Shown: one piece after another, positions 1 to 64,000 of the stretch
How positions within the stretch are numbered: the first letter of the stretch is position 1
How the letters are laid out: every line of letters starts with the position of its first letter
IMG/VR virus record: IMGVR_UViG_3300046787_000130
Location: 97,238-161,237 of that record
DNA: 64,000 nucleotides
Origin: a virus
Reading direction: 5' to 3' (one strand)
Position numbers and translations under genes: made by a program
The notes under the pieces: model-generated
Told to the model about the DNA's origin: nothing
Database searches by the model: none
Seen by the model: the letters and a program-made list of their open reading frames with translations, nothing else

Positions 1-792
1 AAGACCACCGTTGCTAAGGCTCTCTGTGAAGAGATTGGGTGCGACTATCTTGTCATCAATGGTTCTGATGAATCAGGCATTGATACCTTCCGTATGAAGA
101 TTAAGAATTACGCCAGTGCTATGTCGTTGACTGGTGGTAAGAAAGTCATCATCATTGATGAGGCTGACTATCTCAATGCTAACTCTACTCAGCCAGCCAT
201 GCGTGCTGCTATGGAAGAGTTTGCCCATAATTGTACGTTTATCATGACGTGTAATTATAAGAATCGTATCATTGACCCTCTACACTCACGCTGCGCGGTC
301 ATTGAGTTTAAACTTAAGAATGTTGACAAGCCTATCATTGCCAAGCAGTTCATGCAGCGTGTTATCAACATTCTGACTAATGAGAAGGTTAACTTCGACA
401 AGCAGGTTGTTGTTGAGGTAATTAAGAAATATTTTCCTGACTTTAGGCGCACCCTGAATGAACTACAAAGGTATTCGGTATCTGGACATATTGATTCTGG
501 TATTCTATCTTCTGTTGTTGATGTATCTCTTGCCGGTTTGGTAAAGTCTCTCAGAGACCAAAACTTTACTGAAATGCGCAAGTGGGTTGCTGAGAATGGC
601 GGTGATGACCCTGTTCGTATGTACCGTCGTATCTATGATTCACTCTATGATGTTATGGACAAAACAACTATCCCTAACGCAGTAATCATCCTAGCCCGAT
701 ATCAGTACCAAGCAGCGTTTGTTGCTGACCAAGAACTGAACCTCACGGCATGCCTTACTGAAATGATGGTTGAGTGTAAGTTTAATGGCTGA
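1..792 (+). CDS. 44: Clamp loader large subunit (T4 gp44-like), 5'-truncated by window edge
   Basis: RFC motifs KTT (end of Walker A at window start), IIIDEAD and SRC; adjacent to gp62/regA. Confidence 0.95.
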   Translation, partial: KTTVAKALCEEIGCDYLVINGSDESGIDTFRMKIKNYASAMSLTGGKKVIIIDEADYLNANSTQPAMRAAMEEFAHNCTFIMTCNYKNRIIDPLHSRCAVIEFKLKNVDKPIIAKQFMQRVINILTNEKVNFDKQVVVEVIKKYFPDFRRTLNELQRYSVSGHIDSGILSSVVDVSLAGLVKSLRDQNFTEMRKWVAENGGDDPVRMYRRIYDSLYDVMDKTTIPNAVIILARYQYQAAFVADQELNLTACLTEMMVECKFNG

Positions 793-1165
793 CCTATTCA
801 AGGAGATTATTCCTAGCATCCTACAAACAAAGGAATATGCCCTGCTGACAGAGCAGGATGAAAAGGGTTACAGTTCATTTATGGTTAACAAGGCATTGTC
901 ATTTCATCGTGACACTGCTTTGATTGCTAATGCCATCAACGTGTATCCAAATCTTGACAATAAGTTGAAATACGACTTTCTTATAAATATGGTACGTGCT
1001 CAAAAACGCCCCTATTCAAAGTGGTTTAAGAGAGCCGAAAGTAGTGATTTGCTTGCTGTCAAAGAATATTATGGCTACTCGGATGCCAAAGCATATGAAG
1101 CCCTTCGGGTGCTTGATGATGAGCAAGTCACCATGATTAAAACAAGAATCAATAAAGGTGACTGA
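785..1165 (+). CDS. 62: Clamp loader small subunit (gp62-like)
   Basis: YSSFMVNKALS...YYGYS..KA.EAL motifs; T4 gene order 44-62-regA. Confidence 0.9.
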   Translation: MADLFKEIIPSILQTKEYALLTEQDEKGYSSFMVNKALSFHRDTALIANAINVYPNLDNKLKYDFLINMVRAQKRPYSKWFKRAESSDLLAVKEYYGYSDAKAYEALRVLDDEQVTMIKTRINKGD

Positions 1166-1580
1166 TATGACTTTGGAAAAATTAGTAGAGGTAACTCTGG
1201 CAAAGGAAGATGACTTTCTCAAGGTGCGTGAGACGCTAACTCGGATTGGCGTTGCCGCAAAGAAAGATAACATCCTGTATCAATCATGCCACATCCTGCA
1301 CAAGCAGGGTAAGTACTACATCGTACACTTCAAAGAATTGTTTGAACTTGATGGCAAGCCTAGCAGCATGACAGAGAATGACGTTGCTAGACGCAATACC
1401 ATTGCAAATCTAATCGCAGAGTGGGGACTTGTAAAGTTACTTGACCCTGCCAAGACTAAAGACAATCTAGCCCCAATTAGCCAAATCAAGATTCTTCCGC
1501 ACAAAGAGAAAGCAGAATGGCAGTTGGTTAGCAAGTACACTATTGGAAAGAAGCGCCGCGATATCCCTGAAATGGAGTAA
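1158..1580 (+). CDS. regA: Translational repressor RegA
   Basis: DDFLKVRETLTRIGVA, LYQSCHILHKQGKYYIVHFKELF signature. Confidence 0.97.
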   Translation: MTDMTLEKLVEVTLAKEDDFLKVRETLTRIGVAAKKDNILYQSCHILHKQGKYYIVHFKELFELDGKPSSMTENDVARRNTIANLIAEWGLVKLLDPAKTKDNLAPISQIKILPHKEKAEWQLVSKYTIGKKRRDIPEME

Positions 1581-1583
1581 ATT

Positions 1584-2102
1584 ATGTACATTGAGATTTA
1601 TAGAATGAACGCAGATGTCAGACTGCCTAAGTGGGGTACTGACTACGCAAACTGTTTTGATATTGAGTATTGCCCGGTAAATGATATTGTTCACGGCTAC
1701 AATGACTCTAATATTACGGTAGAGCGTTGGATTGAAAAGGATACGCATGACGTTGTCATCTATCCAGGTGAACGTCTTCTCATTCCCACAGGGTTAATCT
1801 TCAAGTTTCCAGACACTGTTGAGCATACTTATTCTTTGCGTCTCCATTCACGGTCTGGTCTTGCGTTGAAGCGCGGATTGGTTCTTGCTAATGGTACTGG
1901 AATTGTAGATGTAGACTACCGTATGCAGGTGTTTGCATTGATTGCTAACGTATCCTCAGTTGCGCAAACTATTGCCAAGCATGAACGTATCTGTCAGGGT
2001 GAGATTGTTCGTAATGAGCAATTCAAATTTGTGGAAACGGCAGATAAGCCTGACTTGTTAGGCAATCGCGCTGGCGGTTTTGGTTCAACTGGAACAAAGT
2101 GA
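1584..2102 (+). CDS. dut: Trimeric dUTPase
   Basis: RSGLA, GIVDVDY, RICQ and RAGGFGSTG motifs. Confidence 0.93.
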   Translation: MYIEIYRMNADVRLPKWGTDYANCFDIEYCPVNDIVHGYNDSNITVERWIEKDTHDVVIYPGERLLIPTGLIFKFPDTVEHTYSLRLHSRSGLALKRGLVLANGTGIVDVDYRMQVFALIANVSSVAQTIAKHERICQGEIVRNEQFKFVETADKPDLLGNRAGGFGSTGTK

Positions 2103-2530
2103 TGTTAGATGTGTTTGGTGATGCAGTGGTTGAGAATCCGTTTCTTAACTACCTGACATATGAAAACCACCTGCGTAACCTAGTGTTGAATAGACACGCT
2201 GGAGTTTTTATGCAGTACTGCGTAGGAACAAAACCAGGTGGCACCAAACATATCATTGATGTTGTTTCAGTTGATTCTAAGATTCTTGTTTCTGCAAAGT
2301 TGCAAAATATTGCGGGTACTGCGGAAGAGAAGATTCCATATGAGCAGTTAATGCTTCAGCATGCTTGTGATACCTACGGGTACAACAAAGCCTACATCGT
2401 ATGCGCTGGAACTGGTTGGCGTCTGCTCAACTACTTCACCTCAGAAGAATACAAGAATCTCATCAAGACTCCAAAAGTTGAACTGCTAAAGTACGAAGAT
2501 TTTGCTAGAATTATTGATGAAGTTGGCTAA
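2099..2530 (+). CDS. PD-(D/E)XK restriction-endonuclease-like protein
   Basis: HIIDV...SAKLQ..AGTAEEKIPYE pattern resembling small phage PD-(D/E)XK nucleases. Confidence 0.55.
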   Translation: MMLDVFGDAVVENPFLNYLTYENHLRNLVLNRHAGVFMQYCVGTKPGGTKHIIDVVSVDSKILVSAKLQNIAGTAEEKIPYEQLMLQHACDTYGYNKAYIVCAGTGWRLLNYFTSEEYKNLIKTPKVELLKYEDFARIIDEVG

Positions 2531-2592
2531 ATAAGAAACTGGATGCCCAATCGGGGTCCAGGTTTTTAACTTGCTTTTAAAGGAGTACAATC

Positions 2593-3018
2593 ATGACCAA
2601 TAGTCTATTTGACCGTTATCTACCATCTGCTCTTGGATTTGACCGCGTGTTTGATGTTCTTGACCACGCCTCTGATGTTGTCAATTCAAGCAATCTAGCC
2701 TTTCCTCCAGTAAATATTGTAAAGATTGACGACACTAACTATGCCGTTGAACTTGCTATTGCTGGTTACACAGAAGAAGAAGTCAACGTAGAAACCGAAA
2801 AGAATCTACTGAAGATTTCTGGAAAGAAATTGGAAAAAGATGAACGCAATTATGTCCTTAGAGGAATTGCAGGACGTTCATTCTATCGCCAGTTTATTCT
2901 GACTGATACGATGGTAGTGCGAGATGCGGCTCTCAAGAATGGCGTTCTTACAGTTTCTCTTGAGAATGTTATTCCAGAAGCCCAGAAGCCAAGAAAGATT
3001 GCTGTTCTAGCAACCTAG
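2593..3018 (+). CDS. hsp20: Small heat shock protein (Hsp20/IbpA-like)
   Basis: FPPVNI, ELAIAG, RGIAGRSFYRQF, A.LKNGVL; SD AGGAG. Confidence 0.93.
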   Translation: MTNSLFDRYLPSALGFDRVFDVLDHASDVVNSSNLAFPPVNIVKIDDTNYAVELAIAGYTEEEVNVETEKNLLKISGKKLEKDERNYVLRGIAGRSFYRQFILTDTMVVRDAALKNGVLTVSLENVIPEAQKPRKIAVLAT

Positions 3019-3044
3019 TAAAACAGACAACTTTTCTTGTAACG

Positions 3045-3079
3045 GTGCGGTGGTGAAAATCACCGCACTTTGCGTTTTT
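3045..3079 (+). terminator. Intrinsic terminator after hsp20
   Basis: GTGCGGTGGT-GAAA-ATCACCGCAC stem followed by T-rich tract. Confidence 0.8.
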
Positions 3080-3080
3080 G

Positions 3081-3150
3081 TAAGTGATTGATTTTACAGA
3101 AATTTTTCCTATCGACTTTTTTCTGGATTTCAGTACAATATAGGTATAGT
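3081..3150 (+). promoter_or_regulatory. Repeated early promoter copy 1 (IHF-consensus site + sigma70 -35/-10)
   Basis: TAAGTGATTGATT, TCGACT 3112, 16 bp, TACAAT 3134. Confidence 0.8.
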
Positions 3151-3349
3151 GAAAGTTAAGGGAAAAATGATGAAGACTGAAAAGCAGATTTTGGCTGAAA
3201 TTGCGCGCCTGCAGGCTCAACTTGATAGCATGAAAAAGCCCAAGATGAGCAAAGTGCGTCCGCTGTTTTCTGACAAGGACATCTGGATTGAGTCTGACAA
3301 AGTTGGCGGTTGCTGCGACCCGTCCACCGAAACTTACTGGTCAATGTAA
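3149..3349 (+). CDS. Hypothetical early protein (start probably at downstream ATG)
   Basis: ORF directly after promoter repeat; C-terminal CCDPSTETYWSM. Confidence 0.65.
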   Translation: MKVKGKMMKTEKQILAEIARLQAQLDSMKKPKMSKVRPLFSDKDIWIESDKVGGCCDPSTETYWSM

Positions 3350-3411
3350 GTGATTGATTTTACAAAAGAAAATCGCATTGACTTTTTCCTAGAATCCGGT
3401 ATTATATAAGT
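3347..3411 (+). promoter_or_regulatory. Repeated early promoter copy 2
   Basis: TAAGTGATTGATT, TTGACT 3378, 16 bp, TATTAT 3400, ATG 6 nt later. Confidence 0.8.
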
Positions 3412-3711
3412 ATGAAAAGCAAGTTCAAGCCGCTGCCGCGCAGCACCCGCCTCATCGTGGAATTCCACGATGGTATCCACAGCACCTACACCACCAAGGG
3501 TGACATCCTCAAGCAGAATGTCTTCAACCCGCGTGCCATGAGCCTGTCGCTCATCAACGCGCTGGCTGACTTGGAGGCAGACCGCAAGGCTGACTTTGAC
3601 AAGATAGGCACCATTGTGACCACCAACGCGATTGGTTACGTCACTGGTGTTGATGGCAAGCAGCACACCTACACTCTGGACATTTCCGCATACCGCATTG
3701 GGGGCAAGTAA
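3412..3711 (+). CDS. Hypothetical early protein (probably leaderless)
   Basis: ORF begins at predicted +1; GC-richer codon usage. Confidence 0.7.
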   Translation: MKSKFKPLPRSTRLIVEFHDGIHSTYTTKGDILKQNVFNPRAMSLSLINALADLEADRKADFDKIGTIVTTNAIGYVTGVDGKQHTYTLDISAYRIGGK

Positions 3712-3712
3712 G

Positions 3713-3997
3713 ATGAGCCACATGAAGGATTTTCTTGAGGATGTTCGCGCCATGATTCTGCATGGCGCTTCCGTTGAGTACATCGCAAGTTGTAATGACG
3801 TGCCGGTGGAAATGGTCGAGGGTGCGCTTGACATTCTCATGGAAGATGCTGACTTCTGTAAACTGGCTGGCTTTGATGCGCCTGAGCCGCTGTATGACGT
3901 GGACGATGAGCCGCTGAGTGCAGAGGATGATGGCTACATCTATGGCACGGATGATGGCTATGGTGTGGATTTCTATGATGGGGAGTATGCGACATGA
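3713..3997 (+). CDS. Acidic hypothetical protein
   Basis: ATG 2 nt after previous stop; D/E-rich C-terminus. Confidence 0.65.
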   Translation: MSHMKDFLEDVRAMILHGASVEYIASCNDVPVEMVEGALDILMEDADFCKLAGFDAPEPLYDVDDEPLSAEDDGYIYGTDDGYGVDFYDGEYAT

Positions 3998-4125
3998 GCA
4001 AGTTGTATAAGGGTAATGGCGTGGCGCGTGATTTGCGCAGCCCCAAGTATGCGATGCGTGTTGTGCCGACGCACAAGCAGTATCGTCGCGCCAAGGCAAA
4101 GCGGGATTGGTCTAATGATATCTGA
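3994..4125 (+). CDS. 43-aa basic protein, ArfA-like (not in ORF track)
   Basis: MSKLYKGNGVARDLRSPKYAMRVVPTHKQYRRAKAKRDWSNDI; ATGA overlap with upstream stop. Confidence 0.6.
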   Translation: MSKLYKGNGVARDLRSPKYAMRVVPTHKQYRRAKAKRDWSNDI

Positions 4126-4351
4126 TGGAGTTGTTGCTGTGTATCGTGAACGTGCATATGTTGTAAAGCCGCGAGTCAATTTCAATCCTGCAAACAAGCA
4201 GCATAGGCTTGACTATGCGCAGTTTATCAAGTATAATAACTGGAAGACAGGTTGCCAATATCTGTTGGAAGAGCCATACATGGACATTCCGACAATGATT
4301 CAGGACAAGTTGGTTCGTTATTATCTCAAGCCGATGATGGAGAAAGCGTGA
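4115..4351 (+). CDS. Hypothetical protein
   Basis: Coupled ORF in operon. Confidence 0.6.
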   Translation: MISDGVVAVYRERAYVVKPRVNFNPANKQHRLDYAQFIKYNNWKTGCQYLLEEPYMDIPTMIQDKLVRYYLKPMMEKA

Positions 4352-4578
4352 TGCCTTATCAGTGGGTTGAACATGATTTGGGTGTTTACACCGATGAAGA
4401 CCTGGTTGAAGAACTGGAACATCGTCACTATAACTTCAAGAATCTCATAAAAGATGAGATAAAAGAAGACATTGATGCTGCCCTATATGAGTTGGCTGAT
4501 TGTAAGCGTTACAATCCTGAGAAGTTTGATGAGATGTTTTCCCAGTTTGTTTGGGACACCATTGGAAAGAGTATCTGA
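4351..4578 (+). CDS. Hypothetical protein
   Basis: SD GGAG; TGATG coupling. Confidence 0.6.
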   Translation: MPYQWVEHDLGVYTDEDLVEELEHRHYNFKNLIKDEIKEDIDAALYELADCKRYNPEKFDEMFSQFVWDTIGKSI

Positions 4579-4580
4579 AA

Positions 4581-4916
4581 ATGTATCGTTGGTCTAAAAA
4601 GCGCAAGCCAAAGGGTGAGATTGCTCGCAAACTTGACACCCGAAAGTTGCGTGGCGTTGATGTAGTGTTCGGCAGTAACCGCGCACTGCGTCCTGGTTCT
4701 GACGTTGCGTTGAGCATCCAGTCTCACGTGACATCAACGCAGTTTCTTCCTGCGCGCAACAGCGTAATGGATGCGGCTCAACTTGCCAAGGAAGCACCTG
4801 AAGTGCGTGATGCCATCATTGCCAAAAGCAAGCGACTGGCTCCTGCCTATAGCAAGGGCGCAGTGCAGTATGTTACTGATGATGCTGATGTACAGTCACT
4901 GGGGAGAAAGCGGTGA
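4581..4916 (+). CDS. Hypothetical basic protein
   Basis: C-terminal APAYSKGAVQYV motif typical of T4-like phage small proteins. Confidence 0.65.
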   Translation: MYRWSKKRKPKGEIARKLDTRKLRGVDVVFGSNRALRPGSDVALSIQSHVTSTQFLPARNSVMDAAQLAKEAPEVRDAIIAKSKRLAPAYSKGAVQYVTDDADVQSLGRKR

Positions 4917-5200
4917 ACAAACTAACGAAAGAATATCTGGCTGAGTTGGGATTGGCACTTAAGCGATTTGGCACTTATCAATATGATGATAAGGGTGCGC
5001 ATGAGGTAATGAATCTTGAACCACTAATCTCTAAATTGCAAGAATTATCTGCAATAGAAGCAGCAGAAGTCTTGCGGGAAATTGCAGCGTCTCCAAAGTA
5101 TGACAACCGAGGCAGTCTCTTAACGGAAACACTGCTTGCTTACATGGAAGACTGGGAAGAGTTGTGGGCGCAGCCTGGAATTGAAGACTTGGCATATTAG
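4913..5200 (+). CDS. Hypothetical protein
   Basis: GTGA overlap, SD GGAG. Confidence 0.6.
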   Translation: MNKLTKEYLAELGLALKRFGTYQYDDKGAHEVMNLEPLISKLQELSAIEAAEVLREIAASPKYDNRGSLLTETLLAYMEDWEELWAQPGIEDLAY

Positions 5201-5210
5201 GAGTTGAAGA

Positions 5211-5429
5211 ATGAAAGTACGATTGATGAAGCGATATATGAAAGATGTTGAAGACCCATATTATGAAGTGGACAAATGGATTCATCTGTTAGGGCAAATT
5301 GGGTATTGGAGTACTCAGGCAAGAACAATGGATTACAATTATGCAGTTTCCGTGTTTGAAGACTATAAGCACAATAAGCGCGGCGGACCAGAACGCAAGG
5401 CAGAAGTACTTTTAATTCACCATGAGTGA
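5211..5429 (+). CDS. Hypothetical protein
   Basis: SD AGGAG. Confidence 0.6.
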   Translation: MKVRLMKRYMKDVEDPYYEVDKWIHLLGQIGYWSTQARTMDYNYAVSVFEDYKHNKRGGPERKAEVLLIHHE

Positions 5430-5431
5430 AC

Positions 5432-5460
5432 TTGACTTTTTCATTTTAATCTTTTATACT
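5432..5460 (+). promoter_or_regulatory. Sigma70-type promoter
   Basis: TTGACT-17bp-TATACT. Confidence 0.75.
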
Positions 5461-5521
5461 ATATCTTTCGTATGGTTAGTGGGTATCCTGCTAGCCATGC
5501 TTTTCTTTTTAGGACTATTGT

Positions 5522-6331
5522 ATGAAGTTACATTTACTAAGCGACCTCCATCTTGAGTTTGCCCCAATAGATTTGCCCGGCGGCGATGTACTTCTGCTTG
5601 CTGGCGATATTTTTGTTGCTAGCAACAAGCGTCTTAATGATACGTTTCATGGAGAAGAAGCCAAATATTTCTTTGAAGATGCGTGCGCCAAGTACAACAA
5701 GGTAATCTGCATTGCCGGCAACCATGAACACTATGGTAACTATTATAACACGACACACGAAAACATTCGTAACTTTTTCCATAAGCATGACTTGAAGGTT
5801 GTGTTCTTAGAGAACAGTTGCTTTGAATTAAATGATGAATACGTGTTGTTTGGTTCTACCTTCTGGACAGACTTTAACAACAATGACTTTGTTGCGGTAC
5901 AAGCAGCAAAGAACGGCATGAATGACTTCCGTATGATTTCCTATGAGAATGATAATAAGAGCGGAAGTCTCTCGCCATTTGACACTACCGAATTTAATTT
6001 GACGGCGCGCAATTCACTAAAGATGGCACTAGAGTTTTATTCAACCAAGAAGTTTATCGTGATGACGCATCATCTACCTGACATGCTCAGTGTTGATGCT
6101 AAGTATGGTAATGACCCGTTGAATTATGCCTATGCTAACACGGGTCTCAAACAATTCATATTGGACAATCCCCGTATAAAGTACTGGATGCATGGGCACA
6201 CCCATACCAGCCGTGACTATATAATTGGAGATTGTCGAGTGATGTGCAATCCAAGAGGATACGCCAAACCGTATCGTCCTGAAGAATGCGAAAATATTTT
6301 GTTTAACGTGAATCATACACTGGAGATTTAA
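5522..6331 (+). CDS. Calcineurin-like metallophosphoesterase
   Basis: SDLH, AGDI, GNHE, THH, HGHTH, NPRGY motifs. Confidence 0.92.
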   Translation: MKLHLLSDLHLEFAPIDLPGGDVLLLAGDIFVASNKRLNDTFHGEEAKYFFEDACAKYNKVICIAGNHEHYGNYYNTTHENIRNFFHKHDLKVVFLENSCFELNDEYVLFGSTFWTDFNNNDFVAVQAAKNGMNDFRMISYENDNKSGSLSPFDTTEFNLTARNSLKMALEFYSTKKFIVMTHHLPDMLSVDAKYGNDPLNYAYANTGLKQFILDNPRIKYWMHGHTHTSRDYIIGDCRVMCNPRGYAKPYRPEECENILFNVNHTLEI

Positions 6332-6332
6332 T

Positions 6333-6539
6333 ATGCAAAACTTTAATTTTACCCTACACGAAGATGGTAGCAATCAACTAGATGGTTCGCATCCTGTAAT
6401 TCCATCTGTGCGCAATACCCTAAGCGTTCATGGCGATTTGAACCTAACCATGTTGATTGAACACTTCCAGCAGTTTGTTGTTGGTTGCGGATATGTTCTT
6501 CCTGAGAATACTTCGATTGGTCTTGTTGAGGACTATTAA
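6333..6539 (+). CDS. Hypothetical protein
   Basis: ORF with F..FVVGCGY motif; operonic. Confidence 0.6.
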   Translation: MQNFNFTLHEDGSNQLDGSHPVIPSVRNTLSVHGDLNLTMLIEHFQQFVVGCGYVLPENTSIGLVEDY

Positions 6540-6542
6540 TCT

Positions 6543-7283
6543 ATGAAAGTAACCGTAATCACGGCTACTACAGGCAACCCGCTTCTTGCGGGTTGTTTGC
6601 GTTCTGTGGCAGCACAAACCCATAGAGATGTCACCCATGTTGTAGTTGGAGATGGTCCAGAACATTGGGAGAAGATTGACGCAATCTTTACAGATGCTGG
6701 ATTTCCTAATGGGACAAATCAGTTCTATCTTGAGATTCCTTACCCTATCGGAAAAGACCGCTGGAATGCACATCGCATCTATCCAGCAGTAACCTATATG
6801 GCAGAGGGTGACTTCATCATGTATCTTGATGAGGACAATGTTCTTGAGCCTGACCATATTGAATCCCTAATCAAGTTGGTTACAGAAAAGAATCTACATT
6901 GGGCTTATTCGCTCCGTAAGATTATTGACAAGGATGGTAACTATCTCTGTCATGATGATTGCGAGAGTCTGGGCAAGTGGGCTTCTGTACTTGACCCACG
7001 AGACTTCTTTGTAGATGTAAATTGCTACTTTGTGCGAAGGGATGTTGCTGTTGCGATTACACCTGCTTGGTACAGAAAATTCAGAGAACCGGGACAGCCT
7101 GAAGTTGACCGCGTGTTAGCGCACGTGCTGATGAATAACTTCCCACAGTATGATTGCACTTACAATTATTCGTTGCTATATAGAGTAGGCAACACGCAGC
7201 ACTCAGTGCAGAAAGAATTCTTTGAGCGTGGCAATGCCGCTATGTTGCAACGATATGATGGCAAACTTCCTTGGAAGATTTAA
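6543..7283 (+). CDS. Glycosyltransferase family 2 (GT-A)
   Basis: VTVITAT, LRSVAAQT, VVVGDG, YLDEDN (DxD). Confidence 0.88.
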   Translation: MKVTVITATTGNPLLAGCLRSVAAQTHRDVTHVVVGDGPEHWEKIDAIFTDAGFPNGTNQFYLEIPYPIGKDRWNAHRIYPAVTYMAEGDFIMYLDEDNVLEPDHIESLIKLVTEKNLHWAYSLRKIIDKDGNYLCHDDCESLGKWASVLDPRDFFVDVNCYFVRRDVAVAITPAWYRKFREPGQPEVDRVLAHVLMNNFPQYDCTYNYSLLYRVGNTQHSVQKEFFERGNAAMLQRYDGKLPWKI

Positions 7284-7284
7284 T

Positions 7285-8238
7285 ATGGCAGAACAAAGAA
7301 CCTTAGTTTGCGTTTTTGCGCAAACTCGCGAACATGAATTAGTATGGAAGAATTTCAAGAAGAACGTATTAGATGCTCTCAATGCTGACTTGGCTCTTTG
7401 TATTGCTGTACCCGATGACTATGCTTACGCTAATCCATATTGGCAGCATGCTAAGTATAAATGGACTTGTCCAGAATATGAAAACTGGATGGATGCTTTT
7501 GAGTATGCCAAAAAAATTAGTTTCCCTCAAGTTGGTGATGATTGGAAAACTGCATTAACGGTTCCTGGTAATTGGATATCACCGCTAAATGGTAATCCTG
7601 CTGGCGGCGCACTTCAAATCTTTTTTAGATGGTTGCTTTGGCAGCATCTACAAAAAGATGACATTTTTGCGCAATATGATAGGGTTGTCTTTACGCGCTC
7701 TGATTTTATGTTCCTCTCTCCGCATCCTCCAATGGACTTGTTAAGCCAAGAGCATATTTGGCTTCCTAATGGAGAGTACTACGGTGGCGTAACAGACCGT
7801 CATGCAGTTCTTTCGAGAAAGAACGCTGAAGGATATCTTATGGGCATTATGAAAAACATAATGACAAATACGAGCCAATTTTGTGCATGTTTGCGGGAAG
7901 CGGGAAAAAACTACGATAGACATTATGCAACTGATACTGATGACCCTAATAAGGTAATTCCTGTTGGGCTAGAGATGTCTATCAAGGTTAATTTAGATTT
8001 TGAATTTCCGGTAGATACATGTAGATTCTTTCCATATATAATGTATACGGTAAGGTCAGCTGACGGTAAATCGCGCCATAATTATGGAACATGGTACGAA
8101 GAATTAGGCTACTTCATAAAAAGTCCTGAAGAACTGTTTAGCGCAAAAACTTACCAAGCAATTTACGTGAAACCGCAAGATTGGTATACTGTGCCAAGAG
8201 TAGAAGCCCCGCCATATTGGAACTCTACTTGGCCATGA
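7285..8238 (+). CDS. Putative glycosyltransferase-like protein, paralog A
   Basis: YDRVVFTRSDFMF and GGVTDRHAV motifs; glyco-operon context. Confidence 0.6.
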   Translation: MAEQRTLVCVFAQTREHELVWKNFKKNVLDALNADLALCIAVPDDYAYANPYWQHAKYKWTCPEYENWMDAFEYAKKISFPQVGDDWKTALTVPGNWISPLNGNPAGGALQIFFRWLLWQHLQKDDIFAQYDRVVFTRSDFMFLSPHPPMDLLSQEHIWLPNGEYYGGVTDRHAVLSRKNAEGYLMGIMKNIMTNTSQFCACLREAGKNYDRHYATDTDDPNKVIPVGLEMSIKVNLDFEFPVDTCRFFPYIMYTVRSADGKSRHNYGTWYEELGYFIKSPEELFSAKTYQAIYVKPQDWYTVPRVEAPPYWNSTWP

Positions 8239-8261
8239 CAATATAACAAAGGTGAATTGAT

Positions 8262-9140
8262 ATGCAACAACGAACGCTAGTTTGCGTAATCTCTCAAACA
8301 AGAGAACAAGAAATTGTTTGGGATAATTTCAAGAAGAATGTACTGGATACTTTAAACGCTGACTTAGCGTTATGTATTGCTGTATCAGACGATTATGATT
8401 ACTCTAATCCATATTGGCAGAACGCCAAATACAAGTGGACATGTCCAGAGTATAAAGATTGGACTGATGCGTTTGAGTTTGCGAGGCAAACGGATTTTCC
8501 AGAAGCAACTGATGACTGGAAGAAAATTCTAACCATCCCAAGCAACTGGATGTCGCCAATTAACGGGTATCCTGGCGCAGGGTCTATTCTGATTTTCTTC
8601 CGTTGGTTGTTATGGCACAACTTAAAGAAAGAAGACATCTTCAAGCACTATGACCGCATCATCATAACTCGATCAGACTTTATGTTCCTCTGTCCGCATC
8701 CTCCAATGGAACTGCTCCATCCAAATTATATTTGGGTGCCTGATGGTGAACACTATGGCGGCATTACTGACCGTTATGCCGTCTTGTCTGAAAAAAATGC
8801 TGATGGTTACTTCAGCATCATGAAGCATATCATGACCAACACGAACAATCTATATAATACTCTCAAGCAACTGCAAGATGAAATCCAAGATGAAATAAAT
8901 CTGGAAAAGTCTGTTATGAAAGTTTTAGAGTTTGAGTTTGGTCCTAACATATGCAGATTCTTTCCATATATAATGTATTCCGTTAGGTCTAAGGAAGGAA
9001 AAACCCGATGGCAAAGTGGTTACTGGGTTGAGGAATTAGGTTACTACATTAAGTATCCCTCAGAATTCGAACGCGCACAATTCTTTCAACAAATTATCGT
9101 AAAGCCAGAAGATTGGTATCGTATAGCGAGGCAAGAATGA
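8262..9140 (+). CDS. Putative glycosyltransferase-like protein, paralog B
   Basis: Colinear paralog of 7285..8238 (YDRIIITRSDFMF, GGITDRYAV). Confidence 0.6.
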   Translation: MQQRTLVCVISQTREQEIVWDNFKKNVLDTLNADLALCIAVSDDYDYSNPYWQNAKYKWTCPEYKDWTDAFEFARQTDFPEATDDWKKILTIPSNWMSPINGYPGAGSILIFFRWLLWHNLKKEDIFKHYDRIIITRSDFMFLCPHPPMELLHPNYIWVPDGEHYGGITDRYAVLSEKNADGYFSIMKHIMTNTNNLYNTLKQLQDEIQDEINLEKSVMKVLEFEFGPNICRFFPYIMYSVRSKEGKTRWQSGYWVEELGYYIKYPSEFERAQFFQQIIVKPEDWYRIARQE

Positions 9141-10363
9141 TTACAAAAAGTGAACACCTATCTACCTGTTTAATTACTGGTAGCCCAGTACAGAAGATAC
9201 TTGATTTAGGTCAGCATGCGTATGCAGATACCTTCATAGCAGAAAATCAACTTGATTTGTCTGAGCCAGTATTCCCACTACAATTGTTTATGAACTCAGA
9301 TTCAGGTTCAATTCAACTTGGTTACGTTAGCAAGGCTGAAGACCGCTACAATCTATACGGATACAGTTACACCTCAAGCAACTCTCAAACATCAAGAAAT
9401 CATTGGACTGAATATGCTACGACAATACAGGAGAAGTATCCATCTCCTAAACTAGCAGTAGAGATTGGAAGCAATGATGGATATCTAATCAATCAGTTTA
9501 AGTCAACAGCCAAGAGAGTGCTTGGAGTAGACTCATCTGAAGAAATGTGCAATCTTGCCAACGCAAATCATATTCCAACCATCTGCAATTTGTTTGATGA
9601 GACTGTTGCAGATAGTATTCGCGAAGAGTATGGTGAAGCCGATATTATCATGGCTAACAATGTTTTCAATCATGCTAACAATCCAGTTGGGTTTGCTAGA
9701 GGCGTATTGAAACTGTTGTCTGCTAATGGCGTGTTTGTATTTGAGGTTCCATCTTGGGCTGAGATGGTTACTAGCAACCGATTTGTTGATATGGTATACC
9801 ATGAACACATCAGTTACTTTACTGTGCGGAGTTGCTGGAATCTACTACAAGCCGCTGGTCTAGACATCGTTGATTTTAATGTTGTAAATTATCATGGTGG
9901 TAGTCTTAGAATTGAAGCAAAGAAGTCTACTGGGACGGGCATCATGCCCAAGAAGGTTGCTGATGCAATTCAAAAAGAAATTGAACTGGGGCTATTTGAC
10001 GTTAACTTCTATACAACATTTCAGCAAAAGTTAGAGCGCGATAGAAATGCTTGGTTGAACAAGTTCTATCAGATTCTAAATGATGAACCAGATGCCGTAA
10101 TAATCGGTGTTGGAGCAGCAGCAAAGGCTAACACTTGGCTCAACTGGCATCGACTAGATAAGACATTACTGCGTTGTATTACTGATGCATCTCAGTTTAA
10201 GCAAGGTAAGTATACGCCACTAACCCGCATCCCTATTGTCGATGACTCTGAATTTGCTAAGTATGATAAGCCATATGCGCTGGTTTTGAGTTGGAACATT
10301 GGAGATGCTCTAAAGGCTGCACTATTGAAAATTAATCCAAACGTGAGGTTCATTTCGCAATGA
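9137..10363 (+). CDS. NDP-hexose C-methyltransferase (TcaB9/EryBIII/NovU-like)
   Basis: EIGSNDG, ANNVFNH, YHEHISYF, HGGSLR, GAAAKANT, KQGKYTP, LSWN. Confidence 0.9.
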   Translation: MITKSEHLSTCLITGSPVQKILDLGQHAYADTFIAENQLDLSEPVFPLQLFMNSDSGSIQLGYVSKAEDRYNLYGYSYTSSNSQTSRNHWTEYATTIQEKYPSPKLAVEIGSNDGYLINQFKSTAKRVLGVDSSEEMCNLANANHIPTICNLFDETVADSIREEYGEADIIMANNVFNHANNPVGFARGVLKLLSANGVFVFEVPSWAEMVTSNRFVDMVYHEHISYFTVRSCWNLLQAAGLDIVDFNVVNYHGGSLRIEAKKSTGTGIMPKKVADAIQKEIELGLFDVNFYTTFQQKLERDRNAWLNKFYQILNDEPDAVIIGVGAAAKANTWLNWHRLDKTLLRCITDASQFKQGKYTPLTRIPIVDDSEFAKYDKPYALVLSWNIGDALKAALLKINPNVRFISQ

Positions 10364-10764
10364 AAGTCTATAACATCTATATGAATTTAGAAGAAGGTCT
10401 AAGTTCTTTTTCAGATAATCGCGGCAACATTACTGATATCTTCTTCAAGAAGTCTATCAATCATGGTTGTATTATTACTAACAATCCCGGTGCTGTTCGC
10501 GGTAATCATTACCACAATCATACTACTCAATACACCTACATTCTTTCAGGTAGTTTAGAATACTATTCATCTGAAGTTGATAGTAATCTCGTAGAACGTT
10601 ATGTTGCTGTTCCTGGTGATATGATTATAAGCGAACCTCGTGAGATTCATGCAATGCGCGCAGGTGAGGATGGTTGCGTTTTTATTGCTTTTGCAGAAGG
10701 TCCACGCGGCGGCGCTGACTATGAGACTGATACGGTAAGAGTTGAATCAATCATCTATGACTAA
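10360..10764 (+). CDS. Cupin sugar epimerase/isomerase (RmlC/FdtA-like)
   Basis: DNRG, RGNHYH, EIHAM cupin motifs. Confidence 0.8.
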   Translation: MKVYNIYMNLEEGLSSFSDNRGNITDIFFKKSINHGCIITNNPGAVRGNHYHNHTTQYTYILSGSLEYYSSEVDSNLVERYVAVPGDMIISEPREIHAMRAGEDGCVFIAFAEGPRGGADYETDTVRVESIIYD

Positions 10765-11344
10765 GGTTGCTGTAGTTTTTGGGGCAAGTGGCGGGATTGG
10801 AAACGCCACTTGCCTAGCATTGTCTGCTGAATATAAAGTCATTGCTATAACAAGAGAAGAAATTGACTTATTTGACAATCTAAGTTATAATCAGATATGC
10901 GCTTTCCTTACTGCTATGCAACCAGACTTAGTTGTCAACTGCGCAGGACATTTTGCGGACAATACTGAAACGCATAATGCTACGATGGACATCAATGTTG
11001 GCTCTAACTGGAGCATCATTAAACACTACATTGACAATCCATCATCCAAACCTGTTAAAGTTATCCTTGTTGGTTCAAGCGCATATCGTGAGGGCAGAAA
11101 GAACTACATGCTATATGCCGCAAGCAAAGCAGCACTATATAATTTGTGGCTAAGTTCTGCCGAATACTTTCAGAGTAGCAATGTTGCGGTTTCACTAATT
11201 AATCCAGTGAAGACCAAAACTAAGATGATGGACCCAGCATCAACTAGATTCATACTTCCGGAAGATGTAGCGCAAAAAATATTAGCAATGTCATCAACAG
11301 CATTAAGTGAGTGTATTGATTTAGAATACCCGAAGGAGTCGTAA
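10757..11344 (+). CDS. Short-chain dehydrogenase/reductase
   Basis: GASGGIG, VNCAG, SS, YAASK. Confidence 0.88.
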   Translation: MTKVAVVFGASGGIGNATCLALSAEYKVIAITREEIDLFDNLSYNQICAFLTAMQPDLVVNCAGHFADNTETHNATMDINVGSNWSIIKHYIDNPSSKPVKVILVGSSAYREGRKNYMLYAASKAALYNLWLSSAEYFQSSNVAVSLINPVKTKTKMMDPASTRFILPEDVAQKILAMSSTALSECIDLEYPKES

Positions 11345-12121
11345 ATGAAAGTTGGCGTTATTGGAAAAGGCGTAGTTGGTACTGCCGTGTATGAGGGGCT
11401 AAAGCATCTTGGTCATACAGTAAGTTTCTTTGATAAGAAGTATGATGGTTCCAAGGTAGAGGACATCCTAGACACCGATTGCGTTTTCGTATCAGTGCCT
11501 ACAAATCAAGCATCTAACGGCGATTGCGATACCAGCATTGTTGAATCTGTTGTAGCCGAATTAAATGATAGAAACTACAAGGGATTGATTGCTATTAAAA
11601 GCACCGTAATCCCCGGCACATCTGACAAGTTAGCATCCGCATATCCAAATCTGCGAATCTGCTCAGTACCTGAATTCCTCCGCGCTAAGACAGCACTAGC
11701 AGATTTTATGTACAATCATGACCTGCTTATTATTGGTAGCCATAATGATGCGGACTTTGATATAATTAAGAAGATTCATGGGCATCTACCAAAAGCAACA
11801 TCTTGCGTTAAGCCTGTTGAAGCAGAGATTGTAAAGTATTTTAACAACGTTAATCACAGTGTACAAATTATCTTTGCTAACATCTTCTATGATGTATGTA
11901 AAAAGGTTGGTGCTGATTACAATAATGTTTATGATGCTATCATCAAGAGAGAGTGCTTCAACTCATCATACCTAATGTGTAATGAAAACCTCAGAGGATT
12001 TGGCGGACACTGTTTGCCAAAGGATACTAGTGCTTGGGGCAACCTTGTTAAGAATCTTGGACTAGAGTATGCGACAATCCAAGCAGTTCTTTCAGACAAT
12101 GAGAAGATTAACAATGAGTAA
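11345..12121 (+). CDS. ugd: UDP-glucose/GDP-mannose 6-dehydrogenase family (short form)
   Basis: GKGVVG, VPT, IKSTV.PGT, PEFLR, AE.VKY..N, GFGGHCLPKD. Confidence 0.9.
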   Translation: MKVGVIGKGVVGTAVYEGLKHLGHTVSFFDKKYDGSKVEDILDTDCVFVSVPTNQASNGDCDTSIVESVVAELNDRNYKGLIAIKSTVIPGTSDKLASAYPNLRICSVPEFLRAKTALADFMYNHDLLIIGSHNDADFDIIKKIHGHLPKATSCVKPVEAEIVKYFNNVNHSVQIIFANIFYDVCKKVGADYNNVYDAIIKRECFNSSYLMCNENLRGFGGHCLPKDTSAWGNLVKNLGLEYATIQAVLSDNEKINNE

Positions 12122-13007
12122 AATTCTAGTGACTGGTGCCAGCGGTTTGCTGGGGACAGAATTCTGCCGACAACTTACTGAAGCAAATCATGAAGTTTGG
12201 GCTGTTGATAATCATTCACGTTCTAGTACTATTCCACCATGCAGTAAGTGGCTAAAGATTGACTTGAATGATGTAGCAGAACTAAATGCTTTGCCTACTG
12301 ATTTTGATTACATCTATCACTACAGTGCTATTAATGGTACAACAAACTTCTACAAGTATCCGACAAAGGTGCTAACAAATAATTTTGTTTGTGACATTAA
12401 CATATTTGAATTTGCATCACGTTGCGCTAACCTATCTAAGTTGGTATACGCATCAAGCAGCGAAATCGTAGCAGATGACCCAACCCGTCCAGTGCCTGAA
12501 AACACTGATGTGTTTATCAAGAACATTCATAATGCACGTTGGAGTTATCGTCTAGCCAAGATTACAAGTGAAAACTTTTTGGCTAACAGCAATCTGCCTT
12601 GGGTTGTTCTTCGTTACTTTAACGTGTATGGCGAGAATAGCAAGCAAGGGCACTTTCTAGGTGACCAGATTGCTAAGATTAAGAGTGGCGTATTTTCTGT
12701 TATTGGAAGCAACGAAACTAGGTCATTCTGTCATGTTCAGGATGCTATCTTAGCCAGCATCTATGTAGCCGAGAATACTGTTAATCAAGTTGTTAACATT
12801 GGAAATGATAGAGAGATTAGCATTGGTGATGCTGTCAAGGTTATTGCTAAAGAACTTGGTCATCCAGATGCTAACTTTGAAGAACTTCCTAGCATGCCTG
12901 GTTCAGTTGAAAATAGACGCCCCGACATCACCAAACTTAGAAGCATCATGCAACATTACACCCCAATGTCATTTGAAGATGGCATTAGAACAATACTCAA
13001 GAGGTAA
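12114..13007 (+). CDS. NAD-dependent nucleotide-sugar decarboxylase/epimerase (extended SDR)
   Basis: TGASGLLG, ASSSE, RWSYRLAK, RYFNVYG, TRSFCHV, RRPDI. Confidence 0.85.
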   Translation: MSKILVTGASGLLGTEFCRQLTEANHEVWAVDNHSRSSTIPPCSKWLKIDLNDVAELNALPTDFDYIYHYSAINGTTNFYKYPTKVLTNNFVCDINIFEFASRCANLSKLVYASSSEIVADDPTRPVPENTDVFIKNIHNARWSYRLAKITSENFLANSNLPWVVLRYFNVYGENSKQGHFLGDQIAKIKSGVFSVIGSNETRSFCHVQDAILASIYVAENTVNQVVNIGNDREISIGDAVKVIAKELGHPDANFEELPSMPGSVENRRPDITKLRSIMQHYTPMSFEDGIRTILKR

Positions 13008-13010
13008 TTT

Positions 13011-13724
13011 ATGAATCCGTGTATCGTATCATTTTTTATGAATAACATTGACCGTGAAACTGTAGACTTACAAGCAGCTGTTGTGCAGAAGTTTAACAAG
13101 AGCAATGTGAAGCATTACCTCATTAAGGTTGATGCTCCTCATGGAATTGCTATTGATTACTTCTGGGCAATGAATGGTCATAAACCGCATACGTTAGAAA
13201 CATATGATATCAAAGCAACTCTAGACCATGATGTCATTCTGTTTCTAGACATTGATTGTATTCCTCTTCATGAAGATTCAATTGATACTTACCTTGAAGC
13301 AGCCGCAGCTGGAAAGATTATGGGTAATGCCCAACGGTCTAATCATATTGAAAACAATCAGCATGTCTTTGCTGCGCCATCAGCTGCTGCCATCTCACTT
13401 GAGACATTTCTAAAACTTGAAAAGCCTTCAGGATTAGAAACAAAGCGCGGTGATGTTCTTGAAGAGTATACCTTTGCCGCCGAAAAGAGTGGCATCCAAG
13501 TTGACCTTTCAATGCCATTACGTTATGATAATCCTCCTAACCGTTACGATTGGGAAAAAGACCAGCCTCCATATTGGGCACTTGCTGATGGCATGCCTGT
13601 ATATGGTATGGGAACAACTTATGGCGTTGACGGTAAGGAATTGTTCTTCCATAATTTCCAAATTCGAATGGAAGGACAACAGGAAAAGTTTCAGACAAAG
13701 TGTAAGGAAATTCTAAATGGCTAA
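13011..13724 (+). CDS. Putative GT-A glycosyltransferase
   Basis: ILFLDIDCIP DxD motif; RGDV; end of glyco operon. Confidence 0.65.
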   Translation: MNPCIVSFFMNNIDRETVDLQAAVVQKFNKSNVKHYLIKVDAPHGIAIDYFWAMNGHKPHTLETYDIKATLDHDVILFLDIDCIPLHEDSIDTYLEAAAAGKIMGNAQRSNHIENNQHVFAAPSAAAISLETFLKLEKPSGLETKRGDVLEEYTFAAEKSGIQVDLSMPLRYDNPPNRYDWEKDQPPYWALADGMPVYGMGTTYGVDGKELFFHNFQIRMEGQQEKFQTKCKEILNG

Positions 13725-13911
13725 TCGTAGTGATTTTCAGCGCGCAGTACTCCCCCGACAAATCAAAAAGTTTTTGCTTGGTGGTAAGTTTAAAGATGCG
13801 CACGAGTATGGTTCAATGAAACGATTGTTTATTGAAGCCCACAGCATCAATCGTACTGCACGCAACCGTCGCACAACACTTCAACTAGAGACTTCTGACG
13901 CAGAAGGATGA
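13717..13911 (+). CDS. Hypothetical protein
   Basis: SD AAGGA; coupled ORF. Confidence 0.65.
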   Translation: MANRSDFQRAVLPRQIKKFLLGGKFKDAHEYGSMKRLFIEAHSINRTARNRRTTLQLETSDAEG

Positions 13912-14159
13912 ACACTCTAGTTGAACTAAGGACTCTGTTCAGAGAGAACAGAGTTCCTGTAACCGAATATGGTGGTTGGTATTTAAAATGCGGTAATGAT
14001 TCTTGGGGCATAGTTGACGGAGAATACTATAAAAACTACGTCAAGGTTGACAAGAACTTTATCAAACAATATGTAATTGATAAGAGAATGCCTGCGAGAG
14101 CAAGAGCATTTAAAATTAATCCAAATAGGGGATATGAAGATGCCAGTGAGAGTGATTAA
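13908..14159 (+). CDS. Hypothetical protein
   Basis: ATGA overlap. Confidence 0.55.
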   Translation: MNTLVELRTLFRENRVPVTEYGGWYLKCGNDSWGIVDGEYYKNYVKVDKNFIKQYVIDKRMPARARAFKINPNRGYEDASESD

Positions 14160-14436
14160 ATCCGTAACCGGAGAAGAAGTGCTTGGCGATGTTGAAGAGA
14201 TTCAAGGGGGATATCTAGTCTCCAATCCTGTAATTGTTATGCTGCGCGGAATGCCGCAAGGCGGACAGATGGGGCTTGAGTTTGTTCCATACATTGCTTA
14301 TGCAGCAATCAAGTCTGTAGAGTTTGCTACGGATAAGGTAATTCACGTTTTAGAAGTAGACGATTCAGTTAAAAACCAGTATAATACTATCTTTGGCGGC
14401 ATTGTTGTGCCACCTAAGAATATTCTACTGGGGTAA
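14134..14436 (+). CDS. Sm-like/SH3-barrel protein upstream of DNA polymerase
   Basis: K.VTGEEVL..V...NP...Y...FGGIVVP pattern; position before gp43. Confidence 0.65.
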   Translation: MKMPVRVIKSVTGEEVLGDVEEIQGGYLVSNPVIVMLRGMPQGGQMGLEFVPYIAYAAIKSVEFATDKVIHVLEVDDSVKNQYNTIFGGIVVPPKNILLG

Positions 14437-14439
14437 AAC

Positions 14440-16968
14440 TTGAACTTCTATACTAATGTAGCCCTCTCAGGTCGAAACATCCTCCTGAGAGGGATTGAGA
14501 ATGGACAGCGCATTCGCAGGAAGGTGGAGTATCAACCCACCTTCTTTTTGCCGTCTAAAGAACCAACTGAATTTAAGACTCTGACAGGAGAGTACGTTGC
14601 TCCTGTTCAACCCGGCACTATTCCTGATTGCCGTGAGTTTGTTAACAAGTACAAAGATGTTGACAACTTTGCCATCTATGGCAACACCCGATACAAGTAT
14701 GCCTTCATTGGTGAAGAGTATCCTGGTCTAATTGATTGGGATATCTCTAAGATTCTTGTTGCATATCTCGACATTGAGGTCGCATCTGATGACGGGTTTC
14801 CTGAACCTAAAGATGCTAACAAAGAAATCACCGCCATTACCATTAAACTTGGTAACAAGATTCATACCTTTGGTTGCGGTGAATACAATAACACGCAAAG
14901 TCATGTAAAGTACCATAAGTGCGCTGATGAGTATTCATTGCTCAGTCAGTTCATTGACCTGTGGACTTTGTATTGCCCTGATGTTGTTACTGGTTGGAAC
15001 GTCAATCTGTTTGACATCACTTACATCGTAAACCGTATCATCAACCTTATGGGTGAGAGTGAAGCAAAGAAACTCTCTCCATGGAATCAGGTTCATGCGC
15101 GAGAGACAACTATTCAGAATCGTACATTCCAAGTGTATGATATTGTTGGCGTGAGTGTACTTGACTATCTTGATTTGTACAAGAAGTATCCGATGCCCAA
15201 GTCGCAAGAGTCTTGGAAGTTGGACCATATCGCATTTATTGAACTTGGTGAAAACAAGTTAGACTACTCTGAGCATGGCTCTTTGTTTAGTCTATACAAG
15301 GAAGATTTTCAGAAGTTTATTGACTACAATATTCGTGACGTTGAACTTGTTGCTAAGTTGAATGACAAGGGTCGATTGATTGACCTTGCTCTGACTCTAG
15401 CCTATGTTGCTAAGGTAAACTACGATGACGTGTTTGCTCAAGTGACAATGTGGGATGCTATTACCTATAATCATATGCTTGAGAAAGGTATTGTTGTTCC
15501 GCAGCCAAAGGACAAGAGCAAGAAGGAACAATATGCCGGCGCGTATGTTAAGGAACCTGTTCCTGGCGCATATGATTACGTTGCATCCTTTGACTTGAAC
15601 TCTCTGTATCCGCATCTAATCATGCAATACAATATCTCTATGGAGACTCTAATCCAGCCTGATGCATATTCATTAGAGATGAAGGCTATCCGTCAGAGTG
15701 ATATGTCTGTAGATGAGTTGCTATGTAAAGGCGTGTACACTGACTTCCTAGTTGGACAGGATGCTACGATGGCGGCTAATGGTCAGTTCTTCAAGCGTGA
15801 TAGAATGGGCATGATGCCTGAGATTATGGACTTGATGTATAAGGATAGAACCAAGTACAAGAACATGGCTCAGGATGCTAAGAAGAAGTTACAGACTGTT
15901 CTTGGTGATAAGAAGCAGGTTGAGTATCTTGAAAAGGAAGTCTCGCGATATAACAATCTACAGTTGGCAATGAAGGTTACTCTAAACTCCGCTTATGGCG
16001 CGATGGGTAACAACTACTTCCGATTCTTTGATTTGCGTATTGCTGAAGCCATTACCTACTCTGGTCAGTTGTCTATCCGTTGGATTATGAACAAAGTCAA
16101 TCAGTACATGAATAGTGTGCTCAAGACAAACAAGGATTATATTGTTGCGTCTGATACTGACTCCATCTATATCCATCTTGGACCGCTAATTGAGAAGGTT
16201 GGCATCACGGATAAGAAGAAAGCCATTGACTTCATGAACAAGGTTTGTGAGGAGAAGATTCAGCCATACATCGACAAGTCATTCCAAGAACTGGCTGAGT
16301 ATCTAAATGCTTATGACCAGAAGATGTTCATGAAGCGCGAATCTCTTGCTGACAAGGCTATCTGGACTGCGAAGAAGAATTATCTTCTTAATGTTTGGGA
16401 TGATGAGGGTGTCGTATATAAGGAGCCTAAGATTAAGATTGTTGGCATGGCTGCGGTCAAGTCATCAACTCCATCTGCTTGCCGGTCTAAGATTCGTGAA
16501 GCAATCAAGATTATGATTCAGCAAGATGAAGCCACAATGATTCAGTTCATTGATAAGTTTCGTAATGAATTTAAAACTCTGCCTCTTGAAGAGATATCAT
16601 TCCCCCGTGGCGTGACTGGTCTTGCTGAATACTCTGATGGCTCTAACATCTACAAGAAGGGTACTCCAATCCACGTCAAAGCCTCGCTGACCCATAATCA
16701 TTTTATTGATGCGATGCGTCTTACCAAGAAGTATCAACTCATCAAGGAAGGTGAAAAGATTAAGTTCATCTATCTGAAGGAACCTAATCCATTTAGAAAT
16801 AATACACTTGCGTTCATGAATGAAATGCCAAAAGAGTTTAATGCCGAGAGATACATAGATTATGACCTCCAGTTTGAGACATCTTTCCTAAAGCCGTTGC
16901 GTATCATCCTTGATGCGATTGGTTGGAAGACTGAGCAGGTCAATTCAATCGACGACTTTTTCGGGTAA
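14440..16968 (+). CDS. 43: Family B DNA polymerase (gp43), TTG start
   Basis: DIEV exo I, SFDLNSLYP, KVTLNSAYG, SDTDS, KKNY; no intein-sized insertion. Confidence 0.98.
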   Translation: MNFYTNVALSGRNILLRGIENGQRIRRKVEYQPTFFLPSKEPTEFKTLTGEYVAPVQPGTIPDCREFVNKYKDVDNFAIYGNTRYKYAFIGEEYPGLIDWDISKILVAYLDIEVASDDGFPEPKDANKEITAITIKLGNKIHTFGCGEYNNTQSHVKYHKCADEYSLLSQFIDLWTLYCPDVVTGWNVNLFDITYIVNRIINLMGESEAKKLSPWNQVHARETTIQNRTFQVYDIVGVSVLDYLDLYKKYPMPKSQESWKLDHIAFIELGENKLDYSEHGSLFSLYKEDFQKFIDYNIRDVELVAKLNDKGRLIDLALTLAYVAKVNYDDVFAQVTMWDAITYNHMLEKGIVVPQPKDKSKKEQYAGAYVKEPVPGAYDYVASFDLNSLYPHLIMQYNISMETLIQPDAYSLEMKAIRQSDMSVDELLCKGVYTDFLVGQDATMAANGQFFKRDRMGMMPEIMDLMYKDRTKYKNMAQDAKKKLQTVLGDKKQVEYLEKEVSRYNNLQLAMKVTLNSAYGAMGNNYFRFFDLRIAEAITYSGQLSIRWIMNKVNQYMNSVLKTNKDYIVASDTDSIYIHLGPLIEKVGITDKKKAIDFMNKVCEEKIQPYIDKSFQELAEYLNAYDQKMFMKRESLADKAIWTAKKNYLLNVWDDEGVVYKEPKIKIVGMAAVKSSTPSACRSKIREAIKIMIQQDEATMIQFIDKFRNEFKTLPLEEISFPRGVTGLAEYSDGSNIYKKGTPIHVKASLTHNHFIDAMRLTKKYQLIKEGEKIKFIYLKEPNPFRNNTLAFMNEMPKEFNAERYIDYDLQFETSFLKPLRIILDAIGWKTEQVNSIDDFFG

Positions 16969-16973
16969 CAAAA

Positions 16974-17831
16974 ATGGGATACTTAGCACTACTAGCAGGC
17001 TTGCTCCTTTCAGGAACTGCCGCATACTACTCTATTGTCGGCTTGATGGCAATCTTTCCCGGCTCAACTATTGCTATTGTTGCAATGGGCGCAAGTCTGG
17101 AGTTTGCCAAACTTGTCGTTGCATCATGGTTGTATCGTAATTGGAAAGCAGCCCCGCTGTTTTTGAAGAGTGTGTTTTGTACTGGTGTAGTGATTCTGAT
17201 GTTCTTCACGTCAATGGGCATCTTTGGATTCTTATCCAAATCTCATCTTGAGCATACTGCTAGTATGGGTGCTGATACGTCTTATCAGATTGCTTCATAT
17301 GAACAGCAGATTGGTTCCAAAGAGAAGACCATCAAGTTGATTGAGCGTCAGATTGATACTCTTGATAACTCAATGATTAAGTATCTGGAACAGGGTAAAG
17401 TCTCTACAGGATTACAGCAGCGTAATAAATTAAAAGCAGACCGAGGCGCACTTGAAAAGCAACGCCAAGTTGCTGAGTCTGAATTGATTGATTTGAATAC
17501 TAAGATGAATGCATTGAAGATTGATAATGCAAAACGTGAAGTTGAGGTTGGTCCGCTTAAATACATTGCTGAATTGATTTATGGCAGTGATGCCAAGAAC
17601 CACTTTGATTCTGCTGTACGGGCTGTAATCATCCTTATTGTTGCCGTGTTTGACCCACTGGCTGTATTGTTACTGATTGCAGCCAATATGAGTTTCATGG
17701 GAACCAATACAAAGAAAAAACCTTCCAAGAAGGTTGCCTCTACAAAGAAACCGAAGTATAATAACGATAACCTTTACACCGTCATGATGAATGACGAATT
17801 TGGTATACAGCACAAAAAGGATATACAATGA
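16974..17831 (+). CDS. Membrane-anchored coiled-coil hypothetical protein
   Basis: N-terminal TMs, TSMGIFGFLSKSH, coiled coil, EVGPLKYIA, FDPLAVLL. Confidence 0.75.
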   Translation: MGYLALLAGLLLSGTAAYYSIVGLMAIFPGSTIAIVAMGASLEFAKLVVASWLYRNWKAAPLFLKSVFCTGVVILMFFTSMGIFGFLSKSHLEHTASMGADTSYQIASYEQQIGSKEKTIKLIERQIDTLDNSMIKYLEQGKVSTGLQQRNKLKADRGALEKQRQVAESELIDLNTKMNALKIDNAKREVEVGPLKYIAELIYGSDAKNHFDSAVRAVIILIVAVFDPLAVLLLIAANMSFMGTNTKKKPSKKVASTKKPKYNNDNLYTVMMNDEFGIQHKKDIQ

Positions 17832-18895
17832 GTTTGCTTGAAAAGTTAAAGAAGAATACCACTATCAAGGATTCTGCCATCCTTGCTAAGTCTAAGTTTT
17901 TTGATGCTAAGGATATGATTCCCACTAGCATTCCTGCTCTCAATATTGCCTTGTCTGGCAGTCTTGATGGCGGCTTTGCTCCTGGTCTTACAATCTGGGC
18001 TGGTCCATCTAAGCACTTCAAGACTGCTTTCACCTTGCTTATGGTCAAGGCATATCAGGACAAGTATCCTGACTCTGTAGTTCTGTTCTATGACTCTGAG
18101 TTTGGTAGTCCGAAGAGTTACTTTGAATCTTTCGGTATTGATACTGACCGTATTGTTCATACTCCAATCACGGACATTGAACAGTTGAAGTTTGATATCA
18201 TGAAGCAACTCAAGGAAATCAATCGCGGTGAGCGTATCATGATTGTACTTGACTCCATTGGTAATCTTGCTTCCAAGAAGGAAGTTGATGACGCACTAGA
18301 TGGTAAGTCTGTTGCTGATATGTCTCGCGCCAAGCAGATTAAGTCTCTGTTCCGTATGGTAACACCGCACCTCAATCTCAAGGACATTCCTATGATTGCT
18401 GTTGCACACATCTACATGACGCAGGAAATGTACTCTAAGCCTGTCGTGTCTGGTGGTACTGGTCCATACTACTCCGCTGATAACATCTACATTGTTGGTC
18501 GTCAGCAGGAAAAGGAAGGTACTGAACTTGTTGGTTACAGTTTCATCGTCAACGTTGAGAAGTCTCGTTGTGTTCGTGAGAAGGCTAAGATTCCTATCAC
18601 TGTAACCTACGAAGGTGGAGTCAGCAAGTGGTCTGGTTTGCTTGATATGGCTGTTGAATCTGGTCACGTCATTAAGCCATCTATGGGTTGGTATGCTCGT
18701 GTTAACAAGGAAACTGGTGAAGTTGAACCCAAGAAGTATCGCATCAAGGATACTGATACCAAGGAATTTTGGACTCCTATTCTTGAGTCTGCGTCTTTCA
18801 AGGAATGGGTAAACACCAACTACCAGTTCTCTAATTCCGTTGCTGCAACATTGACAGAGGAGTCTGACGATGAGTATGAAGTCGATGATGAATGA
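17828..18895 (+). CDS. uvsX: RecA-like recombinase UvsX
   Basis: LNIALSG, AGPSKHFKT, FYDSEFG, DSIGNLASKKE. Confidence 0.97.
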   Translation: MSLLEKLKKNTTIKDSAILAKSKFFDAKDMIPTSIPALNIALSGSLDGGFAPGLTIWAGPSKHFKTAFTLLMVKAYQDKYPDSVVLFYDSEFGSPKSYFESFGIDTDRIVHTPITDIEQLKFDIMKQLKEINRGERIMIVLDSIGNLASKKEVDDALDGKSVADMSRAKQIKSLFRMVTPHLNLKDIPMIAVAHIYMTQEMYSKPVVSGGTGPYYSADNIYIVGRQQEKEGTELVGYSFIVNVEKSRCVREKAKIPITVTYEGGVSKWSGLLDMAVESGHVIKPSMGWYARVNKETGEVEPKKYRIKDTDTKEFWTPILESASFKEWVNTNYQFSNSVAATLTEESDDEYEVDDE

Positions 18896-19304
18896 TTTTA
18901 TTGCTAAACTAGAGTTTAGGCGCGCAAGTCGAATTAAACTGGACAAAGACTATCAGTTTATGCTTGACATCAGTAACCCTACCGCATTTTCGGTTAGGGT
19001 TCTGAAGAAGAAGTTTGAAGGTGTTATCATTGAATACACCAACATAGAGTTTGGTGATGATGGACAGTTTCACTTTGATGCTAATGTAATTGCTAACCCA
19101 AACCTAAAGAATGTCGAATCTAAAGCATTCAGAACCTTTACTTCTGACATTATGCGCGGTATAATTACTGAGTCGGTTAGGCACGCGGAGAAGATTATTA
19201 ATGAAAACGGAACACTTGATTCTGTCGAGTCTATTGAAGAACGAGCCGTTTATGCGGAAGACGATTCCGTATCTGAAGAGCGAGTATCTAAGCGAAAGTC
19301 ATGA
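18870..19304 (+). CDS. Hypothetical protein at the gp40 position
   Basis: Between uvsX and 41; overlaps 41 by 104 nt. Confidence 0.5.
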   Translation: MSMKSMMNDFIAKLEFRRASRIKLDKDYQFMLDISNPTAFSVRVLKKKFEGVIIEYTNIEFGDDGQFHFDANVIANPNLKNVESKAFRTFTSDIMRGIITESVRHAEKIINENGTLDSVESIEERAVYAEDDSVSEERVSKRKS

Positions 19305-20565
19305 GAAGAAAGTTTTTGAAGAAATTCAAAACTTCGTAACTAAATACAATACTCTTCCATCTCCTGCGGCAGTACACCTTGCGCTGAAAGCCCGTACTGA
19401 TGTGACTGAGCCAGAACTGAAGCGAGCAGTTGAATTGCTCGCTGAGGCATCCAAAGACAAATCAGAACATCGTTTGGAATGGCTAATTGACGAAACTGAG
19501 AAGTTCTGTCAAGAGAAGGCAGTCTACAATGCAATCATGGATTCTATTCAAATCCTCGACGGCAAAGATACTAACAAAGGCAAAGGCGCCATTCCAACTC
19601 TGTTGTCTGATGCCCTTGGGGTTAGTTTTGACCCTAATGTTGGGCATGACTACATTGATAACAGTGATTCCCGCTATGATTTCTATCATCGCGTTGAGAA
19701 GCGTATCCCGCTTGACTTGGAATACTTTAACGTCATTACAAAAGGCGGGTTTCCTCAGAAGACTCTAAATGTTGCGCTTGCCGGCACTGGTGTTGGTAAG
19801 TCAATGTTTATGTGTCATCTGTCCGCAAGTTGTTTGTTAAAGAACTACAATGTTCTCTACATTACTCTGGAAATGGCGGAAGAGCGTATTGCTGAACGTA
19901 TTGATGCTAACCTGCTTGATGTTACCCTAGATGACCTTGCTGTCATGCCAAAGGATGTTTTTGACCGTAGAATGGAACGGTTGAAGAAAAACGTAAAGGG
20001 CAAACTCATCATCAAAGAGTATCCTACTGCTTCAGCAAATGCTGCTCACTTTCGTGCGCTGCTAAATGAACTTGAGTTAAAGAAAAACTTTAGACCTGAT
20101 ATTATCTGCATTGACTATCTAAACATCTGCGCATCAGCGCGAATCAAGGCTGGCGCTAATGTCAATTCATTTACTTACATCAAGGCAATCGCAGAAGAGT
20201 TGCGCGGATTAGCAATGGAACGCAAGGTTCCTATCATCACCGCTACTCAGACTACCCGTTCAGGCTTTACGAATTCTGACCCTGGTCTTGAAGATACCTC
20301 TGAATCATTTGGTCTGCCTGCGACAGCTGACTTTATGTTTGCTCTCATTTCTACTGAAGACTTAGAGAAGATGGGACAGATTATGGTCAAGCAACTGAAG
20401 AACCGATATGGTGACCCAAACAAGCACAAGCGGTTTGTTGTTGGTATTGATAGGGCTAAGATGCGCTTGTATGACCTAGAACTGAATGCACAGACTGATA
20501 TTGTGCAGGAAACTCAGTCATCTCCGCAGAATTCTAAGGATAAATTTAAGAATCTCAAGATATAA
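19201..20565 (+). CDS. 41: Replicative DnaB-like helicase gp41
   Basis: AGTGVGKS, ITLEMAEE, IDYL, TATQ, SESFGLPATAD, QLKNRY. Confidence 0.97.
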   Translation: MKTEHLILSSLLKNEPFMRKTIPYLKSEYLSESHEKKVFEEIQNFVTKYNTLPSPAAVHLALKARTDVTEPELKRAVELLAEASKDKSEHRLEWLIDETEKFCQEKAVYNAIMDSIQILDGKDTNKGKGAIPTLLSDALGVSFDPNVGHDYIDNSDSRYDFYHRVEKRIPLDLEYFNVITKGGFPQKTLNVALAGTGVGKSMFMCHLSASCLLKNYNVLYITLEMAEERIAERIDANLLDVTLDDLAVMPKDVFDRRMERLKKNVKGKLIIKEYPTASANAAHFRALLNELELKKNFRPDIICIDYLNICASARIKAGANVNSFTYIKAIAEELRGLAMERKVPIITATQTTRSGFTNSDPGLEDTSESFGLPATADFMFALISTEDLEKMGQIMVKQLKNRYGDPNKHKRFVVGIDRAKMRLYDLELNAQTDIVQETQSSPQNSKDKFKNLKI

Positions 20566-20568
20566 ATA
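20561..20568 (+). promoter_or_regulatory. T4-type late promoter
   Basis: TATAAATA about 30 nt upstream of 20600. Confidence 0.7.
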
Positions 20569-20599
20569 GGATATCCGTGGAATTCTTAGAGAGCAAACA

Positions 20600-21340
20600 A
20601 TGGCTGGTACATCCGCAGAAAGACAGGAATCTGGCTTAATCCGTAAAATTAAAGCCGCTATCAAGGCTAATAAAAACAATCCTGTAACTATTGTTTTTGC
20701 TAACGGCAAGAAACTTACTGGCGTTACTGATGCTATGAAGTATAACGGGCGACAGACTTCTGGTTCAGAACCATATACTGATGTTATTATCCTCCAAGGC
20801 AAGAAGAAAGTTAATCTCTCTTTGAAAGGTGAATCAGCCCCATCTTTGGCTGGTGGCGGTCTTCGCGGAATTGAAATGGCGGCTCCTGGTCTTGGCGCTA
20901 AGTTTTTCAAAGCCGCTTATGACCACCTTAGAGATAACCTACAACTAAGTCCTGGTGATAAAGTACCAGATACATATGGTAAGATTCCAAGTCGTCTTGT
21001 TGAGGATATTGTCGTAGGTAATGCTAGCATGGGTGGACCAATTGACTATATGTACATTGGACCAATGACCGTTGGCGGTCCAGCCTATGACGCTAAGAAG
21101 AATATTCTTAAAGTTGATGGTAATCTATATGAAGCAAAAGAGTATGCCAAGAAGCATACGCTATACTTCAGATTGCGCGCAAGAAGAGAAGACCAGCGTT
21201 TTGACCCTGGCGCTAAAGATAATAAGGGTGTACCTAAGATTTATGGCAAATCGCCATCAAGAGGCGATAGTGCTGGGCGCATTGTTGTAGTGAGCGGAGA
21301 TTCTCTTCCTAATAATGCAGAGACAGTATCACTTAGATAG
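20600..21340 (+). CDS. Putative PD-(D/E)XK-like endonuclease
   Basis: EPYTDVII...NLSLKG pattern; basic protein. Confidence 0.5.
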   Translation: MAGTSAERQESGLIRKIKAAIKANKNNPVTIVFANGKKLTGVTDAMKYNGRQTSGSEPYTDVIILQGKKKVNLSLKGESAPSLAGGGLRGIEMAAPGLGAKFFKAAYDHLRDNLQLSPGDKVPDTYGKIPSRLVEDIVVGNASMGGPIDYMYIGPMTVGGPAYDAKKNILKVDGNLYEAKEYAKKHTLYFRLRARREDQRFDPGAKDNKGVPKIYGKSPSRGDSAGRIVVVSGDSLPNNAETVSLR

Positions 21341-21347
21341 GTAATTT

Positions 21348-22283
21348 ATGACTGTACTTGTGACTGGTGGATTGGGCTTCATTGGCTCAAATTTTGTTAT
21401 TCGTCATCTTGAAAAGTATCCTGATGAACGAGTAGTTGTTGTAGATAATGAATCTTATGCTGCTTCTAGGACAAATTTGTCTTGTGTTGCAGATAAGGTA
21501 ATCGTACACAAAGTTGACATTGCCGATAAAGATAGAATGAATAAGGTGATGGCAAAGTATATGCCGCACATCATCTACAACTTTGCGGCTGAATCTCACG
21601 TTGATAACTCTATTGCAGATGATTCTGTATTTTATCAGACTAATGTGATGGGTACACTTAACCTTTTACATCTGGTAAAAGAATATCAAATCAAGTTGCT
21701 TCACGTATCAACAGATGAAGTCTATGGCTCTTTGTCTCTAGATACAACTGATGTCTTTACTGAAAAGACTCCGTACAATCCGTTGAATCCATACTCTGCT
21801 AGCAAAGCCGCATCTGACCATATGGTGCGCGCATATGTCAATACGCATAAGATTAAAGCAGTTGTAACTAATTGCTCTAACAACTATGGACCAAGACAGC
21901 ATAGCGAGAAATTAATTCCTACAATCATCCGTAGGGCTAAGGCTAATATGACCATTCCCATCTATGGTAATGGCTCTAACGTTCGCGATTGGTTGTATGT
22001 AGATGACCACTGTGATGCGTTGTTGCGTATTAATGAAGCCTTTGTATATGGAGAACGATACAACATTGGCGGTCATAATGAACTGACCAATCTGTCTCTT
22101 GCGCGATACATTCTTGACCTTATGGGCAAACCTCGCAGCCTAATTGAGTTTGTCAAAGACCGTCCCGGGCATGACGCTAGATATGCTATATCCACTAAGA
22201 AAATTGAAAAAGAACTTAAGTGGCGTCCTACAACAACCCTTGAAGTTGGTATGAAGAAGACATTGGAGTATTATAATGCGTAA
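21348..22283 (+). CDS. rmlB: dTDP-glucose 4,6-dehydratase
   Basis: TGGLGFIGSN, FAAESHVD, STDEVYG, YSASK, NCSNNYGP, DRPGHD. Confidence 0.96.
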   Translation: MTVLVTGGLGFIGSNFVIRHLEKYPDERVVVVDNESYAASRTNLSCVADKVIVHKVDIADKDRMNKVMAKYMPHIIYNFAAESHVDNSIADDSVFYQTNVMGTLNLLHLVKEYQIKLLHVSTDEVYGSLSLDTTDVFTEKTPYNPLNPYSASKAASDHMVRAYVNTHKIKAVVTNCSNNYGPRQHSEKLIPTIIRRAKANMTIPIYGNGSNVRDWLYVDDHCDALLRINEAFVYGERYNIGGHNELTNLSLARYILDLMGKPRSLIEFVKDRPGHDARYAISTKKIEKELKWRPTTTLEVGMKKTLEYYNA

Positions 22284-23172
22284 AGGTATTGTTCTTTCTG
22301 GCGGTCTAGGAACCAGACTCTATCCATGCACAGAAGTTATCTCAAAGCAGCTGCTTCCTGTATATGACAAGCCATTAATCTATTATCCTATTGCTACGCT
22401 AATGTTGGCTGGCATTAGTGATATCATGGTCATTACCAATCCCGAAAACAATTTCCAGTTCCAGACTCTGTTGCGTGATGGTTCACAGTGGGGAATCAAC
22501 ATCTGTTATGCAACACAAAGAGAACCAAAAGGTATTGCTGACGCGTTGCTAATTGCTCAAGGATTTATTGGTAAAGATGACTTTGCTCTAATCCTTGGAG
22601 ATAACATCTACTACGGCAATGACCTTGTAAACCGTCTAGAGCGTTCAAATAGAGATGTTTGGGCTTCAACTTTGTTTGCTTATCATGTAAGTGACCCTGA
22701 ACGTTTTGGTGTTCTTGAGTTTGGTGAGGATAACCAGCCAAAGCGTATTCTTGAAAAACCTGCTGTTGCCCCGTCTAATTACGCAGTGACAGGTCTATAC
22801 TTTTACAAAAACATCGCACTACACTATGCAAATCAACTCAAGCCATCTCCTCGCGGTGAACTTGAAATTACAGACCTTAACAATCTGCTAATGCAAAACA
22901 CTGAGGTTGAGATTGAGTTTATGAATCGCGGTATTGCTTGGATTGATACAGGCACGTTTGATTCTCTTGCTGAGGCATCAACCTTTGTCGCTTCTGTGCA
23001 GAAGCGCACTGGCACTATGATTTGTTGCCCTGAAGAGATTGCATTTAAGAATGGGTGGATTGAAAAGGCTGAGTTGCTAGAAGCAGCAACTAAGTACGGT
23101 AAATCTGATTATGGTACTTACTTGAGGAAGATTGCTGATGAACAAAGAGTTAGCCCAATACGTCGATATTAA
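22276..23172 (+). CDS. rmlA: Glucose-1-phosphate thymidylyltransferase
   Basis: GG.GTRLYP, KQLLPVYDKP, LGDN, EKP, RGELEITD, W.DTGT. Confidence 0.97.
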   Translation: MRKGIVLSGGLGTRLYPCTEVISKQLLPVYDKPLIYYPIATLMLAGISDIMVITNPENNFQFQTLLRDGSQWGINICYATQREPKGIADALLIAQGFIGKDDFALILGDNIYYGNDLVNRLERSNRDVWASTLFAYHVSDPERFGVLEFGEDNQPKRILEKPAVAPSNYAVTGLYFYKNIALHYANQLKPSPRGELEITDLNNLLMQNTEVEIEFMNRGIAWIDTGTFDSLAEASTFVASVQKRTGTMICCPEEIAFKNGWIEKAELLEAATKYGKSDYGTYLRKIADEQRVSPIRRY

Positions 23173-23668
23173 GTATTTCCAAGATGACCGTGGTTACTTC
23201 TGTGAGACATTAAATCTTTCTAAACCGCCATTTAATGAACTAACTTATGTGCAAAGCAATATGTCAGTTAACAATAATGGCGCGTTGCGAGGAATGCACT
23301 ATCAGCATAAGTATCCTCAAGGCAAGTTCTGCTATGTAGCATCTGGGGCAGCATTTGATTTCGTAATTGATTTGCGAAAGGATTCTCCAGATTTTATGAA
23401 GTGTCGCACTTTCTTCATAGAGCCAAAAGGTCCAGCAGTCTGGGTTCCTCCTGGTTATGCTCACGGGTTTTTCTCTTGCCGCGAAAACACCGTATTCTGC
23501 TACCATGTATTTGGTAATGCTTGGCACAAGGATGATGAGCACTCAATTAATCCATTAACCGTGCCTGATATCAAGCATATGGTAGATGTTAAACTTGACG
23601 TAATTGTTTCACCAAAGGATATTGCTGGTTATGACTATGCTGCATCAACTTGTCCCATCTATGAATAA
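23138..23668 (+). CDS. rmlC: dTDP-4-dehydrorhamnose 3,5-epimerase
   Basis: DDRGYF, LRGMHYQ, QGK, DLRK.SP, PPGYAHGF. Confidence 0.94.
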   Translation: MNKELAQYVDIKYFQDDRGYFCETLNLSKPPFNELTYVQSNMSVNNNGALRGMHYQHKYPQGKFCYVASGAAFDFVIDLRKDSPDFMKCRTFFIEPKGPAVWVPPGYAHGFFSCRENTVFCYHVFGNAWHKDDEHSINPLTVPDIKHMVDVKLDVIVSPKDIAGYDYAASTCPIYE

Positions 23669-24527
23669 GAGAATTGTAATCCTTGGCGCTCGTGGTCAGA
23701 TTGGTAGTGAGATTACCAAACTAGTCCGCGAGGGATTACATCAATGGTGGGCGCTAAATGGGACAGCCATAGATTATAATGACCCAGACCGAATCCGTCG
23801 AATTATGGATGAGATTCAACCTGAAGTTATCATCAACTGCGCTGCATACACTAATGTTGCTGCGGCTGAAGAGGATGTTAATCATCGGTCAGTTAGTGCA
23901 ATGAACATTCAATTACCTAAGAATCTAACTGATGCTGCCGTCGAACACAACGCTGAAATTATTCATTTCTCTACAGACTATGTGTATGACGGTAAGAAGA
24001 ATGAGTATAGAGAAGACGACAGGGTCAAGCCATTAAATCATTATGGCTTGACCAAGAGCATTGGTGATAAGTTTGTACTTGAGTATCCTAAGTCTAAGGT
24101 GTTTCGAGTTCAAGCCGTTTACTCCAACCGCAACACCAATTTCTTCAAGAGCATTCAAGCCAAAGCCCTAGTCGATGAACCTGCTACTGTAGTCTCAGAC
24201 CAGTTTACAACTCCAACATCAGCAAACTGGATTGCCAAGCAGGTCTATCGTACTCTGTTCATGCCTCAATATGGTTTGTATCATCTATCTCCTAATGGCT
24301 TTTGTTCATTTGCGGACTTTGCTGAGTTGATTTATGCTACCAATTACCCAACAATTTACAGTAAGTCAACTCCTCCTATCAAGAGAATCCATTACAAAGA
24401 CCTAAACGCATCTGTAAATCGCCCTATGGTGACCATTTTAAACCATGAAAAGTTTGATAATGCGTTCTTTCCTATTACAGAAACATGGGAAGATGTGTAT
24501 AGAGAGTTTATTAAAATACCTAAATAA
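23661..24527 (+). CDS. rmlD: dTDP-4-dehydrorhamnose reductase
   Basis: GARGQIG, NCAAYTNV, STDYVYDG, YGLTK, DQ..PT. Confidence 0.93.
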   Translation: MNKRIVILGARGQIGSEITKLVREGLHQWWALNGTAIDYNDPDRIRRIMDEIQPEVIINCAAYTNVAAAEEDVNHRSVSAMNIQLPKNLTDAAVEHNAEIIHFSTDYVYDGKKNEYREDDRVKPLNHYGLTKSIGDKFVLEYPKSKVFRVQAVYSNRNTNFFKSIQAKALVDEPATVVSDQFTTPTSANWIAKQVYRTLFMPQYGLYHLSPNGFCSFADFAELIYATNYPTIYSKSTPPIKRIHYKDLNASVNRPMVTILNHEKFDNAFFPITETWEDVYREFIKIPK

Positions 24528-24557
24528 TAGACTATCCCACAGAGTGGACGGGTTTAA

Positions 24558-25715
24558 ATGTTAAAGTTTACGCAGTTTATTACAGAGTCGCTTGAGACAG
24601 AAAAACTAACTCACCTAGAGCACGCAGAAGACCATCATATCAATGCTGGTAAGGCTGGCTTTAACCACGCAGTTAGAACTCTTGAAGCCGTACATAACAA
24701 ACTATCTGGCAAGAAGTCAGAAGCCGCTTTGACAACCAAGTATGATGGTTCCCCGTCCATAGTATTCGGACATCACCCAGAGAACGGAAAGTTCTTTGTA
24801 GCATCTAAGTCCGCATTCAATAAGAACCCTAAAATCAACTATACACCTAAAGACATTGACAAGAATCATGGTCATGCTCCTGGTCTAGTTGATAAGTTGA
24901 AGACTGCGCTCAAGCACCTACCCAAAGCAGCCCCTGGTCATGGCGTATATCAAGGCGACTTGATGTATACTAAGGGTGACGTAGAAGAACATGGCGGGTC
25001 ATACCATTTCAAGCCTAACACCATTACCTATTCCTCTAAGAAAGATTCTGATGAGGGCAAGAAGATTGGTAAGGCTAAGATTGGTGTTGTAGTTCATACC
25101 AAGTATGAAGGAAAGAACTTTGAAGATATGAAGGCAAAGTTTGCCCCTAAGTTGGGCGGATTTGCTGAACACAAAGATGTTCATATTATGGACCCTGAAA
25201 CAGACCACGAGAAGGTTCATTATACATCTGAGCAAAAAGATAAGTTTAATCATCATATCGAAAAGGCTAAGGCACTTGATGCTAAGCATGATTATGCTCA
25301 TCTAGAGGGTCATCAAGAGCATCTAAAGACCTATATCAACCAGACCGTCCGTACTGGTGATGCGCCTACTGTTGAAGGTCTAAAGGCTCATGTTACCGCA
25401 CTTCACACAAAGGCTGCTGAAAAATTAAAGACAGCAGCATCAAAAAGTAAGATTACCGATAAGATGAACAAGCATCTATCACATATTGATGCTAATGCTA
25501 AGGAGTTTAAGACAACCTTAGCAATTCATCACCACTTGCAAGCCGCCAAAGACCAACTGGTCAATGGATTATCATCTCACAGCACCTATGGTCATAGTAT
25601 CAAGGGTAAAGCGGCAAAACCAGAAGGATTTGTTGCCGTTATAGATAATAAGCCAACTAAGTTAGTTGACAGAGCAGAGTTCAGTAGAGAAAACTTTCTT
25701 GCGAGACCACGATGA
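24558..25715 (+). CDS. Conserved T4-like protein with ligase-type KxDG nucleotidyltransferase motif and capsid-targeting-like N-terminus
   Basis: MLKFTQFITE start; TTKYDGSP, QGD, PEGFV, KLVDR; CTAAATA upstream. Confidence 0.65.
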   Translation: MLKFTQFITESLETEKLTHLEHAEDHHINAGKAGFNHAVRTLEAVHNKLSGKKSEAALTTKYDGSPSIVFGHHPENGKFFVASKSAFNKNPKINYTPKDIDKNHGHAPGLVDKLKTALKHLPKAAPGHGVYQGDLMYTKGDVEEHGGSYHFKPNTITYSSKKDSDEGKKIGKAKIGVVVHTKYEGKNFEDMKAKFAPKLGGFAEHKDVHIMDPETDHEKVHYTSEQKDKFNHHIEKAKALDAKHDYAHLEGHQEHLKTYINQTVRTGDAPTVEGLKAHVTALHTKAAEKLKTAASKSKITDKMNKHLSHIDANAKEFKTTLAIHHHLQAAKDQLVNGLSSHSTYGHSIKGKAAKPEGFVAVIDNKPTKLVDRAEFSRENFLARPR

Positions 25716-27595
25716 AACACGCAGTCTTTACATTTGGTAGATTTAATCCTCCAACAGAAGCAGGACACGGCAAACTAGTAAATGCCGTTAAGTCTCATGC
25801 AGAATCAGTTGGCGGTGACCACTTCATCTTCCCATCCCATTCTCAGGATGCAAAAAAGAATCCTTTGTCTCATGAAGACAAGGTTTCTGCTATGCACAAA
25901 GTCTTCCCTAAGACAAACATTGTTAGCCATCCTGAAGTAAAGACTGCTATTCATGCAATGAAGCATCTTGAAAAGAAAGGATACACCCACGCAACAATGG
26001 TTGTTGGCTCTGACCGTGTTCCTGAGTTTAAGTCTTTGCTTGGCAAGTACAATGGCAAAGAGTACAACTTTAAGAAGATTCATGTCAAGTCAGCTGGCAA
26101 TCGTGACCCTGACGCAGAAGGCGCTGAGGGCATGTCAGCATCCAAACTTCGCGGTTTGGTATCAGCAGGAAAGCGTGATGAATTCATTAGTCATTACTCT
26201 AACAAGAAAGTTGGCGCTGAAATTCACGACAAGGTAAAGAAAGCAATGAAAGAACAAACAACTGCACCAATTGGTATCTTTTTGTTTGGTGGTCCTGGCA
26301 GCGGCAAGGATTATGTCCTCAAGAATATCTTCTCACGTTTTGACTTAACTGAAGTACAAGCCGACCAGCTGCTACAAGGTTATGCTGGTATTCTACTAGA
26401 AGATAACGCAAATATTGTTATCAACTGCTCAGCAGAAAATTCTGAACAGATTGAGACTATCAAGTCTATGCTGGGAGGTTATGAGTTTGACCATGTATAC
26501 GTTTCTGTATCAAACAAGGTCAGCCGTGAGCGTAATCAAGCCCGACTAAACCCACTACGGGAAGATGTTCGTATTGGCAAGATGCTCAAAGCCGAAAGAC
26601 TTGCTAAGTCTATTCCAGAAACATTTACCTTTAACAACTCATTAAATTTATCAGAATCCAGTGAGATGGAAAAGGTATTTTTTGCGTCGCAGATTCAAAA
26701 ACTGCTAGAGCGTGTAGTAGGAATGGGATTAGAGTTACAACAAACTCCCAGTCCAAAAAACTTTGCTAAGATAAGACAAGCATTAGGAGAAAATAATGTT
26801 CAAGTTTCTAAAAAAGGTATGGCATTGGCTGATGGGAAAGAAGGAGACTGTGCCTGCAGTGGAGGTGCCTCCGGCAGCCCCTGTGATTGTGGAGGCTCCT
26901 GTGGTTGCGCCGAGTGTGCAGGAACCAGTAAAGCCGTCAAAGAAGAAGCCAGCACAGTCAAAGTCCTCAACAGTCTCAAAAGCAAAATCAAAGCCAAAAA
27001 AGGTGTAGGACCAACAAACTATGATGGTAGACTTGGAATCAACATTGGATTGATTTCAGCTCCTACCGTTGTAGGCTCACCTACATCTACTTATGAGTCT
27101 ATACAGTATCATCTCAAGAACAACATTTCCTTTACCAAGAACATTTATCGTCCTGGTTCAGAAAAGTTCTTTGAGATGATTGACCATGCCCGTCAGTTGT
27201 ATCTTGAAGGCAAGTATCAGCCTGAAGATGAGTATGAACTTGAAGTCCTAGAAAGCAACATTGGCGAAATAGCCATGTATGAGGGCAAGCAAGTTGTACT
27301 TGATTTTCCTTTTGAAGTACTTGCTGAAGAGGGTTCTGACCCAACTAAGGGTCATGGAATTGGCAAGCCATTCCGTAAAGGTGGTGGCGGTGCAGTCTAT
27401 GTCAAGAGCGGTGATGGCGTCAAACTAGTTAACTTTAGTCAGTCAGGCATGACCAAGAAGTATAATGACCCAGGTCGTTTGAAGAGTTTTATGGCAAGAC
27501 ATCACTGCTTGACCAATAAGGACAAAACATCTGCGTCTTACTGGGCTTGCCGTTGGCCAAGATACTTCAGTTCAGGCGGTCAACAGTGGTGGTAA
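25712..27595 (+). CDS. Multidomain cytidylyltransferase-like (HxGH fold) + P-loop kinase + C-terminal domain
   Basis: FTFGRFNPPTEAGH, VVGSDR, SAG.RDPD, MSAS; GGPGSGKD; SFMARHHC...YWAC. Confidence 0.8.
   Translation: MKHAVFTFGRFNPPTEAGHGKLVNAVKSHAESVGGDHFIFPSHSQDAKKNPLSHEDKVSAMHKVFPKTNIVSHPEVKTAIHAMKHLEKKGYTHATMVVGSDRVPEFKSLLGKYNGKEYNFKKIHVKSAGNRDPDAEGAEGMSASKLRGLVSAGKRDEFISHYSNKKVGAEIHDKVKKAMKEQTTAPIGIFLFGGPGSGKDYVLKNIFSRFDLTEVQADQLLQGYAGILLEDNANIVINCSAENSEQIETIKSMLGGYEFDHVYVSVSNKVSRERNQARLNPLREDVRIGKMLKAERLAKSIPETFTFNNSLNLSESSEMEKVFFASQIQKLLERVVGMGLELQQTPSPKNFAKIRQALGENNVQVSKKGMALADGKEGDCACSGGASGSPCDCGGSCGCAECAGTSKAVKEEASTVKVLNSLKSKIKAKKGVGPTNYDGRLGINIGLISAPTVVGSPTSTYESIQYHLKNNISFTKNIYRPGSEKFFEMIDHARQLYLEGKYQPEDEYELEVLESNIGEIAMYEGKQVVLDFPFEVLAEEGSDPTKGHGIGKPFRKGGGGAVYVKSGDGVKLVNFSQSGMTKKYNDPGRLKSFMARHHCLTNKDKTSASYWACRWPRYFSSGGQQWW
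26796..27008 (+). CDS. Overprinted 70-aa protein inside 25712..27595
   Basis: SD AGGAG; amphipathic MFKFLKKVWHWLMG, Pro/Val linker, Lys-rich tail. Confidence 0.6.
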   Translation: MFKFLKKVWHWLMGKKETVPAVEVPPAAPVIVEAPVVAPSVQEPVKPSKKKPAQSKSSTVSKAKSKPKKV

Positions 27596-27598
27596 AAG

Positions 27599-27865
27599 GT
27601 GAAACCATACAGTGAAAAATTCCTAAATAATGGTATCATTGTACGGACATTTTCCAAGGATGTATTATCTGAAGAATTAGTTTGGCACAGAGATAGAAAT
27701 AATCGCGATGTTACTGTGATATCAGGAGAAGGTTGGCTTCTACAATTAGATGACAACCTCCCTACTGAATTAAAAGAGGGATGCACATATCATATTCCGG
27801 CATATGTGTATCATAGAATAAAGCGCGGGAATACAGATTTGACAGTACAAATCAGAGAGACGTAA
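27599..27865 (+). CDS. Cupin-like hypothetical protein
   Basis: WHRD...IP..YHR cupin-like pattern. Confidence 0.65.
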   Translation: MKPYSEKFLNNGIIVRTFSKDVLSEELVWHRDRNNRDVTVISGEGWLLQLDDNLPTELKEGCTYHIPAYVYHRIKRGNTDLTVQIRET

Positions 27866-27866
27866 C

Positions 27867-30377
27867 ATGGCATCAGCATCGGTACTACAGGCTTGGGAAA
27901 GAGCATTTAAGAGTGGCTCTAAATCCCTACAGCAAAAACTCAGAGCAGCCCATGGCAACAAGCCTGAGTTTAAGAAGTTTTTAAAAGACCAAGGTCTTGA
28001 AACTGAAACTAGCGTAAAGCAAGTATCCAAGTCACAAGTTGACAAGGTCAAGCAGAAAGCCCGTGAAAAACTAGCCGCAAAAGCCTATGGTGCTACCAAG
28101 GGAACCCGTATGGGTGCTGCTGATGGTTCAGGTGAAACGCTCCGTGACACCATTGCACCACTTTCTCCCGAGCAACATGCTGCTGTTAAGACCGCAGAAA
28201 GAACTGCGAAAGCCGCTGCTAAACCAGCCGCCAAACCTAAGAAAGAAAAGAAGCCAAAGGCTCCAAAACCAGAAGAATCTCGCCTAGACATGATTAAGCG
28301 TCTAGCATCAAGAAAGAAGATTAACAATCCTCCTGTATCTGCTAAGCAGTTACGCACTATTGCGGCTGTTGGCGGTCAAGAACATGACCATGGCGGATTT
28401 GATGACCTATCTGGAACAGGTTATGAGAATATGGGTGGTCGTTACAGCATGGATGAATCGCACAAAGTTGGCGATTTAGTAAGTTACTTCCATCAAGGAT
28501 TAGGCGACCATCTCTACGGTAGAGTACAGACAGTTGCTGATGACCATATTACTATGAAGAGCGGAGGAAAAACTTGGAAAGTGCCAATGCAGTTAGTCCA
28601 TAAGGCTGATGAAAAGAAGGTTCCCAAGTACCGTTATGATGAGCAAGTTGAGCGGGTTGCTGAGAACATTATTGACAGATTTGTTGCTAACAAGATTGCT
28701 TCATATCACAGTGATAAGGTCAAAGGTTCTGTAGAGCAGTCCGATGCAGCCCGTGAAGCCGTCACTAAGAAAATGGAGCCAATCAAGAGAAAGATTGAGC
28801 GCATCAAGGCTAGAGCATCATACAAAGATAAGTCTCACGCAAGACATGATGAAACCAAACTAGACCTCAAGCATGCTAATGATGAACACGCAGCACTCAA
28901 AGCAGAGCGCGCAAAGCACTATGATGCCTTTAAAAATGCATCAGCAGAAAGAGATTCCAATATTGCCTCAGACATGAAGACCTATGACAAGTATGGTCTT
29001 GTTGGTCTAGGTCTAAAACGTCTAAAGCAAAACATTCAGAAGGAAGAGACAATGAACGAAGGTATCCTAAGCAAACTTCTAGGCAAGAAGAAAGAATTAG
29101 CCAAGCCAGCCCCAAAGAAGACTGGATACCAAGGTCTTCCTGCTGAGTGGAGCCAAGAGAAGCGCAGCAATGAATATGACGCCAACAAGTACATGGCTAA
29201 ACTCAAGAATGAAGAATACAAAGAGCCTTTTGAAGGCGGTAAGACTCCTTCTAAGAACAAGGGTATTGTAGTAGGCAAGAGCCGTCCTGAAGGAATGTCT
29301 CGCGTTGCTCACCTAGCCCGTCTAGCCCTAAAGAAGAAGGCTATGAAGGAAGGTTACATGAAGGCAAACATGCCTGAAATGGATGATGATAATGGCAAAT
29401 CAGATATGGCAAAATATGAGCGTCAGTCGAAGAAGAAAGGCGTTCGTGCATATGACAAGAATGGCAAACTAGTTGGCAACTATCGTAGCATGGAAGATGC
29501 TAAGAAGTTTAAGCCTGGTCATACATACAAAGAAGAAGTCGAGCAACTAGACGAAATTGGAGATACTCAAAAAGGAAAAGATGCTCTCGCTTCTTACATC
29601 GGAAAAGCCGCTAAAGCACTCCGTAAACCAAATATGGATATCGCTTACGAAAAAGGTGGCGTCGATAATATGATGAAAAATATTAGAAAGGTCAACAACA
29701 GAGAGACAGGAATTGCCGTAGCAGCAAAGAAACTTGCAAAAGAAGAAGTTACGCCAACACCAGTCCACAAGTTAAATCCTGGTTTGCAAGCAAAAATTGA
29801 TGCTGCTAGCAAGAAGCAGAAGCCTCGTCAAGCAGGAACACCTTCTATTGATAAAATCAAACTTATCACTAGAGAAGAAGTTGAACAGGTTGATGAAGTA
29901 AATTCACGTCACAGTTTTGATGCGGCACAGGCTAGACTAACGCCAAGAGCAAAGAACGTTAAGCAAGCCCTAAGCACCAAAAAGCGTGATGTTGCAGCAA
30001 CCAACAAGTATGGCAGAGTTATTGGCAAAATTGCTGGTATGAAGCCAAAGGAAGTTGTTGCCAATCTTAAGGATATGGGCGAAGAAACTGAACAGGTTGC
30101 TGAAGTACTAAAGCCATCTATGGGCGCATCAGCGTACATTAGCGATTTTGTTCGTTCAAAGAATGCTAAGTTTGCCGGTAAGTCTAAAGCCGAACGTACC
30201 AAGATGGCTCTTGGTGCATACTATGGCGATAAGAAGGGCATGAAAGAAGGTCTAGACCCAGTTGGTCAAGAAGATGCAGATGTAAATAACGACGGCAAGC
30301 ATGGTCATTCAACTGACAAGTACTTGCTAAAGCGTCGTGCTGCAATCTCTAAGGCTATGGCTAAGAAAGGCAAATAA
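27867..30377 (+). CDS. Large basic modular virion-internal protein
   Basis: Repeated EEVEQ(L/V)DE motifs; DPVGQEDADVNNDG...KYLLKRR module. Confidence 0.7.
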   Translation: MASASVLQAWERAFKSGSKSLQQKLRAAHGNKPEFKKFLKDQGLETETSVKQVSKSQVDKVKQKAREKLAAKAYGATKGTRMGAADGSGETLRDTIAPLSPEQHAAVKTAERTAKAAAKPAAKPKKEKKPKAPKPEESRLDMIKRLASRKKINNPPVSAKQLRTIAAVGGQEHDHGGFDDLSGTGYENMGGRYSMDESHKVGDLVSYFHQGLGDHLYGRVQTVADDHITMKSGGKTWKVPMQLVHKADEKKVPKYRYDEQVERVAENIIDRFVANKIASYHSDKVKGSVEQSDAAREAVTKKMEPIKRKIERIKARASYKDKSHARHDETKLDLKHANDEHAALKAERAKHYDAFKNASAERDSNIASDMKTYDKYGLVGLGLKRLKQNIQKEETMNEGILSKLLGKKKELAKPAPKKTGYQGLPAEWSQEKRSNEYDANKYMAKLKNEEYKEPFEGGKTPSKNKGIVVGKSRPEGMSRVAHLARLALKKKAMKEGYMKANMPEMDDDNGKSDMAKYERQSKKKGVRAYDKNGKLVGNYRSMEDAKKFKPGHTYKEEVEQLDEIGDTQKGKDALASYIGKAAKALRKPNMDIAYEKGGVDNMMKNIRKVNNRETGIAVAAKKLAKEEVTPTPVHKLNPGLQAKIDAASKKQKPRQAGTPSIDKIKLITREEVEQVDEVNSRHSFDAAQARLTPRAKNVKQALSTKKRDVAATNKYGRVIGKIAGMKPKEVVANLKDMGEETEQVAEVLKPSMGASAYISDFVRSKNAKFAGKSKAERTKMALGAYYGDKKGMKEGLDPVGQEDADVNNDGKHGHSTDKYLLKRRAAISKAMAKKGK

Positions 30378-30379
30378 GT

Positions 30380-30544
30380 ATGGATAAGGAACCTAAGAAA
30401 ACTAAGTTCCGCCAGTTGCGCAAGAAGGTTCAAGCAAACAAAACTGTTAACCTTGAACCTTCTTTGTCAACAATGAAGTCTATGCCAACTACAGCGGCTT
30501 ATGATACAACAAACCCAGGAAACGAAAATGTTAAAGTTCAGTGA
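30380..30544 (+). CDS. 54-aa hypothetical protein (below ORF-track cutoff)
   Basis: MDKEPKKTKFRQLRKK... fills the gap between stops. Confidence 0.45.
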   Translation: MDKEPKKTKFRQLRKKVQANKTVNLEPSLSTMKSMPTTAAYDTTNPGNENVKVQ

Positions 30545-30983
30545 GTACTTTGCCGAGCAAGATGGCACTCTAGACATTGACACCAAGCAACTTGAAGGTC
30601 AATTAGACTTTTTAAATGCTGACTTAGACAAATTAACAGAGAAGCCATTCCAAAACAGTGCAGTCTTTATGAATGCAATTCGCGGAACACTAGAGCGTTA
30701 CAGCCTATTGATTCCTCCAATGGGATACGCATCTCTGTCTACTGATGCAGAACTAGTTTTCAAACTAGGTGAAAGCAGCAGATTCTTATACATCGTACAT
30801 GACGTAAATGAGTTTGGGTTTACTGAAGGTTATGCGCAAGTTGTAACTGAAGATGAACTTCAAGACTTGTACAAACTTGATAGCGAAGATTGGATGGAAA
30901 ACAAGCCATATGTTCCTAACAAGACTCCATATGCCGGAAGAGGCGATGCTGACGATTCCGGAGACAATTCTGATTACACATAA
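30528..30983 (+). CDS. Hypothetical protein with capsid-targeting-like N-terminus
   Basis: MLKFSEYFAE start; SD AGGA. Confidence 0.7.
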   Translation: MLKFSEYFAEQDGTLDIDTKQLEGQLDFLNADLDKLTEKPFQNSAVFMNAIRGTLERYSLLIPPMGYASLSTDAELVFKLGESSRFLYIVHDVNEFGFTEGYAQVVTEDELQDLYKLDSEDWMENKPYVPNKTPYAGRGDADDSGDNSDYT

Positions 30984-31369
30984 TGTTTGAAAACCTAACT
31001 GATGACAATATTCTACTTTATGCTGTGAAGTGCTATGACAAGCCCAACTGCATTATTAGTGAGTTTGATGAAGATTTTAAAAGAGTCCGATACATCAAGC
31101 GATTGCTAAAAAAGTATAGAGAAACAGGTGAACTGAAGGAGCGATTGGTACTTAATCATATCATTCTCCTTCAGAATGTTTTTGGTATTGTGCCAAGCAC
31201 TAGAATTCTGTTTGCAAAGGTTAGTGATAAAGACTATGGTACATTAAAACCTTTTCTGATTTACACATCTGCTATGCCGGATGTGGTCAGGGGAGTGAAT
31301 GGGAGAGATGTACTCTCTAGTGATATTCCGATGGACTGGAGTATCGTAGAGATTCTAAGGAAACTATAA
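30983..31369 (+). CDS. Conserved T4-like hypothetical protein
   Basis: YDKPNC..EF.ED.KR.RYIKRL...ERLVLNHII...NVFG. Confidence 0.8.
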   Translation: MFENLTDDNILLYAVKCYDKPNCIISEFDEDFKRVRYIKRLLKKYRETGELKERLVLNHIILLQNVFGIVPSTRILFAKVSDKDYGTLKPFLIYTSAMPDVVRGVNGRDVLSSDIPMDWSIVEILRKL

Positions 31370-31389
31370 CTTAAACCCAGACATACTGG

Positions 31390-31418
31390 ATTATACCATA
31401 AAACTGGAAAAGAGTCAA
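31390..31418 (-). promoter_or_regulatory. Antisense sigma70 promoter
   Basis: Minus strand TTGACT-17bp-TATAAT with extended -10 TG. Confidence 0.7.
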
Positions 31419-31423
31419 CTAAA

Positions 31424-31945
31424 ATGCCCAAGAAATTTAAGACTATTAGAGAAGAGGCTGCTGGAGCAGTTCCCGTGATGGGGGTAAGCAATGTTGGCGG
31501 TCCAGTAACAGATAACAATCCTCCTGGTCCAAGTAAACTTGTAAAGGCACTTCTACGCCGCAAACGTCCTCTAAAAGAGGATGTATCAAATCATATTGAT
31601 GAGTTCAAGTCATATGCTGCGCAAGAACTAGGTTTACAGAATGTACCAAACATCAATCTAATTGATGATAGAAAAGCCGCACTAGACAATACAAGTTTTG
31701 GCAGTTATTCTCCTAGTAACAAGGACATTAACGTAAATGTTGCAGGTCGTCATGTCGCTGATGTGTTAAGAACATTAGCGCATGAATTGGTTCACCACAA
31801 GCAAAATGAAGATGGCAGACTTACCCATAATGCGGGTGAGACTGGTAGCGATTTTGAAAATGAGGCGAATAGCAAGGCTGGTGTTTTAATGCGCAACTAT
31901 GGCAAGAGAAACCCAGGCATCTACGAAGACTATGAAAACACTTGA
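31424..31945 (+). CDS. HExxH zinc metallopeptidase-like protein
   Basis: RTLAHELVHHKQ...ENEAN. Confidence 0.75.
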   Translation: MPKKFKTIREEAAGAVPVMGVSNVGGPVTDNNPPGPSKLVKALLRRKRPLKEDVSNHIDEFKSYAAQELGLQNVPNINLIDDRKAALDNTSFGSYSPSNKDINVNVAGRHVADVLRTLAHELVHHKQNEDGRLTHNAGETGSDFENEANSKAGVLMRNYGKRNPGIYEDYENT

Positions 31946-32699
31946 AGAAAAGAAACTACTTGTAAAGATGTCGCAGATGCTGGGTCAACCTGTAGACCCA
32001 GAACTGGTTGAATCTATCAAGAGAGAAGAGTATCTAAACCGTAAGATATTCGAAAAAGAAATACCTCCTCCTGCACCAGTTTTGCAGGAAGTTGTCGTTG
32101 TAAAACCAGAACCTGTTCCGGCACCTAAGCCTGCTGAGACTAACATTGTTCCCGCAAAACAAGACCTTGTTCAACAAGTAGTAAACACACTAGGCACTAC
32201 ATCAAAGAATCCTCTCGCAGATACATATCGCGACAAGGAGATAGAGGGCATTCGTAAGACTCTTGCTGAAATGATGCAGAAGATTTCTACGATGTCTTGG
32301 GGCAGTGGCGGTACTGGTTCAGTCTACATTGATGAGATGGTAGATTTTGACAAGAGTTCATATGCTGAGGGTCGATACCTTAAGTGGACTAATGGCAAAT
32401 TCCGTCTAGATGATATCAATTCTCAACAAGTTACATACAATACAACTACAACAGCAACAAATTACACAGCTGTCGATAATGATTATTATATTGGAGTAAC
32501 CGCTGGTCCTGTAACAATTACATTACCATCTTCTACCACTTCAGGTAGAACCATAGTTATCAAGGATGAAACTGGTAACGCGCAAAACAACAACATCACT
32601 ATTGCTGGAACAATAGACAATGATGCTGGTGGCGTGATACTAGCAATTAACAACGGAGCAGTTCAGTTGCTATTCCGTAATGGATGGAGAATTATCTAA
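31932..32699 (+). CDS. Putative virion structural protein
   Basis: Pro-rich linker, SWGSGG, C-terminal DYYIGV..TITLP...IKDETG fibre-like domain. Confidence 0.6.
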   Translation: MKTLEEKKLLVKMSQMLGQPVDPELVESIKREEYLNRKIFEKEIPPPAPVLQEVVVVKPEPVPAPKPAETNIVPAKQDLVQQVVNTLGTTSKNPLADTYRDKEIEGIRKTLAEMMQKISTMSWGSGGTGSVYIDEMVDFDKSSYAEGRYLKWTNGKFRLDDINSQQVTYNTTTTATNYTAVDNDYYIGVTAGPVTITLPSSTTSGRTIVIKDETGNAQNNNITIAGTIDNDAGGVILAINNGAVQLLFRNGWRII

Positions 32700-34018
32700 T
32701 GTCATACTTACTAGACAGAAGCGTTACGCAAGGCACTATTCCTTGGCAGGTTACAAATTACTTCAATGCTGTTAGCGTTGATGCCTTTGCTCGCCAAAGA
32801 GTTTCAACGCCATTTACATTGGGTGACTACAAACATCTGTACGGTATTGACCCCAACTTCCTAGAAAATACTGCTAATGGCGGAACAGTTACATTCCAAT
32901 CAAACCAAGCATGCGCAAGACTTACAACATCAAGTGCATCAAACAGTTCAGTAATTCACCAAACCAAGTTCTATCACCACTATATGCCAGGCAAAAGTCA
33001 AATTATCATGAGCAGTTTTAATTTTTATACTGCTACTGCTAATGTCAGAAAACGTACAGGATACTTTGATGATAACAACGGCATATTTTTTGAACAGGCA
33101 GGCGACGGAACCTTAGCAATTGTTCTTCGTAATTACGTTACAGGTTCTCCTGTTGATAAAAAGATTAGCCAATTTGGTGGCGTATATGGCGCAGGCGATA
33201 CAGGTTGGAATGTAGATGCTTGCGCTGGTGGCGCAAGTAATTCTTTAAACCCAAGTGGCTTTAGCCTTGACATCACTAAGACCCAACTGCTAATAATTGA
33301 CTTTCAGTGGTTAGGTGTCGGTCGTGTTCGTGTTGGATTTGCACACAACGGAGACTTTATTCTTGCTCATACGTTTAATGCTTCTAATGAATTAAATACT
33401 GTGTATATGAGTACACCAAATCTTCCGCAACGTTGTGAGATTGTAAATACAGGAACAACAACTGGCGCATATATGGACCAAATATGTGGAACTGTAATGT
33501 CAGAAGGCGGATATGTCGAAGCAGGTCAAGACTGGGCGGTTTCAAATCCAACACTAAGAACACTTACGTCAGGGTCTACGCTTCCTATTATGGCAATTAG
33601 ATTAAAAACCGCATACAAAACCTATTCAAATAGAATGATTGTTCGAATGGGAAATATCAATATTTTCTCTTCAGGAGAAAACATTAAATGGCAGTTGATT
33701 AAACTTCCTAATCAAGCAGCATTAACTGGTAGCACTTGGACTGATGTTAGTGCAGATAGCGGCGTGCAGTACAACGCAACTTGCACTGCATATTCTGGTG
33801 GCGACGAGATTGATAATGGTTGGGTTGGAGCATCTACTCAAGGAAGTCAAAAGGCTGGGGGCGCACCTACAAGTAACATTCCATCATCAGCCAAGAAAAA
33901 TTATATCGTGCAAAACTATGCGAGCACCGATAGCGAAATTTATGTAATTGTTGCTACAAATCTAGGTACTCAATCCACTGATGTTGGTGTAGGATTGCAG
34001 TGGCGCGAGATATATTAA
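32699..34018 (+). CDS. Putative virion structural (fibre/spike-like) protein
   Basis: DAFARQRVS, Y.PGKS, DFQWLGVGRVR; S/T/G-rich. Confidence 0.6.
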   Translation: MSYLLDRSVTQGTIPWQVTNYFNAVSVDAFARQRVSTPFTLGDYKHLYGIDPNFLENTANGGTVTFQSNQACARLTTSSASNSSVIHQTKFYHHYMPGKSQIIMSSFNFYTATANVRKRTGYFDDNNGIFFEQAGDGTLAIVLRNYVTGSPVDKKISQFGGVYGAGDTGWNVDACAGGASNSLNPSGFSLDITKTQLLIIDFQWLGVGRVRVGFAHNGDFILAHTFNASNELNTVYMSTPNLPQRCEIVNTGTTTGAYMDQICGTVMSEGGYVEAGQDWAVSNPTLRTLTSGSTLPIMAIRLKTAYKTYSNRMIVRMGNINIFSSGENIKWQLIKLPNQAALTGSTWTDVSADSGVQYNATCTAYSGGDEIDNGWVGASTQGSQKAGGAPTSNIPSSAKKNYIVQNYASTDSEIYVIVATNLGTQSTDVGVGLQWREIY

Positions 34019-34030
34019 AAGGAGAATAAC

Positions 34031-34720
34031 ATGGCAGTATCAGGAACAATATCAAGACCAGTAGGAAGCAGAGGCGCTTTTGGATTAACCAAAGAGAAAC
34101 TTTTGCAAATTGTTCCTGCGGCTAAGAACACGAAACTAAATCTTGACTTACTAGTTGAGAGCCTAAATGAAGTTTGCGCAAAGATGGTTGATGAAGTTAA
34201 CTTCGCATCAATCAATCGCCAAGCCGCATTCATTGCTCAGTGCGCTCATGAGTCAGGAAGTTTCTGCCGTGTTACAGAGAACCTCAATTACTCTCCTGAA
34301 GGTTTGACTAAAATCTTCCCGAAGTATTTTCCAACCATTGAGTCTACAAAGAATTACGCTAGACTACCTGAAAAGATTGCTAATAAGGTTTATGCAAACC
34401 GTATGGGCAATGGACCAGAAACATCTGGAGACGGGTGGAAGTACAGAGGTCGCGGACTCATTCAACTTACAGGTAAATTCAATTATCTAAAGTGCGGACC
34501 AAGCCTTGGATTGGATTTAACCGCATCTCCTGAATATCTAGAGTCAGTAGCAGGCGCAGTAAAATCTGCATACTGGTTTTGGAATACAAACAATCTGAAT
34601 GCTTTTGCTGATACGGATGATATTAAAGGTATGACTAAGAAAATTAATGGTGGCTATATTGGATTGGAAGAACGTCAGCATCTATATGATTTAGCAAAGA
34701 AAGTTCTTACGACAATATAG
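34031..34720 (+). CDS. GH19 endolysin
   Basis: AQCAHESG, ENLNYS, DGWKYRGRGLIQLTG, TKKINGG. Confidence 0.92.
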   Translation: MAVSGTISRPVGSRGAFGLTKEKLLQIVPAAKNTKLNLDLLVESLNEVCAKMVDEVNFASINRQAAFIAQCAHESGSFCRVTENLNYSPEGLTKIFPKYFPTIESTKNYARLPEKIANKVYANRMGNGPETSGDGWKYRGRGLIQLTGKFNYLKCGPSLGLDLTASPEYLESVAGAVKSAYWFWNTNNLNAFADTDDIKGMTKKINGGYIGLEERQHLYDLAKKVLTTI

Positions 34721-34729
34721 GAGACTAAA

Positions 34730-34969
34730 ATGTCAATTAAAGATGTGCTATTAAAGACGTTTACAGGTAAGGATAACCAAACCTTAGACATTGGACGTAT
34801 TTTATGGGCAGTATCTGTTTTGAGTTTTCTAGGAATGGGATTTTTTGCAATATATAAAGGGCAGGTAACAGATTTTATTGCTTTTGGAACAGGTTGCGCC
34901 GCAGTGCTTGCTGCTGGTGGTGCTGCTCTAGGTTTCAAGAGTAAAACAGAACCAGGACAAAACGAATGA
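34730..34969 (+). CDS. Small two-TM membrane protein (holin candidate)
   Basis: Two hydrophobic segments; directly after endolysin; SD AGGAG. Confidence 0.55.
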   Translation: MSIKDVLLKTFTGKDNQTLDIGRILWAVSVLSFLGMGFFAIYKGQVTDFIAFGTGCAAVLAAGGAALGFKSKTEPGQNE

Positions 34970-35313
34970 AAACATTTAAAGACTTTTCAGAAACAGTCAA
35001 AGAACCAACAGGCGACTTGAAGAAGGCTTGTTGGGCAGGATACACTGCAGTTGGCGTGAAGATGAAGAATGGCAGAAAGGTTCCTAATTGCGTTCCAATC
35101 AAGGAAGCAAAGGATGAGGGCGAGTATGACTACGAAGGCGACATGGCAATGTCGCAACTAAAGAGCATAATGGCAAATGCTAAGAGACTTCATAACATGA
35201 TGGAACCTGATACTAACTTGCCTGAATGGGTACAGAGCAAGATTACTCTTGCTGAGGACTACATTGTTACTGCCGCCAATTATATGGAAGGACAGTCAGA
35301 TGAAGACCTTTAA
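34966..35313 (+). CDS. Virion-internal hypothetical protein
   Basis: MKTFKDFSE start; CWAGY...VPNCVP; LPEWVQSKIT. Confidence 0.7.
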   Translation: MKTFKDFSETVKEPTGDLKKACWAGYTAVGVKMKNGRKVPNCVPIKEAKDEGEYDYEGDMAMSQLKSIMANAKRLHNMMEPDTNLPEWVQSKITLAEDYIVTAANYMEGQSDEDL

Positions 35314-35656
35314 AGAGTTCATTTTAGAAGCAGCGGAACCTGTAGACTACACCGATGCTGGAAAAGTAAAGGCTGCTATTGGTACGGCTAAATTTAATGC
35401 AATGGTTAAGAGTGAACCTTTTCAAGCGCATCGTAGAATGCACTTTACAGATAATACGCCTACAACTTATTCTGTAACTGACCATGGTTACCATCATAAG
35501 GTAGAAGTTAGCACTCATCCATATTTGACGGTGTTTCATATAGGTCAAGCAAGACGTGGACCTGCAAAAGTTTCGTCATACCATCATATGGTTGCTCATC
35601 CTGAAGAACCTAAACGATATGTTACTATTAAAACACATGGATATGATGACAAATGA
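35300..35656 (+). CDS. Internal-protein-like hypothetical protein
   Basis: MKTFKEFILEA start matches T4 IP capsid-targeting sequence. Confidence 0.7.
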   Translation: MKTFKEFILEAAEPVDYTDAGKVKAAIGTAKFNAMVKSEPFQAHRRMHFTDNTPTTYSVTDHGYHHKVEVSTHPYLTVFHIGQARRGPAKVSSYHHMVAHPEEPKRYVTIKTHGYDDK

Positions 35657-36069
35657 AAAAACTACTATTACTTGCAGCCCTACTCCCACTAACAGCATCG
35701 GCTAATCCATACAACTGGAAAGCACTGCGCGCAGTAGATGGCGACACTGTTGAAGTTGAAGCAAAGTGGCTTCCTCCTGAACTAGGAACCAAAATCAAGA
35801 TTCGTGTTCTTGGCGTAGATACTCCTGAAAAGGCTCCACGCGCCAAGTGCGAACAGGAAGCAGCCAAGGCTCTTCTTGCTTCAGCATTTACTAGAGACTT
35901 TATCAAAACTGGTAAAGTTGTGGAAGTAAACATTAAGGATTGGGACAAGTATGGCGGAAGAATTCTTGGTGATATTGTTGTTGACGGAAAGAGCCTTAAA
36001 GACCAGTTGATTCTTCGCGGTCATGCACGTGCATACAATGGAGGCACCAAGTCAAGTTGGTGTAATTAA
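35653..36069 (+). CDS. Secreted thermonuclease (SNase family)
   Basis: Signal peptide; VDGDT, IRVLGVDTPE, DKYGGRILG. Confidence 0.9.
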   Translation: MKKLLLLAALLPLTASANPYNWKALRAVDGDTVEVEAKWLPPELGTKIKIRVLGVDTPEKAPRAKCEQEAAKALLASAFTRDFIKTGKVVEVNIKDWDKYGGRILGDIVVDGKSLKDQLILRGHARAYNGGTKSSWCN

Positions 36070-36070
36070 T

Positions 36071-36640
36071 ATGTTCAACCTTATTCCCTTGCCTTACAGA
36101 ATTTTAGCGGTTATACTAATAGCCTTATCTCTATTTGGATTTGGATATTACAAGGGATTACAGGTTAGCAAGGAGCGGATTGCGCTGTTTGAAGCCAAGG
36201 CTAGACTTGAATATGAACAACTTCGTAATGCCTATGAAAAAGCCAAGAATGATGTAAATACAAAGATTGTTACGGAATATGTTGACCGTATCATCTATGT
36301 TACCAAGTGGAGAACTAAAAATGTTGAAATCGTCAAAGAAGTACCTTCTAATTGCGAGTTGTCTGCTGGTTGGGTGCACGTCCACGATTCCTCAGCAGAG
36401 GGTCGTGATGCCGACCGTACCGCCGCAGCTGATGGAACCTCCTCAGAAATTAAAGACACTGAAGCCCTCGAAACAGTCATCGACAACTACGGAATCTGCG
36501 CAGCCAATGCCGAAAAAGTGAAGGCTTGGCAAAAATGGTACACAGACCAGCAGGTTGCTGTCGGCAAGATTAATCGGGATAACGGAGTTCCGGAAAATAT
36601 AAATACAGCTGAAATACCTATCGAAAAGGCTAAGCAATGA
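36071..36640 (+). CDS. i-spanin (Rz-like)
   Basis: N-terminal TM, coiled coil, embeds a lipoprotein ORF. Confidence 0.75.
   Translation: MFNLIPLPYRILAVILIALSLFGFGYYKGLQVSKERIALFEAKARLEYEQLRNAYEKAKNDVNTKIVTEYVDRIIYVTKWRTKNVEIVKEVPSNCELSAGWVHVHDSSAEGRDADRTAAADGTSSEIKDTEALETVIDNYGICAANAEKVKAWQKWYTDQQVAVGKINRDNGVPENINTAEIPIEKAKQ
36321..36521 (+). CDS. o-spanin lipoprotein (Rz1-like), embedded +1 frame
   Basis: SD GGAG; MLKSSKKYLLIASCLLVG|C lipobox; Pro-rich mature part. Confidence 0.75.
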   Translation: MLKSSKKYLLIASCLLVGCTSTIPQQRVVMPTVPPQLMEPPQKLKTLKPSKQSSTTTESAQPMPKK

Positions 36641-37032
36641 GTGAATTTGATACCTCAAAGTTAATGCGGTTAGACAACGATATTAATGCCTTGAAGGTAG
36701 AAGTCAGCGCACTCAAAGAAAAAGTATCATTTTTTAATGTCATCTATGGAAAGTTTGACGATACCCTGGAAAAGGTAGAGAAACTCATGGAAGACAGAAG
36801 AAACGAAACCAATCAGGATTTACGAGATGTATACCAAAAAATACAAGATACGGAGAATAAAATTATGGATGAAATTCGTAATTTGAAAACCGAAATGGTA
36901 TCACAGAGAGATGCTGAACAGAATAAGATGAACAACAAAATTGAAAGTCTTGACAAGTGGCGCTGGCAGATGATGGGTGGCGCAGCAGTTGTTGGATTCC
37001 TACTCTCCAAAGCCGCAGACTTTATCAAGTAG
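36637..37032 (+). CDS. Coiled-coil protein with C-terminal TM (XhlA-like architecture)
   Basis: Heptad repeats then KWRWQMMGGAAVVGFLL; TATAAATA at 36598. Confidence 0.65.
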   Translation: MSEFDTSKLMRLDNDINALKVEVSALKEKVSFFNVIYGKFDDTLEKVEKLMEDRRNETNQDLRDVYQKIQDTENKIMDEIRNLKTEMVSQRDAEQNKMNNKIESLDKWRWQMMGGAAVVGFLLSKAADFIK

Positions 37033-37061
37033 TTGACTTTTCCCTTCGAATAGGGTATGCT
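37033..37061 (+). promoter_or_regulatory. Sigma70-type promoter for primase operon
   Basis: TTGACT-17bp-TATGCT. Confidence 0.65.
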
Positions 37062-37092
37062 AGGTAATCCTAGCCACCACTAAAGTTATATT

Positions 37093-38121
37093 ATGAGCGT
37101 ATACATTGACCAGAAGTACATTGGGTCTGTATCCTTCAAACTTGATTTGTTCAAGAAAAAGAAGGATGACCTGTACAACTTCCGTTGCCCATATTGCGGC
37201 GACTCCAAACGTAACAAAGTAAAAGCCCGTGCTTTCGTGTACCGAAAGTTAAATGGGTATTTCTTTATTTGCCATAATTGCGGCAAATCCACTACCTTTT
37301 CAAACTTTCTACAGTACATGGATGAGAATCAGTACAAGCAGTATGCTTTTGAAAAGTATGCTGACGGCGCTGGTGTACATTCTCCTGTAAAGAAGCCTGA
37401 CTTTAGCGAGTACAAGGGTGGCGTTTTTGAGCATGTTTTTGAAAAAGAAAAAACTCTAAAACACGTTGAAAATATTGTAGAACTGCCGGACGGACACTTC
37501 GCCAAAGACTATATACTTAATAGGAAGATTCCTCAGAACGCTTGGTCTGAAGTGTTTTACACTGAAAACTTTAAGCAGTTTCTTGACGAGAATTACCCTA
37601 ATCACGGTAAAGAAAACATCCCAGACGATGCGCGAATCATTCTTTTTTACAAGAATGAGGGTGGCTCTGTCACTAACGTAGCAGGGCGGGCATTGGCTGA
37701 CTCTAAAATTCGCTATATGACAGTAAAGATTACAGATGAAAAGAAAATCTTTGGCTTACAGAATGTTGACAAGAGCAAACCAGTTTATGTCTTTGAAGGT
37801 CAGTTCGATTCGCTCTTTGTTCCTAATAGTGTCGCTTCTGGTGACAGCAATCTTATTGGTTGCGGAGACGTATTAGGGAAGGATAATGTTGTACTTGTAT
37901 TTGACAATGAACCTCGCAACAGAGAGATTGTCAAGCAAGTAAACAAAGCCATCGAACAAGGCTATCGCGTTTGTTTGTTTCCTGAAGATGCTCCGGGAAA
38001 GGACATTAATGAGATGGTTCAGAACGGAATGAGCGTTGATGAACTCAGAACCTTGATAGATGATAACACGGTTAGCGGTTTGTCAGCAAGTCTTAAATTC
38101 GTAACATGGAAGAAGGTATAA
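37093..38121 (+). CDS. 61: DNA primase gp61
   Basis: NFRCPYCGDS, CHNCG zinc finger; EGQFDS, DNEPRN, KDINEM TOPRIM. Confidence 0.96.
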   Translation: MSVYIDQKYIGSVSFKLDLFKKKKDDLYNFRCPYCGDSKRNKVKARAFVYRKLNGYFFICHNCGKSTTFSNFLQYMDENQYKQYAFEKYADGAGVHSPVKKPDFSEYKGGVFEHVFEKEKTLKHVENIVELPDGHFAKDYILNRKIPQNAWSEVFYTENFKQFLDENYPNHGKENIPDDARIILFYKNEGGSVTNVAGRALADSKIRYMTVKITDEKKIFGLQNVDKSKPVYVFEGQFDSLFVPNSVASGDSNLIGCGDVLGKDNVVLVFDNEPRNREIVKQVNKAIEQGYRVCLFPEDAPGKDINEMVQNGMSVDELRTLIDDNTVSGLSASLKFVTWKKV

Positions 38122-38122
38122 T

Positions 38123-38788
38123 ATGAAAGCACGTTTGATTAGTTGTTCACAACCAGTTAACTTACCGGCATATATTGATACGCCGCAAGAACTGGTAGCA
38201 TACTGTGCAAGGGTTTCTAATCCTGCCAATCAGTTGAACACGGAAACATCTGAAAGACTTATCAAGTATCTCATCAAGCACCAGCATTGGTCGCCTCTTG
38301 AGATGGTAAGTGCTTGCGTAGAAATTGAAACAACTCGTGATATTGCTAGACAGATTTTACGCCATCGTAGTTTTTCTTTCCAGGAATTCTCGCAGCGTTA
38401 TGCTGACCCAACGCAAGACTTGTCGTTTGAACTTCGTGAAGCAAGATTACAGGATACCAAGAACCGTCAGAACAGTATTGAGACTGATAACCAAAATTTG
38501 AAAGAGCGTTGGGAAGACTATCAACGTTCTATTATCGCTAATGCTCAAAGTGCATATCAGTGGGCTGTTGATAATGGTATTGCTAAGGAAGTTGCTCGCG
38601 CAGTTCTTCCTGAAGGACTTACTATGTCACGCATGTATATGAATGGTACTTTGCGTTCGTGGATTCACTATATACAACTCCGTCAAGCGAACGGCACCCA
38701 AAAAGAACATATGGAAATTGCTAAGGCTTGTGCTGCAGCAATTACCAAGATTTTCCCGCTTACAAAAGAACTAACAGAAGAGGCATAA
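38123..38788 (+). CDS. thyX: Flavin-dependent thymidylate synthase
   Basis: HWSPLE, RHRSFSFQEFSQRY, QKEH. Confidence 0.97.
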   Translation: MKARLISCSQPVNLPAYIDTPQELVAYCARVSNPANQLNTETSERLIKYLIKHQHWSPLEMVSACVEIETTRDIARQILRHRSFSFQEFSQRYADPTQDLSFELREARLQDTKNRQNSIETDNQNLKERWEDYQRSIIANAQSAYQWAVDNGIAKEVARAVLPEGLTMSRMYMNGTLRSWIHYIQLRQANGTQKEHMEIAKACAAAITKIFPLTKELTEEA

Positions 38789-38789
38789 C

Positions 38790-40694
38790 ATGGCTAGTAG
38801 ACTACCCAGCATTTATCAGGATTTCATTCACATTTCTCGCTATGCGCGTTTTAATGACGCACTTGGTCGCCGTGAGACTTGGGATGAAACCGTAGACCGT
38901 TACATTTCATTCTTTCAGAAACGCACTGACAACAACAAGAAAGTGCCTTGGGAAGAGATTCGCAGTGCTATTCTAAATCTTGAAGTCATGCCATCAATGC
39001 GTTGCTTGATGACTGCTGGTCCTGCTCTTGAAAAAGACCAAGTTGCTGGATACAACTGCTCATATGTCGTTGTTGATAGCCCTAAGTCATTTGATGAAAT
39101 TATGTATGTTTTGATGTGCGGTACTGGCGTTGGCTTCTCTATTGAATCCCGATACACCAACAAGTTGCCAGAGGTTCCAGATGAACTTCATCCTACAGAT
39201 ACTACAGTCGTTTTTGCAGACTCTAAGGTTGGTTGGGCAAAAGGCTACAGAGAATTCATTTCTCTGCTTTATGCTGGCAATGTTCCTAACTGGGATGTAT
39301 CGAAGGTTCGTCCAGCTGGTGTTCGGCTCAAGACATTCGGCGGCAGAGCATCAGGACCAGAACCACTTGTAGACTTGCTCAAGTTTACTCTTAACATTTT
39401 CCAGAAGGCGCGTGGTCGCAAACTATCCACATTGGAGTGCCATGACATTGTTTGTAAGATTGCTGACATCGTTGTGTGCGGCGGCGTTCGTCGTTCTGCG
39501 CTTATTTCTCTATCTGATCTTAACGATGACTCTGCTCGCCATGCTAAATCTGGTTCTTGGTGGCTCGCTGACGGTCAGCGTGCTCTAGCCAATAACTCTG
39601 CTGTTTATGAGCAGAAGCCTGACATGGATACGTTCATGCAGGAATGGGTAGCATTGTATATGTCGAAGTCTGGTGAGCGTGGTATCTTCTCACGTCAGGC
39701 ATCTAAGGCTATTGCTGCCAAGTATGAGCGTCGTGACCCTAACCATGAGTTCGGTACAAACCCTTGCTCTGAAATCATTCTGCGTCCATATGAATTCTGC
39801 AATCTCTCTGAGGTTGTTGTTCGTGCAGAAGATACCATTGAAGACCTGAAGCGCAAGTGCCGTATTGCTACTATCATTGGTACACTTCAGTCTACTATGA
39901 CAGACTTCCGTTACATTAACAAGAAGTGGAAGAAAAACTGCGATGAAGAGCGTTTGCTTGGCGTTTCTCTAACTGGTATCATGGACCATGCTCTATTGAA
40001 TGGTAGCAATCCTGCTGATTATGAGCATGGCAATCTACCTCGCGCACTTCAGTCAATGCGCAAGGAATGTGTTGAGACCAATAAGAAGTTTGCTGACATC
40101 CTTGGTATTGAAGCATCAGCTGCTATCACTTGCGTGAAGCCTTCCGGTACAGTTAGCCAGTTGGTTGACTCCGCTTCAGGTATTCACCCACGTTATAGCC
40201 AGTACTACATCCGTCGTGTTCGCGCAGACAAGAAAGACCCTCTTGCTGACTTTATGATTAGCAAGGGCTATCAGGCTGAGGAAGATTTCTACGGCAAGAG
40301 CAACTGGGTGTTTAGTTTTCCAATGAAGGCTCCTGAAGGTGCAGTCCTCACTAAGGATGTAACTGCTATCAAGCAACTTGAATTGTGGAAGATTTATCAG
40401 GACCACTGGTGCGAGCATAAGCCATCTATCACCGTATATGTTGGTGATGATGAGTGGATGGAAGTAGGCGCATGGGTTTATAAGAACATGGCTTCTCTAT
40501 CAGGCGTTTCATTCCTACCACGTGATACTGGTTCGTATCGTCAGGCTCCGTATGAGGCTATTGATGAGACTAAGTATAAGGAACTTCTTGCAACTCAGAA
40601 CGTTGAACTAAACTGGACTGAGTTTATGGAAGAGACAGATACTACAGAAAGTGCTCAAACATTAGCATGTGCAGCAGGCGGTTGTGAAATCTAA
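38790..40694 (+). CDS. nrdJ: Class II (adenosylcobalamin) ribonucleotide reductase
   Basis: YNCS, GGVRRSA, GTNPCSEI, TCVKPSGT, C-terminal CAAGGCEI; no nrdB adjacent. Confidence 0.92.
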   Translation: MASRLPSIYQDFIHISRYARFNDALGRRETWDETVDRYISFFQKRTDNNKKVPWEEIRSAILNLEVMPSMRCLMTAGPALEKDQVAGYNCSYVVVDSPKSFDEIMYVLMCGTGVGFSIESRYTNKLPEVPDELHPTDTTVVFADSKVGWAKGYREFISLLYAGNVPNWDVSKVRPAGVRLKTFGGRASGPEPLVDLLKFTLNIFQKARGRKLSTLECHDIVCKIADIVVCGGVRRSALISLSDLNDDSARHAKSGSWWLADGQRALANNSAVYEQKPDMDTFMQEWVALYMSKSGERGIFSRQASKAIAAKYERRDPNHEFGTNPCSEIILRPYEFCNLSEVVVRAEDTIEDLKRKCRIATIIGTLQSTMTDFRYINKKWKKNCDEERLLGVSLTGIMDHALLNGSNPADYEHGNLPRALQSMRKECVETNKKFADILGIEASAAITCVKPSGTVSQLVDSASGIHPRYSQYYIRRVRADKKDPLADFMISKGYQAEEDFYGKSNWVFSFPMKAPEGAVLTKDVTAIKQLELWKIYQDHWCEHKPSITVYVGDDEWMEVGAWVYKNMASLSGVSFLPRDTGSYRQAPYEAIDETKYKELLATQNVELNWTEFMEETDTTESAQTLACAAGGCEI

Positions 40695-42276
40695 ACTAGA
40701 AAATTTTCCTTCTGTTAACTATCCAAGTTTGCGTGAGTGCCCTGAAAGACGGGCATTCATGCAATCTCAGTTTGACAAGTATGGGATTACCAATACAAAC
40801 TGCTATCTGACAGACAGATACGAAAAGATTAAAGACCAGTACACTATCCATAGTGCTATTCCGCATGAAGGATACATGCCGGGAATAACTCTGTCATTCT
40901 TAACGCTGATTAAAAACTGGTATGACAAGAATGAAGAAGAGTATGCTATATTTTGCGATGATGATACTGAATTCTTAAGCATAGATTATTGGACATTTAC
41001 TTGGGATGAGTTTGTTAACAACTTGCCTGAAGATTGGGAATGCGTTCAACTCTTCAGAGTTAAACATTGGATGGGCGCGAGTGGTAGTTATGTAGTTGGA
41101 GACTGGGCAATAGAAATTCCCAAGTTACAACTCAGAGAAAAAATGTGGGATGATTGGGGAACAACTTTTCTTCTGAAGAGAAGTTATGCCAAAAAGATAC
41201 TGGACAGACATTACATATCTCCGATAGAATACAGTTTTGACGTACCATGTCCAATTTGGCAACACCTGTATCCGCTGCCTGAAAATATATTGTATCGGTA
41301 TCTTGGTAAGGTATATAACTTTCCGTTGTTTGCTGAGAAACTTGACTTGCTTACTAGTTCAAGCACGTGCAACCCTACGCATAATATGTACAACATATAT
41401 GAAAATGCGCATATTAATTCATATGATTACATTAAAGTTTTATGGAAGACCCAACATAACATTAAAGACTTGTTGATACCTCAAAAGTTTGCCTTTTTGA
41501 CATCAATCAATTATACTAGTTTGATTGAGAGCGAAGATAGGCGAAACTTTATGAATTCTCAGATTGCAAAATACGGGATTGATAAGGCTAATGTATTCTT
41601 AGCAAAGCGTCTATCTGAGCACAAAGAAGAGTTTAACTACACTGGTAAGCATCTTTGGATGATGGATGATGGTGGTATTGGTGCAGTGCTATCACACTTA
41701 AGTCTCATCAAGAATTGGTATGATAACACTACTGAACCTTATGCTTTGTTTTGCGAAGATGACATTGACTTGTCTACATCAGAACACTGGTCATTTACTT
41801 GGGATGAGTTTGTAGCAAAACTCCCGAAAGATTGGGAGTGTGTACAACTAATTCGCATCAAGAACCATAGCAAAATTGAAGTTCGTGAGAAGTTAAATTT
41901 TCGCGATAGATATTGGGATGACTGGGGCGCAACGTATCTACTAACCAGAGACTATGCTAGAAAGATTATCAATCAGTATTGTCATGGTGATGGATTTGTT
42001 TTAGATGTTCCAGGTTGCGATATATACCCCATAATCGAAAATGTTTTATATTGCGGTTTGGGTAAGGTATATAATTGTCCGTTGTTCATAGAGTCAGTTA
42101 AACTGCCTACGACATTTTTGAAAGAATACGAAAAGACTGGATTTGAAGGTTATGATGTTGAGAACGCTATGAAAGGCGACCACTACATCTCTAGCAACTA
42201 CTACAAAGATTTTTGGAAGGTTGCTGGTCCACATGCAAATTTGAAGAAGATAATGGGAGAATATTATAATGACTAA
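40669..42276 (+). CDS. Tandem-duplicated GT25-like glycosyltransferase
   Basis: Two repeats each with RR.FM..Q, LIKNWYD, FC(D/E)DD, LP.DWECVQL, WDDWG. Confidence 0.75.
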   Translation: MQQAVVKSKLENFPSVNYPSLRECPERRAFMQSQFDKYGITNTNCYLTDRYEKIKDQYTIHSAIPHEGYMPGITLSFLTLIKNWYDKNEEEYAIFCDDDTEFLSIDYWTFTWDEFVNNLPEDWECVQLFRVKHWMGASGSYVVGDWAIEIPKLQLREKMWDDWGTTFLLKRSYAKKILDRHYISPIEYSFDVPCPIWQHLYPLPENILYRYLGKVYNFPLFAEKLDLLTSSSTCNPTHNMYNIYENAHINSYDYIKVLWKTQHNIKDLLIPQKFAFLTSINYTSLIESEDRRNFMNSQIAKYGIDKANVFLAKRLSEHKEEFNYTGKHLWMMDDGGIGAVLSHLSLIKNWYDNTTEPYALFCEDDIDLSTSEHWSFTWDEFVAKLPKDWECVQLIRIKNHSKIEVREKLNFRDRYWDDWGATYLLTRDYARKIINQYCHGDGFVLDVPGCDIYPIIENVLYCGLGKVYNCPLFIESVKLPTTFLKEYEKTGFEGYDVENAMKGDHYISSNYYKDFWKVAGPHANLKKIMGEYYND

Positions 42277-43246
42277 CTTTGTCACTAAGGCTCTTGATGC
42301 TGGCGGCAGCATTGTTCCTTTGCTTGTTCCACCTAATGAGAAAACCAGAGGAACAGGATTATTTAATCCATGTGTATACAATGATAATGGCACGCTTCGC
42401 CTCAATCTAAGACATTGCCAGTATACCATCTATCACGCTGAGAAGAATCGGTTTGAGCACCACTATGGTCCTCTGATTTATCTCAATCCTGAAAATGATG
42501 TCACTCTAACTACAACCAACTACTATTGCGAACTTGATGCTGATGGCATGGTTGCGCAATATGCTCCTGTTGACACTAGTGCTCTTGATGTACGTCCAAT
42601 CTGGGAATTTGTCGGATTGGAAGATTGTCGCATGGTTCGATGGGACAATAAGTTGTATTTGTCTGGTGTTCGCCGTGATACAACTACCAATGGTCAAGGT
42701 AGAATGGAACTCTCTGAGATTGTAGTTGAACGTAATACTGTTAAGGAAGTATCACGCTTTCGCATTCCTGCCCCATTCCCAGATACGTCATATTGCGAAA
42801 AGAACTGGATGCCTATTGAAGACATGCCGTATCATTATGTTAAGTGGAGCAACCCTACTGAAATTGTTCGCGTAGACCCAGTTAACAAAACTTGCGAATC
42901 GGTCTTTATGGGCAAGTTTGTCGAGAAGCCTTGGGATTACCGGGGAGGCTCTCAGGTTATACCATTTGGCGAATACCGCATATGCGTAGCCCATATTGTA
43001 AACTTGTTCAAGAGTGAGCAAGGCAGAAAGAACGCGACATATCGTCATGTATTCATTGTATGGGATAAGGATTGGAATGTAGTCAAGTATACTGAACCTT
43101 TTGATTTTATGGGAGCAGAAGTTGAATTCTGCTGTGGTATGACGGCACATAATGATGACATCTTGATTACGTTTGGCTTCCAAGATAATGCCGCCTATCT
43201 ACTAAAGGTTCCTGCTAAGTTTATTGGAGATTATGTTAATGTCTGA
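42269..43246 (+). CDS. Five-bladed beta-propeller glycosidase/phosphorylase-like protein (GH130/GH43-like)
   Basis: FNP, GLEDCR, CEKNWMP, RGGSQ, VEFCCG, FG.QD. Confidence 0.7.
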   Translation: MTNFVTKALDAGGSIVPLLVPPNEKTRGTGLFNPCVYNDNGTLRLNLRHCQYTIYHAEKNRFEHHYGPLIYLNPENDVTLTTTNYYCELDADGMVAQYAPVDTSALDVRPIWEFVGLEDCRMVRWDNKLYLSGVRRDTTTNGQGRMELSEIVVERNTVKEVSRFRIPAPFPDTSYCEKNWMPIEDMPYHYVKWSNPTEIVRVDPVNKTCESVFMGKFVEKPWDYRGGSQVIPFGEYRICVAHIVNLFKSEQGRKNATYRHVFIVWDKDWNVVKYTEPFDFMGAEVEFCCGMTAHNDDILITFGFQDNAAYLLKVPAKFIGDYVNV

Positions 43247-45236
43247 CCTGAGATTTGCCATTAGCGAATATGCGCGTGACCCCGAGAACGCTGAAAAGAA
43301 CTTTTTCCTTGCGACCTTATATGAAGCGCAAGGACAATATGCAGCAGCAATATCTTTCTATCTGCGTGCTGCGGAAAGAACCGCAGATGATGACTTAGCA
43401 TATGAATCGCTTCTGAAAGTAGGATTATGCTATGATAGACATGACAATCGCCACAATACAGTTCGTGGTGTCTATAAGCATGCTATCACCTTCCGTCCTG
43501 ACCGTCCTGAAGCATATTACTTGCTAGCCAAGTTTGATAACTACTATCAAAATTTTCCAGATGGCTACCTCATCGCTTGCCTTGGTTTAAATTGCGCTAA
43601 TTTTGACCTTCCGCCACTTCGCGACCGAATGGGCTATACAGGCAAACATCTAATTGTGTTTGAAAAAGCCCTTGCTGCTTGGTGGTGGGGTAAGGGTGAT
43701 GAATCCCGCAAACTCTTTAGTTACATTGCTGAAAACTACTATGACCAGTTAGACCCATACACGCTAGGTGTTCTCCAAGACAATCTTGTTAAACTTGGAA
43801 TCAGTCCGCTTAAGCGATATGGGGCTAAAGCAGTAACCAATTCCGAAATTGTTAACAACATAGATTGGGGTACTCTCACTTGGGATGACATCATCACCAT
43901 TAAGAGAGAGATTGGCAATGAGGATGTTTACGGATACTGGCGTGGCGTTAAGAAAGATGACGTTGTTGTCGATGTTGGCGCTAGCGTAGGACCATTTATC
44001 TGCACAATCTTGAATAAGCAACCTTCCAAGGTGTATTGCGTTGAACCATCAAAAGTTCTAACAACACAGTTGCGGGAAAACATCGAAAAGTATAACGAAT
44101 CAGCAATACCAGTTGAGTATGTCAATAAAGCCATAGTTGGCAACTATGATAAGGTCAATATCTTTGGTGGTAGCAACGATTTTGAAACTACTAGTTTTAT
44201 AGATTTTGTTGCTGACAACAATATTGACCGCATCAATTTCCTAAAGATAGACTGCGAAGGTGGCGAGTATAGCATATTTGCCGATGAGAATATTAACTTC
44301 CTACTCAACAATGTTGAATACATTGCAATGGAAGTTCATTTAAACTATGATGGTTGCAGAGAGAAGTTTAAGCGATTCCGAGACAAGTATCTGAGAAGGT
44401 TCAAGAACTACAAGGTAGTCTCTTGCACAACTCAGCAGATTGTTTGGGGAGCCAATGTAGACCTCAAATCACTCATCTTTGACAACAACTTTATTGACAC
44501 CTATAAATGCGAGTTTATGGTTTATATTTGGAATCGTAAATTTGATTGGGGTAGCAATCTTCCTGAATACGCTGAGATGTTTGAGACTGAAATCTTTGTT
44601 AACAAGATGTACGAGAAGTACTTCAATGTAAATCAGGGTGATGTTGTAGTTGATTTCGGGGCTAATGCTGGCGCATTCTCCTATTCAATTATGGACAAGA
44701 GTCCAAGTCATGTATATTGCGTTGAGCCATCACCAACAATCATCTCAGCACTACGAAAGAATATGGAAGGATATCCTGTCACTATCGTCAACAAGGCAAT
44801 TACTGAAGTTTCCTTTGATGAGGCTAATGTTCCTGCTGATGGCGTCTTCATACATGATAACCGACACGGCACATACTCCGGCATTTCCTTCAAGGATTTT
44901 ATCGCAACCAATAACATCAGTAAAATTGATTTCTTGAAGTTTGATTGCGAAGGCGGGGAGTATTTCATCTTTACTGATGAGAACTATGACTTTATTAAGA
45001 ACAATGTTAAGCATATGGTTGGTGAATGGCATATCACTCATCAAGAAGATGCAGTAGCAAAGTTCAAAAAGTTTAGAGACACCTACCTAAAGAATATGTG
45101 TAATTTTCATATCTTTGACCGCAATGATGTAGAAGTGTCGCATCTAATCTTTGATGATTCATACATCGAAAATTTTGATGCGGAACACAAGCATGATTTT
45201 ACTGGTCAATTAATAATCTACATTAACAACAACTAA
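43239..45236 (+). CDS. TPR domain + two FkbM-family methyltransferase domains
   Basis: TPR helices (PDRPEAYY); two VVD.GA..G.F / VEPS / K.DCEGGEY repeats. Confidence 0.85.
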   Translation: MSDLRFAISEYARDPENAEKNFFLATLYEAQGQYAAAISFYLRAAERTADDDLAYESLLKVGLCYDRHDNRHNTVRGVYKHAITFRPDRPEAYYLLAKFDNYYQNFPDGYLIACLGLNCANFDLPPLRDRMGYTGKHLIVFEKALAAWWWGKGDESRKLFSYIAENYYDQLDPYTLGVLQDNLVKLGISPLKRYGAKAVTNSEIVNNIDWGTLTWDDIITIKREIGNEDVYGYWRGVKKDDVVVDVGASVGPFICTILNKQPSKVYCVEPSKVLTTQLRENIEKYNESAIPVEYVNKAIVGNYDKVNIFGGSNDFETTSFIDFVADNNIDRINFLKIDCEGGEYSIFADENINFLLNNVEYIAMEVHLNYDGCREKFKRFRDKYLRRFKNYKVVSCTTQQIVWGANVDLKSLIFDNNFIDTYKCEFMVYIWNRKFDWGSNLPEYAEMFETEIFVNKMYEKYFNVNQGDVVVDFGANAGAFSYSIMDKSPSHVYCVEPSPTIISALRKNMEGYPVTIVNKAITEVSFDEANVPADGVFIHDNRHGTYSGISFKDFIATNNISKIDFLKFDCEGGEYFIFTDENYDFIKNNVKHMVGEWHITHQEDAVAKFKKFRDTYLKNMCNFHIFDRNDVEVSHLIFDDSYIENFDAEHKHDFTGQLIIYINNN

Positions 45237-45237
45237 T

Positions 45238-45894
45238 ATGGCATACATCAACGCAAATATCCCGCCCATCGAATGCTATGTGCGGTCAAACTTCCTTCAA
45301 AACAGACCTGAGTGGGATGCTGAAAAGGATTTCTATCTTCCAGTATTAATATTTGGTGTGGCGTCTATACCGCACCGAGCGCCTCTATTTCATTTCATTA
45401 TGGAGGATGAGGGGCTTTGGTTTCGTATGCCAATCCACGCATTCTGTCACAAGACGCCAGCCAAACAACCTGAACTTACCAATCTAGTTTTATGGGATTG
45501 CTTCAGTTATCATGTTGGTGTTACGCAGTATGACTTTCTAATCAACAAGCGTATGCGATACATTGACCGCAACAAGAACTGGCAAGATGGAACTTACTTG
45601 TTCACTCTTGATTGGGCACAGGAGGATAAGAATGTCGCGGATTTGGGATTTAGTGAAGTCCCTGGTCAGCACAAATGTGGGCACGTCATCAAACTCGACG
45701 ACGGTAATTTTGCCATCCAGCCAAACAACCGAATCAGAGCATTTGAACCCTCCTTTGTCACAAAACCAGGACAGAATGTTATTGACCGTAAGATTGGAAC
45801 CCACATGTGGTCTGTTGAAAATACAACAAAGTGGGTCTTGTCGGATGATGACAGGTATGACTATACAGTGGAGGAAAAGACTAATGGCAACTGA
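45238..45894 (+). CDS. Conserved phage hypothetical protein
   Basis: MAYINANIP...LWDCFSY...YLFTLDW...EVPGQHKC...QPNNR. Confidence 0.75.
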   Translation: MAYINANIPPIECYVRSNFLQNRPEWDAEKDFYLPVLIFGVASIPHRAPLFHFIMEDEGLWFRMPIHAFCHKTPAKQPELTNLVLWDCFSYHVGVTQYDFLINKRMRYIDRNKNWQDGTYLFTLDWAQEDKNVADLGFSEVPGQHKCGHVIKLDDGNFAIQPNNRIRAFEPSFVTKPGQNVIDRKIGTHMWSVENTTKWVLSDDDRYDYTVEEKTNGN

Positions 45895-46201
45895 GTACGA
45901 TTTTGGGTTTAGTTTTGAGGACAGTGAGCCAACAACTCCTGTAGTTCCCGACAATACTGACCTTAAGGCTTTACAGGAAAAAGTAGACTCCCTTTTGACA
46001 TCACAGACTAGTTTGCTTGATACGCAAAACCAGCTGCTAGAGGAACGGTATAAAGCCAAGTTGAAGGAAGTAGAAGGCTTGATTCTGCCGCTTCTATATA
46101 ATCTGATGAAGAACCCCGATAAGGCTTACATCAAGTGGGAGAATCGGGCACCTGTCATACAAAAACAGATTGACAAGATTACGGCAATTACTAGGAGTTA
46201 A
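45884..46201 (+). CDS. Hypothetical protein
   Basis: DFGFS...PLLYNL.KNPDK.YI.W.NR; SD GGAGG. Confidence 0.7.
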   Translation: MATEYDFGFSFEDSEPTTPVVPDNTDLKALQEKVDSLLTSQTSLLDTQNQLLEERYKAKLKEVEGLILPLLYNLMKNPDKAYIKWENRAPVIQKQIDKITAITRS

Positions 46202-46203
46202 CA

Positions 46204-46410
46204 ATGTCAGACAAAATCACATGTGACAACTGTGGTTCTGTCTTCGCTTTACTATATGATGAAGATGAGGTAAGTTATACCCCATCACACTGCCCTTTCT
46301 GCGGAGACTACTACGACAACGCATCAGAAGAATTAGATTTCAACAATGATGACGACAATTTTAAGGACATGATGGAAAGCGATGATGTCCTGTTTGGGGA
46401 TGACGATTGA
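46204..46410 (+). CDS. Zinc-ribbon protein with acidic tail
   Basis: CDNCG...CPFCG. Confidence 0.75.
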   Translation: MSDKITCDNCGSVFALLYDEDEVSYTPSHCPFCGDYYDNASEELDFNNDDDNFKDMMESDDVLFGDDD

Positions 46411-46958
46411 TTGTCGTTGGTATTGACTACTCACTGACTTGCCCCTGCGTTTGTGTCGCTAAAGACCAGACATTCAGTAATAGTTACTTTTACTATCTGA
46501 CAGACCGGAAATCAGTGATAGGCAAGTTTCATAACATCCTTGGTGACCCTCATCCTGAGTACTTAACTGACCAGGAACGATATGAGAACATTGCAACTTG
46601 GGTGATTGAAATCCTAGCCAACTTTAATCGCGATGAGATTGTTATCATGATTGAAGACTATTCTTTCGGTTCAAAGGGCAGAGTGTTCAACCTTGCTGAG
46701 AACTGCGGCATTCTAAAGTACTTGTTATATAAGCACAACTACATATTCCATACTGTTGCTCCTACCGTTATCAAGAAGTTTGCTACAGGCAAGGGTAATG
46801 CAACAAAGGAAAAGATGTATGAGGCTTTCGTTAATGATACAATGATTGACTTACAAAACATCTTGTTGCCAAACGTCAAACTAAACTCCCCTATCACGGA
46901 CATTGTTGACGCTTGGTACTTGGCAAGATACATGCAACATAGTTTGGAGAAAGTATGA
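46407..46958 (+). CDS. RuvC-like Holliday junction resolvase
   Basis: GIDYS, IEDYS, KKFATGKGNATKE, DIVDA. Confidence 0.85.
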   Translation: MIVVGIDYSLTCPCVCVAKDQTFSNSYFYYLTDRKSVIGKFHNILGDPHPEYLTDQERYENIATWVIEILANFNRDEIVIMIEDYSFGSKGRVFNLAENCGILKYLLYKHNYIFHTVAPTVIKKFATGKGNATKEKMYEAFVNDTMIDLQNILLPNVKLNSPITDIVDAWYLARYMQHSLEKV

Positions 46959-47941
46959 AAAAGGTTTTGGTTACTGGCGCAGCTGGGTTTCTAGGTTCAC
47001 ACCTTTGCGAGAGATTGCTTGCCGAAGGCTGTCGCGTATATGCCTTTGACAACCTATACACGGGGTCAATGGATAACATCCGTCACCTCATGACGAGTGA
47101 TATGTTCAGTTTCCATAATCTAGATGTCACATATACAAATTTTGTGCATCTTGCGCATTGCCTTACTGGCGGCAACCTAAGTGAAATTTATAATCTTGCT
47201 TGCCCAGCATCTCCAGTTCACTATCAGAAAGACCCGATTTATACTTGGAAGACGAGTGTGATTGGCGCTATGAATGTTCTTGAACTAGCCGAGTTTGTCA
47301 GAAAGTTTGATGGCATCTCGCCGCGTGTTGTACAAGCATCCACGTCTGAGGTGTATGGCGACCCTCATGTTCACCCGCAACCTGAAGGTTATTTTGGTAA
47401 TGTTAACCCAATTGGAATTAGGTCTTGTTATGATGAAGGCAAACGCGCAGCAGAATCCCTTTTCTTTGACTTTAAACGAGTTCATGATACTAACACTGGC
47501 GTGTTCCGTATCTTTAATACTTATGGTCCACGTATGGCTACGGATGATGGTCGTGTAGTCAGTAACTTTATTGTTGCTGGCATTCGCAAAGAGCCCCTTG
47601 TCATTCAAGGAACAGGACAACAGAGTCGCAGTTTCTGTTATGTTGATGACTTGATTGAAGGTATCCTGCGGTTCGCAAGAAGTGACCTTGCTGGTCCTGT
47701 AAACATCGGCAACCCAACTGAGTTTACTATTCAGCAATTAGCGGATATGATAGTAGACCGTTACGGAATTAAGACATGTTATGTTCCTGCTGTACAAGAT
47801 GACCCAAAACAGCGTAAGCCTGATATCACTACAGCACAAACGCGACTGAAGTGGAATCCTACTGTAGAACTACAAGAAGGTCTAGATAAGACCGCAGCAT
47901 ACTTTGAGGAGAAACTAAAATGTCGGAGCAAGATACTGTAG
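46955..47941 (+). CDS. uxs: UDP-glucuronate decarboxylase (UDP-xylose synthase)
   Basis: NLACPASPVHYQ, ASTSEVYGDP, RSCYDEGKR, DGRVVSNF, DDPKQRKPDI. Confidence 0.93.
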   Translation: MKKVLVTGAAGFLGSHLCERLLAEGCRVYAFDNLYTGSMDNIRHLMTSDMFSFHNLDVTYTNFVHLAHCLTGGNLSEIYNLACPASPVHYQKDPIYTWKTSVIGAMNVLELAEFVRKFDGISPRVVQASTSEVYGDPHVHPQPEGYFGNVNPIGIRSCYDEGKRAAESLFFDFKRVHDTNTGVFRIFNTYGPRMATDDGRVVSNFIVAGIRKEPLVIQGTGQQSRSFCYVDDLIEGILRFARSDLAGPVNIGNPTEFTIQQLADMIVDRYGIKTCYVPAVQDDPKQRKPDITTAQTRLKWNPTVELQEGLDKTAAYFEEKLKCRSKIL

Positions 47942-48294
47942 AGAATTGTGATGGCGCGTTTTGGTATCTCACTACTGAGACAACAGCCAATTCTGAAAAC
48001 ACTGTATTGAATACTGACTTTTACAAATTCAAAAATGCAACCAAAGCCGTAGAAACTGAAATCGGCTTTAAATACAACATTTTACTTTTCAAAGAAAACG
48101 AAGTAGAATATACGAAAGCCGTGCTTGGTGACCCGCACGGCTACATCTCCAGATTAGGCAAAATGGGATACAATGGTCTACTTGTCAAGGTAGACAGTAT
48201 TCCGAAGAAAACGCTTAAGCAGATGGTCCAAAAGGTAATGGGCGATTTCTCCATTCCCGATTCGCAAATTAAGAATGTACTGAAACAAGTGTGA
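47920..48294 (+). CDS. Hypothetical protein
   Basis: SD GAGGAG. Confidence 0.65.
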   Translation: MSEQDTVENCDGAFWYLTTETTANSENTVLNTDFYKFKNATKAVETEIGFKYNILLFKENEVEYTKAVLGDPHGYISRLGKMGYNGLLVKVDSIPKKTLKQMVQKVMGDFSIPDSQIKNVLKQV

Positions 48295-48301
48295 GGTTAT
48301 T

Positions 48302-48604
48302 ATGAATAATGATGTTGTGACTACTAATGATGGGTTCTTTGTTCGTGAACCCAAGGCTGATATGAATCAGGCTCAGTTGTCTGAATTGCTCAAGAACAAC
48401 GTGATGACTGTCACCTTCACTAAGGTTGACGGTACTGAGCGCACCATGCGTTGTACTCTCCTTCCTGAATATCTCCCACCTGAAACCGGCAGCAAGCAGA
48501 TGCTTACTGAAGGCGTGCGCAACAATCTCTCTGTATGGGATGTTGAAGCAGGTGGCTGGCGTTCCTTCCGTGTTGATTCCGTCAAGAACATTCGCGTAGG
48601 TTAA
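48302..48604 (+). CDS. SH3/WYL-like beta-barrel protein
   Basis: VTFTKVDGTERTMRCTL...VWDVEAGGWRSF. Confidence 0.75.
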   Translation: MNNDVVTTNDGFFVREPKADMNQAQLSELLKNNVMTVTFTKVDGTERTMRCTLLPEYLPPETGSKQMLTEGVRNNLSVWDVEAGGWRSFRVDSVKNIRVG

Positions 48605-48609
48605 AAATA

Positions 48610-49647
48610 ATGGCAAAGGTTCGTAAGCCTGTCTACAATCTGGAACCAGATTGGAAAGGTGAATTCACGCAGTCTGATATCATCAAAGCCTATACTTGGT
48701 ATGATGAGAACAAGAATGAGAAGGATGCTTCAGCCTATCTTAAGGTTGAACAGAACATTGCCCGTAACTTTCGTACACTAGCATGGTCTAAGCGCATGCT
48801 AGAGCGCGGCTGCGTGTTTACAGAAACCTCTCTTGCTACCATTGAACAGATGGAGCAAGAGATGAAGGATGAGATTGTTAGAGTTAAGACTGCGCGTCAA
48901 GCCATTCAAGCCGCAAAGGTGAATGCGCCTAGTATTCAGGAACTAACTGAACAGAAGGCTAAGAGATTCATCTCTGAACTTGAAGGTGCAGTTGATGATT
49001 ATGAAGGCAAGTATAGCGAGTTCAATGCCTATGAATGGATGACAGAAAATGGCGTAAAGGCTGCTCATGCCAGTCATATCGCAGACTACTTCCGTGAACG
49101 TTCTAAAGAACTTGTATTGGCTTTGTCCGGTAAGGACAAGGAGTTAGCTGAAGGGTATGCTGCGCTTGGAAAGACCAAGTTGATGAACCTAACCAAGATG
49201 ATTGCTGGTATTGTACAAGATGCCGGTAAGATTGGCGTCAATCAGAAGGTTGTCCGCAAGCCTCGCAAGAAGAAGTCTATTTCTGTAGAAAAGATTCTCA
49301 GTAAGTTGACCTTCAAGCAGGAAGACACTGAATTTAAGTTGACATCACTAAATCCAGTAAAAATTCTTGAAGCCCAGCAACTTTGGGTATTTAACGTGAA
49401 AACTCGCAAACTGGGCTTGTATGTCGCAGAAAACAGTGCCGGATTGGCTGTAAAGGGCGCTACGATTGTTAATTACAATCCATCTAATTCTATCTCCAAG
49501 ACCCTAAGAAAGCCAAAGGACGTTCTAAATACTGTTGTGACTGGTGGTAAGATTGCCCTCCGTAAGGTTATGGATGGCGTCAATGCCAAGCCTCAGAAAC
49601 TCAATGGGCGTATCAACAAAGATACGATTCTGCTAAGGGTAGAATAG
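48610..49647 (+). CDS. Conserved T4-like protein (NrdC.11-like)
   Basis: LWVFNVKTRKL, VKGATI, KTLRKP, NGRIN...ILL; recalled similarity. Confidence 0.6.
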   Translation: MAKVRKPVYNLEPDWKGEFTQSDIIKAYTWYDENKNEKDASAYLKVEQNIARNFRTLAWSKRMLERGCVFTETSLATIEQMEQEMKDEIVRVKTARQAIQAAKVNAPSIQELTEQKAKRFISELEGAVDDYEGKYSEFNAYEWMTENGVKAAHASHIADYFRERSKELVLALSGKDKELAEGYAALGKTKLMNLTKMIAGIVQDAGKIGVNQKVVRKPRKKKSISVEKILSKLTFKQEDTEFKLTSLNPVKILEAQQLWVFNVKTRKLGLYVAENSAGLAVKGATIVNYNPSNSISKTLRKPKDVLNTVVTGGKIALRKVMDGVNAKPQKLNGRINKDTILLRVE

Positions 49648-49657
49648 GGGAGCAAAC

Positions 49658-50179
49658 ATGGTTCGAATTCAAAACACACTTTTGGATAAGAGCGATGTGA
49701 ATTATATTAGAGAGTACGCGAATTTTGTATTGAATCGCTTTGTGCCGAAGTCAGTTCAAAAGACTGCACTAATCAAGATTAAAATCATACACCCTGATGA
49801 CTTGGATGATGAAGAGTATGAAGAGGCACGTTCAATCCGTGCTTGGTGTATGTATGAAGGCGTCATCAAAGACAAGCGCCAGTTTAGTGTAGTCCTGACG
49901 TACCCTAGATATAATGCGGCTGCTAAAAAACCGCTGACACGTTTAAAGAAAATACTTATTGACCTTGGTCATGAACTAATTCACGTTAAGCAATACCTCA
50001 ACAATGAGATATTTGATTATAAGAATGGATTTGTTCGATACAAGGGCGAAGAGTTTGATGATTCCTACAAGACTCGCTTGGAAAACTATTTTGAGTCTCC
50101 GTGGGAAGTGGAGGCATACGGCAGAGAATATGGTCTGTTCCGTATATACGAGCAAATGAAGAAGAAGGGAGAGTTGTAA
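49658..50179 (+). CDS. HExxH metallopeptidase-like protein
   Basis: LGHELIHVKQY...PWEVEAY. Confidence 0.75.
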   Translation: MVRIQNTLLDKSDVNYIREYANFVLNRFVPKSVQKTALIKIKIIHPDDLDDEEYEEARSIRAWCMYEGVIKDKRQFSVVLTYPRYNAAAKKPLTRLKKILIDLGHELIHVKQYLNNEIFDYKNGFVRYKGEEFDDSYKTRLENYFESPWEVEAYGREYGLFRIYEQMKKKGEL

Positions 50180-50184
50180 TTTCT

Positions 50185-50364
50185 ATGTCTAAGAAGAAGC
50201 GTTATGAGTACCAAGAGTTGGGTGAATCCGACCGTGAGTACAGAGAGAAGCGTAAATCCCATCGACTACAGCCTAGTGATAGGCTACGACGGGCTGACTT
50301 TAATACACGAAATTACATCCAAGGTGAAGAATATGAAGAAGCAGAATGGGACACAGAAAACTGA
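50185..50364 (+). CDS. Small charged hypothetical protein
   Basis: MSKKKRYEY... operonic. Confidence 0.5.
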   Translation: MSKKKRYEYQELGESDREYREKRKSHRLQPSDRLRRADFNTRNYIQGEEYEEAEWDTEN

Positions 50365-50542
50365 AAAGATTGTAGCCTATCGCAATCGCATCAACAGCGA
50401 CATTTTATACACAAGTAATATGTATGAAAGTCGCTTTGTTGATGGTGCTGAATTTATCCAAGTATTTCAGCCCAACACACCATTCAACATTCGGCGCACA
50501 AATTGGATGCGCAAAGACAGTTTGGAACTGGTAAAAACGTAA
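50333..50542 (+). CDS. Hypothetical protein
   Basis: SD AAGGTG; stop lies in promoter repeat. Confidence 0.55.
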   Translation: MKKQNGTQKTEKIVAYRNRINSDILYTSNMYESRFVDGAEFIQVFQPNTPFNIRRTNWMRKDSLELVKT

Positions 50543-50610
50543 CCTATTGATTCTACAGGATTTTTTCCTATCGACTTTTCCCTTAATTTCAGTACAATAA
50601 AGGTATAGTG
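50540..50610 (+). promoter_or_regulatory. Repeated early promoter copy 3
   Basis: TAACCTATTGATT, TCGACT 50571, 16 bp, TACAAT 50593. Confidence 0.8.
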
Positions 50611-50628
50611 AAATTTGAGGAAAAAAAG

Positions 50629-50991
50629 ATGATTCGTGTTTACCACCGCACCTGGACTGCTGAAGATGAGTTTACCGTGCTGGTTCACGGCGCTGCCGTT
50701 CTGAACAATCCGCAGGAGTTGGTCGCTGAAGTGCTGACCGATGACCTTGAGGAAGCGTACCGCATGACCCAGAACATCAATGGTTCTTGGTCCAAGACGC
50801 GCCTCATCTTTGATGAGTGCGACCGTCTGGTGGAAAACGCTGACTTCCATCCTGAAGTGTGGGTCAAGGCTCCGCTGCACGTGGTTGATGGTCGTGAGTA
50901 TGGCTTGCGCTCCACCATGATGGGCGACATCATGGAAAAGGATGGCGTCAAGTATCAGGTTGATTTCTTTGGCTTCAAGCAGGTTGCCTAA
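50629..50991 (+). CDS. Hypothetical early protein
   Basis: LEEAY..TQNI.GSW...RSTMMGD; GC-richer. Confidence 0.7.
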   Translation: MIRVYHRTWTAEDEFTVLVHGAAVLNNPQELVAEVLTDDLEEAYRMTQNINGSWSKTRLIFDECDRLVENADFHPEVWVKAPLHVVDGREYGLRSTMMGDIMEKDGVKYQVDFFGFKQVA

Positions 50992-50992
50992 C

Positions 50993-51178
50993 ATGAAGAT
51001 GTGTGAATTCATCAAGAGCATGACCAATGAGCAGGGCATCACTTACTGCCTGTTTCAGGTAGGCAACTACCAGTACGAAATTGACACTCGCACTGGTGAC
51101 TCTTTCAGGGCTGTTGCGACCGTTGATGGTTCCTGTGAAGATGCCATCAACGTCATGGAATCTCTGGCTGTTCTCTAA
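50993..51178 (+). CDS. Hypothetical protein
   Basis: Coupled ORF; stop lies in promoter repeat. Confidence 0.55.
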   Translation: MKMCEFIKSMTNEQGITYCLFQVGNYQYEIDTRTGDSFRAVATVDGSCEDAINVMESLAVL

Positions 51179-51240
51179 GTTATTGATTCCGCAAGAGTTT
51201 TTGACATCGACTTTTTCTCAGAATCCAGTATTATATACCT
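51176..51240 (+). promoter_or_regulatory. Repeated early promoter copy 4
   Basis: TAAGTTATTGATT, TCGACT 51207, 16 bp, TATTAT 51229, ATG 6 nt later. Confidence 0.8.
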
Positions 51241-51462
51241 ATGAACAACGAAACAGGAACGAAAGTGAACGACAATATCAAAGAATTGATTGCGCTTATT
51301 GAAGAGCAATCTAAGTCCAACAAGGGTGAAGTGCAGTATGCATATGTCGCCGGTTATTACGAATCCATGTTGAGCCGTCTTGCGATGGACATTCCTGAAG
51401 TTGCAGAATTTCTGCAACGTCGCATCAACTTTCTCAACAACCAGAACAAAAAGGCTGCTTAA
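51241..51462 (+). CDS. Hypothetical early protein (probably leaderless)
   Basis: YAYVAGYYESML motif; starts at predicted +1. Confidence 0.7.
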   Translation: MNNETGTKVNDNIKELIALIEEQSKSNKGEVQYAYVAGYYESMLSRLAMDIPEVAEFLQRRINFLNNQNKKAA

Positions 51463-51463
51463 C

Positions 51464-51637
51464 ATGACCAAGACTGAGCGTGAGTTGGATGACCTGTTTA
51501 TGAGCATCTCTGTTTCTGAGATGATTCTACGGTCAGACCGCACGCCTGCCGATTTGGAGCGGTTTGCGACCAAGTTGCGCATGCTGTCTTTTGAGGTGGA
51601 GCGCATCGCACGGCATGTCAAGGATGATGCTGCGTGA
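51464..51637 (+). CDS. Hypothetical protein
   Basis: Coupled ORF. Confidence 0.55.
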   Translation: MTKTERELDDLFMSISVSEMILRSDRTPADLERFATKLRMLSFEVERIARHVKDDAA

Positions 51638-51870
51638 TTATATTCATTGTATTTGCGTTGCTGTTCTTTGCGTTTGGTTGGTATACAACTGCTGCTATCG
51701 CATTTACTCTTGGCGCACTGCTAGAGTATTTTGCGAGCAAGCACCCACCGGGAGATGATGATGGAGACATTTAATGTCATGTTTGGAATGTCACTTGGTG
51801 CGCTATCTGTAGCAATCATCGTGTACATTGTGTACAAGTTCATTCGTCACATTTTCTTTTTCAATCCGCT

Positions 51871-52233
51871 ATGAATATTGCTCCAAGCATTGGTTCACGG
51901 GTTCGCATCCAGACTGTAAGGTTTGGCAATAAGAATCTGTATGAAGGTATTGTTGTGCCTTCAAGCCGAACATTTACGTTTGCTGTACGCACTGGAAATG
52001 AACGGTTTCCTGTGTCTGAGTTTGAGGCTAGTGACCCTGCTGTCATTAGCATCGAAGTGCTGAAGGGAGGTGTTGCGGATAAAACCAATGCGCGTGTCTT
52101 CAAGGTCAGGGTCAGAAGCACTGGCAAGACATATTATGTCTCTAGTGTTAACGGCAAGTTGCAATGTAATTGTACTGGTTTTTCTTATAGGAAAACCTGT
52201 AGTCATGTAGTGAATGTGAGGAAGTTATCATGA
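51871..52233 (+). CDS. SWIM zinc-finger protein
   Basis: CNCTGFSYRKTCSH. Confidence 0.8.
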   Translation: MNIAPSIGSRVRIQTVRFGNKNLYEGIVVPSSRTFTFAVRTGNERFPVSEFEASDPAVISIEVLKGGVADKTNARVFKVRVRSTGKTYYVSSVNGKLQCNCTGFSYRKTCSHVVNVRKLS

Positions 52234-52427
52234 GTCTAGTTAAGTTGGATTGTTTTACTGATAGTGAATGGACTGAATATGTAAAGGAAGTTGTAGTTGT
52301 TAAGGCTGGCAAGACCTTTGATGTTTGTTCAGATTGTACGATTTGCTTTCAGCGAAAAATGCGAGAACAAGGACGATGTAACTTTCCCATGAAAAACCTG
52401 AAGAAAGTTGTTGAGTATCGTAACTAA
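52230..52427 (+). CDS. Small Cys-containing hypothetical protein
   Basis: CSDC..FQ..M...GRC. Confidence 0.6.
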   Translation: MSLVKLDCFTDSEWTEYVKEVVVVKAGKTFDVCSDCTICFQRKMREQGRCNFPMKNLKKVVEYRN

Positions 52428-52480
52428 TTGATTTGATGACGAAAAAAAAGTTTTACTTTTCACGCGAACTAGGGTATCAT
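52421..52480 (+). promoter_or_regulatory. Promoter of ncRNA/tRNA cluster with upstream IHF-consensus site
   Basis: TAACTAATTGATT; TTTACT-17bp-TATCAT. Confidence 0.55.
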
Positions 52481-52660
52481 TCTTATCTAACGTGAAAAAA
52501 GGGATATATATAGATATCCCACCACGAGTCCAAGTTGGCTTGTGTATGCTCTTTACAAAACAGATTCTCAAAGGGTGTCCCACTACCCGCCCCACCTACT
52601 AAAAACACTTGGGGCTGGATTGCGCATGCGGTCGGCTGAACATTCGTTTGGCTTAAATGT

Positions 52661-52719
52661 GGATATATCTCTGATGAGCCAGTGAGACTCTGGCGAAACA
52701 TATGGCTGTTGATGTATTT
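52661..52719 (+). ncRNA. Type I hammerhead ribozyme candidate
   Basis: CTGATGA-stem II GCCAG/CTGGC-GAAA, stem III ACA/TGT, GUU site, stem I GGATATATC/GATGTATTT. Confidence 0.6.
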
Positions 52720-52930
52720 TTGTTATGCTCCAGCCAGTGTAAGATAACAGCAAACATGACCTTGCGGTGTAATTTTGCTGATGCCTATAGGCAAGAGGAT
52801 GAATGATACATTGCTGATTGCCCAGTGCACTGCGCTTTCAGGTATCAAACGTAAACCGCATTGCGCGAGGACAGGCGCACTATAAATGTAGACCGCAGTT
52901 CTGATACTACAGAAAAAATCGGCATGATTT

Positions 52931-53005
52931 TGGCGCGTAGCACAATGGCAGTGCAAATGACTGTTAATCATTAGGTTGCTGGTTCGAATCCAGCCGTGCC
53001 AGCCA
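52931..53005 (+). tRNA. tRNA-Asn(GTT)
   Basis: Cloverleaf, CCA end. Confidence 0.93.
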
Positions 53006-53149
53006 GTTGATGATTAGACATAGACTGAGTGCGCTAGCAATGTCCAATTTGGGTGCGAAGCCCAATACTTTTTTCGCAACAGCAAGACAGGGGTCGCGCC
53101 CAGTGCCTAGTGTCAAGTGCTTGTCGGTTGACATGTTGCGTTTTTATTT

Positions 53150-53233
53150 GCGCGAGTGGTGTAATGGCAGCCACGACGGTCTTAGAAGCCGTTGCCGAAA
53201 GGCGTGAGAGTTCGAGTCTCTCCTTGCGCACCA
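53150..53233 (+). tRNA. tRNA-Leu(TAG)
   Basis: Cloverleaf, long V-arm, CCA. Confidence 0.93.
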
Positions 53234-53255
53234 ATTTTGTTTCTCTAGTTTAGAG

Positions 53256-53579
53256 GTGTTTGTTATGGGCTGCAACCCGTTTCTCAGAGGGTCAGATTTT
53301 ATTCCGCCATCGATATTGATGCGAAATTCCGTTAACCCAGACCCTTCTTCTTTTAAAGTAAAAAAGGTTTACACAGCCAATGAACTATTTGTCTCATTGG
53401 TAAATTACCCCAACTGTACAACATTTGAGGGCAATAAGATATTAGTTACGAATTACGATGTTAGAGAAAAAATCAAACTTGACCCACATTTTCATAATGG
53501 CAGTGGTCTAATAGCAAGATTTGAACCTACAGATACAGGCTGGGAAGCCGCTGTATGGTTCGTCACTAATGCCACATAA
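53256..53579 (+). CDS. Hypothetical protein within tRNA cluster
   Basis: NPDP..F...YPNCTTFEGNKIL...LDPHF...ARF.P...GW. Confidence 0.65.
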   Translation: MFVMGCNPFLRGSDFIPPSILMRNSVNPDPSSFKVKKVYTANELFVSLVNYPNCTTFEGNKILVTNYDVREKIKLDPHFHNGSGLIARFEPTDTGWEAAVWFVTNAT

Positions 53580-53586
53580 GTTTAAT

Positions 53587-53661
53587 GGTCCCATCGTCTA
53601 GCGGTCAGGACATCACCCTTTCACGGTGATGACACGGGTTCGATTCCCGTTGGGACTACCA
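53587..53661 (+). tRNA. tRNA-Glu(TTC)
   Basis: Cloverleaf, CCA. Confidence 0.93.
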
Positions 53662-53668
53662 ATTTTAT

Positions 53669-53756
53669 GGAGAGTTGCCAGAGAGGCTAATTGGCGCTGT
53701 TTGCTAAACAGATGGACGTAATCGTCACACAGGTTCAAATCCTGTACTCTCCGCCA
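53669..53756 (+). tRNA. tRNA-Ser(GCT)
   Basis: Long V-arm, G73, CCA. Confidence 0.92.
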
Positions 53757-53763
53757 AGTTTAC

Positions 53764-53840
53764 GGGATAGTGGCACAGTTGGTTAGCGCAGACGCTTGAT
53801 AAGCGTCAGGTCGAAGGTTCAAGTCCTTCCTATCCCACCA
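53764..53840 (+). tRNA. tRNA-Ile(GAT)
   Basis: Cloverleaf, CCA. Confidence 0.93.
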
Positions 53841-53855
53841 ACTATATAAAGTATT

Positions 53856-53930
53856 GGGCTGTTAGTGATAATGGGAGCACGTCGCGTTTGCATCGCGAAG
53901 GTGAGAGTTCGATTCTCTCACGGTCCACCA
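53856..53930 (+). tRNA. tRNA-Ala(TGC)
   Basis: G3:U70 pair, CCA. Confidence 0.92.
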
Positions 53931-53933
53931 AAT

Positions 53934-54042
53934 TTGATTGTTTGTAAGCCACAGGCACGCAACGCCTGAGTAACTGCGCCAAAAGAAAACTTCAGTTCTA
54001 GACTCCTGAAGGTGAGACGCAGCAAATAGTGCAAACAATCAA
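53934..54042 (+). ncRNA. Structured RNA candidate
   Basis: 12-bp closing stem TTGATTGTTTGT/GCAAACAATCAA with internal stems. Confidence 0.5.
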
Positions 54043-54069
54043 CCTAACGTGCCATCTAGTCAATGGCTA

Positions 54070-54266
54070 GTCTACCCAGACGATGAGAAGCGGTGTGATA
54101 ACCGTAGGGTGGTTCCAGTCTAACCGAACTGGCGTTGGCAACACGACAGTCCTGTATGGGTCGAGGAGTGGATGGAAGGTAAGAGCGTGGTGTTAGTCGA
54201 GCGGGTGAAAACCAATGCATGGAATACACCTAGTGATACTATAGTTACCACCGCATACAGGAAGCA
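54070..54266 (+). ncRNA. Multi-stem structured RNA candidate
   Basis: TCCTGTATG/CATACAGGA long-range stem, several hairpins incl. GNRA loops; no ORF. Confidence 0.55.
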
Positions 54267-54270
54267 ATTT

Positions 54271-54355
54271 GGGTGAACGCCGAAGTTGGAGAGTCGGGGC
54301 AGACTGTAAATCTGTTGTTTAGGCTGAGTAGGTTCGAATCCTACTTCACCCACCA
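54271..54355 (+). tRNA. tRNA-Tyr(GTA)
   Basis: Long V-arm, CCA. Confidence 0.92.
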
Positions 54356-54361
54356 TATTAT

Positions 54362-54435
54362 GGGAGTGAAACATTAAAGTGATGTAACGGACTTTTAATC
54401 CGTAAAAGAGGGAGCATTACCCTCCACTCCTACCA
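54362..54435 (+). tRNA. tRNA-Lys(TTT), atypical T-loop
   Basis: ACGGA-CTTTTAA-TCCGT; T-loop AGCATTA; CCA. Confidence 0.85.
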
Positions 54436-54445
54436 CCTTAAAATA

Positions 54446-54534
54446 GGGACTAAAGCCGTATTGGTCGCAGGCAGCGAACTCATAATTCGTCCTCTTAAAG
54501 AGCATTCTCGGTTCGAACCCGAGTGGTCCCACCA
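54446..54534 (+). tRNA. tRNA with CAT anticodon and long variable arm (Ile2 or Met, identity uncertain)
   Basis: GCGAA-CTCATAA-TTCGT then CCTCTTAAAGAGCATT V-arm; CCA. Confidence 0.85.
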
Positions 54535-54549
54535 ACTATATAAAAGTAT

Positions 54550-54626
54550 CGGGCATTAGCACAGACTGGTAGTGCGTCTGCTTTGGGAGCAGAAGGTCAC
54601 AGGTTCAAATCCTGTATGCCCGACCA
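54550..54626 (+). tRNA. tRNA-Pro(TGG)
   Basis: Cloverleaf, CCA. Confidence 0.93.
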
Positions 54627-54635
54627 ATTTACAAT

Positions 54636-54719
54636 GCGAGTGTGATGGAATGGTATACATAGCAGACTTAAAATCTGCCGCTTTCGGGCTTGCGGGTTCG
54701 AATCCCGCCACTCGTACCA
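54636..54719 (+). tRNA. tRNA-Leu(TAA)
   Basis: Long V-arm, CCA. Confidence 0.93.
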
Positions 54720-54725
54720 TATTGA

Positions 54726-54799
54726 GCAGAGTTGGCATATTGGTTGTGTCCCAGTCTTCCAAACTGGCTAAACGGGTTCGATTCCCGTACTCTGCTCCA
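54726..54799 (+). tRNA. tRNA-Gly(TCC)
   Basis: U73, CCA. Confidence 0.92.
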
Positions 54800-54805
54800 A
54801 GTTTA

Positions 54806-54882
54806 GACTCCGTAGTTCAGTTGGATAGAACAACAACCTTCTAAGTTGTGGGTCACAGGTTCGAATCCTGTCGGGGTCGCCA
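54806..54882 (+). tRNA. tRNA-Arg(TCT)
   Basis: Cloverleaf, CCA. Confidence 0.93.
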
Positions 54883-54896
54883 ATACAGGAAATAGC

Positions 54897-55319
54897 ATGG
54901 ACATCACTAAAGAAGATATGATGAAGCGTCATGCTATTGCTTACCCTATGGAAGTAGGTGCGCCAAAGTTTGACCTAGTTCCTGTTGAGAAAGAAAAAGA
55001 CCAGATGATAAACATTGCTAGGCTAAGTGCTCAGCAAGAGTATGACAGGATTATGGAAGTTGTTGCTGTGTTGCAGAAGCAAGCAGATGGAATTAAAAGA
55101 CGCCTAGATATAACTGATATGGTCTACAACGCCAAGTATAATTTTAAGATTATTCCCGGCAAGACTTATTATTTGATTTTTCAAAAAAGAAAGAGTATAA
55201 TGATACTGTCTCCAATGGGACCAAATGATTGGTCTAGTGGACCACCAGTAGATTACGAATACAAAGCCAAGGTAGTTTGCTTAGGTGACTACTCTTGGAT
55301 GGAAGATACACGCTCTTGA
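54897..55319 (+). CDS. Hypothetical protein (DUF2452-like)
   Basis: YPMEVGAPKF...AKYNF....GKTYYL...LSPMGPNDW...D.SW; SD AGGA. Confidence 0.65.
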   Translation: MDITKEDMMKRHAIAYPMEVGAPKFDLVPVEKEKDQMINIARLSAQQEYDRIMEVVAVLQKQADGIKRRLDITDMVYNAKYNFKIIPGKTYYLIFQKRKSIMILSPMGPNDWSSGPPVDYEYKAKVVCLGDYSWMEDTRS

Positions 55320-55387
55320 AGCATTGCTGGCGATGCGCGGGATTTGTAACCCCGAGATAGACTGTTCGATTCAGTCCGAGAGCACCA
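55312..55387 (+). tRNA. tRNA-Thr(TGT)
   Basis: Cloverleaf, CCA; overlaps upstream stop codon. Confidence 0.88.
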
Positions 55388-55469
55388 ATCGCGACGGTTC
55401 TACCATCGTTAATCGGTAGCGCAGTCTTGGCTGCGAGAAAAGTCCCTTGACGACGACCAAGATTTATTT

Positions 55470-55544
55470 GTTGCTGTGGTTGAGTGGTTAGACAGCTGAC
55501 TGCAAATCAGTTTCACGCAGGTTCAAATCCTGTCAGCAACTCCA
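55470..55544 (+). tRNA. tRNA-Cys(GCA)
   Basis: U73, CCA. Confidence 0.9.
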
Positions 55545-55560
55545 CCTATATAGAATGTAT

Positions 55561-55634
55561 GCCTCGTTAGTTAAATGGTATAACTCCGCTTTTACACGGC
55601 GGTTTCGGCAGTTCGATTCTGTCACGAGGTACCA
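55561..55634 (+). tRNA. tRNA-Val(TAC)
   Basis: Cloverleaf, CCA. Confidence 0.92.
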
Positions 55635-55640
55635 AACAGT

Positions 55641-55715
55641 TGCAGGATAGTTCAGCAGCAGAACACCGGACTCATAATCCGGGGGTCACGGGTGCGAGTC
55701 CCGTTCCTGCTACCA
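55641..55715 (+). tRNA. tRNA-Met(CAT), initiator-like
   Basis: 1:72 mismatch (T:T), CCGGA/TCCGG anticodon stem, CCA. Confidence 0.85.
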
Positions 55716-55719
55716 CTTT

Positions 55720-55793
55720 GCGGGTATGATGTAATGGTTGCCTGTGACCTTGCCAAGGTTATCGTGCGAGTTCGATTCTCGCTACCCGCTCCA
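55720..55793 (+). tRNA. tRNA-Gly(GCC)
   Basis: U73, CCA. Confidence 0.92.
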
Positions 55794-55829
55794 TTTTGAG
55801 AATCTGTTTTCCTATTTAAGGATGAATAT

Positions 55830-56252
55830 ATGAAACGTTTGCTTGCTACACTAGCCTTAATCCCATCTCTTGCTCTTGCTGAAGAGCCCAGCAAGTGGAC
55901 AACATTTACAAAGATGCCTGATGGCACGGTTTGGGAGTTCAAGAACAACTCTCTAAATGTAATTACTAACGACAGCAAGCAGATGTTTTGGATTGTTCAG
56001 TTTAGAACACACCAAGCGGGCAAGACGGTCTTTAATTTTGTAAAGGTTGCTGTTCCAGTAACTGCATGTAAGGTTCAGTCTGGTCAACTTGTTCTTGTTG
56101 GTATGGACAACGTTGAAAAAGCAAAGATTGACTTTGTATTTGACGGTGGCACTCTTGCGTCAAACATTGCGCAATCCGTCTGCCGTGCTGGCGACAAGGT
56201 ACTACAAAAGTATGCTGAAGAAGCAGAGAAGCCTGCTGAAGTAAGTACTTGA
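55830..56252 (+). CDS. Secreted/periplasmic hypothetical protein
   Basis: Signal peptide MKRLLATLALIPSLALA; two Cys. Confidence 0.75.
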   Translation: MKRLLATLALIPSLALAEEPSKWTTFTKMPDGTVWEFKNNSLNVITNDSKQMFWIVQFRTHQAGKTVFNFVKVAVPVTACKVQSGQLVLVGMDNVEKAKIDFVFDGGTLASNIAQSVCRAGDKVLQKYAEEAEKPAEVST

Positions 56253-56277
56253 CTCTTCAAGCAAACAGATATATAAT
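56249..56277 (+). promoter_or_regulatory. Sigma70 promoter before tRNA-Gln
   Basis: TTGACT-17bp-TATAAT. Confidence 0.8.
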
Positions 56278-56287
56278 TATCGTATAT

Positions 56288-56361
56288 TGAGGGGTCGTCT
56301 AACGGCAGGACGACGGACTTTGAATCCGTCTATCTAGGTTCAAATCCTAGCCCCTCAGCCA
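56288..56361 (+). tRNA. tRNA-Gln(TTG)
   Basis: U1-A72, G73, CCA. Confidence 0.93.
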
Positions 56362-56366
56362 TTTAA

Positions 56367-56456
56367 GGATGTGTGCCAGAGCCTGGTTTAATGGAACGGT
56401 CTTGAAAACCGTCGATGGGAAACCATCCGTAGGTTCGAATCCTACCACATCCGCCA
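56367..56456 (+). tRNA. tRNA-Ser(TGA)
   Basis: Long V-arm, G73, CCA. Confidence 0.93.
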
Positions 56457-56476
56457 TTTTATATTAGGAGATTGAA

Positions 56477-57016
56477 ATGATTGAAGAAGGCAAGAAGGTT
56501 CCTCAGAATGTTGTATTCAAGACTCGTGTTCGTGATGAGTCTGTTGGTGGACCAAATCCTTATCGTTGGGAAGATGTAAAGAGCGGCGACTTGTTCAAGC
56601 GTCGGCGCGTTGTTCTATTCTCACTGCCAGGTGCATTCACTCCAACCTGCTCAACCTATCAGTTGCCTGACTTTGAGAAACTCTATCCTGAGTTTACTCT
56701 CCATAAGATTAGTAAGATTTACTGCGTATCTGTAAATGATGCGTTTGTAATGAATGCTTGGGCAAAGCAGCAGGAACTGAAGAATGTTGAGGTCATTCCT
56801 GACGGCAGCGGACTCTTCACCAAGAAGATGGGCGCACTGGTCAAGAAGGATAATCTTGGTTTTGGTCAGCGCAGTTGGCGTTATGCTGCTGTTATCAAGA
56901 ATGGCGTCATTGAGAAGTTGTTTGTTGAGCCGGGTCTTGAAGACAACTGCCCTGCTGACCCATATGGTGAGACTTCCCCTCAGAATGTTCTGAAGTGGCT
57001 TCAAAACAATGCGTGA
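56477..57016 (+). CDS. Peroxiredoxin (Prx5/AHP1-type)
   Basis: LPGAFTPTCS, SVNDAFVMNAW, GFGQRSWRY. Confidence 0.94.
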   Translation: MIEEGKKVPQNVVFKTRVRDESVGGPNPYRWEDVKSGDLFKRRRVVLFSLPGAFTPTCSTYQLPDFEKLYPEFTLHKISKIYCVSVNDAFVMNAWAKQQELKNVEVIPDGSGLFTKKMGALVKKDNLGFGQRSWRYAAVIKNGVIEKLFVEPGLEDNCPADPYGETSPQNVLKWLQNNA

Positions 57017-57449
57017 AGAACTAGATAATGAACTTTGCGAAAAGTATCCTGAGATTTTTCGTGACCGTCACGCACCAGTAACTCAGACTCCTATGGGGTT
57101 TGGGTTTGAGTGCGGTGACGGTTGGTTTGACTTAATTGATGCTCTCTGTAAGAGAATTCAGAACTATCTAGATTGGGAACGTAAGTATCCCCCGCCTCAT
57201 GATGAAGAGATTGAGCAAGTTGTTGCCGCTCAAGTCAAAGAGAAGTTTGGCGGTATGCGTTTCTACTTTGACGGTGGCAATGACGTCATTCGCGGAATGG
57301 TCATGATGGCAGAAGAGATGTCATACAGCATCTGTGAAGAATGCGGCAACAAAGGTAGGCTGCGCGGTAGCGGTTGGGTTATAACCCGATGCGATGAGCA
57401 TTATACCAATGATGCTATTTCTTACGAGGAGCAACTTTCTTCTTCTTGA
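57009..57449 (+). CDS. Conserved phage hypothetical protein
   Basis: ECGDGW, QVKEKFGGMRFY, CEECG. Confidence 0.75.
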   Translation: MREELDNELCEKYPEIFRDRHAPVTQTPMGFGFECGDGWFDLIDALCKRIQNYLDWERKYPPPHDEEIEQVVAAQVKEKFGGMRFYFDGGNDVIRGMVMMAEEMSYSICEECGNKGRLRGSGWVITRCDEHYTNDAISYEEQLSSS

Positions 57450-57813
57450 CCGCAGTCTTCTTGGCTGCACCTTTTTGGGGTGCTACTTTCATAAAGTGAA
57501 ATTTGTGAAAGTATACAACCCAAGCAAACAGAAAGGCTAGACCAACATTCATCAACACTTCGCCAACTGGTGCTTCTATAGCAGTGACGTAATCAGCGCC
57601 ACGTGGTACAATTACAGTATATACGGTATTTGTCGCATTCCATAGTGAACACGCGATGATAGATACTAATGTTGTCTTTAATGACCAGTGCTGTAGGATG
57701 CTCCACTTTTGGACAATGCTTGTAGCATTGCCGAACAGCAGAACAAAGAATCCAGTCATACCAATACAAATTAGTAAGTTGGCAAAGATGTTGATGATTT
57801 GAAAGAAACTCAT
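57415..57813 (-). CDS. Three-TM membrane protein with Lys-rich tail
   Basis: Hydrophobic segments; SD AAGGGG; coupled to 57817..58194. Confidence 0.7.
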   Translation of the reverse strand: MSFFQIINIFANLLICIGMTGFFVLLFGNATSIVQKWSILQHWSLKTTLVSIIACSLWNATNTVYTVIVPRGADYVTAIEAPVGEVLMNVGLAFLFAWVVYFHKFHFMKVAPQKGAAKKTAVKKKKVAPRKK

Positions 57814-57816
57814 GCT

Positions 57817-58194
57817 CTATCCCCTTGGCTTTTTCTTCCCTGATGTTTTCTTTTTGGCGGCTTTACGCTTTGAAGGTTTACGTTTAGGGGCAGTCTGTTC
57901 TTCCATATCAGGCATAAGTTTCTTGATTGCGAAATCAATACCGCTCAAGCCAAGGAAGCCCAGAATAAACGCAATTCCAAAGGTAAGGTTCTGGTTGGTG
58001 AGATTCAGGGAATCTACAACAACTGGAGTTATATAGTTAGCGGAACCAACGCCCGCAGCAATGCTTAGGGCTACACTACTGAGTCGTGTAGCATGACCTT
58101 TTTTGATAGTTAATAAAGAACCGAACAATCCAGACACAATTAATCCTGCATTAATACCGACTTCTTGTAGGATATTTTGCATCCTTTTCCCCAA
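57817..58194 (-). CDS. Holin-like three-TM membrane protein with Lys-rich tail
   Basis: GLFGSLL, AGVGSANYITP, AFILGFLG; minus-strand CTAAATA at 58211-58217. Confidence 0.65.
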   Translation of the reverse strand: MGKRMQNILQEVGINAGLIVSGLFGSLLTIKKGHATRLSSVALSIAAGVGSANYITPVVVDSLNLTNQNLTFGIAFILGFLGLSGIDFAIKKLMPDMEEQTAPKRKPSKRKAAKKKTSGKKKPRG

Positions 58195-58225
58195 GTCTAG
58201 GTAGATACCGTATTTAGGAGTTCAT

Positions 58226-58867
58226 ATGAAGGTAAACATTGGACCATACAAGAATTGGATTGGACCATATCAGATTGCTGAAAAGATTCTGTTTTGGAAG
58301 GATAAGCATGAAGATGATTCTGTCCATAAGTTTGGCGCATGGCTATCTGGCGATGATAATAAGCCATCTTTGCTGCTACGTTTCTGTCAGTGGGTTGAGT
58401 CCAAGCGCGAACGCAAGGTGAAGATTCATATTGACAACTATGACACGTGGAATATGAACAGCACTCTTGCCATGATTATCCTGCCGATGCTCAAGCAACT
58501 GAAGGCAACCAAGCACAGCTCTCCCTTTGTTGACAACAAGGATGTTCCCAAGAATCTACGGTCAACGGCTGCTCCCCCGAAAGAAAATGAATGGGATATT
58601 GATGCCAATCATGAAGCCCGTTGGGATTGGGTGCTGGATGAGATTATCTGGACCTTTGAGCAACTGAATGATGAGGATAATGATTCTCAGTTTCATTCCG
58701 GCGTAAATGATTATGCTTTTGTAAAAAAGGATAATGGTTATGTTGAAATAGTTAATGGTCCAAATCATACCGCTAAATTTGATTATGAGGGATATAAAAA
58801 GCATCATAATCGGATTTCAAAAGGATTATTGCTGTTTGGAAAGTATTATCAGGGATTATGGGATTGA
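58226..58867 (+). CDS. Conserved phage hypothetical protein
   Basis: IDNYDTWNM..TLA.II.PMLKQLK...RWDWVLDE...LFGKYY..LWD; SD AGGAG. Confidence 0.8.
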   Translation: MKVNIGPYKNWIGPYQIAEKILFWKDKHEDDSVHKFGAWLSGDDNKPSLLLRFCQWVESKRERKVKIHIDNYDTWNMNSTLAMIILPMLKQLKATKHSSPFVDNKDVPKNLRSTAAPPKENEWDIDANHEARWDWVLDEIIWTFEQLNDEDNDSQFHSGVNDYAFVKKDNGYVEIVNGPNHTAKFDYEGYKKHHNRISKGLLLFGKYYQGLWD

Positions 58868-58877
58868 CTCTGAATAG

Positions 58878-58910
58878 ATGCCCCTAGATTCACGTCAGGG
58901 GCATTTTTTC
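58878..58910 (+). terminator. Intrinsic terminator
   Basis: ATGCCCCT/AGGGGCAT stem then T run. Confidence 0.75.
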
Positions 58911-58974
58911 CGTCTGGGGATGCTACGGGGTGGCTGAAATCTGCTTGGCACCTGCGCAATTCTACGCAGCCTAG

Positions 58975-59041
58975 TAAGGGATTGATTTTACAGAAGTTTT
59001 TCCTATCGACTTTTTCTTAGATTTCAGTACAATCTTAAGTA
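58975..59041 (+). promoter_or_regulatory. Repeated early promoter copy 5
   Basis: TAAGGGATTGATT, TCGACT 59006, 16 bp, TACAAT 59028. Confidence 0.8.
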
Positions 59042-59053
59042 TAGAAACAAGGA

Positions 59054-59344
59054 ATGAATATGAACCGCGACATCACCAATCCCGATGACATGACTTTTAC
59101 AGCGTTCGACAATCTGCTGTCCCGTGCTACGTTCACGCTGCTCCCTGAGAATGCGCGCAATGCGTATGCTGGTGCCAGCATGCGTTGCCTGTACGCCATC
59201 GTGGATGGGCTTGAAATCCTGTGCGAAGATGGCGTGTTCAACGTCTACGGCATGCGCGATGATGCTAATGATTTTGCACCGTGGTGCGTATCGTTTGCGC
59301 CTGCGCTGGGCAAGCGTCCTGGTTGCCGCGAGCAGATTCTGTAA
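59054..59344 (+). CDS. Hypothetical early protein
   Basis: Between two promoter repeats; GC-richer. Confidence 0.65.
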   Translation: MNMNRDITNPDDMTFTAFDNLLSRATFTLLPENARNAYAGASMRCLYAIVDGLEILCEDGVFNVYGMRDDANDFAPWCVSFAPALGKRPGCREQIL

Positions 59345-59406
59345 GCGGTTGATTCTACAAGAATTTTTCGCATTGACTTTTTCCTAGATTTCAGTACAAT
59401 ATAAGT
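59342..59406 (+). promoter_or_regulatory. Repeated early promoter copy 6
   Basis: TAAGCGGTTGATT, TTGACT 59373, 16 bp, TACAAT 59395, ATG 6 nt later. Confidence 0.8.
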
Positions 59407-59730
59407 ATGGTAGCAAAACGCAAAAAGCGGTCAGACCGCAACTACATCCTGTATGTGCTGGAGAACAAGCACACGGGCAGCACCTATATCGGGCTGTCTG
59501 CCGTGATTGGCTCTGCCAAGGTACGCACGCTCAAGGTGCGCTTCAAGCGCCATGTCTCCAAGGCTTTCACGGAAGCCAAGGCATGGACTCTCCACAAAGC
59601 CCTGCGCAAGCATCCTATGGAGTGTGACTGGAATCGCACCATTCTTCAGGTCATTCGTGGTCGCAAAGCGGCGTACCAGTTGGAGCGTCAGCTGATTGCT
59701 GAGCACCAGCCTGACCTCAACACGTTTTAA
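59407..59730 (+). CDS. Stand-alone GIY-YIG nuclease domain protein
   Basis: ILYVL...TYIGL, RFKRH, ERQLI, LN. Confidence 0.8.
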   Translation: MVAKRKKRSDRNYILYVLENKHTGSTYIGLSAVIGSAKVRTLKVRFKRHVSKAFTEAKAWTLHKALRKHPMECDWNRTILQVIRGRKAAYQLERQLIAEHQPDLNTF

Positions 59731-59744
59731 TTGGAGTTTAGATT

Positions 59745-60143
59745 ATGCCCTGCTATAACGGCGATGATTCGTATGACCGTGGCTACAACAGCGCGCACAG
59801 CGAAGTGCGCAAGATGGAAAAGGTGGTTGAGAAGTTTGAAGCCGTGCTGTGCGGCATCATGCAGATTGACCCCACCATTGTTGACCGCATCAATTGGAAG
59901 GAAGTTGGCATCACCAAGCAGCAGCACCTGAACTGGTGGAAAGAACACCAGAAGGAAGATGCTGCGCGCAAGGTGCGTGAAGCCAAGGAAAAAGAACAAG
60001 CCAAGATTGAGCGTCAGTTGCGCAAGGAACGCAAAGAAAAGGCACGTGTTGCCCGTCTTGCGAAGTTGCGCAAGGAACTGGCTGAAGCCGAAGCGGAAGA
60101 TGCCAAGAAGGCAAAGAAGAAAGTTGCCAAGAAGGGTAAGTGA
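59745..60143 (+). CDS. Hypothetical protein with charged helical tail
   Basis: MPCY...LC...WWKEHQKED; SD GGAG. Confidence 0.7.
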   Translation: MPCYNGDDSYDRGYNSAHSEVRKMEKVVEKFEAVLCGIMQIDPTIVDRINWKEVGITKQQHLNWWKEHQKEDAARKVREAKEKEQAKIERQLRKERKEKARVARLAKLRKELAEAEAEDAKKAKKKVAKKGK

Positions 60144-60144
60144 G

Positions 60145-60315
60145 ATGGAAGACTATCTGAAAGTTTATGTCGTGATAGAAGAAGACGATAGTCGAGGGTA
60201 TGGCGCAACGGTCGTTGGTGTGTTCACTCGACGCGAGGATGCTGAGGCTGCGCGCATCCAGCGAACGCGCGAGCGTGAGGCGTTCTGCACCGTCCATGAA
60301 GAGGAATTGAAGTGA
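60145..60315 (+). CDS. Hypothetical protein
   Basis: KVYVV...VVGVF.RREDAE pattern. Confidence 0.6.
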   Translation: MEDYLKVYVVIEEDDSRGYGATVVGVFTRREDAEAARIQRTREREAFCTVHEEELK

Positions 60316-60554
60316 TGAACGATTATGTGGTTGGTCAACCTGTTAGTCTGACTGTCGTTGGTAACATCACGGTTTCCACGGTGCGTCTGCCAAAGATGAT
60401 GCGTGACCCTGACCGTTGGGAAACTTGCCTGTTTGATGACACCAACGATTCTCGCTCAGAAGTCGTTGCGACGTACATCGCTCGATTTGATGCTGAGATT
60501 GGTCATGAACGAATTGTCTTGGCTCTCAAGTTTATGAATGACACAGGAAAGTAA
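60312..60554 (+). CDS. Hypothetical protein
   Basis: VSTV.L...WETCLF...AEIGH. Confidence 0.65.
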   Translation: MMNDYVVGQPVSLTVVGNITVSTVRLPKMMRDPDRWETCLFDDTNDSRSEVVATYIARFDAEIGHERIVLALKFMNDTGK

Positions 60555-60673
60555 AATGTTAGAAGTATTACTGGCATTGCTAAACATTGGAATGGTGGTT
60601 GGTTTGATTACCTGCGTTATCGTACCTGCCATAATTATGTATGCAATCGTAACAGACCGCAAAAGGAAATAAT

Positions 60674-60901
60674 ATGAGTAAATTGAACGCATATGAGCAC
60701 TTTGCTCTGAATTACTTTCTGACTTCTTATCCTGAAAACGTTTGTATTCAGGGCATCTTCAATATGATGCTGGAATACAGCGAAGAAGTGGTTGCTTGGG
60801 GGGATATCTTTTGGAGCGAAGAACCCGCTGACCTCATCCGTGAGATTGAAACCATGATTATCCTGTTGGAGCAGAGTTTTGTTCCGCGAGAGGTGAAGTA
60901 A
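60674..60901 (+). CDS. Hypothetical protein
   Basis: SD AAGGA. Confidence 0.55.
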   Translation: MSKLNAYEHFALNYFLTSYPENVCIQGIFNMMLEYSEEVVAWGDIFWSEEPADLIREIETMIILLEQSFVPREVK

Positions 60902-61086
60902 TGAATGAATCTTTGCGCAACCGTTGTGATGCACTAGTGACTGCTTTAGTCGGCAAGGATTATGTTGAGCAATGGTGGGATTCTCCAAACAAGATATTTG
61001 ACGGGGAAACTCCGCGCAAAACATTTGACTCTGAGCCAAATCTAGTTTATAATTACCTGATGGACATGACAGAAGGTGGATGGTGA
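60901..61086 (+). CDS. Stand-alone Xre/MbcA/ParS C-terminal antitoxin-like domain (DUF2384-like)
   Basis: VEQWWDSPNKIFDGETPR...VYNYL. Confidence 0.6.
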   Translation: MNESLRNRCDALVTALVGKDYVEQWWDSPNKIFDGETPRKTFDSEPNLVYNYLMDMTEGGW

Positions 61087-61225
61087 TGATGAACCAATTC
61101 AAAGTTTGTTATCGTCCTGGCGGTATGGGTCTTGACCATTCCTCATGGTGGCTCTGCGAAAGCAAGGTTATCCAGGGTGTTTGGATGGATTGGCCAATCA
61201 AGCGGCTGAAGTGGAGTGACTACCG

Positions 61226-61435
61226 ATGAACGATTGGTGGGACGATGATTCTATAGAAATTAGTGACCGAATACAGGCTATGCAAACTGAAATTGCAAGG
61301 CTGCGAGAACTATCAAAATTGCTATCAGAACAGAACGATTCTCTCAAGAAAATAGTGAGTGAACAAATTTGCCCTCGCGGAAAATCTTGGCTCACTGTTG
61401 ATGCTGATGGTAATACTGTACTGAGGAATATGTAA
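61226..61435 (+). CDS. Hypothetical coiled-coil protein
   Basis: SD GGAG. Confidence 0.5.
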   Translation: MNDWWDDDSIEISDRIQAMQTEIARLRELSKLLSEQNDSLKKIVSEQICPRGKSWLTVDADGNTVLRNM

Positions 61436-61620
61436 TGAACGTTTTTGTTGTATACTACGATGAACGCTACGAAGGCTTTGGAGAACGTGGAACTGAGCAA
61501 CGCAAGATTGAGGCGGTCTACGATAATGTGGAGGCTGCTCGCGCTAGGGCTCAACAGTTGAGCAAACTCAAGCATATTGTCTACGCTGACTTTGATGTTC
61601 ATGAACTTTTGATGTGCTAA
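61435..61620 (+). CDS. Hypothetical protein
   Basis: TAATG coupling. Confidence 0.55.
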   Translation: MNVFVVYYDERYEGFGERGTEQRKIEAVYDNVEAARARAQQLSKLKHIVYADFDVHELLMC

Positions 61621-61635
61621 CAGGAATTCAACCCC

Positions 61636-61824
61636 ATGAAGAATTTTCAACTTGACGATTTGTGGAATCAGGCACTACAGGACACCAAGGAAGACTGGGG
61701 TGGTCCGTACACTCGATATCGGTATGCTCAATTGGTGCTTCAAGCCGCAATTGATAACCTAGAGTGGCATGGGCGAGATGCTGACGCAATTGCTCAGGTC
61801 AAGTATCTAAAGGATACTATGTGA
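61636..61824 (+). CDS. Hypothetical protein
   Basis: SD AGGA. Confidence 0.55.
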   Translation: MKNFQLDDLWNQALQDTKEDWGGPYTRYRYAQLVLQAAIDNLEWHGRDADAIAQVKYLKDTM

Positions 61825-62045
61825 TGAACGACCGAATTGGTAAACTACTCAAACAAGCAGAGGAACGCTACCCAAGACATCTTGCAGTAGCAGTCCCAGA
61901 AGTACAATTACGACAGGATGCGCTAGAGAAGTTTGCTGAGTTGATTGTGCGAGAATGTGCTCAGTTTATTTTTGTGCTTGACGCAGAACCTGTATCCCAT
62001 AAGAGCGCAGCAAGAATGCTACAAGACCATTTTGGAGTCAAGTAA
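61821..62045 (+). CDS. Hypothetical protein, EKFAELIVREC family copy 1
   Basis: EKFAELIVRECA...HFGVK. Confidence 0.65.
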   Translation: MMNDRIGKLLKQAEERYPRHLAVAVPEVQLRQDALEKFAELIVRECAQFIFVLDAEPVSHKSAARMLQDHFGVK

Positions 62046-62260
62046 TGGGCGAAGAAATTAATCTACGGCTCAGAGAACTTTGGGAATTTACCTTAATGGA
62101 GCATAATTTTCCTGCTGACGTACACTACTATAATGAGTTTGGCAAACTAGTAATGGAAGAGTGTATCAAAGCCTGTCAGAGTCGTGTGGGTAACAGCGAC
62201 TACAATACAGGCAGAATGCACTGCGTCAGTGATATCAAAGAACATTTTGGAATCAAGTGA
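62045..62260 (+). CDS. Hypothetical protein, same family copy 2 (diverged)
   Basis: EFGKLVMEEC...IKEHFGIK. Confidence 0.6.
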   Translation: MGEEINLRLRELWEFTLMEHNFPADVHYYNEFGKLVMEECIKACQSRVGNSDYNTGRMHCVSDIKEHFGIK

Positions 62261-62421
62261 TGGGTTACACATACGAAGTCAATGTTTGGGATGGTCCTGA
62301 AGGTGGACAATTTAGATGGTTGCAACTATACGCTGGTGAAAGCCTATTTGCTGCTATCCGCAAGATGTGGTGGGCAAAGCGTAATGGCTGGCACTGTATC
62401 AAACTGGAGTATCGACCATGA
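62260..62421 (+). CDS. 53-aa hypothetical protein (below ORF-track cutoff)
   Basis: MGYTYEVNVW...; TGATG and ATGA couplings on both sides. Confidence 0.55.
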   Translation: MGYTYEVNVWDGPEGGQFRWLQLYAGESLFAAIRKMWWAKRNGWHCIKLEYRP

Positions 62422-62663
62422 ACGAACGAATTAAAGAACTTAGACACCAGGCAATTAATTATTGTATGGACAAAGGTAGTCAAGGCAATCTAAGCGAAGA
62501 AGTAGCAGAAAAGTTTGCTGAGTTGATTGTGCGACAATGTGCCCAAATTTGTAAGACTGTGGGCGGTGACCAAGTATCGGCTAGCAAAGATTACCAAGAA
62601 GGTAGAGAAATGGGCACTGAGGTTTGTTACAACATGATTAAGAAGCATTTTGGAGTTGAATAA
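62418..62663 (+). CDS. Hypothetical protein, same family copy 3
   Basis: MNERIKEL...EKFAELIVRQCA...HFGVE. Confidence 0.65.
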   Translation: MNERIKELRHQAINYCMDKGSQGNLSEEVAEKFAELIVRQCAQICKTVGGDQVSASKDYQEGREMGTEVCYNMIKKHFGVE

Positions 62664-62914
62664 TGCGGTGGGATAAAGAGCCAATACTAAAAGAGTTTAC
62701 AGAGGTCTTTCAAGACTATGTGCAGGATATTGGATGCATGGACAATGAGCAGGGTTGGATTGGCAGTCATAAGATTGTCGGCACAATCCGTGTCTACAAT
62801 GTTGACCCCAACGATGATACCGCATACGAAATCTTTGGACTAGATATGCGTGGCTTGGGTGGCTGCGGTTGCCCTGCTGATATTGAAATTCTTATTAGAA
62901 AGGTGGAAGAATGA
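62663..62914 (+). CDS. Hypothetical protein
   Basis: TAATG coupling. Confidence 0.55.
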   Translation: MRWDKEPILKEFTEVFQDYVQDIGCMDNEQGWIGSHKIVGTIRVYNVDPNDDTAYEIFGLDMRGLGGCGCPADIEILIRKVEE

Positions 62915-63255
62915 GTAAACTATCGGATGCAATTACTGCAACATTTACTGGTGAAACTGTGCATACAATGCAGTTTGTTGATATCGAAACTAACAGTATA
63001 TCTATGCCATCATATTCATCATACCCAACTTCTTATGTTTATAACGTAGAAGCAAGATTTGGTATGAGTAAAGTTGTTGACAAACCGTCACATCTTACAG
63101 AATGTCAAAAAGATATCAGGCGAGCAGTTATAGAAGAAGTCTTTGGCGAGTTTCGTCCATATCTATACAATATGCGAGCGGCATTGTATGATAGAGATGA
63201 CGGTAAGGTTCGCCGTTTACTAAATGAACTAGAAGAAAGAATGTTTGACGTATGA
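62911..63255 (+). CDS. Hypothetical protein
   Basis: IEEVFGEFR motif; ATGA coupling. Confidence 0.65.
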   Translation: MSKLSDAITATFTGETVHTMQFVDIETNSISMPSYSSYPTSYVYNVEARFGMSKVVDKPSHLTECQKDIRRAVIEEVFGEFRPYLYNMRAALYDRDDGKVRRLLNELEERMFDV

Positions 63256-63267
63256 AAGTAAGGATGC

Positions 63268-63651
63268 ATGATAATGGGAACTAATTATTACGTTGCGAAG
63301 AACAAATGTGATTGTTGCAATCGCTATGATGAAGAATTCCATATTGGCAAGTCTTCTGGTGGTTGGGCATTTACCTTTCAAGGCTACAAGTACGATGGTC
63401 TTGTTTCTTGGAAGTTTTACAAAGAATTTCTCAAAGATAAGATTATCATGGATGAGTATCATGACCGCATTGACTATGAAGATTTTGTGCGTTTGATAGA
63501 AACCGTCAAGTCACCAAACCATATCAACGCGCATAACGGAATCAAGAATCATCTTCATAATGATGCAGCGCGAAAGCAAGGTTATTTCAATCCTGAATAT
63601 GATTGGGATGATGAGGAGGGGTATTCTTTCTGTTCAAGGGAGTTTTCGTAA
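63268..63651 (+). CDS. Conserved phage hypothetical protein
   Basis: MGTNYY..C..C...HIGKSSGGW.F...DEY...D.EGYSF...EFS. Confidence 0.75.
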   Translation: MIMGTNYYVAKNKCDCCNRYDEEFHIGKSSGGWAFTFQGYKYDGLVSWKFYKEFLKDKIIMDEYHDRIDYEDFVRLIETVKSPNHINAHNGIKNHLHNDAARKQGYFNPEYDWDDEEGYSFCSREFS

Positions 63652-64000
63652 TGAACCGCGATGACATCATCCGCATGGCGTGATGGCGTGATTAACTTTT
63701 TGGGGACACTACTGATGATTGACACTGTTTCGTTGATGATTGTTTCCGCAATGCTTGGTGTGTGTCTAGGCATCTGGATTCAAAAGAAAACCATGCACAA
63801 TATTATGCGATGCAAGACTATTGACGGCACTGCTGAGCATATTGGCAATGGCGAGTTTGTGTATATTATGAAGTCGCAAGACTATCTTCGCATTGTGCTA
63901 GGAATTGAAGACAATGGCGCTTTGCGGTTGAGTAATGAGCAGGATAAAAACAATGGATAATCCAGTAAACACGCTTCGTGTTCTAGAACATAAAATGTTC

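What the first reader, a model, noticed from the sequence alone, without database searches (positions are those of the whole stretch)
6543..13724. Phage operon for a C-methyl-branched sugar plus four transferases: candidate undescribed viral glycosylation pathway
Seen: nine tightly packed genes in order GT2, two GT-like paralogs, NDP-sugar C-methyltransferase, cupin epimerase, SDR, UDP-glucose dehydrogenase, decarboxylase-like SDR, GT-A. Known: TcaB9/EryBIII-type enzymes C3-methylate NDP-4-keto sugars, and cupin plus ketoreductase finish branched sugars in antibiotic and O-antigen pathways. Inference: the phage makes a 3-C-methyl sugar, either from UDP-4-keto-pentose (UGD then decarboxylase) or from dTDP-4-keto-6-deoxyglucose (RmlB at 21348). 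It would then attach this sugar to virion proteins, DNA bases or the host surface. The operon lies just upstream of gp43 behind a sigma70 promoter, which would fit DNA hypermodification, but no hydroxymethylase is visible in this window.
Basis: partly seen in the sequence, partly recalled or inferred. Interest (0 to 1): 0.8.

Follow-up and report, generated by a model that had tools for sequence, protein, structure and literature searches.

The report
Swappable branched-sugar island in T4-like phage
A T4-like freshwater phage carries a swappable seven-gene block between two conserved sugar-transferase genes beside its DNA polymerase gene; five of those genes are a cassette, shared with many other phages, that probably makes a rare methyl-branched sugar, whose target is unknown.

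Summary
One correction: the "UDP-glucose dehydrogenase" is a 258-aa short form. It keeps the NAD domain and the catalytic Cys motif but lacks the UDP-binding domain.

The unit is composite:
- g4-g8 (C-methyltransferase, metal cupin, short SDR, short dehydrogenase, UXS-like SDR) form a mobile cassette. About 60 viral contigs of at least two phage lineages keep it in the same order.
- g1 (GT2) and g9 (GT-A, DID motif) are a conserved frame in 80 contigs of this T4-like clade.
- The slot between g1 and g9 holds different sugar cargo in different relatives. A relative about 93% identical in nucleotides loses homology exactly at the g8/g9 junction.

Best reading: a soluble, cytoplasmic pathway runs NDP-hexose to uronate to 4-keto-pentose, then C-methylation, epimerisation and reduction. 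Island-specific GT-A enzymes transfer the product. The chemistry is inferred, not shown.

The target is open. Virion proteins are favoured. Host surface glycan and DNA are not excluded: this genome has a Tet/JBP cassette, but two near-complete relatives with g1+g9 have neither that nor a ThyA-like hydroxymethylase.

The scan noted the same cassette before on other DNA. I found no paper describing it.

The parts
6543..7283 (+). g1: GT2-family glycosyltransferase, left frame gene of the island (conserved in 60 of 80 clade contigs)
   Evidence: Pfam PF00535 at 32.5 bits, above the 23.3 cut-off. Directly adjacent to g9 in many relatives. Soluble. No PDB sequence hit.
7282..8238 (+). g2: GT-A-fold, DUF7796-like putative glycosyltransferase; tandem paralog of g3; island cargo
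   Evidence: 59% identical to g3. Weak PF25072 hit. The start overlaps the g1 stop.
8262..9140 (+). g3: GT-A-fold, DUF7796-like putative glycosyltransferase, translationally coupled to the methyltransferase gene
   Evidence: AF2 pLDDT 94.8; VIA-align Z 12.1 to GnT-I and 11.4 to GT6 enzymes. The family has more than 600 clusters, all unnamed. Look-alike clusters are mostly Nucleocytoviricota.
9137..10363 (+). g4: SAM-dependent NDP-sugar C-methyltransferase (TcaB9/MtmC type), first gene of the mobile cassette
   Evidence: Methyltransf_13, _23 and _14 domains. E 1.8e-48 to 4rv9 over 387 residues. YHEH, ANNVFNH and YSYTSSNS are invariant in 46 homologues; the zinc cysteines are lost.
10360..10764 (+). 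g5: metal-type cupin, candidate keto-sugar epimerase or isomerase (CapF C-terminal-domain type)
   Evidence: PF07883 at 31.8 bits and PF14667 at 30.2 bits, both above cut-off. NHYH..Q and EIH are invariant. Weak match to the Cap5F cupin.
10757..11344 (+). g6: short classical SDR (195 aa), candidate keto-reductase
   Evidence: adh_short E 1.3e-16. GASGGIG and YAASK motifs are read directly from the sequence. Present in the cassette in 54 of 61 loci and moved upstream in some others.
11345..12121 (+). g7: short-form NDP-sugar 6-dehydrogenase-like protein (NAD and central domains only)
   Evidence: PF03721 and PF00984 only. Aligns to positions 71-296 of the 413 in TIGR03026, at 139.8 bits against a cut-off of 189.8. 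The Rossmann motif, PEFL, KYFNN and GGHCLPKD are invariant. No PF03720 domain in the genome.
12114..13007 (+). g8: extended SDR of the UXS / UDP-GlcA 4-epimerase group, candidate uronate 4-oxidase-decarboxylase
   Evidence: Family profile against the PDB: UXS1 93 bits, UDP-GlcA epimerase 88, UAXS 54, ArnA 42. S-S-E, Y145/K149 and R203 are invariant.
13011..13724 (+). g9: GT-A glycosyltransferase with DID motif, right frame gene of the island (in all 80 clade contigs, which were retrieved with g9 itself)
   Evidence: AF2 pLDDT 95.5. Foldseek hits beta4GalT7, LH3, STIV A197, Mimivirus R699 and PBCV-1 A64R. L79-D80-I81-D82 are invariant. In relative L140, homology to the window begins about 10 nt upstream of the g9 start, at the g8/g9 junction.
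21348..24527 (+). rmlB-rmlA-rmlC-rmlD: dTDP-L-rhamnose pathway; likely second donor for the same glycan and an alternative source of a 4-keto sugar
   Evidence: RmlB 407.6 bits and RmlA 402.5 bits pass the NCBIfam equivalog cut-offs. RmlC and RmlD give best hits just under cut-off.

Best explanation
The region is a hypervariable sugar island framed by two clade-conserved soluble glycosyltransferases, g1 and g9. In this phage the slot holds two GT-A paralogs (g2, g3) and a five-gene cassette (g4-g8) that moves between phage lineages as one block.

Proposed working; every enzymatic step is inferred from family membership and conserved residues, none is shown:
1. g7 oxidises C6 of a host NDP-hexose to the uronate.
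2. g8 oxidises C4 and decarboxylates, giving an NDP-4-keto-pentose.
3. g4 uses SAM to methylate the carbon next to the keto group.
4. g5 epimerises or isomerises the keto sugar.
5. g6 reduces the keto group.
6. g2/g3 then add the branched sugar. g1 and g9, with dTDP-rhamnose from rmlBACD, build the rest of a glycan on a cytoplasmic acceptor, most likely virion proteins.

Swapping the cargo would change the glycan between otherwise near-identical phages.
For: Cassette as a unit:
- The order g4-g5-(g6)-g7-g8 is identical in about 60 IMG/VR contigs at 60-80% identity. These include contigs of 235-347 kb from another lineage, where the cassette sits between queD and queE.

Frame and slot:
- The g9 scan kept 80 contigs, so g9 is present in all of them by construction. 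In 60 of them g1 is also present, with a variable slot between g1 and g9, followed in most by three small ORFs and gp43.
- g1 and g9 abut in many of these contigs.
- Other cargo includes a heptose-type pathway with a different C-methyltransferase (L197) and an FkbM methyltransferase (L164).
- L140 is 93% identical in nucleotides downstream, but its homology ends at the g8/g9 junction.

Chemistry:
- g4 matches the solved sugar 3-C-methyltransferases over their full length and keeps YHEH.
- g8 has S-S-E and YxxxK, and UXS1 is its best PDB hit.
- g7 keeps its catalytic residues.
- Short dehydrogenases sit beside extended SDRs in most of 75 further viral contigs (about half directly abutting) and occur fused to a nucleotidyltransferase, a GT2 or a GT1.
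- g5 plus g6 parallel CapF, a cupin plus SDR that does C3-epimerisation then C4-reduction.

Location and acceptor:
- All nine proteins lack transmembrane segments.
- The genome has no Bac_transf, no WecA-type transferase and no Wzx flippase.
Against: - No enzyme activity, product or acceptor is known.
- g7 lacks the domain that binds the nucleotide in all characterised family members, so its substrate may not be a free NDP-sugar.
- g8 scores far below the NCBIfam UXS cut-off (33 bits against 294), and UDP-GlcA 4-epimerase is nearly as good a match. A 4-keto product may therefore never be released.
- A second, more UXS/ArnA-like SDR is encoded at 46955-47941.
- After methylation at C3 a cupin cannot epimerise C3, so the order and role of g5 are unclear.
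- There is no evidence that T4-like virions are glycosylated.
- Expression appears to be from an early-type promoter inside the replication module, not with virion genes.
Confidence: 0.5

Rival explanations
1. Two separate sugars. The methyltransferase, cupin and short SDR (g4-g6) work on a 4-keto-6-deoxyhexose, either dTDP-4-keto-6-deoxyglucose from the phage RmlA/RmlB or a host pool. They would make a 3-C-methyl-6-deoxyhexose, as in the mycarose or virenose type pathways. Independently, g7+g8 supply a uronic acid or a pentose such as UDP-GalA or UDP-xylose.
For: - All solved relatives of g4 act on dTDP-4-keto-6-deoxy sugars.
- RmlA and RmlB are present and pass equivalog cut-offs.
- A cyanophage C-methyltransferase lies beside a GDP-mannose 4,6-dehydratase (H20).
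- The pair of short dehydrogenase and SDR occurs widely without any methyltransferase, so it is a module in its own right.
- UDP-GlcA 4-epimerase is nearly as good a match to g8 as UXS.
Against: - In the roughly 55 loci of the other lineage, no rmlA and no close rmlB homologue lies within 10 kb. The SDRs found 7-9 kb upstream are only 21-29% identical to RmlB.
- The five genes are overlap-coupled and are always inherited together.
Confidence: 0.25
2. DNA target. The transferases glycosylate a modified base, for example 5-hydroxymethyluracil made by the phage Tet/JBP enzyme. The swappable island would then diversify a DNA hypermodification against restriction enzymes and DNA glycosylases.
For: - The genome encodes Tet_JBP, an amino-acid:DNA transferase and a P-loop kinase about 11 kb upstream of g1, followed by a weak Anp1-like (GT-A) ORF.
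- The island lies in the replication module, probably behind an early-type promoter. From established T4 genetics, the T4 DNA glucosyltransferase genes also lie in that module.
- In the other lineage the cassette sits between the 7-deazaguanine genes queD and queE.
- All the enzymes are soluble.
Against: - Two relatives that keep g1+g9 (complete, 172.6 kb; and 95% complete, 178.7 kb) have no Tet_JBP and no ThyA-like hydroxymethylase.
- The own genome has no ThyA-like enzyme.
- The hmU in this phage already has a kinase/transferase route.
- The window carries six or more transferase-type genes, three sugar pathways and an FkbM methyltransferase, which is more than known DNA glycosylations use.
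- DUF7796 look-alikes are mostly in giant viruses, where glycans decorate capsids and fibrils (PMC9614988).
Confidence: 0.12
3. Host-surface target. The enzymes add sugars at the cytoplasmic face to the host's own lipid-linked O-antigen, capsule or S-layer glycan intermediates. This would change the cell surface during infection, giving superinfection exclusion or sparing progeny from binding debris.
For: - GT2, GT25 and FkbM families are typical of LPS and capsule loci.
- The architecture of conserved flanks around a variable centre resembles O-antigen loci.
- Early expression would leave time for export.
Against: - The phage has no initiating phosphoglycosyltransferase, WecA-type enzyme or Wzx flippase.
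- None of the nine proteins has a membrane segment.
- A strictly lytic T4-like cycle leaves little time for surface turnover (inference).
Confidence: 0.2

Closest known systems
NDP-hexose 3-C-methyltransferases TcaB9, MtmC (D-mycarose) and KijD1-type (PDB 3ndi, 4rv9, 5t64)
   Same: g4 aligns over their full length (387 residues, E 1e-48 to 1e-35). It has the same three domains and the conserved YHEH active-site motif.
   Different: Identity is only about 30%. The four zinc-binding cysteines are lost. The genomic partners are a dehydrogenase and a UXS-like SDR, not a 4,6-dehydratase, 2,3-dehydratase or aminotransferase. The context is viral.
UDP-glucose dehydrogenase plus UDP-glucuronate decarboxylase (UGD + UXS/ArnA/U4kpxs) route to UDP-xylose or UDP-4-keto-pentose
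   Same: A dehydrogenase gene is followed by, and overlap-coupled to, an SDR whose best solved relative is human UXS1. The S-E and YxxxK catalytic residues are present.
   Different: The dehydrogenase has no UDP-binding domain. The SDR is far below the NCBIfam UXS cut-off and is equally near UDP-GlcA 4-epimerase.
CapF / WbjC of the UDP-L-FucNAc pathway (SDR domain fused to a cupin domain)
   Same: A cupin of family PF14667 is paired with an SDR in a keto-sugar pathway. CapF does C3-epimerisation and then C4-reduction.
   Different: Here they are two separate small proteins. The SDR is a classical 195-aa type. The sequence match to the Cap5F cupin is weak (E 0.018).
Autonomous glycosylation machinery of giant viruses (chloroviruses, Megavirinae)
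   Same: The virus encodes its own nucleotide-sugar pathways, including rhamnose, and many soluble GT-A enzymes. Gene content is clade-specific (PMC10117803, PMC9614988). The g2/g3 look-alike clusters are mostly from giant viruses, and g9 resembles Mimivirus R699 and PBCV-1 A64R in fold.
   Different: This is a tailed phage of 161 kb. The word 'C-methyl' does not occur in the 2022 review. The target here is unknown.
Virion glycosylation of mycobacteriophages by phage-encoded glycosyltransferases
   Same: Phage-encoded soluble glycosyltransferases are thought or shown to decorate capsid and tail proteins. I cite this second hand, through papers that hold the phrase.
   Different: Those phages use host sugar nucleotides and keep the genes near the structural genes. 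Here the sugar is self-made and the genes lie in the replication module.
Bacterial O-antigen and capsule loci (conserved flanks, variable sugar-specific centre)
   Same: Two conserved flanking genes enclose interchangeable sugar-synthesis and transferase cargo, and recombination breakpoints fall at the flank genes.
   Different: There is no Wzx, Wzy, initiating transferase or export genes. It is carried by a lytic-type phage.

Membership tests
NDP-sugar C-methyltransferase (TcaB9/MtmC/TylC3 type) | Three-domain architecture: N-terminal zinc-ribbon domain, SAM methyltransferase domain, C-terminal Methyltransf_14 domain | tested here: met
   PF08421 33.1 bits, PF13489 59.8 bits and PF08484 102.6 bits, all above cut-off.
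NDP-sugar C-methyltransferase (TcaB9/MtmC/TylC3 type) | Four cysteines that bind the structural zinc | tested here: not met
   In the alignment to 4rv9, CRMC and CRSC face CLIT and NSDS. Only one Cys is kept, and only at 80-97% frequency, in 46 homologues.
NDP-sugar C-methyltransferase (TcaB9/MtmC/TylC3 type) | Active-site Y-H-E-H segment and Asn/His of the sugar pocket | tested here: met
   YHEH aligns to YHEH of 4rv9. YHEH and ANNVFNH are invariant.
NDP-sugar C-methyltransferase (TcaB9/MtmC/TylC3 type) | SAM-dependent methyl transfer to the carbon next to a 4-keto group of an NDP-sugar | not testable with these tools
   Needs an enzyme assay.
UDP-glucose/GDP-mannose 6-dehydrogenase | NAD-binding N-terminal domain and central domain with catalytic Cys (GGxCxxKD) | tested here: met
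   PF03721 and PF00984. GFGGHCLPKD aligns to the Cys motif of 3vtf and 1mfz. The motif is invariant.
UDP-glucose/GDP-mannose 6-dehydrogenase | C-terminal nucleotide-sugar-binding domain (PF03720) | tested here: not met
   The protein ends at about position 296 of the 413-position model. No PF03720 domain in the whole genome at E 0.1, while the control genomes are positive. The top 120 homologues are all 256-266 aa.
UDP-glucose/GDP-mannose 6-dehydrogenase | Score above the NCBIfam subfamily cut-off (TIGR03026) | tested here: not met
   139.8 bits against a cut-off of 189.8.
UDP-glucuronate decarboxylase (UXS/ArnA group) | Catalytic Ser/Thr followed by Glu, plus Tyr-x3-Lys | tested here: met
   SSSE aligns to STSE of human UXS1, and YRLAK to YDEGK. 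S116, E117, Y145 and K149 are invariant.
UDP-glucuronate decarboxylase (UXS/ArnA group) | Closer to decarboxylases than to other extended SDRs | tested here: inconclusive
   In the profile search UXS1 is top at 93 bits, but UDP-GlcA 4-epimerase reaches 88 bits and 6dnt 92 bits. NF008872 scores only 33 bits against a cut-off of 294.
CapF-type cupin (PF14667) | Domain score above the gathering threshold, and a metal-binding His cluster | tested here: met
   30.2 bits against 28.7. NHYH..Q and EIH are invariant in 44 homologues.
GT-A fold glycosyltransferases | GT-A (Rossmann-like) fold and a DXD-type motif | tested here: met
   g1: PF00535 above cut-off. g3: Z 10-12 to GT13 and GT6 enzymes. g9: Foldseek probability 1.00 to GT7, LH3 and viral GTs, with an invariant DID. 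For g2/g3 the metal motif is not identified; only the invariant D131, R137-S138-D139 and D170-R171 are seen.
dTDP-L-rhamnose pathway (RmlABCD) | All four enzymes present at equivalog level | tested here: inconclusive
   RmlB 407.6 bits (cut-off 365.1) and RmlA 402.5 (360.65) pass. RmlC 109.5 (155.75) and RmlD 214.9 (224.05) are best hits but under cut-off.
Phage DNA base glycosylation systems (T-even hmC glucosylation, TET/JBP-linked glycosylation) | A hydroxymethyl-pyrimidine-forming enzyme co-occurs with the transferases | tested here: inconclusive
   Met in this genome: Tet_JBP at 82.6 bits. Not met in two near-complete relatives that keep g1+g9. No ThyA-like enzyme in any of the genomes tested.
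Lipid-linked surface polysaccharide (Wzx/Wzy-type) loci | Initiating phosphoglycosyltransferase and flippase | tested here: not met
   No PF02397, PF00953 or PF01943 domain in the 96%-complete genome.

The most novel reading that the evidence does not exclude
The island is a diversity-generating DNA-hypermodification locus. In this reading the transferases put a self-made methyl-branched pentose, and rhamnose, on hydroxymethyluracil made by the phage Tet/JBP enzyme. In the other lineage the acceptor would be a 7-deazaguanine. Swapping the cargo would re-code the DNA sugar coat to escape restriction enzymes and DNA glycosylases. A milder novel element is more likely, at about 0.3: the short dehydrogenases are a new two-domain enzyme class that needs its partner SDR, or a bound acceptor, to hold the nucleotide sugar.
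Probability: 0.12. Interest if true: 0.9.

Novelty: new variant of a known kind. Interest (0 to 1): 0.62.

Why it matters
- **No described precedent found.** I found no description of a methyl-branched sugar in any virus. If the cassette makes one, phages can synthesise a sugar known so far from antibiotic and O-antigen pathways.
- **It is common.** The cassette is in about 60 IMG/VR contigs, and its dehydrogenase family has more than 800 protein clusters. One in-vitro reconstitution would therefore annotate many environmental phage genes.
- **A natural experiment.** Two conserved transferases enclose interchangeable sugar cargo, and the break between near-identical phages falls exactly at a flank gene. 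This gives phages a counterpart of bacterial O-antigen loci and a way to ask what selects for glycan diversity in phages.
- **An open enzymology question.** The short-form dehydrogenase keeps its catalytic residues, lacks a nucleotide-binding domain, sometimes carries an intein, and is sometimes fused to transferases. How it binds its substrate is testable.

Tried and rejected
**Searches that gave little**
- Megablast of the 7.2-kb region against 50,697 phage records: no match. The methyltransferase by tblastn found only matches of 31% identity or less, in huge uncultured phages and one cyanophage.
- PHROGs gave only generic hits for four of the nine proteins.
- The genome-contig scan with g7 found one distant relative (27% identity), so no bacterial cassette was recovered. 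This method needs near-exact peptide words, so absence from bacteria is not shown.
- The PDB sequence search with g1 found nothing.
- Four literature searches for a phage or viral C-methyltransferase, or for DUF7796, found nothing relevant.

**Ideas rejected or left unsupported**
- g6-stop-g7 as one read-through gene. They are in the same frame with a single stop between them. I rejected this because g7 has its own Rossmann motif and start codon, homologues are separate 257-aa proteins, and g6 is missing or relocated in some loci.
- g7 as a decaying pseudogene. Rejected: 102 invariant positions across 47 homologues, and a large family of the same length.
- hhalign of the other lineage's upstream gene (c6) against g1, g3 and g9 showed no significant relation.
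UAXS scores 54 bits and ArnA 42, against 93 for UXS1.
- A late promoter for the island. TATAAATA occurs three times in the window, which is chance level, and none lies before g1.

- The look-up of encoding contigs and the look-up of sequencing runs. I therefore could not look up the exact contigs that encode the distant and fused g7 homologues by that route (related viral loci were reached with the search for related loci instead), nor any RNA or virome read support.

Full report
**Setting**

The window is the last 64 kb of a 161,237-bp IMG/VR virus record estimated 96% complete. It is T4-like. gp43 is 51% identical to the cyanomyovirus polymerases, and UvsX, gp41, gp44 and gp45 are present. 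No phage record in GenBank matches the region at the DNA level.

Nine + strand ORFs fill 6543-13724. After refining the start codons from homologue lengths and overlaps, the junctions are as follows:

| Junction | Spacing |
|---|---|
| g1/g2 | 4-nt overlap |
| g2/g3 | 23-nt gap |
| g3/g4 | 4-nt overlap |
| g4/g5 | 4-nt overlap |
| g5/g6 | 8-nt overlap |
| g6/g7 | no gap |
| g7/g8 | 8-nt overlap |
| g8/g9 | 3-nt gap |

- **g1:** GT2.
- **g2 and g3:** 59% identical paralogs. The g3 model (pLDDT 94.8) has a GT-A fold, Z 12.1 to GnT-I and about 11 to GT6 enzymes.
- **g4:** carries all three domains of the sugar C-methyltransferases. It aligns over 387 residues to D-mycarose 3-C-methyltransferase (E 1.8e-48) and TcaB9 (E 8e-38).
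- **g5:** a cupin.
- **g6:** a 195-aa classical SDR.
- **g7:** belongs to the UDP-glucose/GDP-mannose dehydrogenase family.
- **g8:** an extended SDR.
- **g9:** no Pfam hit, but it folds (pLDDT 95.5) as a GT-A enzyme with an invariant Asp-Ile-Asp. It resembles beta4GalT7, the LH3 transferase domain, STIV A197, Mimivirus R699 and PBCV-1 A64R.

**Correction 1: the dehydrogenase is a short form**

- g7 (258 aa) matches only positions 71-296 of the 413-position NCBIfam model and falls below its cut-off.
- It has its own Rossmann motif, and the PEFL, KYFNN and GGHCLPKD motifs that align to the catalytic residues of solved enzymes.
- It ends where the UDP-binding domain should begin. No such domain is encoded anywhere in the genome.
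- This is not decay. The best 120 of 850 related clusters are all 256-266 aa. At 50% clustering, 135 representatives score below 1e-30, and nearly all are 245-285 aa. 102 positions are invariant among 47 cassette homologues.
- Some members carry an intein at or just before the catalytic Cys motif. Others are fused to a sugar-phosphate nucleotidyltransferase, a GT2 or a GT1. These fusions tie the family to nucleotide-sugar metabolism.
- In 75 further viral contigs the short dehydrogenase mostly lies beside an extended SDR (about half directly abutting it). These SDRs are GalE/TviC-like, UXS/ArnA-like or GDP-mannose dehydratase.

**Correction 2: the nine genes are not one evolutionary unit**

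- A scan of IMG/VR with g4 returned 61 loci. All 61 hold g4, g5, g7 and g8, and 60 hold them in the same order at 60-80% identity; g6 hits are found in 54, in the cassette in about 49.
- Only four of these loci are T4-like relatives that also hold g1, one g2/g3 homologue and g9.
- The rest belong to another lineage, with contigs up to 347 kb. There the cassette lies between queD and a queE-like gene, behind an unrelated upstream gene, among folE, a phosphoribosyltransferase, SAM synthetase and others.
- So g4-g8 is a mobile five-gene cassette.
- Conversely, a scan with the g9 family returned 80 contigs of the T4-like clade. Their backbone is g1, a variable slot, g9, three small ORFs, gp43, uvsX and gp41, often followed by rmlB and rmlA.
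- In many of them g1 and g9 abut. In others the slot holds different cargo. One has a GT2, an SDR, a different three-domain C-methyltransferase, a second methyltransferase, a GHMP kinase, a SIS isomerase and a cytidylyltransferase, which is a heptose-type pathway. Another has an FkbM methyltransferase.
- Contig L140 is 93% identical in nucleotides to window 13717-21977 and 89.5% over g9. Its homology stops at window position 13001, the g8/g9 junction, and a different cargo follows upstream.
- The island is therefore a hypervariable slot framed by two conserved transferases, with recent exchange of cargo.

**How the cassette most likely works (inferred, not shown)**

- The g8 family profile is closest to human UDP-glucuronate decarboxylase (93 bits), with UDP-glucuronate 4-epimerase close behind (88 bits). 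UDP-apiose/xylose synthase (54) and ArnA (42) are well below.
- Its Ser-Ser-Glu and Tyr-x3-Lys align to the Thr-Ser-Glu and Tyr-x3-Lys of UXS1 and are invariant.
- A dehydrogenase overlap-coupled to such an SDR suggests hexose to uronate to 4-keto-pentose.
- The methyltransferase family alkylates the carbon next to a 4-keto group. Its YHEH segment is conserved, although the structural zinc site is lost.
- g5 passes the threshold of PF14667, the cupin domain of CapF. CapF is an SDR-cupin enzyme that epimerises C3 and then reduces C4 of a keto sugar (PMC3699295). With g6 it could play the same two roles as separate proteins.
- Weak points: g7 lacks a nucleotide-binding domain. A UXS-type enzyme may not release the keto intermediate. 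A second, more UXS/ArnA-like SDR sits at 46955-47941. The role of an epimerase after C3 methylation is unclear.
- The main rival is that g4-g6 use dTDP-4-keto-6-deoxyglucose from the phage's own RmlA/RmlB, which pass equivalog cut-offs, while g7/g8 make a second sugar. Against this, the cassette in the other lineage has no rmlA and only remote SDRs nearby.

**Target**

- All nine proteins lack membrane segments.
- The genome has no initiating phosphoglycosyltransferase, no WecA-type enzyme and no Wzx flippase. So the acceptor is reached in the cytoplasm.
- The window holds further glycan genes: rmlBACD (21348-24527), a GT25-domain protein, a TPR-FkbM methyltransferase and the SDR at 46955. This points to a multi-sugar, methylated glycan.
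Tet_JBP, a glutamine amidotransferase, an amino-acid:DNA transferase and a P-loop kinase lie about 11 kb upstream of g1.
- However, two relatives that keep g1 and g9 (one complete with terminal repeats, one 95% complete) have neither Tet_JBP nor a ThyA-like enzyme. The conserved transferases are therefore not tied to hydroxymethyl-pyrimidine DNA.
- Look-alikes of g2/g3 are mostly in giant viruses, whose glycans decorate capsids and fibrils (PMC9614988, PMC10117803).
- I therefore rank the targets as virion or other phage-made proteins first, host glycan intermediates second and DNA third. None is shown.

**Expression**

- Promoter-like sites are no more frequent than chance (29 found, 25.9 expected).
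- There is no gap before g1.
- The best candidate, TTGACT-17-TATACT at 5432-5460, precedes a metallophosphoesterase gene and a 68-codon ORF that run into g1.
- A TATAAATA lies 32 nt before the ORF that heads the rml genes. However, three such sites in the window is chance level.

**Novelty**

- I found no paper on a phage or viral sugar C-methyltransferase, nor on DUF7796.
- The 2022 review of giant-virus glycans does not contain the word 'C-methyl'.
- The scan's own notes show the same cassette flagged several times on other genomes.
- Each part belongs to a known kind. What is new is the combination, the short dehydrogenase and the swappable-island architecture.

**Limits**

Noticed in passing
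window 40669-47941: A third glycan-related cluster. It holds a 535-aa protein with a GT25 domain, a 325-aa unknown, a 670-aa TPR plus FkbM-methyltransferase protein, two small unknowns, and a 328-aa SDR. The SDR scores 96.8 bits to UDP-4-keto-pentose/UDP-xylose synthase and 88 bits to the ArnA C-terminal domain.
   Followed up: partly
L064:8541-9398 (genome about 94540-95397, just before the window): A 285-aa ORF directly after the hmU-kinase-like gene of the Tet/JBP cassette has a weak Anp1 (GT62, GT-A) hit at E 5.7e-5. It could be a transferase linked to the DNA-modification cassette.
   Followed up: no
proteins P0379, P0381, P0407, P0441, P0430 (homologues of g7): These short dehydrogenases carry an intein with a LAGLIDADG endonuclease, inserted at or just before the catalytic Cys motif.
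   Followed up: no
proteins P0493, P0447, P0367: Natural fusions of the short dehydrogenase: to a sugar-phosphate nucleotidyltransferase at its N-terminus, to a GT2 at its C-terminus, and to a GT1 at its C-terminus.
   Followed up: partly
L140:1-5100: A close relative (93% nucleotide identity downstream) has a different island cargo. It starts with a 244-aa protein that looks like a nucleotidyltransferase. It also has an extra 247-aa gene between g9 and the next ORF, which is a paralog of the 240-aa gene upstream of g9.
   Followed up: partly
window 20561-20568: TATAAATA, a T4-type late-promoter core, lies 32 nt upstream of a 246-aa ORF (20600-21340) that heads the rmlBACD genes. Only three such sites occur in the window, which is chance level.
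   Followed up: no
window 24558-25715: A 385-aa DUF6267 protein (E 1e-104) lies directly after rmlD. It is followed by 627-aa and 836-aa ORFs with no Pfam match, in a stretch with strong AT skew.
   Followed up: no
window 5470-5500: A 14-bp-stem hairpin followed by a T-run lies between the best sigma70-like promoter (5432-5460) and the metallophosphoesterase start codon at 5522. It could be a terminator of the upstream unit or an attenuator.
   Followed up: no
window 16974-17831: A 285-aa ORF between gp43 and uvsX has a strongly hydrophobic segment (mean Kyte-Doolittle 2.99 over 19 residues) and no Pfam hit. It is conserved in about 20 clade contigs.
   Followed up: no
L034:15523-16770 and equivalents in L019, L025, L030, L046: Some phages of the other lineage carry, besides the short dehydrogenase of the cassette, a second dehydrogenase of 415-420 aa next to the queE-like gene.
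   Followed up: no

Follow-up and report, generated by a model that had tools for sequence, protein, structure and literature searches.

Thymine hypermodification in phages such as M6, ViI, phiW-14 and SP10 proceeds through a 5hmU-DNA kinase/AADT pathway that acts after replication on part of the thymines, with a preference for TG and TC, and it blocks Type II nucleases, also via a flanking T (PMC8989533, PMC6449724). In these phages TG and TC are enriched at nuclease-resistant sites, a flanking T is able to protect and the 5hmU-DNA kinase of M6 modifies TG (PMC6449724). Phage T-dioxygenases of the 5mYOX type are likewise post-replicative and sequence-specific; NTG is the preferred context of the member that is linked to GATase/kinase/AADT cassettes, in vitro inactivity was reported for some Clade C1 members without ParB, and the authors leaned towards epigenetic-like regulation (PMC13229309). 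Here we analyzed the 161,237 bp genome of an uncultured T4-like phage (G000), the final 64 kb of which (64,000 nucleotides) are termed the window, and observed a near-complete loss of AGCT, GATC and GGCC, with exceptions defined by the flanking bases.

A full count detected 20 AGCT in the window, of which 17 are CAGCTG, two CAGCTC and one TAGCTG (Table 1), against 236 expected from base composition, 296 from a first-order and 218 from a second-order Markov model. The depletion is stronger than stated in a preliminary description of this DNA (20 against about 220-300 expected); all 17 CAGCTG positions listed there are exact, as is the TAGCTG given as the single other context, but two CAGCTC had been overlooked and merely three AGCT of the window thus lie outside CAGCTG. 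The whole genome carries 63 AGCT (57 CAGCTG, 3 CAGCTC, 2 TAGCTG and 1 CAGCTT). C...G flanks on at least 57 of 63 copies correspond to P = 1e-57, and the six other copies are all flanked on one side, by C or by G (P = 0.006). The neutral expectation for the window was obtained from 200 synonymous-codon shuffles of its genes, which hold 15 CAGCTG (16.9 ± 3.8 shuffled), 3 AGCT with one such flank (92 ± 8.5) and none without (126 ± 9). Genome-wide, synonymous shuffling of the genes gave the same picture, with 53 CAGCTG observed for 56.9 ± 7.1 expected, 6 one-flank AGCT for 261 and no no-flank AGCT for 362, amounting to 59 AGCT in coding DNA versus 675, in agreement with the Markov models. All nine other flank contexts of AGCT are purged, non-palindromic ones included, which is at odds with the alternative proposed earlier of a set of degenerate nucleases excluding CAGCTG. 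These counts support strong counter-selection against AGCT as a 4-bp word. As CAGCTG is wholly exempt and occurs at its neutral frequency, it must enjoy protection from whatever agent exerts the selection.

Removal of the purged words takes place where two codons meet, through the choice among synonymous codons. GCT, the favoured codon for Ala, accounts for 45 of 102 cases between xCA and G (baseline 1462/3118), and in the remaining contexts after an A for 1/167, 2/190 and 0/352 cases, the last being those that follow an A-ending codon without C/G flanks (baseline 47%). Similarly, Ser before T is encoded twice by AGC versus 159 times by AGT, and Leu after AAG or GAG is always TTR and never CTN. 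For Trp-Pro the effect extends to the protein: the dipeptide itself is depleted (4 versus 20.7 expected) and is spelled TGG-CCA in 36/36 cases, where CCA usage is 43-66%.

The purge of GATC and GGCC, absent from the preliminary description, is harder than that of AGCT. The two GATC of the window are the only two of the genome, with 231-257 expected in the window and about 500 in the genome, and coding DNA holds 2 versus 463 under synonymous shuffling. GGCC occurs three times in the window, each time as TGGCCA, for 112-127 expected, and 4 times in coding DNA versus 298; the native GGCC of G000-G003 and G009 are TGGCCA in 52/52 cases, mostly in Trp-Pro. AGCGCT, CCGCGG, CCTAGG, CGTACG, CTCGAG and TACGTA, none of them nested on AGCT, GATC or GGCC, have zero copies in the genome, and GGTACC survivors carry T/A flanks at 8 of 10 positions. 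In six genomes that encode a TET/JBP dioxygenase (termed TET+), none of the 30 genome-by-motif cases of 6-mer palindrome purging concerned a palindrome with internal TG/CA (Fisher P = 2e-5); the figure for the other genomes is 7/19. The exceptions in GGCC and in other purged sites suggest a single short rule based on the TG/CA step and not several nested 6-bp methylases. It is to be noted that TGATCA is entirely purged (0 versus 32), which requires that a modified T beside GATC gives no protection from the GATC nuclease, and that CTGCAG, GTGCAC and CCATGG, all of which contain TG, remain depleted by a factor of about 3. In the relatives, purged C-initial sites (CTTAAG, CCTAGG) are retained mainly between T...A flanks, a context that creates a TC step, and yet there is no tolerance of AGCTC; the context rule is therefore not clean.

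Table 1. Purged words, their surviving copies and the thymidylate synthase gene, in window positions.
Feature	Position	Strand	Basis
Purge of AGCT (20), GATC (2), GGCC (3)	1-64000	.	full count vs expectation
CAGCTG, tolerated AGCT	8057-8062	.	full count
CAGCTG	13075-13080	.	full count
CAGCTG	13306-13311	.	full count
CAGCTG	13381-13386	.	full count
CAGCTG	20324-20329	.	full count
CAGCTG	22348-22353	.	full count
CAGCTG	26091-26096	.	full count
CAGCTG	26366-26371	.	full count
CAGCTG	32467-32472	.	full count
CAGCTG	36426-36431	.	full count
CAGCTG	36606-36611	.	full count
CAGCTG	39313-39318	.	full count
CAGCTG	40117-40122	.	full count
CAGCTG	46031-46036	.	full count
CAGCTG	46980-46985	.	full count
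CAGCTG within tRNA-Cys gene (55470-55544)	55493-55498	.	
CAGCTG	59689-59694	.	full count
CAGCTC, one-flank (AGCT at 27058)	27057-27062	.	full count
CAGCTC, one-flank (AGCT at 58517)	58516-58521	.	full count
TAGCTG, one-flank (AGCT at 49146)	49145-49150	.	full count
TGGCCA, surviving GGCC, Trp-Pro as TGG CCA	8230-8235	+	
TGGCCA, surviving GGCC, Trp-Pro as TGG CCA	27554-27559	+	
TGGCCA, surviving GGCC, in TTGGCCAA, outside crude gene set	61191-61196	.	
GATC, one of the genome's two, context cGATCa	8671-8674	.	
GATC, second of the genome's two, context tGATCt	39516-39519	.	
GGTACC survivor followed by A (GGTACCA), in ARAGORN tRNA-Val span (55561-55634)	55628-55633	.	
ThyX thymidylate synthase	38123-38788	+	Thy1 PF02511, ORF

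The flank rule acts strand by strand and holds across the clade. In five TET+ relatives, no-flank AGCT amounted to 7 versus 1122 expected and one-flank AGCT to 77 versus 736, and the one-flank class was favoured over the no-flank class in 6/6 TET+ genomes. Two of these relatives, G002 and G003, purge CAGCTG as well (1/43 and 0/19, respectively); every AGCT surviving in them (12 and 5) has one C or G flank, and none is found without a flank for 465 and 195 expected. Two related T4-like contigs that yielded no dioxygenase gene (termed TET-less; G007 and G006, both partial) were analyzed in depth as controls, and AGCT depletion in them was uniform, without flank bias. Among phages in culture whose TET homologues are more distant, DLP6 has no GGCC in 50 kb and lacks the TGGCCA exception, and C48C1 displays no flank bias. 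As the TET+ phages form one clade with possibly shared hosts, an effect of the phage and an effect of the host are confounded in these comparisons. A two-piece tmRNA of Betaproteobacteria type in the phage genome gives the sole hint of the host.

Some 2 kb before the window begins, at G000 91,064-95,397, lies a candidate cassette for thymine modification, which encodes a TET/JBP dioxygenase (Tet_JBP, E 2e-23), a glutamine amidotransferase (GATase_6), an amino-acid:DNA transferase (ADDT, PF18724, E 1e-21, 77.8 bits for a cut-off of 26.2), a P-loop kinase (Ploopntkinase3, PF18751, 28.3 bits for a cut-off of 27) and a glycosyltransferase. The HxD...H residues and one Arg of the dioxygenase (446 aa) are invariant and its fold matches TET; its N-terminal domain of 220 residues had no Pfam match. 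Neither ParB_N (PF02195) nor a dUMP hydroxymethylase was found anywhere in the genome, which carries a ThyX (Thy1, E 2e-44, G000 135402-135995). ThyX makes ordinary dTMP, so that thymine, if it is modified at all, must be modified in the DNA after replication. The phage genome gave no match to the N6/N4, C5 and Dam-type methylase families (PF01555, PF00145 and PF02086), and no methylase motif IV or PCQ was present in any plausible phage gene; the sole [DNS]PP[YFWH] motif falls in an open frame of 125 aa on the strand opposite the gp44 clamp-loader gene, and PCQ does not occur.

From the observed count statistics, gene content and clade-wide pattern we infer that the thymine is modified, that this takes place in a TG context and that it blocks nucleases. 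On these genomic grounds, we consider it reasonably probable that thymine hypermodification at TG shields part of the sites and that the genome has been purged of those beyond its cover. Restriction pressure would be exerted by AluI-like (AGCT), MboI/DpnII-like (GATC) and HaeIII-like (GGCC) nucleases and by several 6-bp nucleases. A first defence would be the post-replicative hypermodification encoded by the cassette, acting mainly at T before G, and a second one the removal of uncovered sites via synonymous codons or, for Trp-Pro, via a change of the protein itself. Since the T of AGCT precedes G on both strands of CAGCTG, a bulky base would lie on both strands inside the site, the nuclease would be blind to it and the site could evolve neutrally. 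One-flank sites such as CAGCTH, modified on a single strand, would be barely tolerated, and AGCT without a C/G flank would be unprotected, and absent. The protection of TGGCCA would be partial because the modified T sits just outside GGCC.

Alternatively, the nucleases themselves could discriminate flanks (DAGCTH, VGGCCB etc.) and act poorly with C/G or T/A flanks, with no modification required. The gradient from no-flank to two-flank sites would fit a homodimeric enzyme with flank contacts, and hosts of the clade may share enzymes. We nevertheless hold this to be unlikely, as the same exclusion would have to occur in at least eight unrelated specificities (AGCT, GGCC, GGTACC, GCTAGC, AGCGCT, AGTACT, CTTAAG and CCTAGG), the neutral level of CAGCTG demands complete exclusion instead of a preference, AGCT-depleted TET-less phages have no flank bias and the missing purge of palindromes with internal TG/CA is left unexplained. 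Slightly less plausible still is a PvuII-like methyltransferase, of host origin or encoded by a phage gene that escaped recognition, that would methylate the inner C of CAGCTG and block an AluI-like nuclease there only. M.PvuII-type N4-methylation of CAGCTG does block AluI, and in G000 CAGCTG is exactly neutral while other AGCT are purged. The interpretation given in the preliminary description is supported in so far as CAGCTG is shielded and AGCT selected against, but a PvuII-like enzyme as the shield is not: the phage offers no methylase family or plausible motif, the six remaining AGCT of G000 are all one-flank, and a 6-bp methylase cannot be the cause of the survival of only one-flank AGCT in G002 and G003, which purge CAGCTG. 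Moreover, TGGCCA, TGGTACCA and others would require additional methylases, and the lack of purged palindromes with TG/CA would remain unaccounted for. A short-motif modification encoded by the host (e.g. CA/TG or CTG), gained anew in every passage and conserved among the hosts of the clade, would account for the strand-wise TG/CA rule equally well as a phage pathway, and only a single phage clade, whose members may share a host group, displays the pattern; we judge it improbable, given that the phage has its own cassette for thymine modification, for whose type a TG preference has been published. To our knowledge, host methylases that recognise CA/TG as a site of 2-3 bp have not been described. 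Finally, positive selection of CAGCTG as a functional motif (e.g. a binding site) despite being cut, suggested by 57 copies spread over the genome, is scarcely credible and effectively refuted by a count that equals and does not exceed the neutral expectation and by site turnover between relatives at 93% identity; furthermore, the flanks show no conservation, 43/57 copies are merely xCA-GCT-Gxx codon junctions, and 57 cuttable sites would render the purge of the rest pointless.

Extending the hypermodification reading to the clade, we are evenly divided on whether TET/JBP-initiated T-before-G hypermodification is typical of a widespread group of uncultured T4-like phages, whose genomes would be the exact complement of its coverage, shielded sites drifting neutrally and the rest being erased, to the point that the Trp-Pro dipeptide is avoided. 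If so, the sequence specificity of hypermodification would be readable from the genome alone across hundreds of uncultured phages, and leftover restriction sites would yield modification-motif predictions for uncultivable phages, more than 140 contigs of the clade included. Sequence-specific phage T-dioxygenases, described only recently, would gain a concrete anti-restriction role, and partial modification and site avoidance would be two halves of one defence that shapes protein sequence.

When compared to known systems, the spared word is the site of the PvuII restriction-modification system (CAGCTG, N4-methylcytosine), but the phage has no methylase gene and single-flank protection persists in relatives that purge CAGCTG. 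The dioxygenase resembles 5mYOX T-dioxygenases (ParB-dependent Clade C1, e.g. 5mYOX176) in its TET/JBP fold and intact HxD...H, and the locus resembles 5mYOX176-type ones in the linked GATase, kinase and AADT genes and the absence of a C5-methylase partner; the genome differs in having no ParB gene, and the predicted protein has 446 aa versus about 290-300 aa for ParB-independent members (PMC13229309). A P-loop kinase, ADDT/aGPT-Pplase and amidotransferase are shared with M6, ViI, phiW-14 and SP10 (PMC8989533, PMC6449724), in contrast to which a TET/JBP dioxygenase would here generate 5hmU from thymine in the DNA, with ThyX and without dUMP hydroxymethylase, and protection appears TG-specific, TC within the site not being protective. 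A literature search returned no description of context-defined exceptions to site avoidance. As in the restriction-site avoidance of virulent phages, AGCT, GATC, GGCC and many 6-bp palindromes are extremely rare via synonymous codons, but here the exceptions are systematic and set by one flanking base per strand, and the purge extends to proteins, in which Trp-Pro is depleted and invariably encoded by TGG-CCA.

A complete count of AGCT in the window returned 20 sites (218-296 expected), distributed as 17 CAGCTG, two CAGCTC and one TAGCTG. The preliminary description, in which AGCT was said to be purged except inside CAGCTG, had positioned all its sites exactly and had correctly listed the 17 CAGCTG and the TAGCTG, but its count, given as not exhaustive and with a single other context, had overlooked two CAGCTC. 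The purge itself extended to the whole phage genome (G000), where the 63 AGCT comprised 57 CAGCTG and six other sites (three CAGCTC, two TAGCTG and one CAGCTT). Each AGCT is therefore preceded by C or followed by G on at least one strand; the chance of at least 57 of 63 carrying both flanks is P = 1e-57, and that of all six others carrying one is P = 0.006. The cleanest null was obtained by shuffling synonymous codons, with all proteins and genome codon usage preserved. In coding DNA, AGCT with neither flank was absent (362 ± 17 in the shuffles) and AGCT with one flank occurred six times (261 ± 14). CAGCTG was observed 53 times versus 56.9 ± 7.1 and is thus more than spared: its frequency is exactly neutral.

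Codon choice in G000 displayed the same dependence on neighbouring bases. The favoured alanine codon, GCT, was used in 47% of cases where the preceding codon ends in a base other than A and in 45 of 102 cases between a CA-ending and a G-starting codon, falling to 1/167, 2/190 and 0/352 in the remaining three flank contexts after an A-ending codon. Serine ahead of T was encoded twice by AGC versus 159 times by AGT, and leucine following AAG or GAG was always TTR and never CTN. Coding constraint could be rejected as the reason for CAGCTG retention, because AGCT is synonymously removable in all three frames and GCT stands at baseline in xCA-GCT-G. A conserved functional role of CAGCTG was excluded by the neutral count, the missing flank logo and the turnover of sites between relatives of 93% identity. 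Nor can the one-flank sites be fresh CAGCTG mutants: reasoning from word counts, about 340 mutational paths lead from CAGCTG flanks versus thousands from near-AGCT words, which would yield chiefly sites without flanks.

An AluI-like nuclease combined with a PvuII-like methyltransferase modifying CAGCTG had initially been proposed. We searched the genome for DNA methylases of the N6/N4, C5 and Dam-type families and obtained no matches; the first two include M.PvuII and M.AluI, respectively. PCQ was absent in a scan for methylase motifs, and the single SPPF lay opposite the gp44 clamp-loader gene, in an antisense open frame of 125 aa, leaving no plausible phage-encoded candidate. The decisive evidence against a CAGCTG-specific methylase as the shield came from two related contigs, G002 and G003, in which the PvuII word CAGCTG is itself purged and all remaining AGCT have one C or G flank. 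As these one-flank sites survive despite the CAGCTG purge, the protective rule acts per strand and depends on roughly a single neighbouring base.

Altogether, 141 IMG/VR contigs encode relatives of the phage dioxygenase described below, and the flank bias recurred when the loci with a depleted core word were pooled. Two related T4-like contigs in which no dioxygenase gene was found, G006 and G007, have AGCT depleted without flank bias.

Observed/expected counts of core words by flank class, in pooled loci with a depleted core word and, for AGCT, in single whole or long contigs
Set	Dioxygenase	Both flanks	One flank	No flank
26 AGCT-depleted loci	–	22/76 (CAGCTG)	46/465	1/692
35 GGCC-depleted loci	–	36/73 (TGGCCA)	7/271	1/252
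G001	present	21/34	10/187	0/256
G002	present	1/43	12/283	0/465
G003	present	0/19	5/124	0/195
G005	present	21/16	33/92	2/130
G009	present	5/8	17/50	5/76
G007	none found	0/12	23/82	29/141
G006	none found	0/6	3/43	4/77

In G006 (loci L199-L201), AGCC/GGCT (observed/expected 0.09), AGCT (7/126) and GGCC (10/35) were all low, much as if sites of an RGCY (CviJI-like) specificity were being avoided. Among G001, G002, G003, G005 and G009, CCGG was nearly fully purged (0/178, 3/200, 1/98) versus 159/193 in G000, and GATC, purged in G000, was unpurged in these relatives. The set of restriction pressures therefore differs among close relatives.

Several other words were purged from G000. There were two GATC against an expectation of about 500, and nine GGCC against about 300. 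Four of the latter lie in the opening 0.9 kb, a high-GC end, and the five native ones are all TGGCCA, as are all 52 native survivors in G000, G001, G002, G003 and G009. Six 6-mer palindromes had zero copies (AGCGCT, CCGCGG, CCTAGG, CGTACG, CTCGAG and TACGTA) and GTCGAC, ATCGAT, GGTACC, ACGCGT and ACCGGT were depleted 5- to 16-fold. The TGGCCA survivors mostly encode Trp-Pro, the sole dipeptide for which GGCC is unavoidable. Proline was spelt CCA in 36 of 36 Trp-Pro of G000-G003, although CCA makes up just 43-66% of proline codons, and the dipeptide itself was depleted (4 versus 20.7 expected in G000, 0 versus 11.6 in G005); TGGCCA is hence tolerated solely where needed, consistent with partial protection by the base just outside the 4-bp GGCC site. 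Relative to synonymous shuffles of G000 coding DNA, TGCGCA (75 versus 32), GCGC (589 versus 381), CATATG and GATATC were over-represented, possibly as a by-product of codon shifts removing AGCT, GGCC and GATC.

A TG step (CA on the opposite strand), the context of 26% of T in G000, arises both where G follows AGCT and where T precedes GGCC. Of the 10 flank positions of GGTACC survivors in G000, 8 are T/A, and survivors of GCTAGC, AGCGCT and AGTACT in relatives are mostly TG-flanked. Leaving aside motifs nested on purged 4-mers, the six clade genomes together showed 30 genome-by-motif purges among 6-mer palindromes, none of them with an internal TG/CA, compared with about one third of unpurged palindromes (Fisher P = 2e-5, the 30 events representing 16 distinct motifs and hence not being independent). 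In the remaining genomes, TG/CA was present in 7 of 19 purged motifs, six of them from G007. A more general TS rule (TG or TC) was rejected, TC being unprotective within GAGCTC, AGCTC, GATC and CTCGAG in G000. For purged sites beginning with C, survivors in relatives were biased to T...A flanks, which form a TC step. Among non-palindromic 4-mers, CACA/TGTG was depleted the most (observed/expected 0.36 in G000 and 0.42 in G001, first-order Markov), less so in the two controls with no dioxygenase gene found (0.68-0.72); one possible cause is selection against modified T at neighbouring positions.

The IMG/VR record of the phage is linear and 161,237 bp long, the window forming its final 64 kb, with 42.6% GC and a CheckV completeness of 96%. 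The phage collection searched yielded no close DNA match, and the major capsid protein shares about 60% identity with its counterparts in Stenotrophomonas phage DLP6, T4-like cyanophages and Pelagibacter phage HTVC008M, placing the phage by sequence in a new lineage of T4-like myoviruses. Its tmRNA scored 126 bits on Rfam beta_tmRNA (cut-off 84) and 138 bits on tmRNA_permuted, the Betaproteobacteria type giving a weak hint of a betaproteobacterial host. The first 1.2 kb, which hold all four non-TGGCCA GGCC of the genome and one GTCGAC, probably stem from chimeric assembly or from foreign DNA gained recently, given their GC and gene content.

Features of the phage genome (G000 coordinates)
Feature	Position	Details
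5' end (outside window)	1-1200	58-62% GC; helicase C-terminal fragment truncated by contig end, DUF3310 protein
tmRNA (L001, outside window)	11195-11550	two-piece; tag peptide ANDSNYEMRIAA
Candidate modification cassette	91,064-95,397	1.8 kb ahead of window; profile search
Gene 1		Tet_JBP dioxygenase, E 2e-23
Gene 2		glutamine amidotransferase
Gene 3		amino-acid:DNA transferase (ADDT), E 1e-21
Gene 4		P-loop nucleotide kinase 3
Gene 5		glycosyltransferase-like protein; then dNMP kinase and gp45

Residues H293, D295, H346 and R359 of the dioxygenase are invariant across 23 relatives, and Foldseek matched its structure model (pLDDT 81) to TET enzymes bound to DNA (E 5e-10). Its N-terminal domain had no Pfam match, no ParB-like chain figured among the fold matches listed, all of them 2-oxoglutarate dioxygenase folds, and no ParB gene was found in the genome. 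The phage encodes ThyX and no ThyA-type hydroxymethylase was found in its genome, so thymine enters DNA unmodified and any 5hmU must therefore be made on DNA. In dioxygenase loci L007-L086, relatives differ in what lies between the dioxygenase and the conserved glycosyltransferase-like gene (amidotransferase, ADDT and kinase; GT1-family glycosyltransferase; or TET-associated glycosyltransferase, PF20691), which suggests different final modifications from the same 5hmU starting point. A hand tally across loci revealed no clean separation of CAGCTG tolerance by cassette type.

Phage enzymes of the TET/JBP type act on thymine already in DNA, oxidising it post-replication with a 3'-neighbour preference, NTC for one enzyme and NTG for a ParB-dependent one. 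The latter's class occurs together with genes for an amidotransferase, a P-loop kinase and an amino-acid:DNA transferase; some ParB-less members of its clade were reported inactive (PMC13229309, 2026). We favour, with slightly better than even confidence, the reading that TG-directed thymine hypermodification would shield these sites, the genome being purged of what it cannot shield. Against it stand the purge of TGATCA, the roughly 3-fold deficit of TG-containing CTGCAG, GTGCAC and CCATGG, the survival of TC-step T...A sites in relatives whereas AGCTC is never tolerated, the missing ParB, the absence of the pattern from DLP6 and C48C1, and the confounding of clade and host effects. Discrimination of flanks by the nucleases themselves is unlikely; it is unparsimonious, as many different nucleases would be needed. 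Shielding by host methylation, be it of 6-bp or of short motifs, is in either version improbable.

The flank pattern was absent from the cultured relatives Cr30, DLP6 and C48C1, of which the last two are more distant dioxygenase-bearing phages. For M6, ViI and phiW-14, whose thymidine is hypermodified, TG/TC is enriched at restriction-resistant sites, a flanking T may protect (e.g. tGCCGGC) and the M6 5hmU-DNA kinase modifies TG (PMC6449724). Both components, the avoidance of sites and a thymidine hypermodification biased to TG, are already known; their interlocking footprint appears, within a limited literature search, to be undescribed. It consists of neutral sites within reach of the proposed modification, erasure elsewhere and Trp-Pro avoidance in protein, with a motif readable from the sequence alone.

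Follow-up and report, generated by a model that had tools for sequence, protein, structure and literature searches.

Thousands of hammerhead ribozymes are known in bacteria and phages, and the purpose of most of them is unknown. In RiboJ-type synthetic insulators, a hammerhead placed behind a promoter strips the variable 5' leader and leaves one defined 5'-OH end; RiboJ itself was engineered from the type III hammerhead of a plant satellite RNA and is used before mRNAs. Phage T4 carries a tRNA cluster that includes stable small structured RNAs, species 1 and 2 (rnaC and rnaD), of unknown function, which are cotranscribed with the tRNAs and cut from the precursor. Host enzymes, RNase P among them, are credited with these cuts, and we know of no ribozyme in the T4 cluster. 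Yet another fold is that of the theta ribozymes, an HDV-like nested double pseudoknot.

Phage hammerheads have been suggested to divide long transcripts into smaller units (Perreault et al., PMC3088659). The same paper notes that, in the haloviruses HF1 and HF2, the major transcript has its mapped 5' end no more than three nucleotides from the ribozyme site of the hammerhead variant HHphage (PMC3088659). For the HDV-like theta ribozymes, the cleavage site is often adjacent to a tRNA, and Kienbeck et al. (2024, PMC10879173) discuss them as an alternative route to tRNA 3' ends.

Here, we describe a candidate hammerhead from a virus record in IMG/VR. The window, by which we mean the whole stretch of DNA analyzed, is the last 64 kb of this 161-kb record. 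The DNA polymerase of the record is of the T4 gp43 type and has about 51% identity to cyanomyovirus polymerases, which identifies the source virus, on sequence grounds, as an uncultured T4-like phage. An initial annotation had noticed a hammerhead core and assigned it to the processing of a tRNA transcript. Taken as a whole, its observation was partly confirmed and its interpretation partly supported, with the catalytic core and stem II standing and the rest of the architecture being replaced. Our analysis indicates that the stretch 52666-52746 is probably a canonical type I hammerhead self-cleaving ribozyme, located in the leader of the phage's tRNA operon.

RESULTS

All genes around the locus are carried on the + strand. 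Downstream, ARAGORN predicts 19 tRNA genes at 52931-56456, with tRNA-Asn first. Rfam adds a tRNA at 54362-54432 (43.5 bits) that is absent from the ARAGORN list, and with this call included the cluster may have 20 genes. The hammerhead locus is found within a gene-free gap of 503 nt that extends from the end of a 65-codon open reading frame (52427) to tRNA-Asn. When compared with cultured phages by blastn, the region gave matches to the tRNAs only and to nothing else. The features assigned to the gap and its downstream border are collected in Table 1.

Table 1. Predicted features of the tRNA operon leader, in window coordinates.
Feature	Position	Strand	Basis or remark
Sigma-70-like promoter, TTTACT-17-TATCAT	52452-52480	+	Pattern scan, consensus match only
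5' leader domain: four-way junction, CCAC 52580-83/GUGG 52659-62, three hairpins	52580-52662	+	RNAalifold
Stem I, 5' strand UAUCU; U52670 = position 2.1	52666-52670	+	Pairs with AGAUA 52742-46
Catalytic core C3 U4 G5 A6 U7 G8 A9 (CUGAUGA)	52671-52677	+	Read directly; invariant in 12/12
Stem II, GCCAG 52678-82/CUGGC 52690-94 (G10.1-C11.1), 7-nt loop UGAGACU	52678-52694	+	Covariation
Catalytic core G12 A13 A14	52695-52697	+	Invariant in 12/12
Stem III hairpin; proximal ACAU 52698-701/GUGU 52737-40, bulged A52702, UGGCUG 52703-08/CAGCCA 52731-36; distal weak AU/GU-rich hairpin 52709-30	52698-52740	+	Covariation; ensemble pair probabilities 0.71-0.97
Predicted cleavage nucleotide H17 = A, triplet GUA; predicted scissile bond 52741/52742	52741	+	
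Stem I, 3' strand AGAUA; A52742 = position 1.1, first bases of the predicted 3' product	52742-52746	+	
Conserved structured RNA of ~122 nt, closed by UGCGGU 52763-68/ACCGCA 52855-60	52742-52863	+	RNAalifold
tRNA-Asn(GUU), first of 19-20 tRNA genes	52931-53005	+	ARAGORN, Rfam

Homologous loci were collected by two routes, namely through relatives (66-93% identity) of a 120-residue protein encoded 440 nt upstream, and through an 18-mer located 15 nt downstream of the element. Neither the protein nor the 18-mer overlaps the ribozyme. The resulting alignment contains 12 distinct loci across the region, all from uncultured T4-like relatives on contigs that originate from lakes and sediments, and about ten of the loci are distinct inside the ribozyme. 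Because the 12 sequences are mutually 82-95% alike, invariance alone is weak evidence, and the case for a hammerhead rests on compensatory changes. Downstream of the ribozyme, tRNA-Asn was present in 8/8 homologous loci scanned for tRNAs. When more distant homologs were sought via P0017, P0012, and P0015, the contigs stopped soon after the gene, short of the expected position of the element. A search of viral contigs with the pattern ATCTCTGATGAG...CGAAACA returned, besides the known relative, only chance matches within genes, and the pattern CTGATGAG-N17-CGAAACAT retrieved other hammerheads and zero further members of the family. Small open reading frames overlap the element, and indels of 1-3 nt in the homologs argue against their being coding.

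Motif, fold, conservation, covariation, and synteny were established computationally, and at the level of sequence the candidate carries every mark of the hammerhead class. Three helices (I, II, and III) join the core with hammerhead strand connectivity, and all 11 core nucleotides, together with the G10.1-C11.1 and A15.1-U16.1 pairs and a position 17 other than G, are present at 12/12 loci. The CUGAUGA, the stem II, and the GAAA named in the initial annotation are all there. In addition to the invariant CUGAUGA, the GAAA (52695-98) is unchanged in 12/12 homologs, and stem II occurs among them in three versions (GCCAG/CUGGC, GUCGG/CCGAC, and GCUGG/CCAGC), such that three pairs have changed on both sides with 100% of cells paired.

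Stem III is more variable. It has ten proximal pairs and continues into a weaker distal hairpin. Across the alignment, the ten proximal pairs (counted without U52703-A52736) are 100% paired, despite a change from C-G to U-A in five sequences, from G-C to A-U in one, and from U.G to U-A in one (L041). Furthermore, a C-G pair has been inserted on both strands together in five sequences. These five homologs appear aberrant under the fold of the initial annotation; here, their stem III reads GGUUGC/GCAACC, in which the inserted C and the inserted G form the new pair. In L035 the stem reads GACUG/CAGUC. Likewise, the change of G52733 to A is offset within stem III by that of C52706 to U, and not by the outer strand of the earlier fold. 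At the base of the helix, A15.1-U16.1 corresponds to A52698-U52740 and is invariant among the 12 homologs.

Position 17 is A in ten homologs and C in two (L017 and L023, giving GUC), and it is never G. Within the 9-nt block GUGU-N-AGAU it is the only variable site, the rest being invariant. Stem I, which has 5 bp and is AU-rich, is paired in 12/12 sequences but invariant and hence lacks covariation, whereas stems II and III carry compensatory substitutions. In the 12-sequence alignment as a whole, 233/233 pair cells of the type I model are standard pairs, with five pair changes on both sides (three in stem II and two in stem III) plus the one coinserted C-G. When the partners were slid by 1-3 columns as a control, 26-39% of cells were paired, and the covariation score of the model was reached by no shuffle. 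In hammerheads, a tertiary contact between stems I and II, through their loops or as a pseudoknot, makes cleavage fast at cellular Mg2+. The geometry would suit such a contact between loop II and stem I, given a 5-bp stem II with a 7-nt loop and a 5-bp stem I that leads into unpaired strands, with the four-way-junction helix 3 nt off. In the homolog alignment, no covarying partner of loop II was found for such a contact. Similarly, no pairing consistent across homologs was found for an extension of stem I beyond 5 bp or for a pseudoknot of loop II with the flanking strands or with the conserved GAUUCUCA block.

The hammerhead fold, stem I included, is the minimum free energy structure of 52635-52750. 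The same is true for two homologs, and in the others the fold lies 0.1-4.1 kcal/mol above the optimum. In a 201-nt context, it lies 3.1 kcal/mol above the predicted optimum; stem III has pair probabilities of 0.71-0.97, whereas the ensemble probability of stems I and II is low. The latter two are lowered by a competing pairing of an upstream UCUCA with loop II, which is specific to the sequence of the window and unconserved among homologs.

We searched the 64-kb window with a type I pattern that required the core and GAAA, a minimum of 4 bp each in stems II and III, an A-U pair to open stem III, any base but G at position 17, and 5 bp or more in stem I. The pattern found one site, with its core at 52671 and H17 at 52741, and had 0 matches in 400 simulated first-order Markov windows. 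The core part alone (CUGAUGA, hairpin, and GAAA) occurred 0.01 times per simulated 64-kb window on both strands. Because of this rarity, the 12/12 invariance, and the compensatory changes in stem II, the core and stem II are more than chance.

The initial annotation had proposed the Rfam hammerhead models as a check, and this proved to be of limited use. At gathering thresholds, a scan of the window returned tRNAs only. Under permissive E-value cutoffs, the best match was to Hammerhead_3 (RF00008), at 24.5 bits versus a gathering score of 48.5, and was aligned as type III with stem I deleted, an alignment that we rejected because the deletion cannot give an active fold. For the type I model (RF00163), there was no match at E<=10 in the whole 161-kb genome. 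However, the models miss clean control hammerheads as well: four other phage loci (L003, L004, L006, and L008, the ones that were scanned) had no match at gathering either, and one of these four, a textbook type I example, scores only 20.8 bits. The scores therefore measure the reach of the models and not the fold. A covariance model built on the type I fold detects just one copy in the 161-kb genome. Unrelated phage hammerheads, several of which have a long stem III, align to this model in the same topology, at 42.8 bits for L004, 39.4 for L006, 28.8 for L008, 30.7 and 29.9 for L054, and 28.8 for L060.

The hammerheads found by pattern on unrelated viral contigs include one of type III (L003) and several of type I (L004, L006, L008, L054 with two copies, and L060). 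In the five whose sequence was examined in full, loop II starts with UG and stem II is GCCAG/CUGGC. No tRNA gene lies within the DNA fetched for these contigs. A different arrangement was seen at L065:3430-3600. There, the interval that separates a tmRNA gene (3045-3416) from 10 clustered tRNA genes holds a CUGAUGA-stem-GAAACAU core, preceded at 35 nt by a promoter of consensus sequence (TTGACA-17-TATAAT). Attempts to fold this core as a cis type I hammerhead failed, with G falling at position 17, and the core may represent a relative that has decayed or is wired differently.

Other arrangements of the window's own sequence were tried and rejected. A K-turn or C/D-box-like reading of UGAUGA...GA fails at the C helix beside the 3-nt bulge, where U4-A14 is followed by mismatches. 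In a trans or split hammerhead with the upstream hairpin 52501-20 as substrate, C15.2 would be left without a partner, and the hairpin is missing in several homologs. A double-hammerhead dimer via the palindrome CAUAUG (52699-704) was dismissed, as the stem III region as a whole is not palindromic. Finally, shifting the register of the initial annotation's stem I suits some homologs, but the distal hairpin of stem III accounts for the same changes.

Upstream of the core, at a distance of 138-195 nt, there is a TTTACT/TTGACT-17-TATNAT site in 11/11 homologs that reach that far, so the tRNA operon probably has its own promoter. The site is kept even where the surrounding leaders cannot be aligned, and it would place the start of transcription in the window near 52487. 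The first 100-130 nt behind the promoter (52428-52560 and homologous stretches) come in at least three unalignable versions, each with its own hairpins. In the 5' leader domain that follows, RNAalifold with 10 homologs gives 25 pairs, of which three have changed on both sides (for example, GCCCCA/UGGGGC to GCCUCA/UGAGGC). The four-way junction ends 3 nt before stem I. In L035 and L041, a different, unrelated sequence takes the place of this domain.

Downstream of the predicted cut, the conserved RNA of about 122 nt has 31 pairs, five of them changed on both sides (RNAalifold, 12 homologs), and it has no Rfam match at E<=10. Inside it, YUUGCU (52773-78) can pair with either AGCAAR (52749-54, with an A-U to G-C change on both sides) or GGCAAG (52789-94), and these alternatives could be a switch. 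A palindrome, CAGUGCACUG, is also found inside this RNA at 52822-31. The hairpin modules at 52864-52925, between the 122-nt RNA and tRNA-Asn, are missing in L015 and L017, in which there is hardly any gap before the tRNA. Among the relatives, the distance from cut to tRNA ranges from ~128 to 471 nt, with spacers that differ by whole modules, as if cassettes had been swapped. The position at the head of the operon, behind a promoter-like site, is kept in all of them.

DISCUSSION

From the comparative evidence, we infer a transcription start, a cleavage event with its end chemistry, an RNase P step, and a biological purpose. Transcription from the sigma-70-like promoter (start at ~52487) would yield a structured leader. 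Once 52731-52746 emerge, stem III (52698-52708/52731-52740) and the 5-bp stem I (52666-70/52742-46) would close a three-way junction that encloses the core, that is, CUGAUGA, stem II, and GAA. As is standard for hammerheads, A52741 would then attack its own 3' phosphate through its 2'-OH, with G12 (52695) serving as the general base and G8 (52676) as the general acid. The products would be a leader of ~255 nt ending in a 2',3'-cyclic phosphate and an RNA that starts with a 5'-OH on A52742. In this way, the cut would set the 5' end of the conserved 122-nt structured RNA. Host RNase P, acting at the 5' end of tRNA-Asn as general tRNA biology would predict, would free the small RNA on its 3' side, and both the small RNA and the tRNA precursor would become independent of upstream sequence. 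The initial annotation had likewise held that a hammerhead processes the tRNA/ncRNA transcript. That part of its reading stands, as the motif heads the operon in every relative found and processing is the natural interpretation, but the architecture that it proposed for the task does not.

The proposed architecture, also of type I, shares its core with ours. It pairs GGAUAUAUC (52661-69) with GAUGUAUUU (52711-19) as stem I, which leaves U52670 as an extra, bulged base; it shortens stem III to the three pairs of ACA (52698-700) and UGU (52707-09); it cuts after GUU 52708-10 (52710/52711); and it nests the element, given as 52606-52740, in an outer stem of ACACU..GGCUGGA (52605-19) and UCCAGCCAGUGU (52729-40). 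Each of these complementarities exists in the window. The fold even ranks first in prediction for a transcript that stops at 52728, and again for 52600-52745, where the real stem I is cut short. Yet as the transcript grows, it keeps this rank only short of 52731; at full length it trails the hammerhead fold of Table 1 by 4.9 kcal/mol, and its ensemble probability is ~0. The homologs speak against it as well. Its A15.1-U16.1 pair is broken in 5/12 of them, its position 17 would be G in L022, L033, and L039 (UGCUGU), and in L017 and L023 (UGCUU) a C is inserted into the 3-bp stem. Neither its stem I, which has mismatches at three positions, nor its outer stem has a single pair changed on both sides. 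In the outer stem, G52733 to A creates an uncompensated C-A mismatch in 4/9 distinct sequences, and the 5' strand is occupied by two hairpins, one of which (GCCCCA/UGGGGC) has a both-side change while the other has one-sided changes only. Moreover, the fold requires a noncanonical insertion beside C3. We therefore consider this architecture highly improbable and place the predicted cut 31 bases further downstream. The earlier span ends one base before the predicted cleavage nucleotide and misses the 3' strand of the true stem I. The doubts that had been raised about activity, from the inserted U and the short stem III, were both artifacts of the pairing chosen: in the supported fold, U52670 pairs with A52742 as a regular position 2.1, and there is no bulge. 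An argument could also be made that a hammerhead-like string arose by chance in noncoding DNA. The Rfam score is sub-threshold, and its E value comes near 1 if extrapolated from the 551-nt search to 64 kb and all families. Nevertheless, the full pattern never appeared in the 400 simulated windows, the core is conserved at 12/12 loci with compensatory changes, and synteny is conserved. As far as computation goes, the comparative data refute the chance reading, and we attach a negligible probability to it.

The remaining alternatives accept the fold but question its activity. The element could be a noncleaving, hammerhead-shaped module, in which a three-way junction with tandem G-A pairs serves as a structural or protein-binding part of the leader and no scission occurs in vivo. 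Such a role would fit with a stem I that is short and invariant, with the absence of an identified tertiary contact, and with a location between two other conserved structured domains. Furthermore, hammerhead-like RNAs that are inactive appear in published surveys (PMC3088659, Figure S7 legend). However, those examples are mostly off the core consensus or in unexpected genetic contexts, whereas the element described here matches the consensus fully. A scaffold would not need C3, G5, A6, G8, G12, A13, and A14 all to be unchanged along with the A-U pair at 15.1-16.1, and position 17 varies between cleavable bases only. We find a noncleaving module quite unlikely. Alternatively, the hammerhead could be gated, with other pairings holding it off until a signal or the end of transcription, so that removal of the leader is conditional. 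Regulated cleavage has been proposed for phage hammerheads (PMC3088659), and two helices are candidates here, 52655-69/52711-25 and ACACU 52605-09/AGUGU 52736-40, possibly along with the 5' four-way junction. The complementarity of both helices is kept (94% and 96% of cells paired), and the former is what the nascent transcript is predicted to fold into as far as 52728. Even so, neither helix has changed on both sides, L035 and L041 keep the ribozyme without the 5' domain sequence, and no conserved loop resembling a ligand pocket was identified. In addition, the active fold is already the optimum for 52635-52750, and its 3.1 kcal/mol deficit in the 201-nt context arises without invoking the alternative helices. 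We regard gating as unlikely.

A broader version of the gated reading can be formulated in which promoter, four-way-junction domain, hammerhead, 122-nt RNA, and tRNAs make up a composite cassette. There, the 5' domain and the alternative pairings would gate cleavage, so that the element would be a conditional hammerhead of natural origin. The 5'-OH and 2',3'-cyclic-phosphate ends would label the released small RNAs for a particular fate, for instance evasion of decay that depends on the 5' end, or processing by phage end-healing or sealing enzymes. While we regard this as improbable, it would, if true, provide a hammerhead of a bacterial virus with a defined regulatory job. Genes for end-healing or sealing enzymes, which had been suggested near 24558-27595, were not confirmed. 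In that region, a 385-residue open reading frame (24558-25715) has a strong match to DUF6267 (351 bits), and an adjoining one (25712-27595) has P-loop kinase-like matches that are weak and sub-threshold.

Returning to the preferred reading of a cleaving type I hammerhead, the fixed position of the element among a promoter, two folded RNAs, and a tRNA cluster gives the cut one clear consequence, which would be to fix where a small RNA and the tRNA precursor begin. From such a fixed position, the question of what a hammerhead does becomes directly testable. In the literature that we searched, no paper placed a hammerhead at the front of a tRNA operon in a T4-like phage, and the element would thus represent a known ribozyme class in a context for which we found no description. 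In addition, because Rfam thresholds miss this and other clean phage hammerheads, the frequency of such ribozymes in phage RNA-gene clusters is probably underestimated.

Among described systems, the closest are the type I hammerheads of bacteria, prophages, and phages (Perreault et al. 2011, PMC3088659; Rfam clan CL00010, RF00163). The core is identical, stem I is open, stems II and III are hairpins, and the triplet is GUA or GUC. As with the phage members, the position is intergenic within a phage polycistronic unit, and type I hammerheads on unrelated phage contigs have a similarly long stem III and a similar loop II beginning with UG. Unlike the type I members of Rfam, this element lies below the gathering score of every Rfam hammerhead model (clan CL00010: RF00163, RF00008, RF02275, and others). 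It differs further in that it heads a T4-like cluster of 19-20 tRNA genes between two conserved structured RNA domains, in that it is a single copy and not one of several flanking a gene, and in that no pseudoknot or loop contact between stems I and II was identified. The HHphage of HF1 and HF2 shares the proposed logic of leader removal, since it, too, lies in a 5' leader, that of an early polycistronic transcript. However, it is a structural variant that precedes a helicase mRNA in an archaeal virus, whereas here a canonical core precedes noncoding RNAs and tRNAs.

The theta ribozymes, to which the initial annotation had drawn an analogy, are likewise small self-cleaving RNAs associated with phage tRNA genes, and a role in the maturation of tRNA transcripts has been proposed for them (PMC10879173). 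Only the tRNA neighborhood carries over. The class is different, an HDV-like nested pseudoknot as opposed to a hammerhead three-way junction, and the region 52400-52950 has no Rfam match to HDV-like families at E<=10; the element is not a theta or HDV-like ribozyme. Whereas theta ribozymes often cleave next to a tRNA, the element described here would do so 189 nt ahead of the first one and would give another RNA its 5' end. With the T4 cluster, the operon has in common that tRNAs and small structured RNAs occur together, although outside the tRNAs blastn detected no similarity to cultured phages. Finally, the logic proposed here is like that of RiboJ, with the difference that RiboJ is engineered, leads an mRNA, and is of type III origin.
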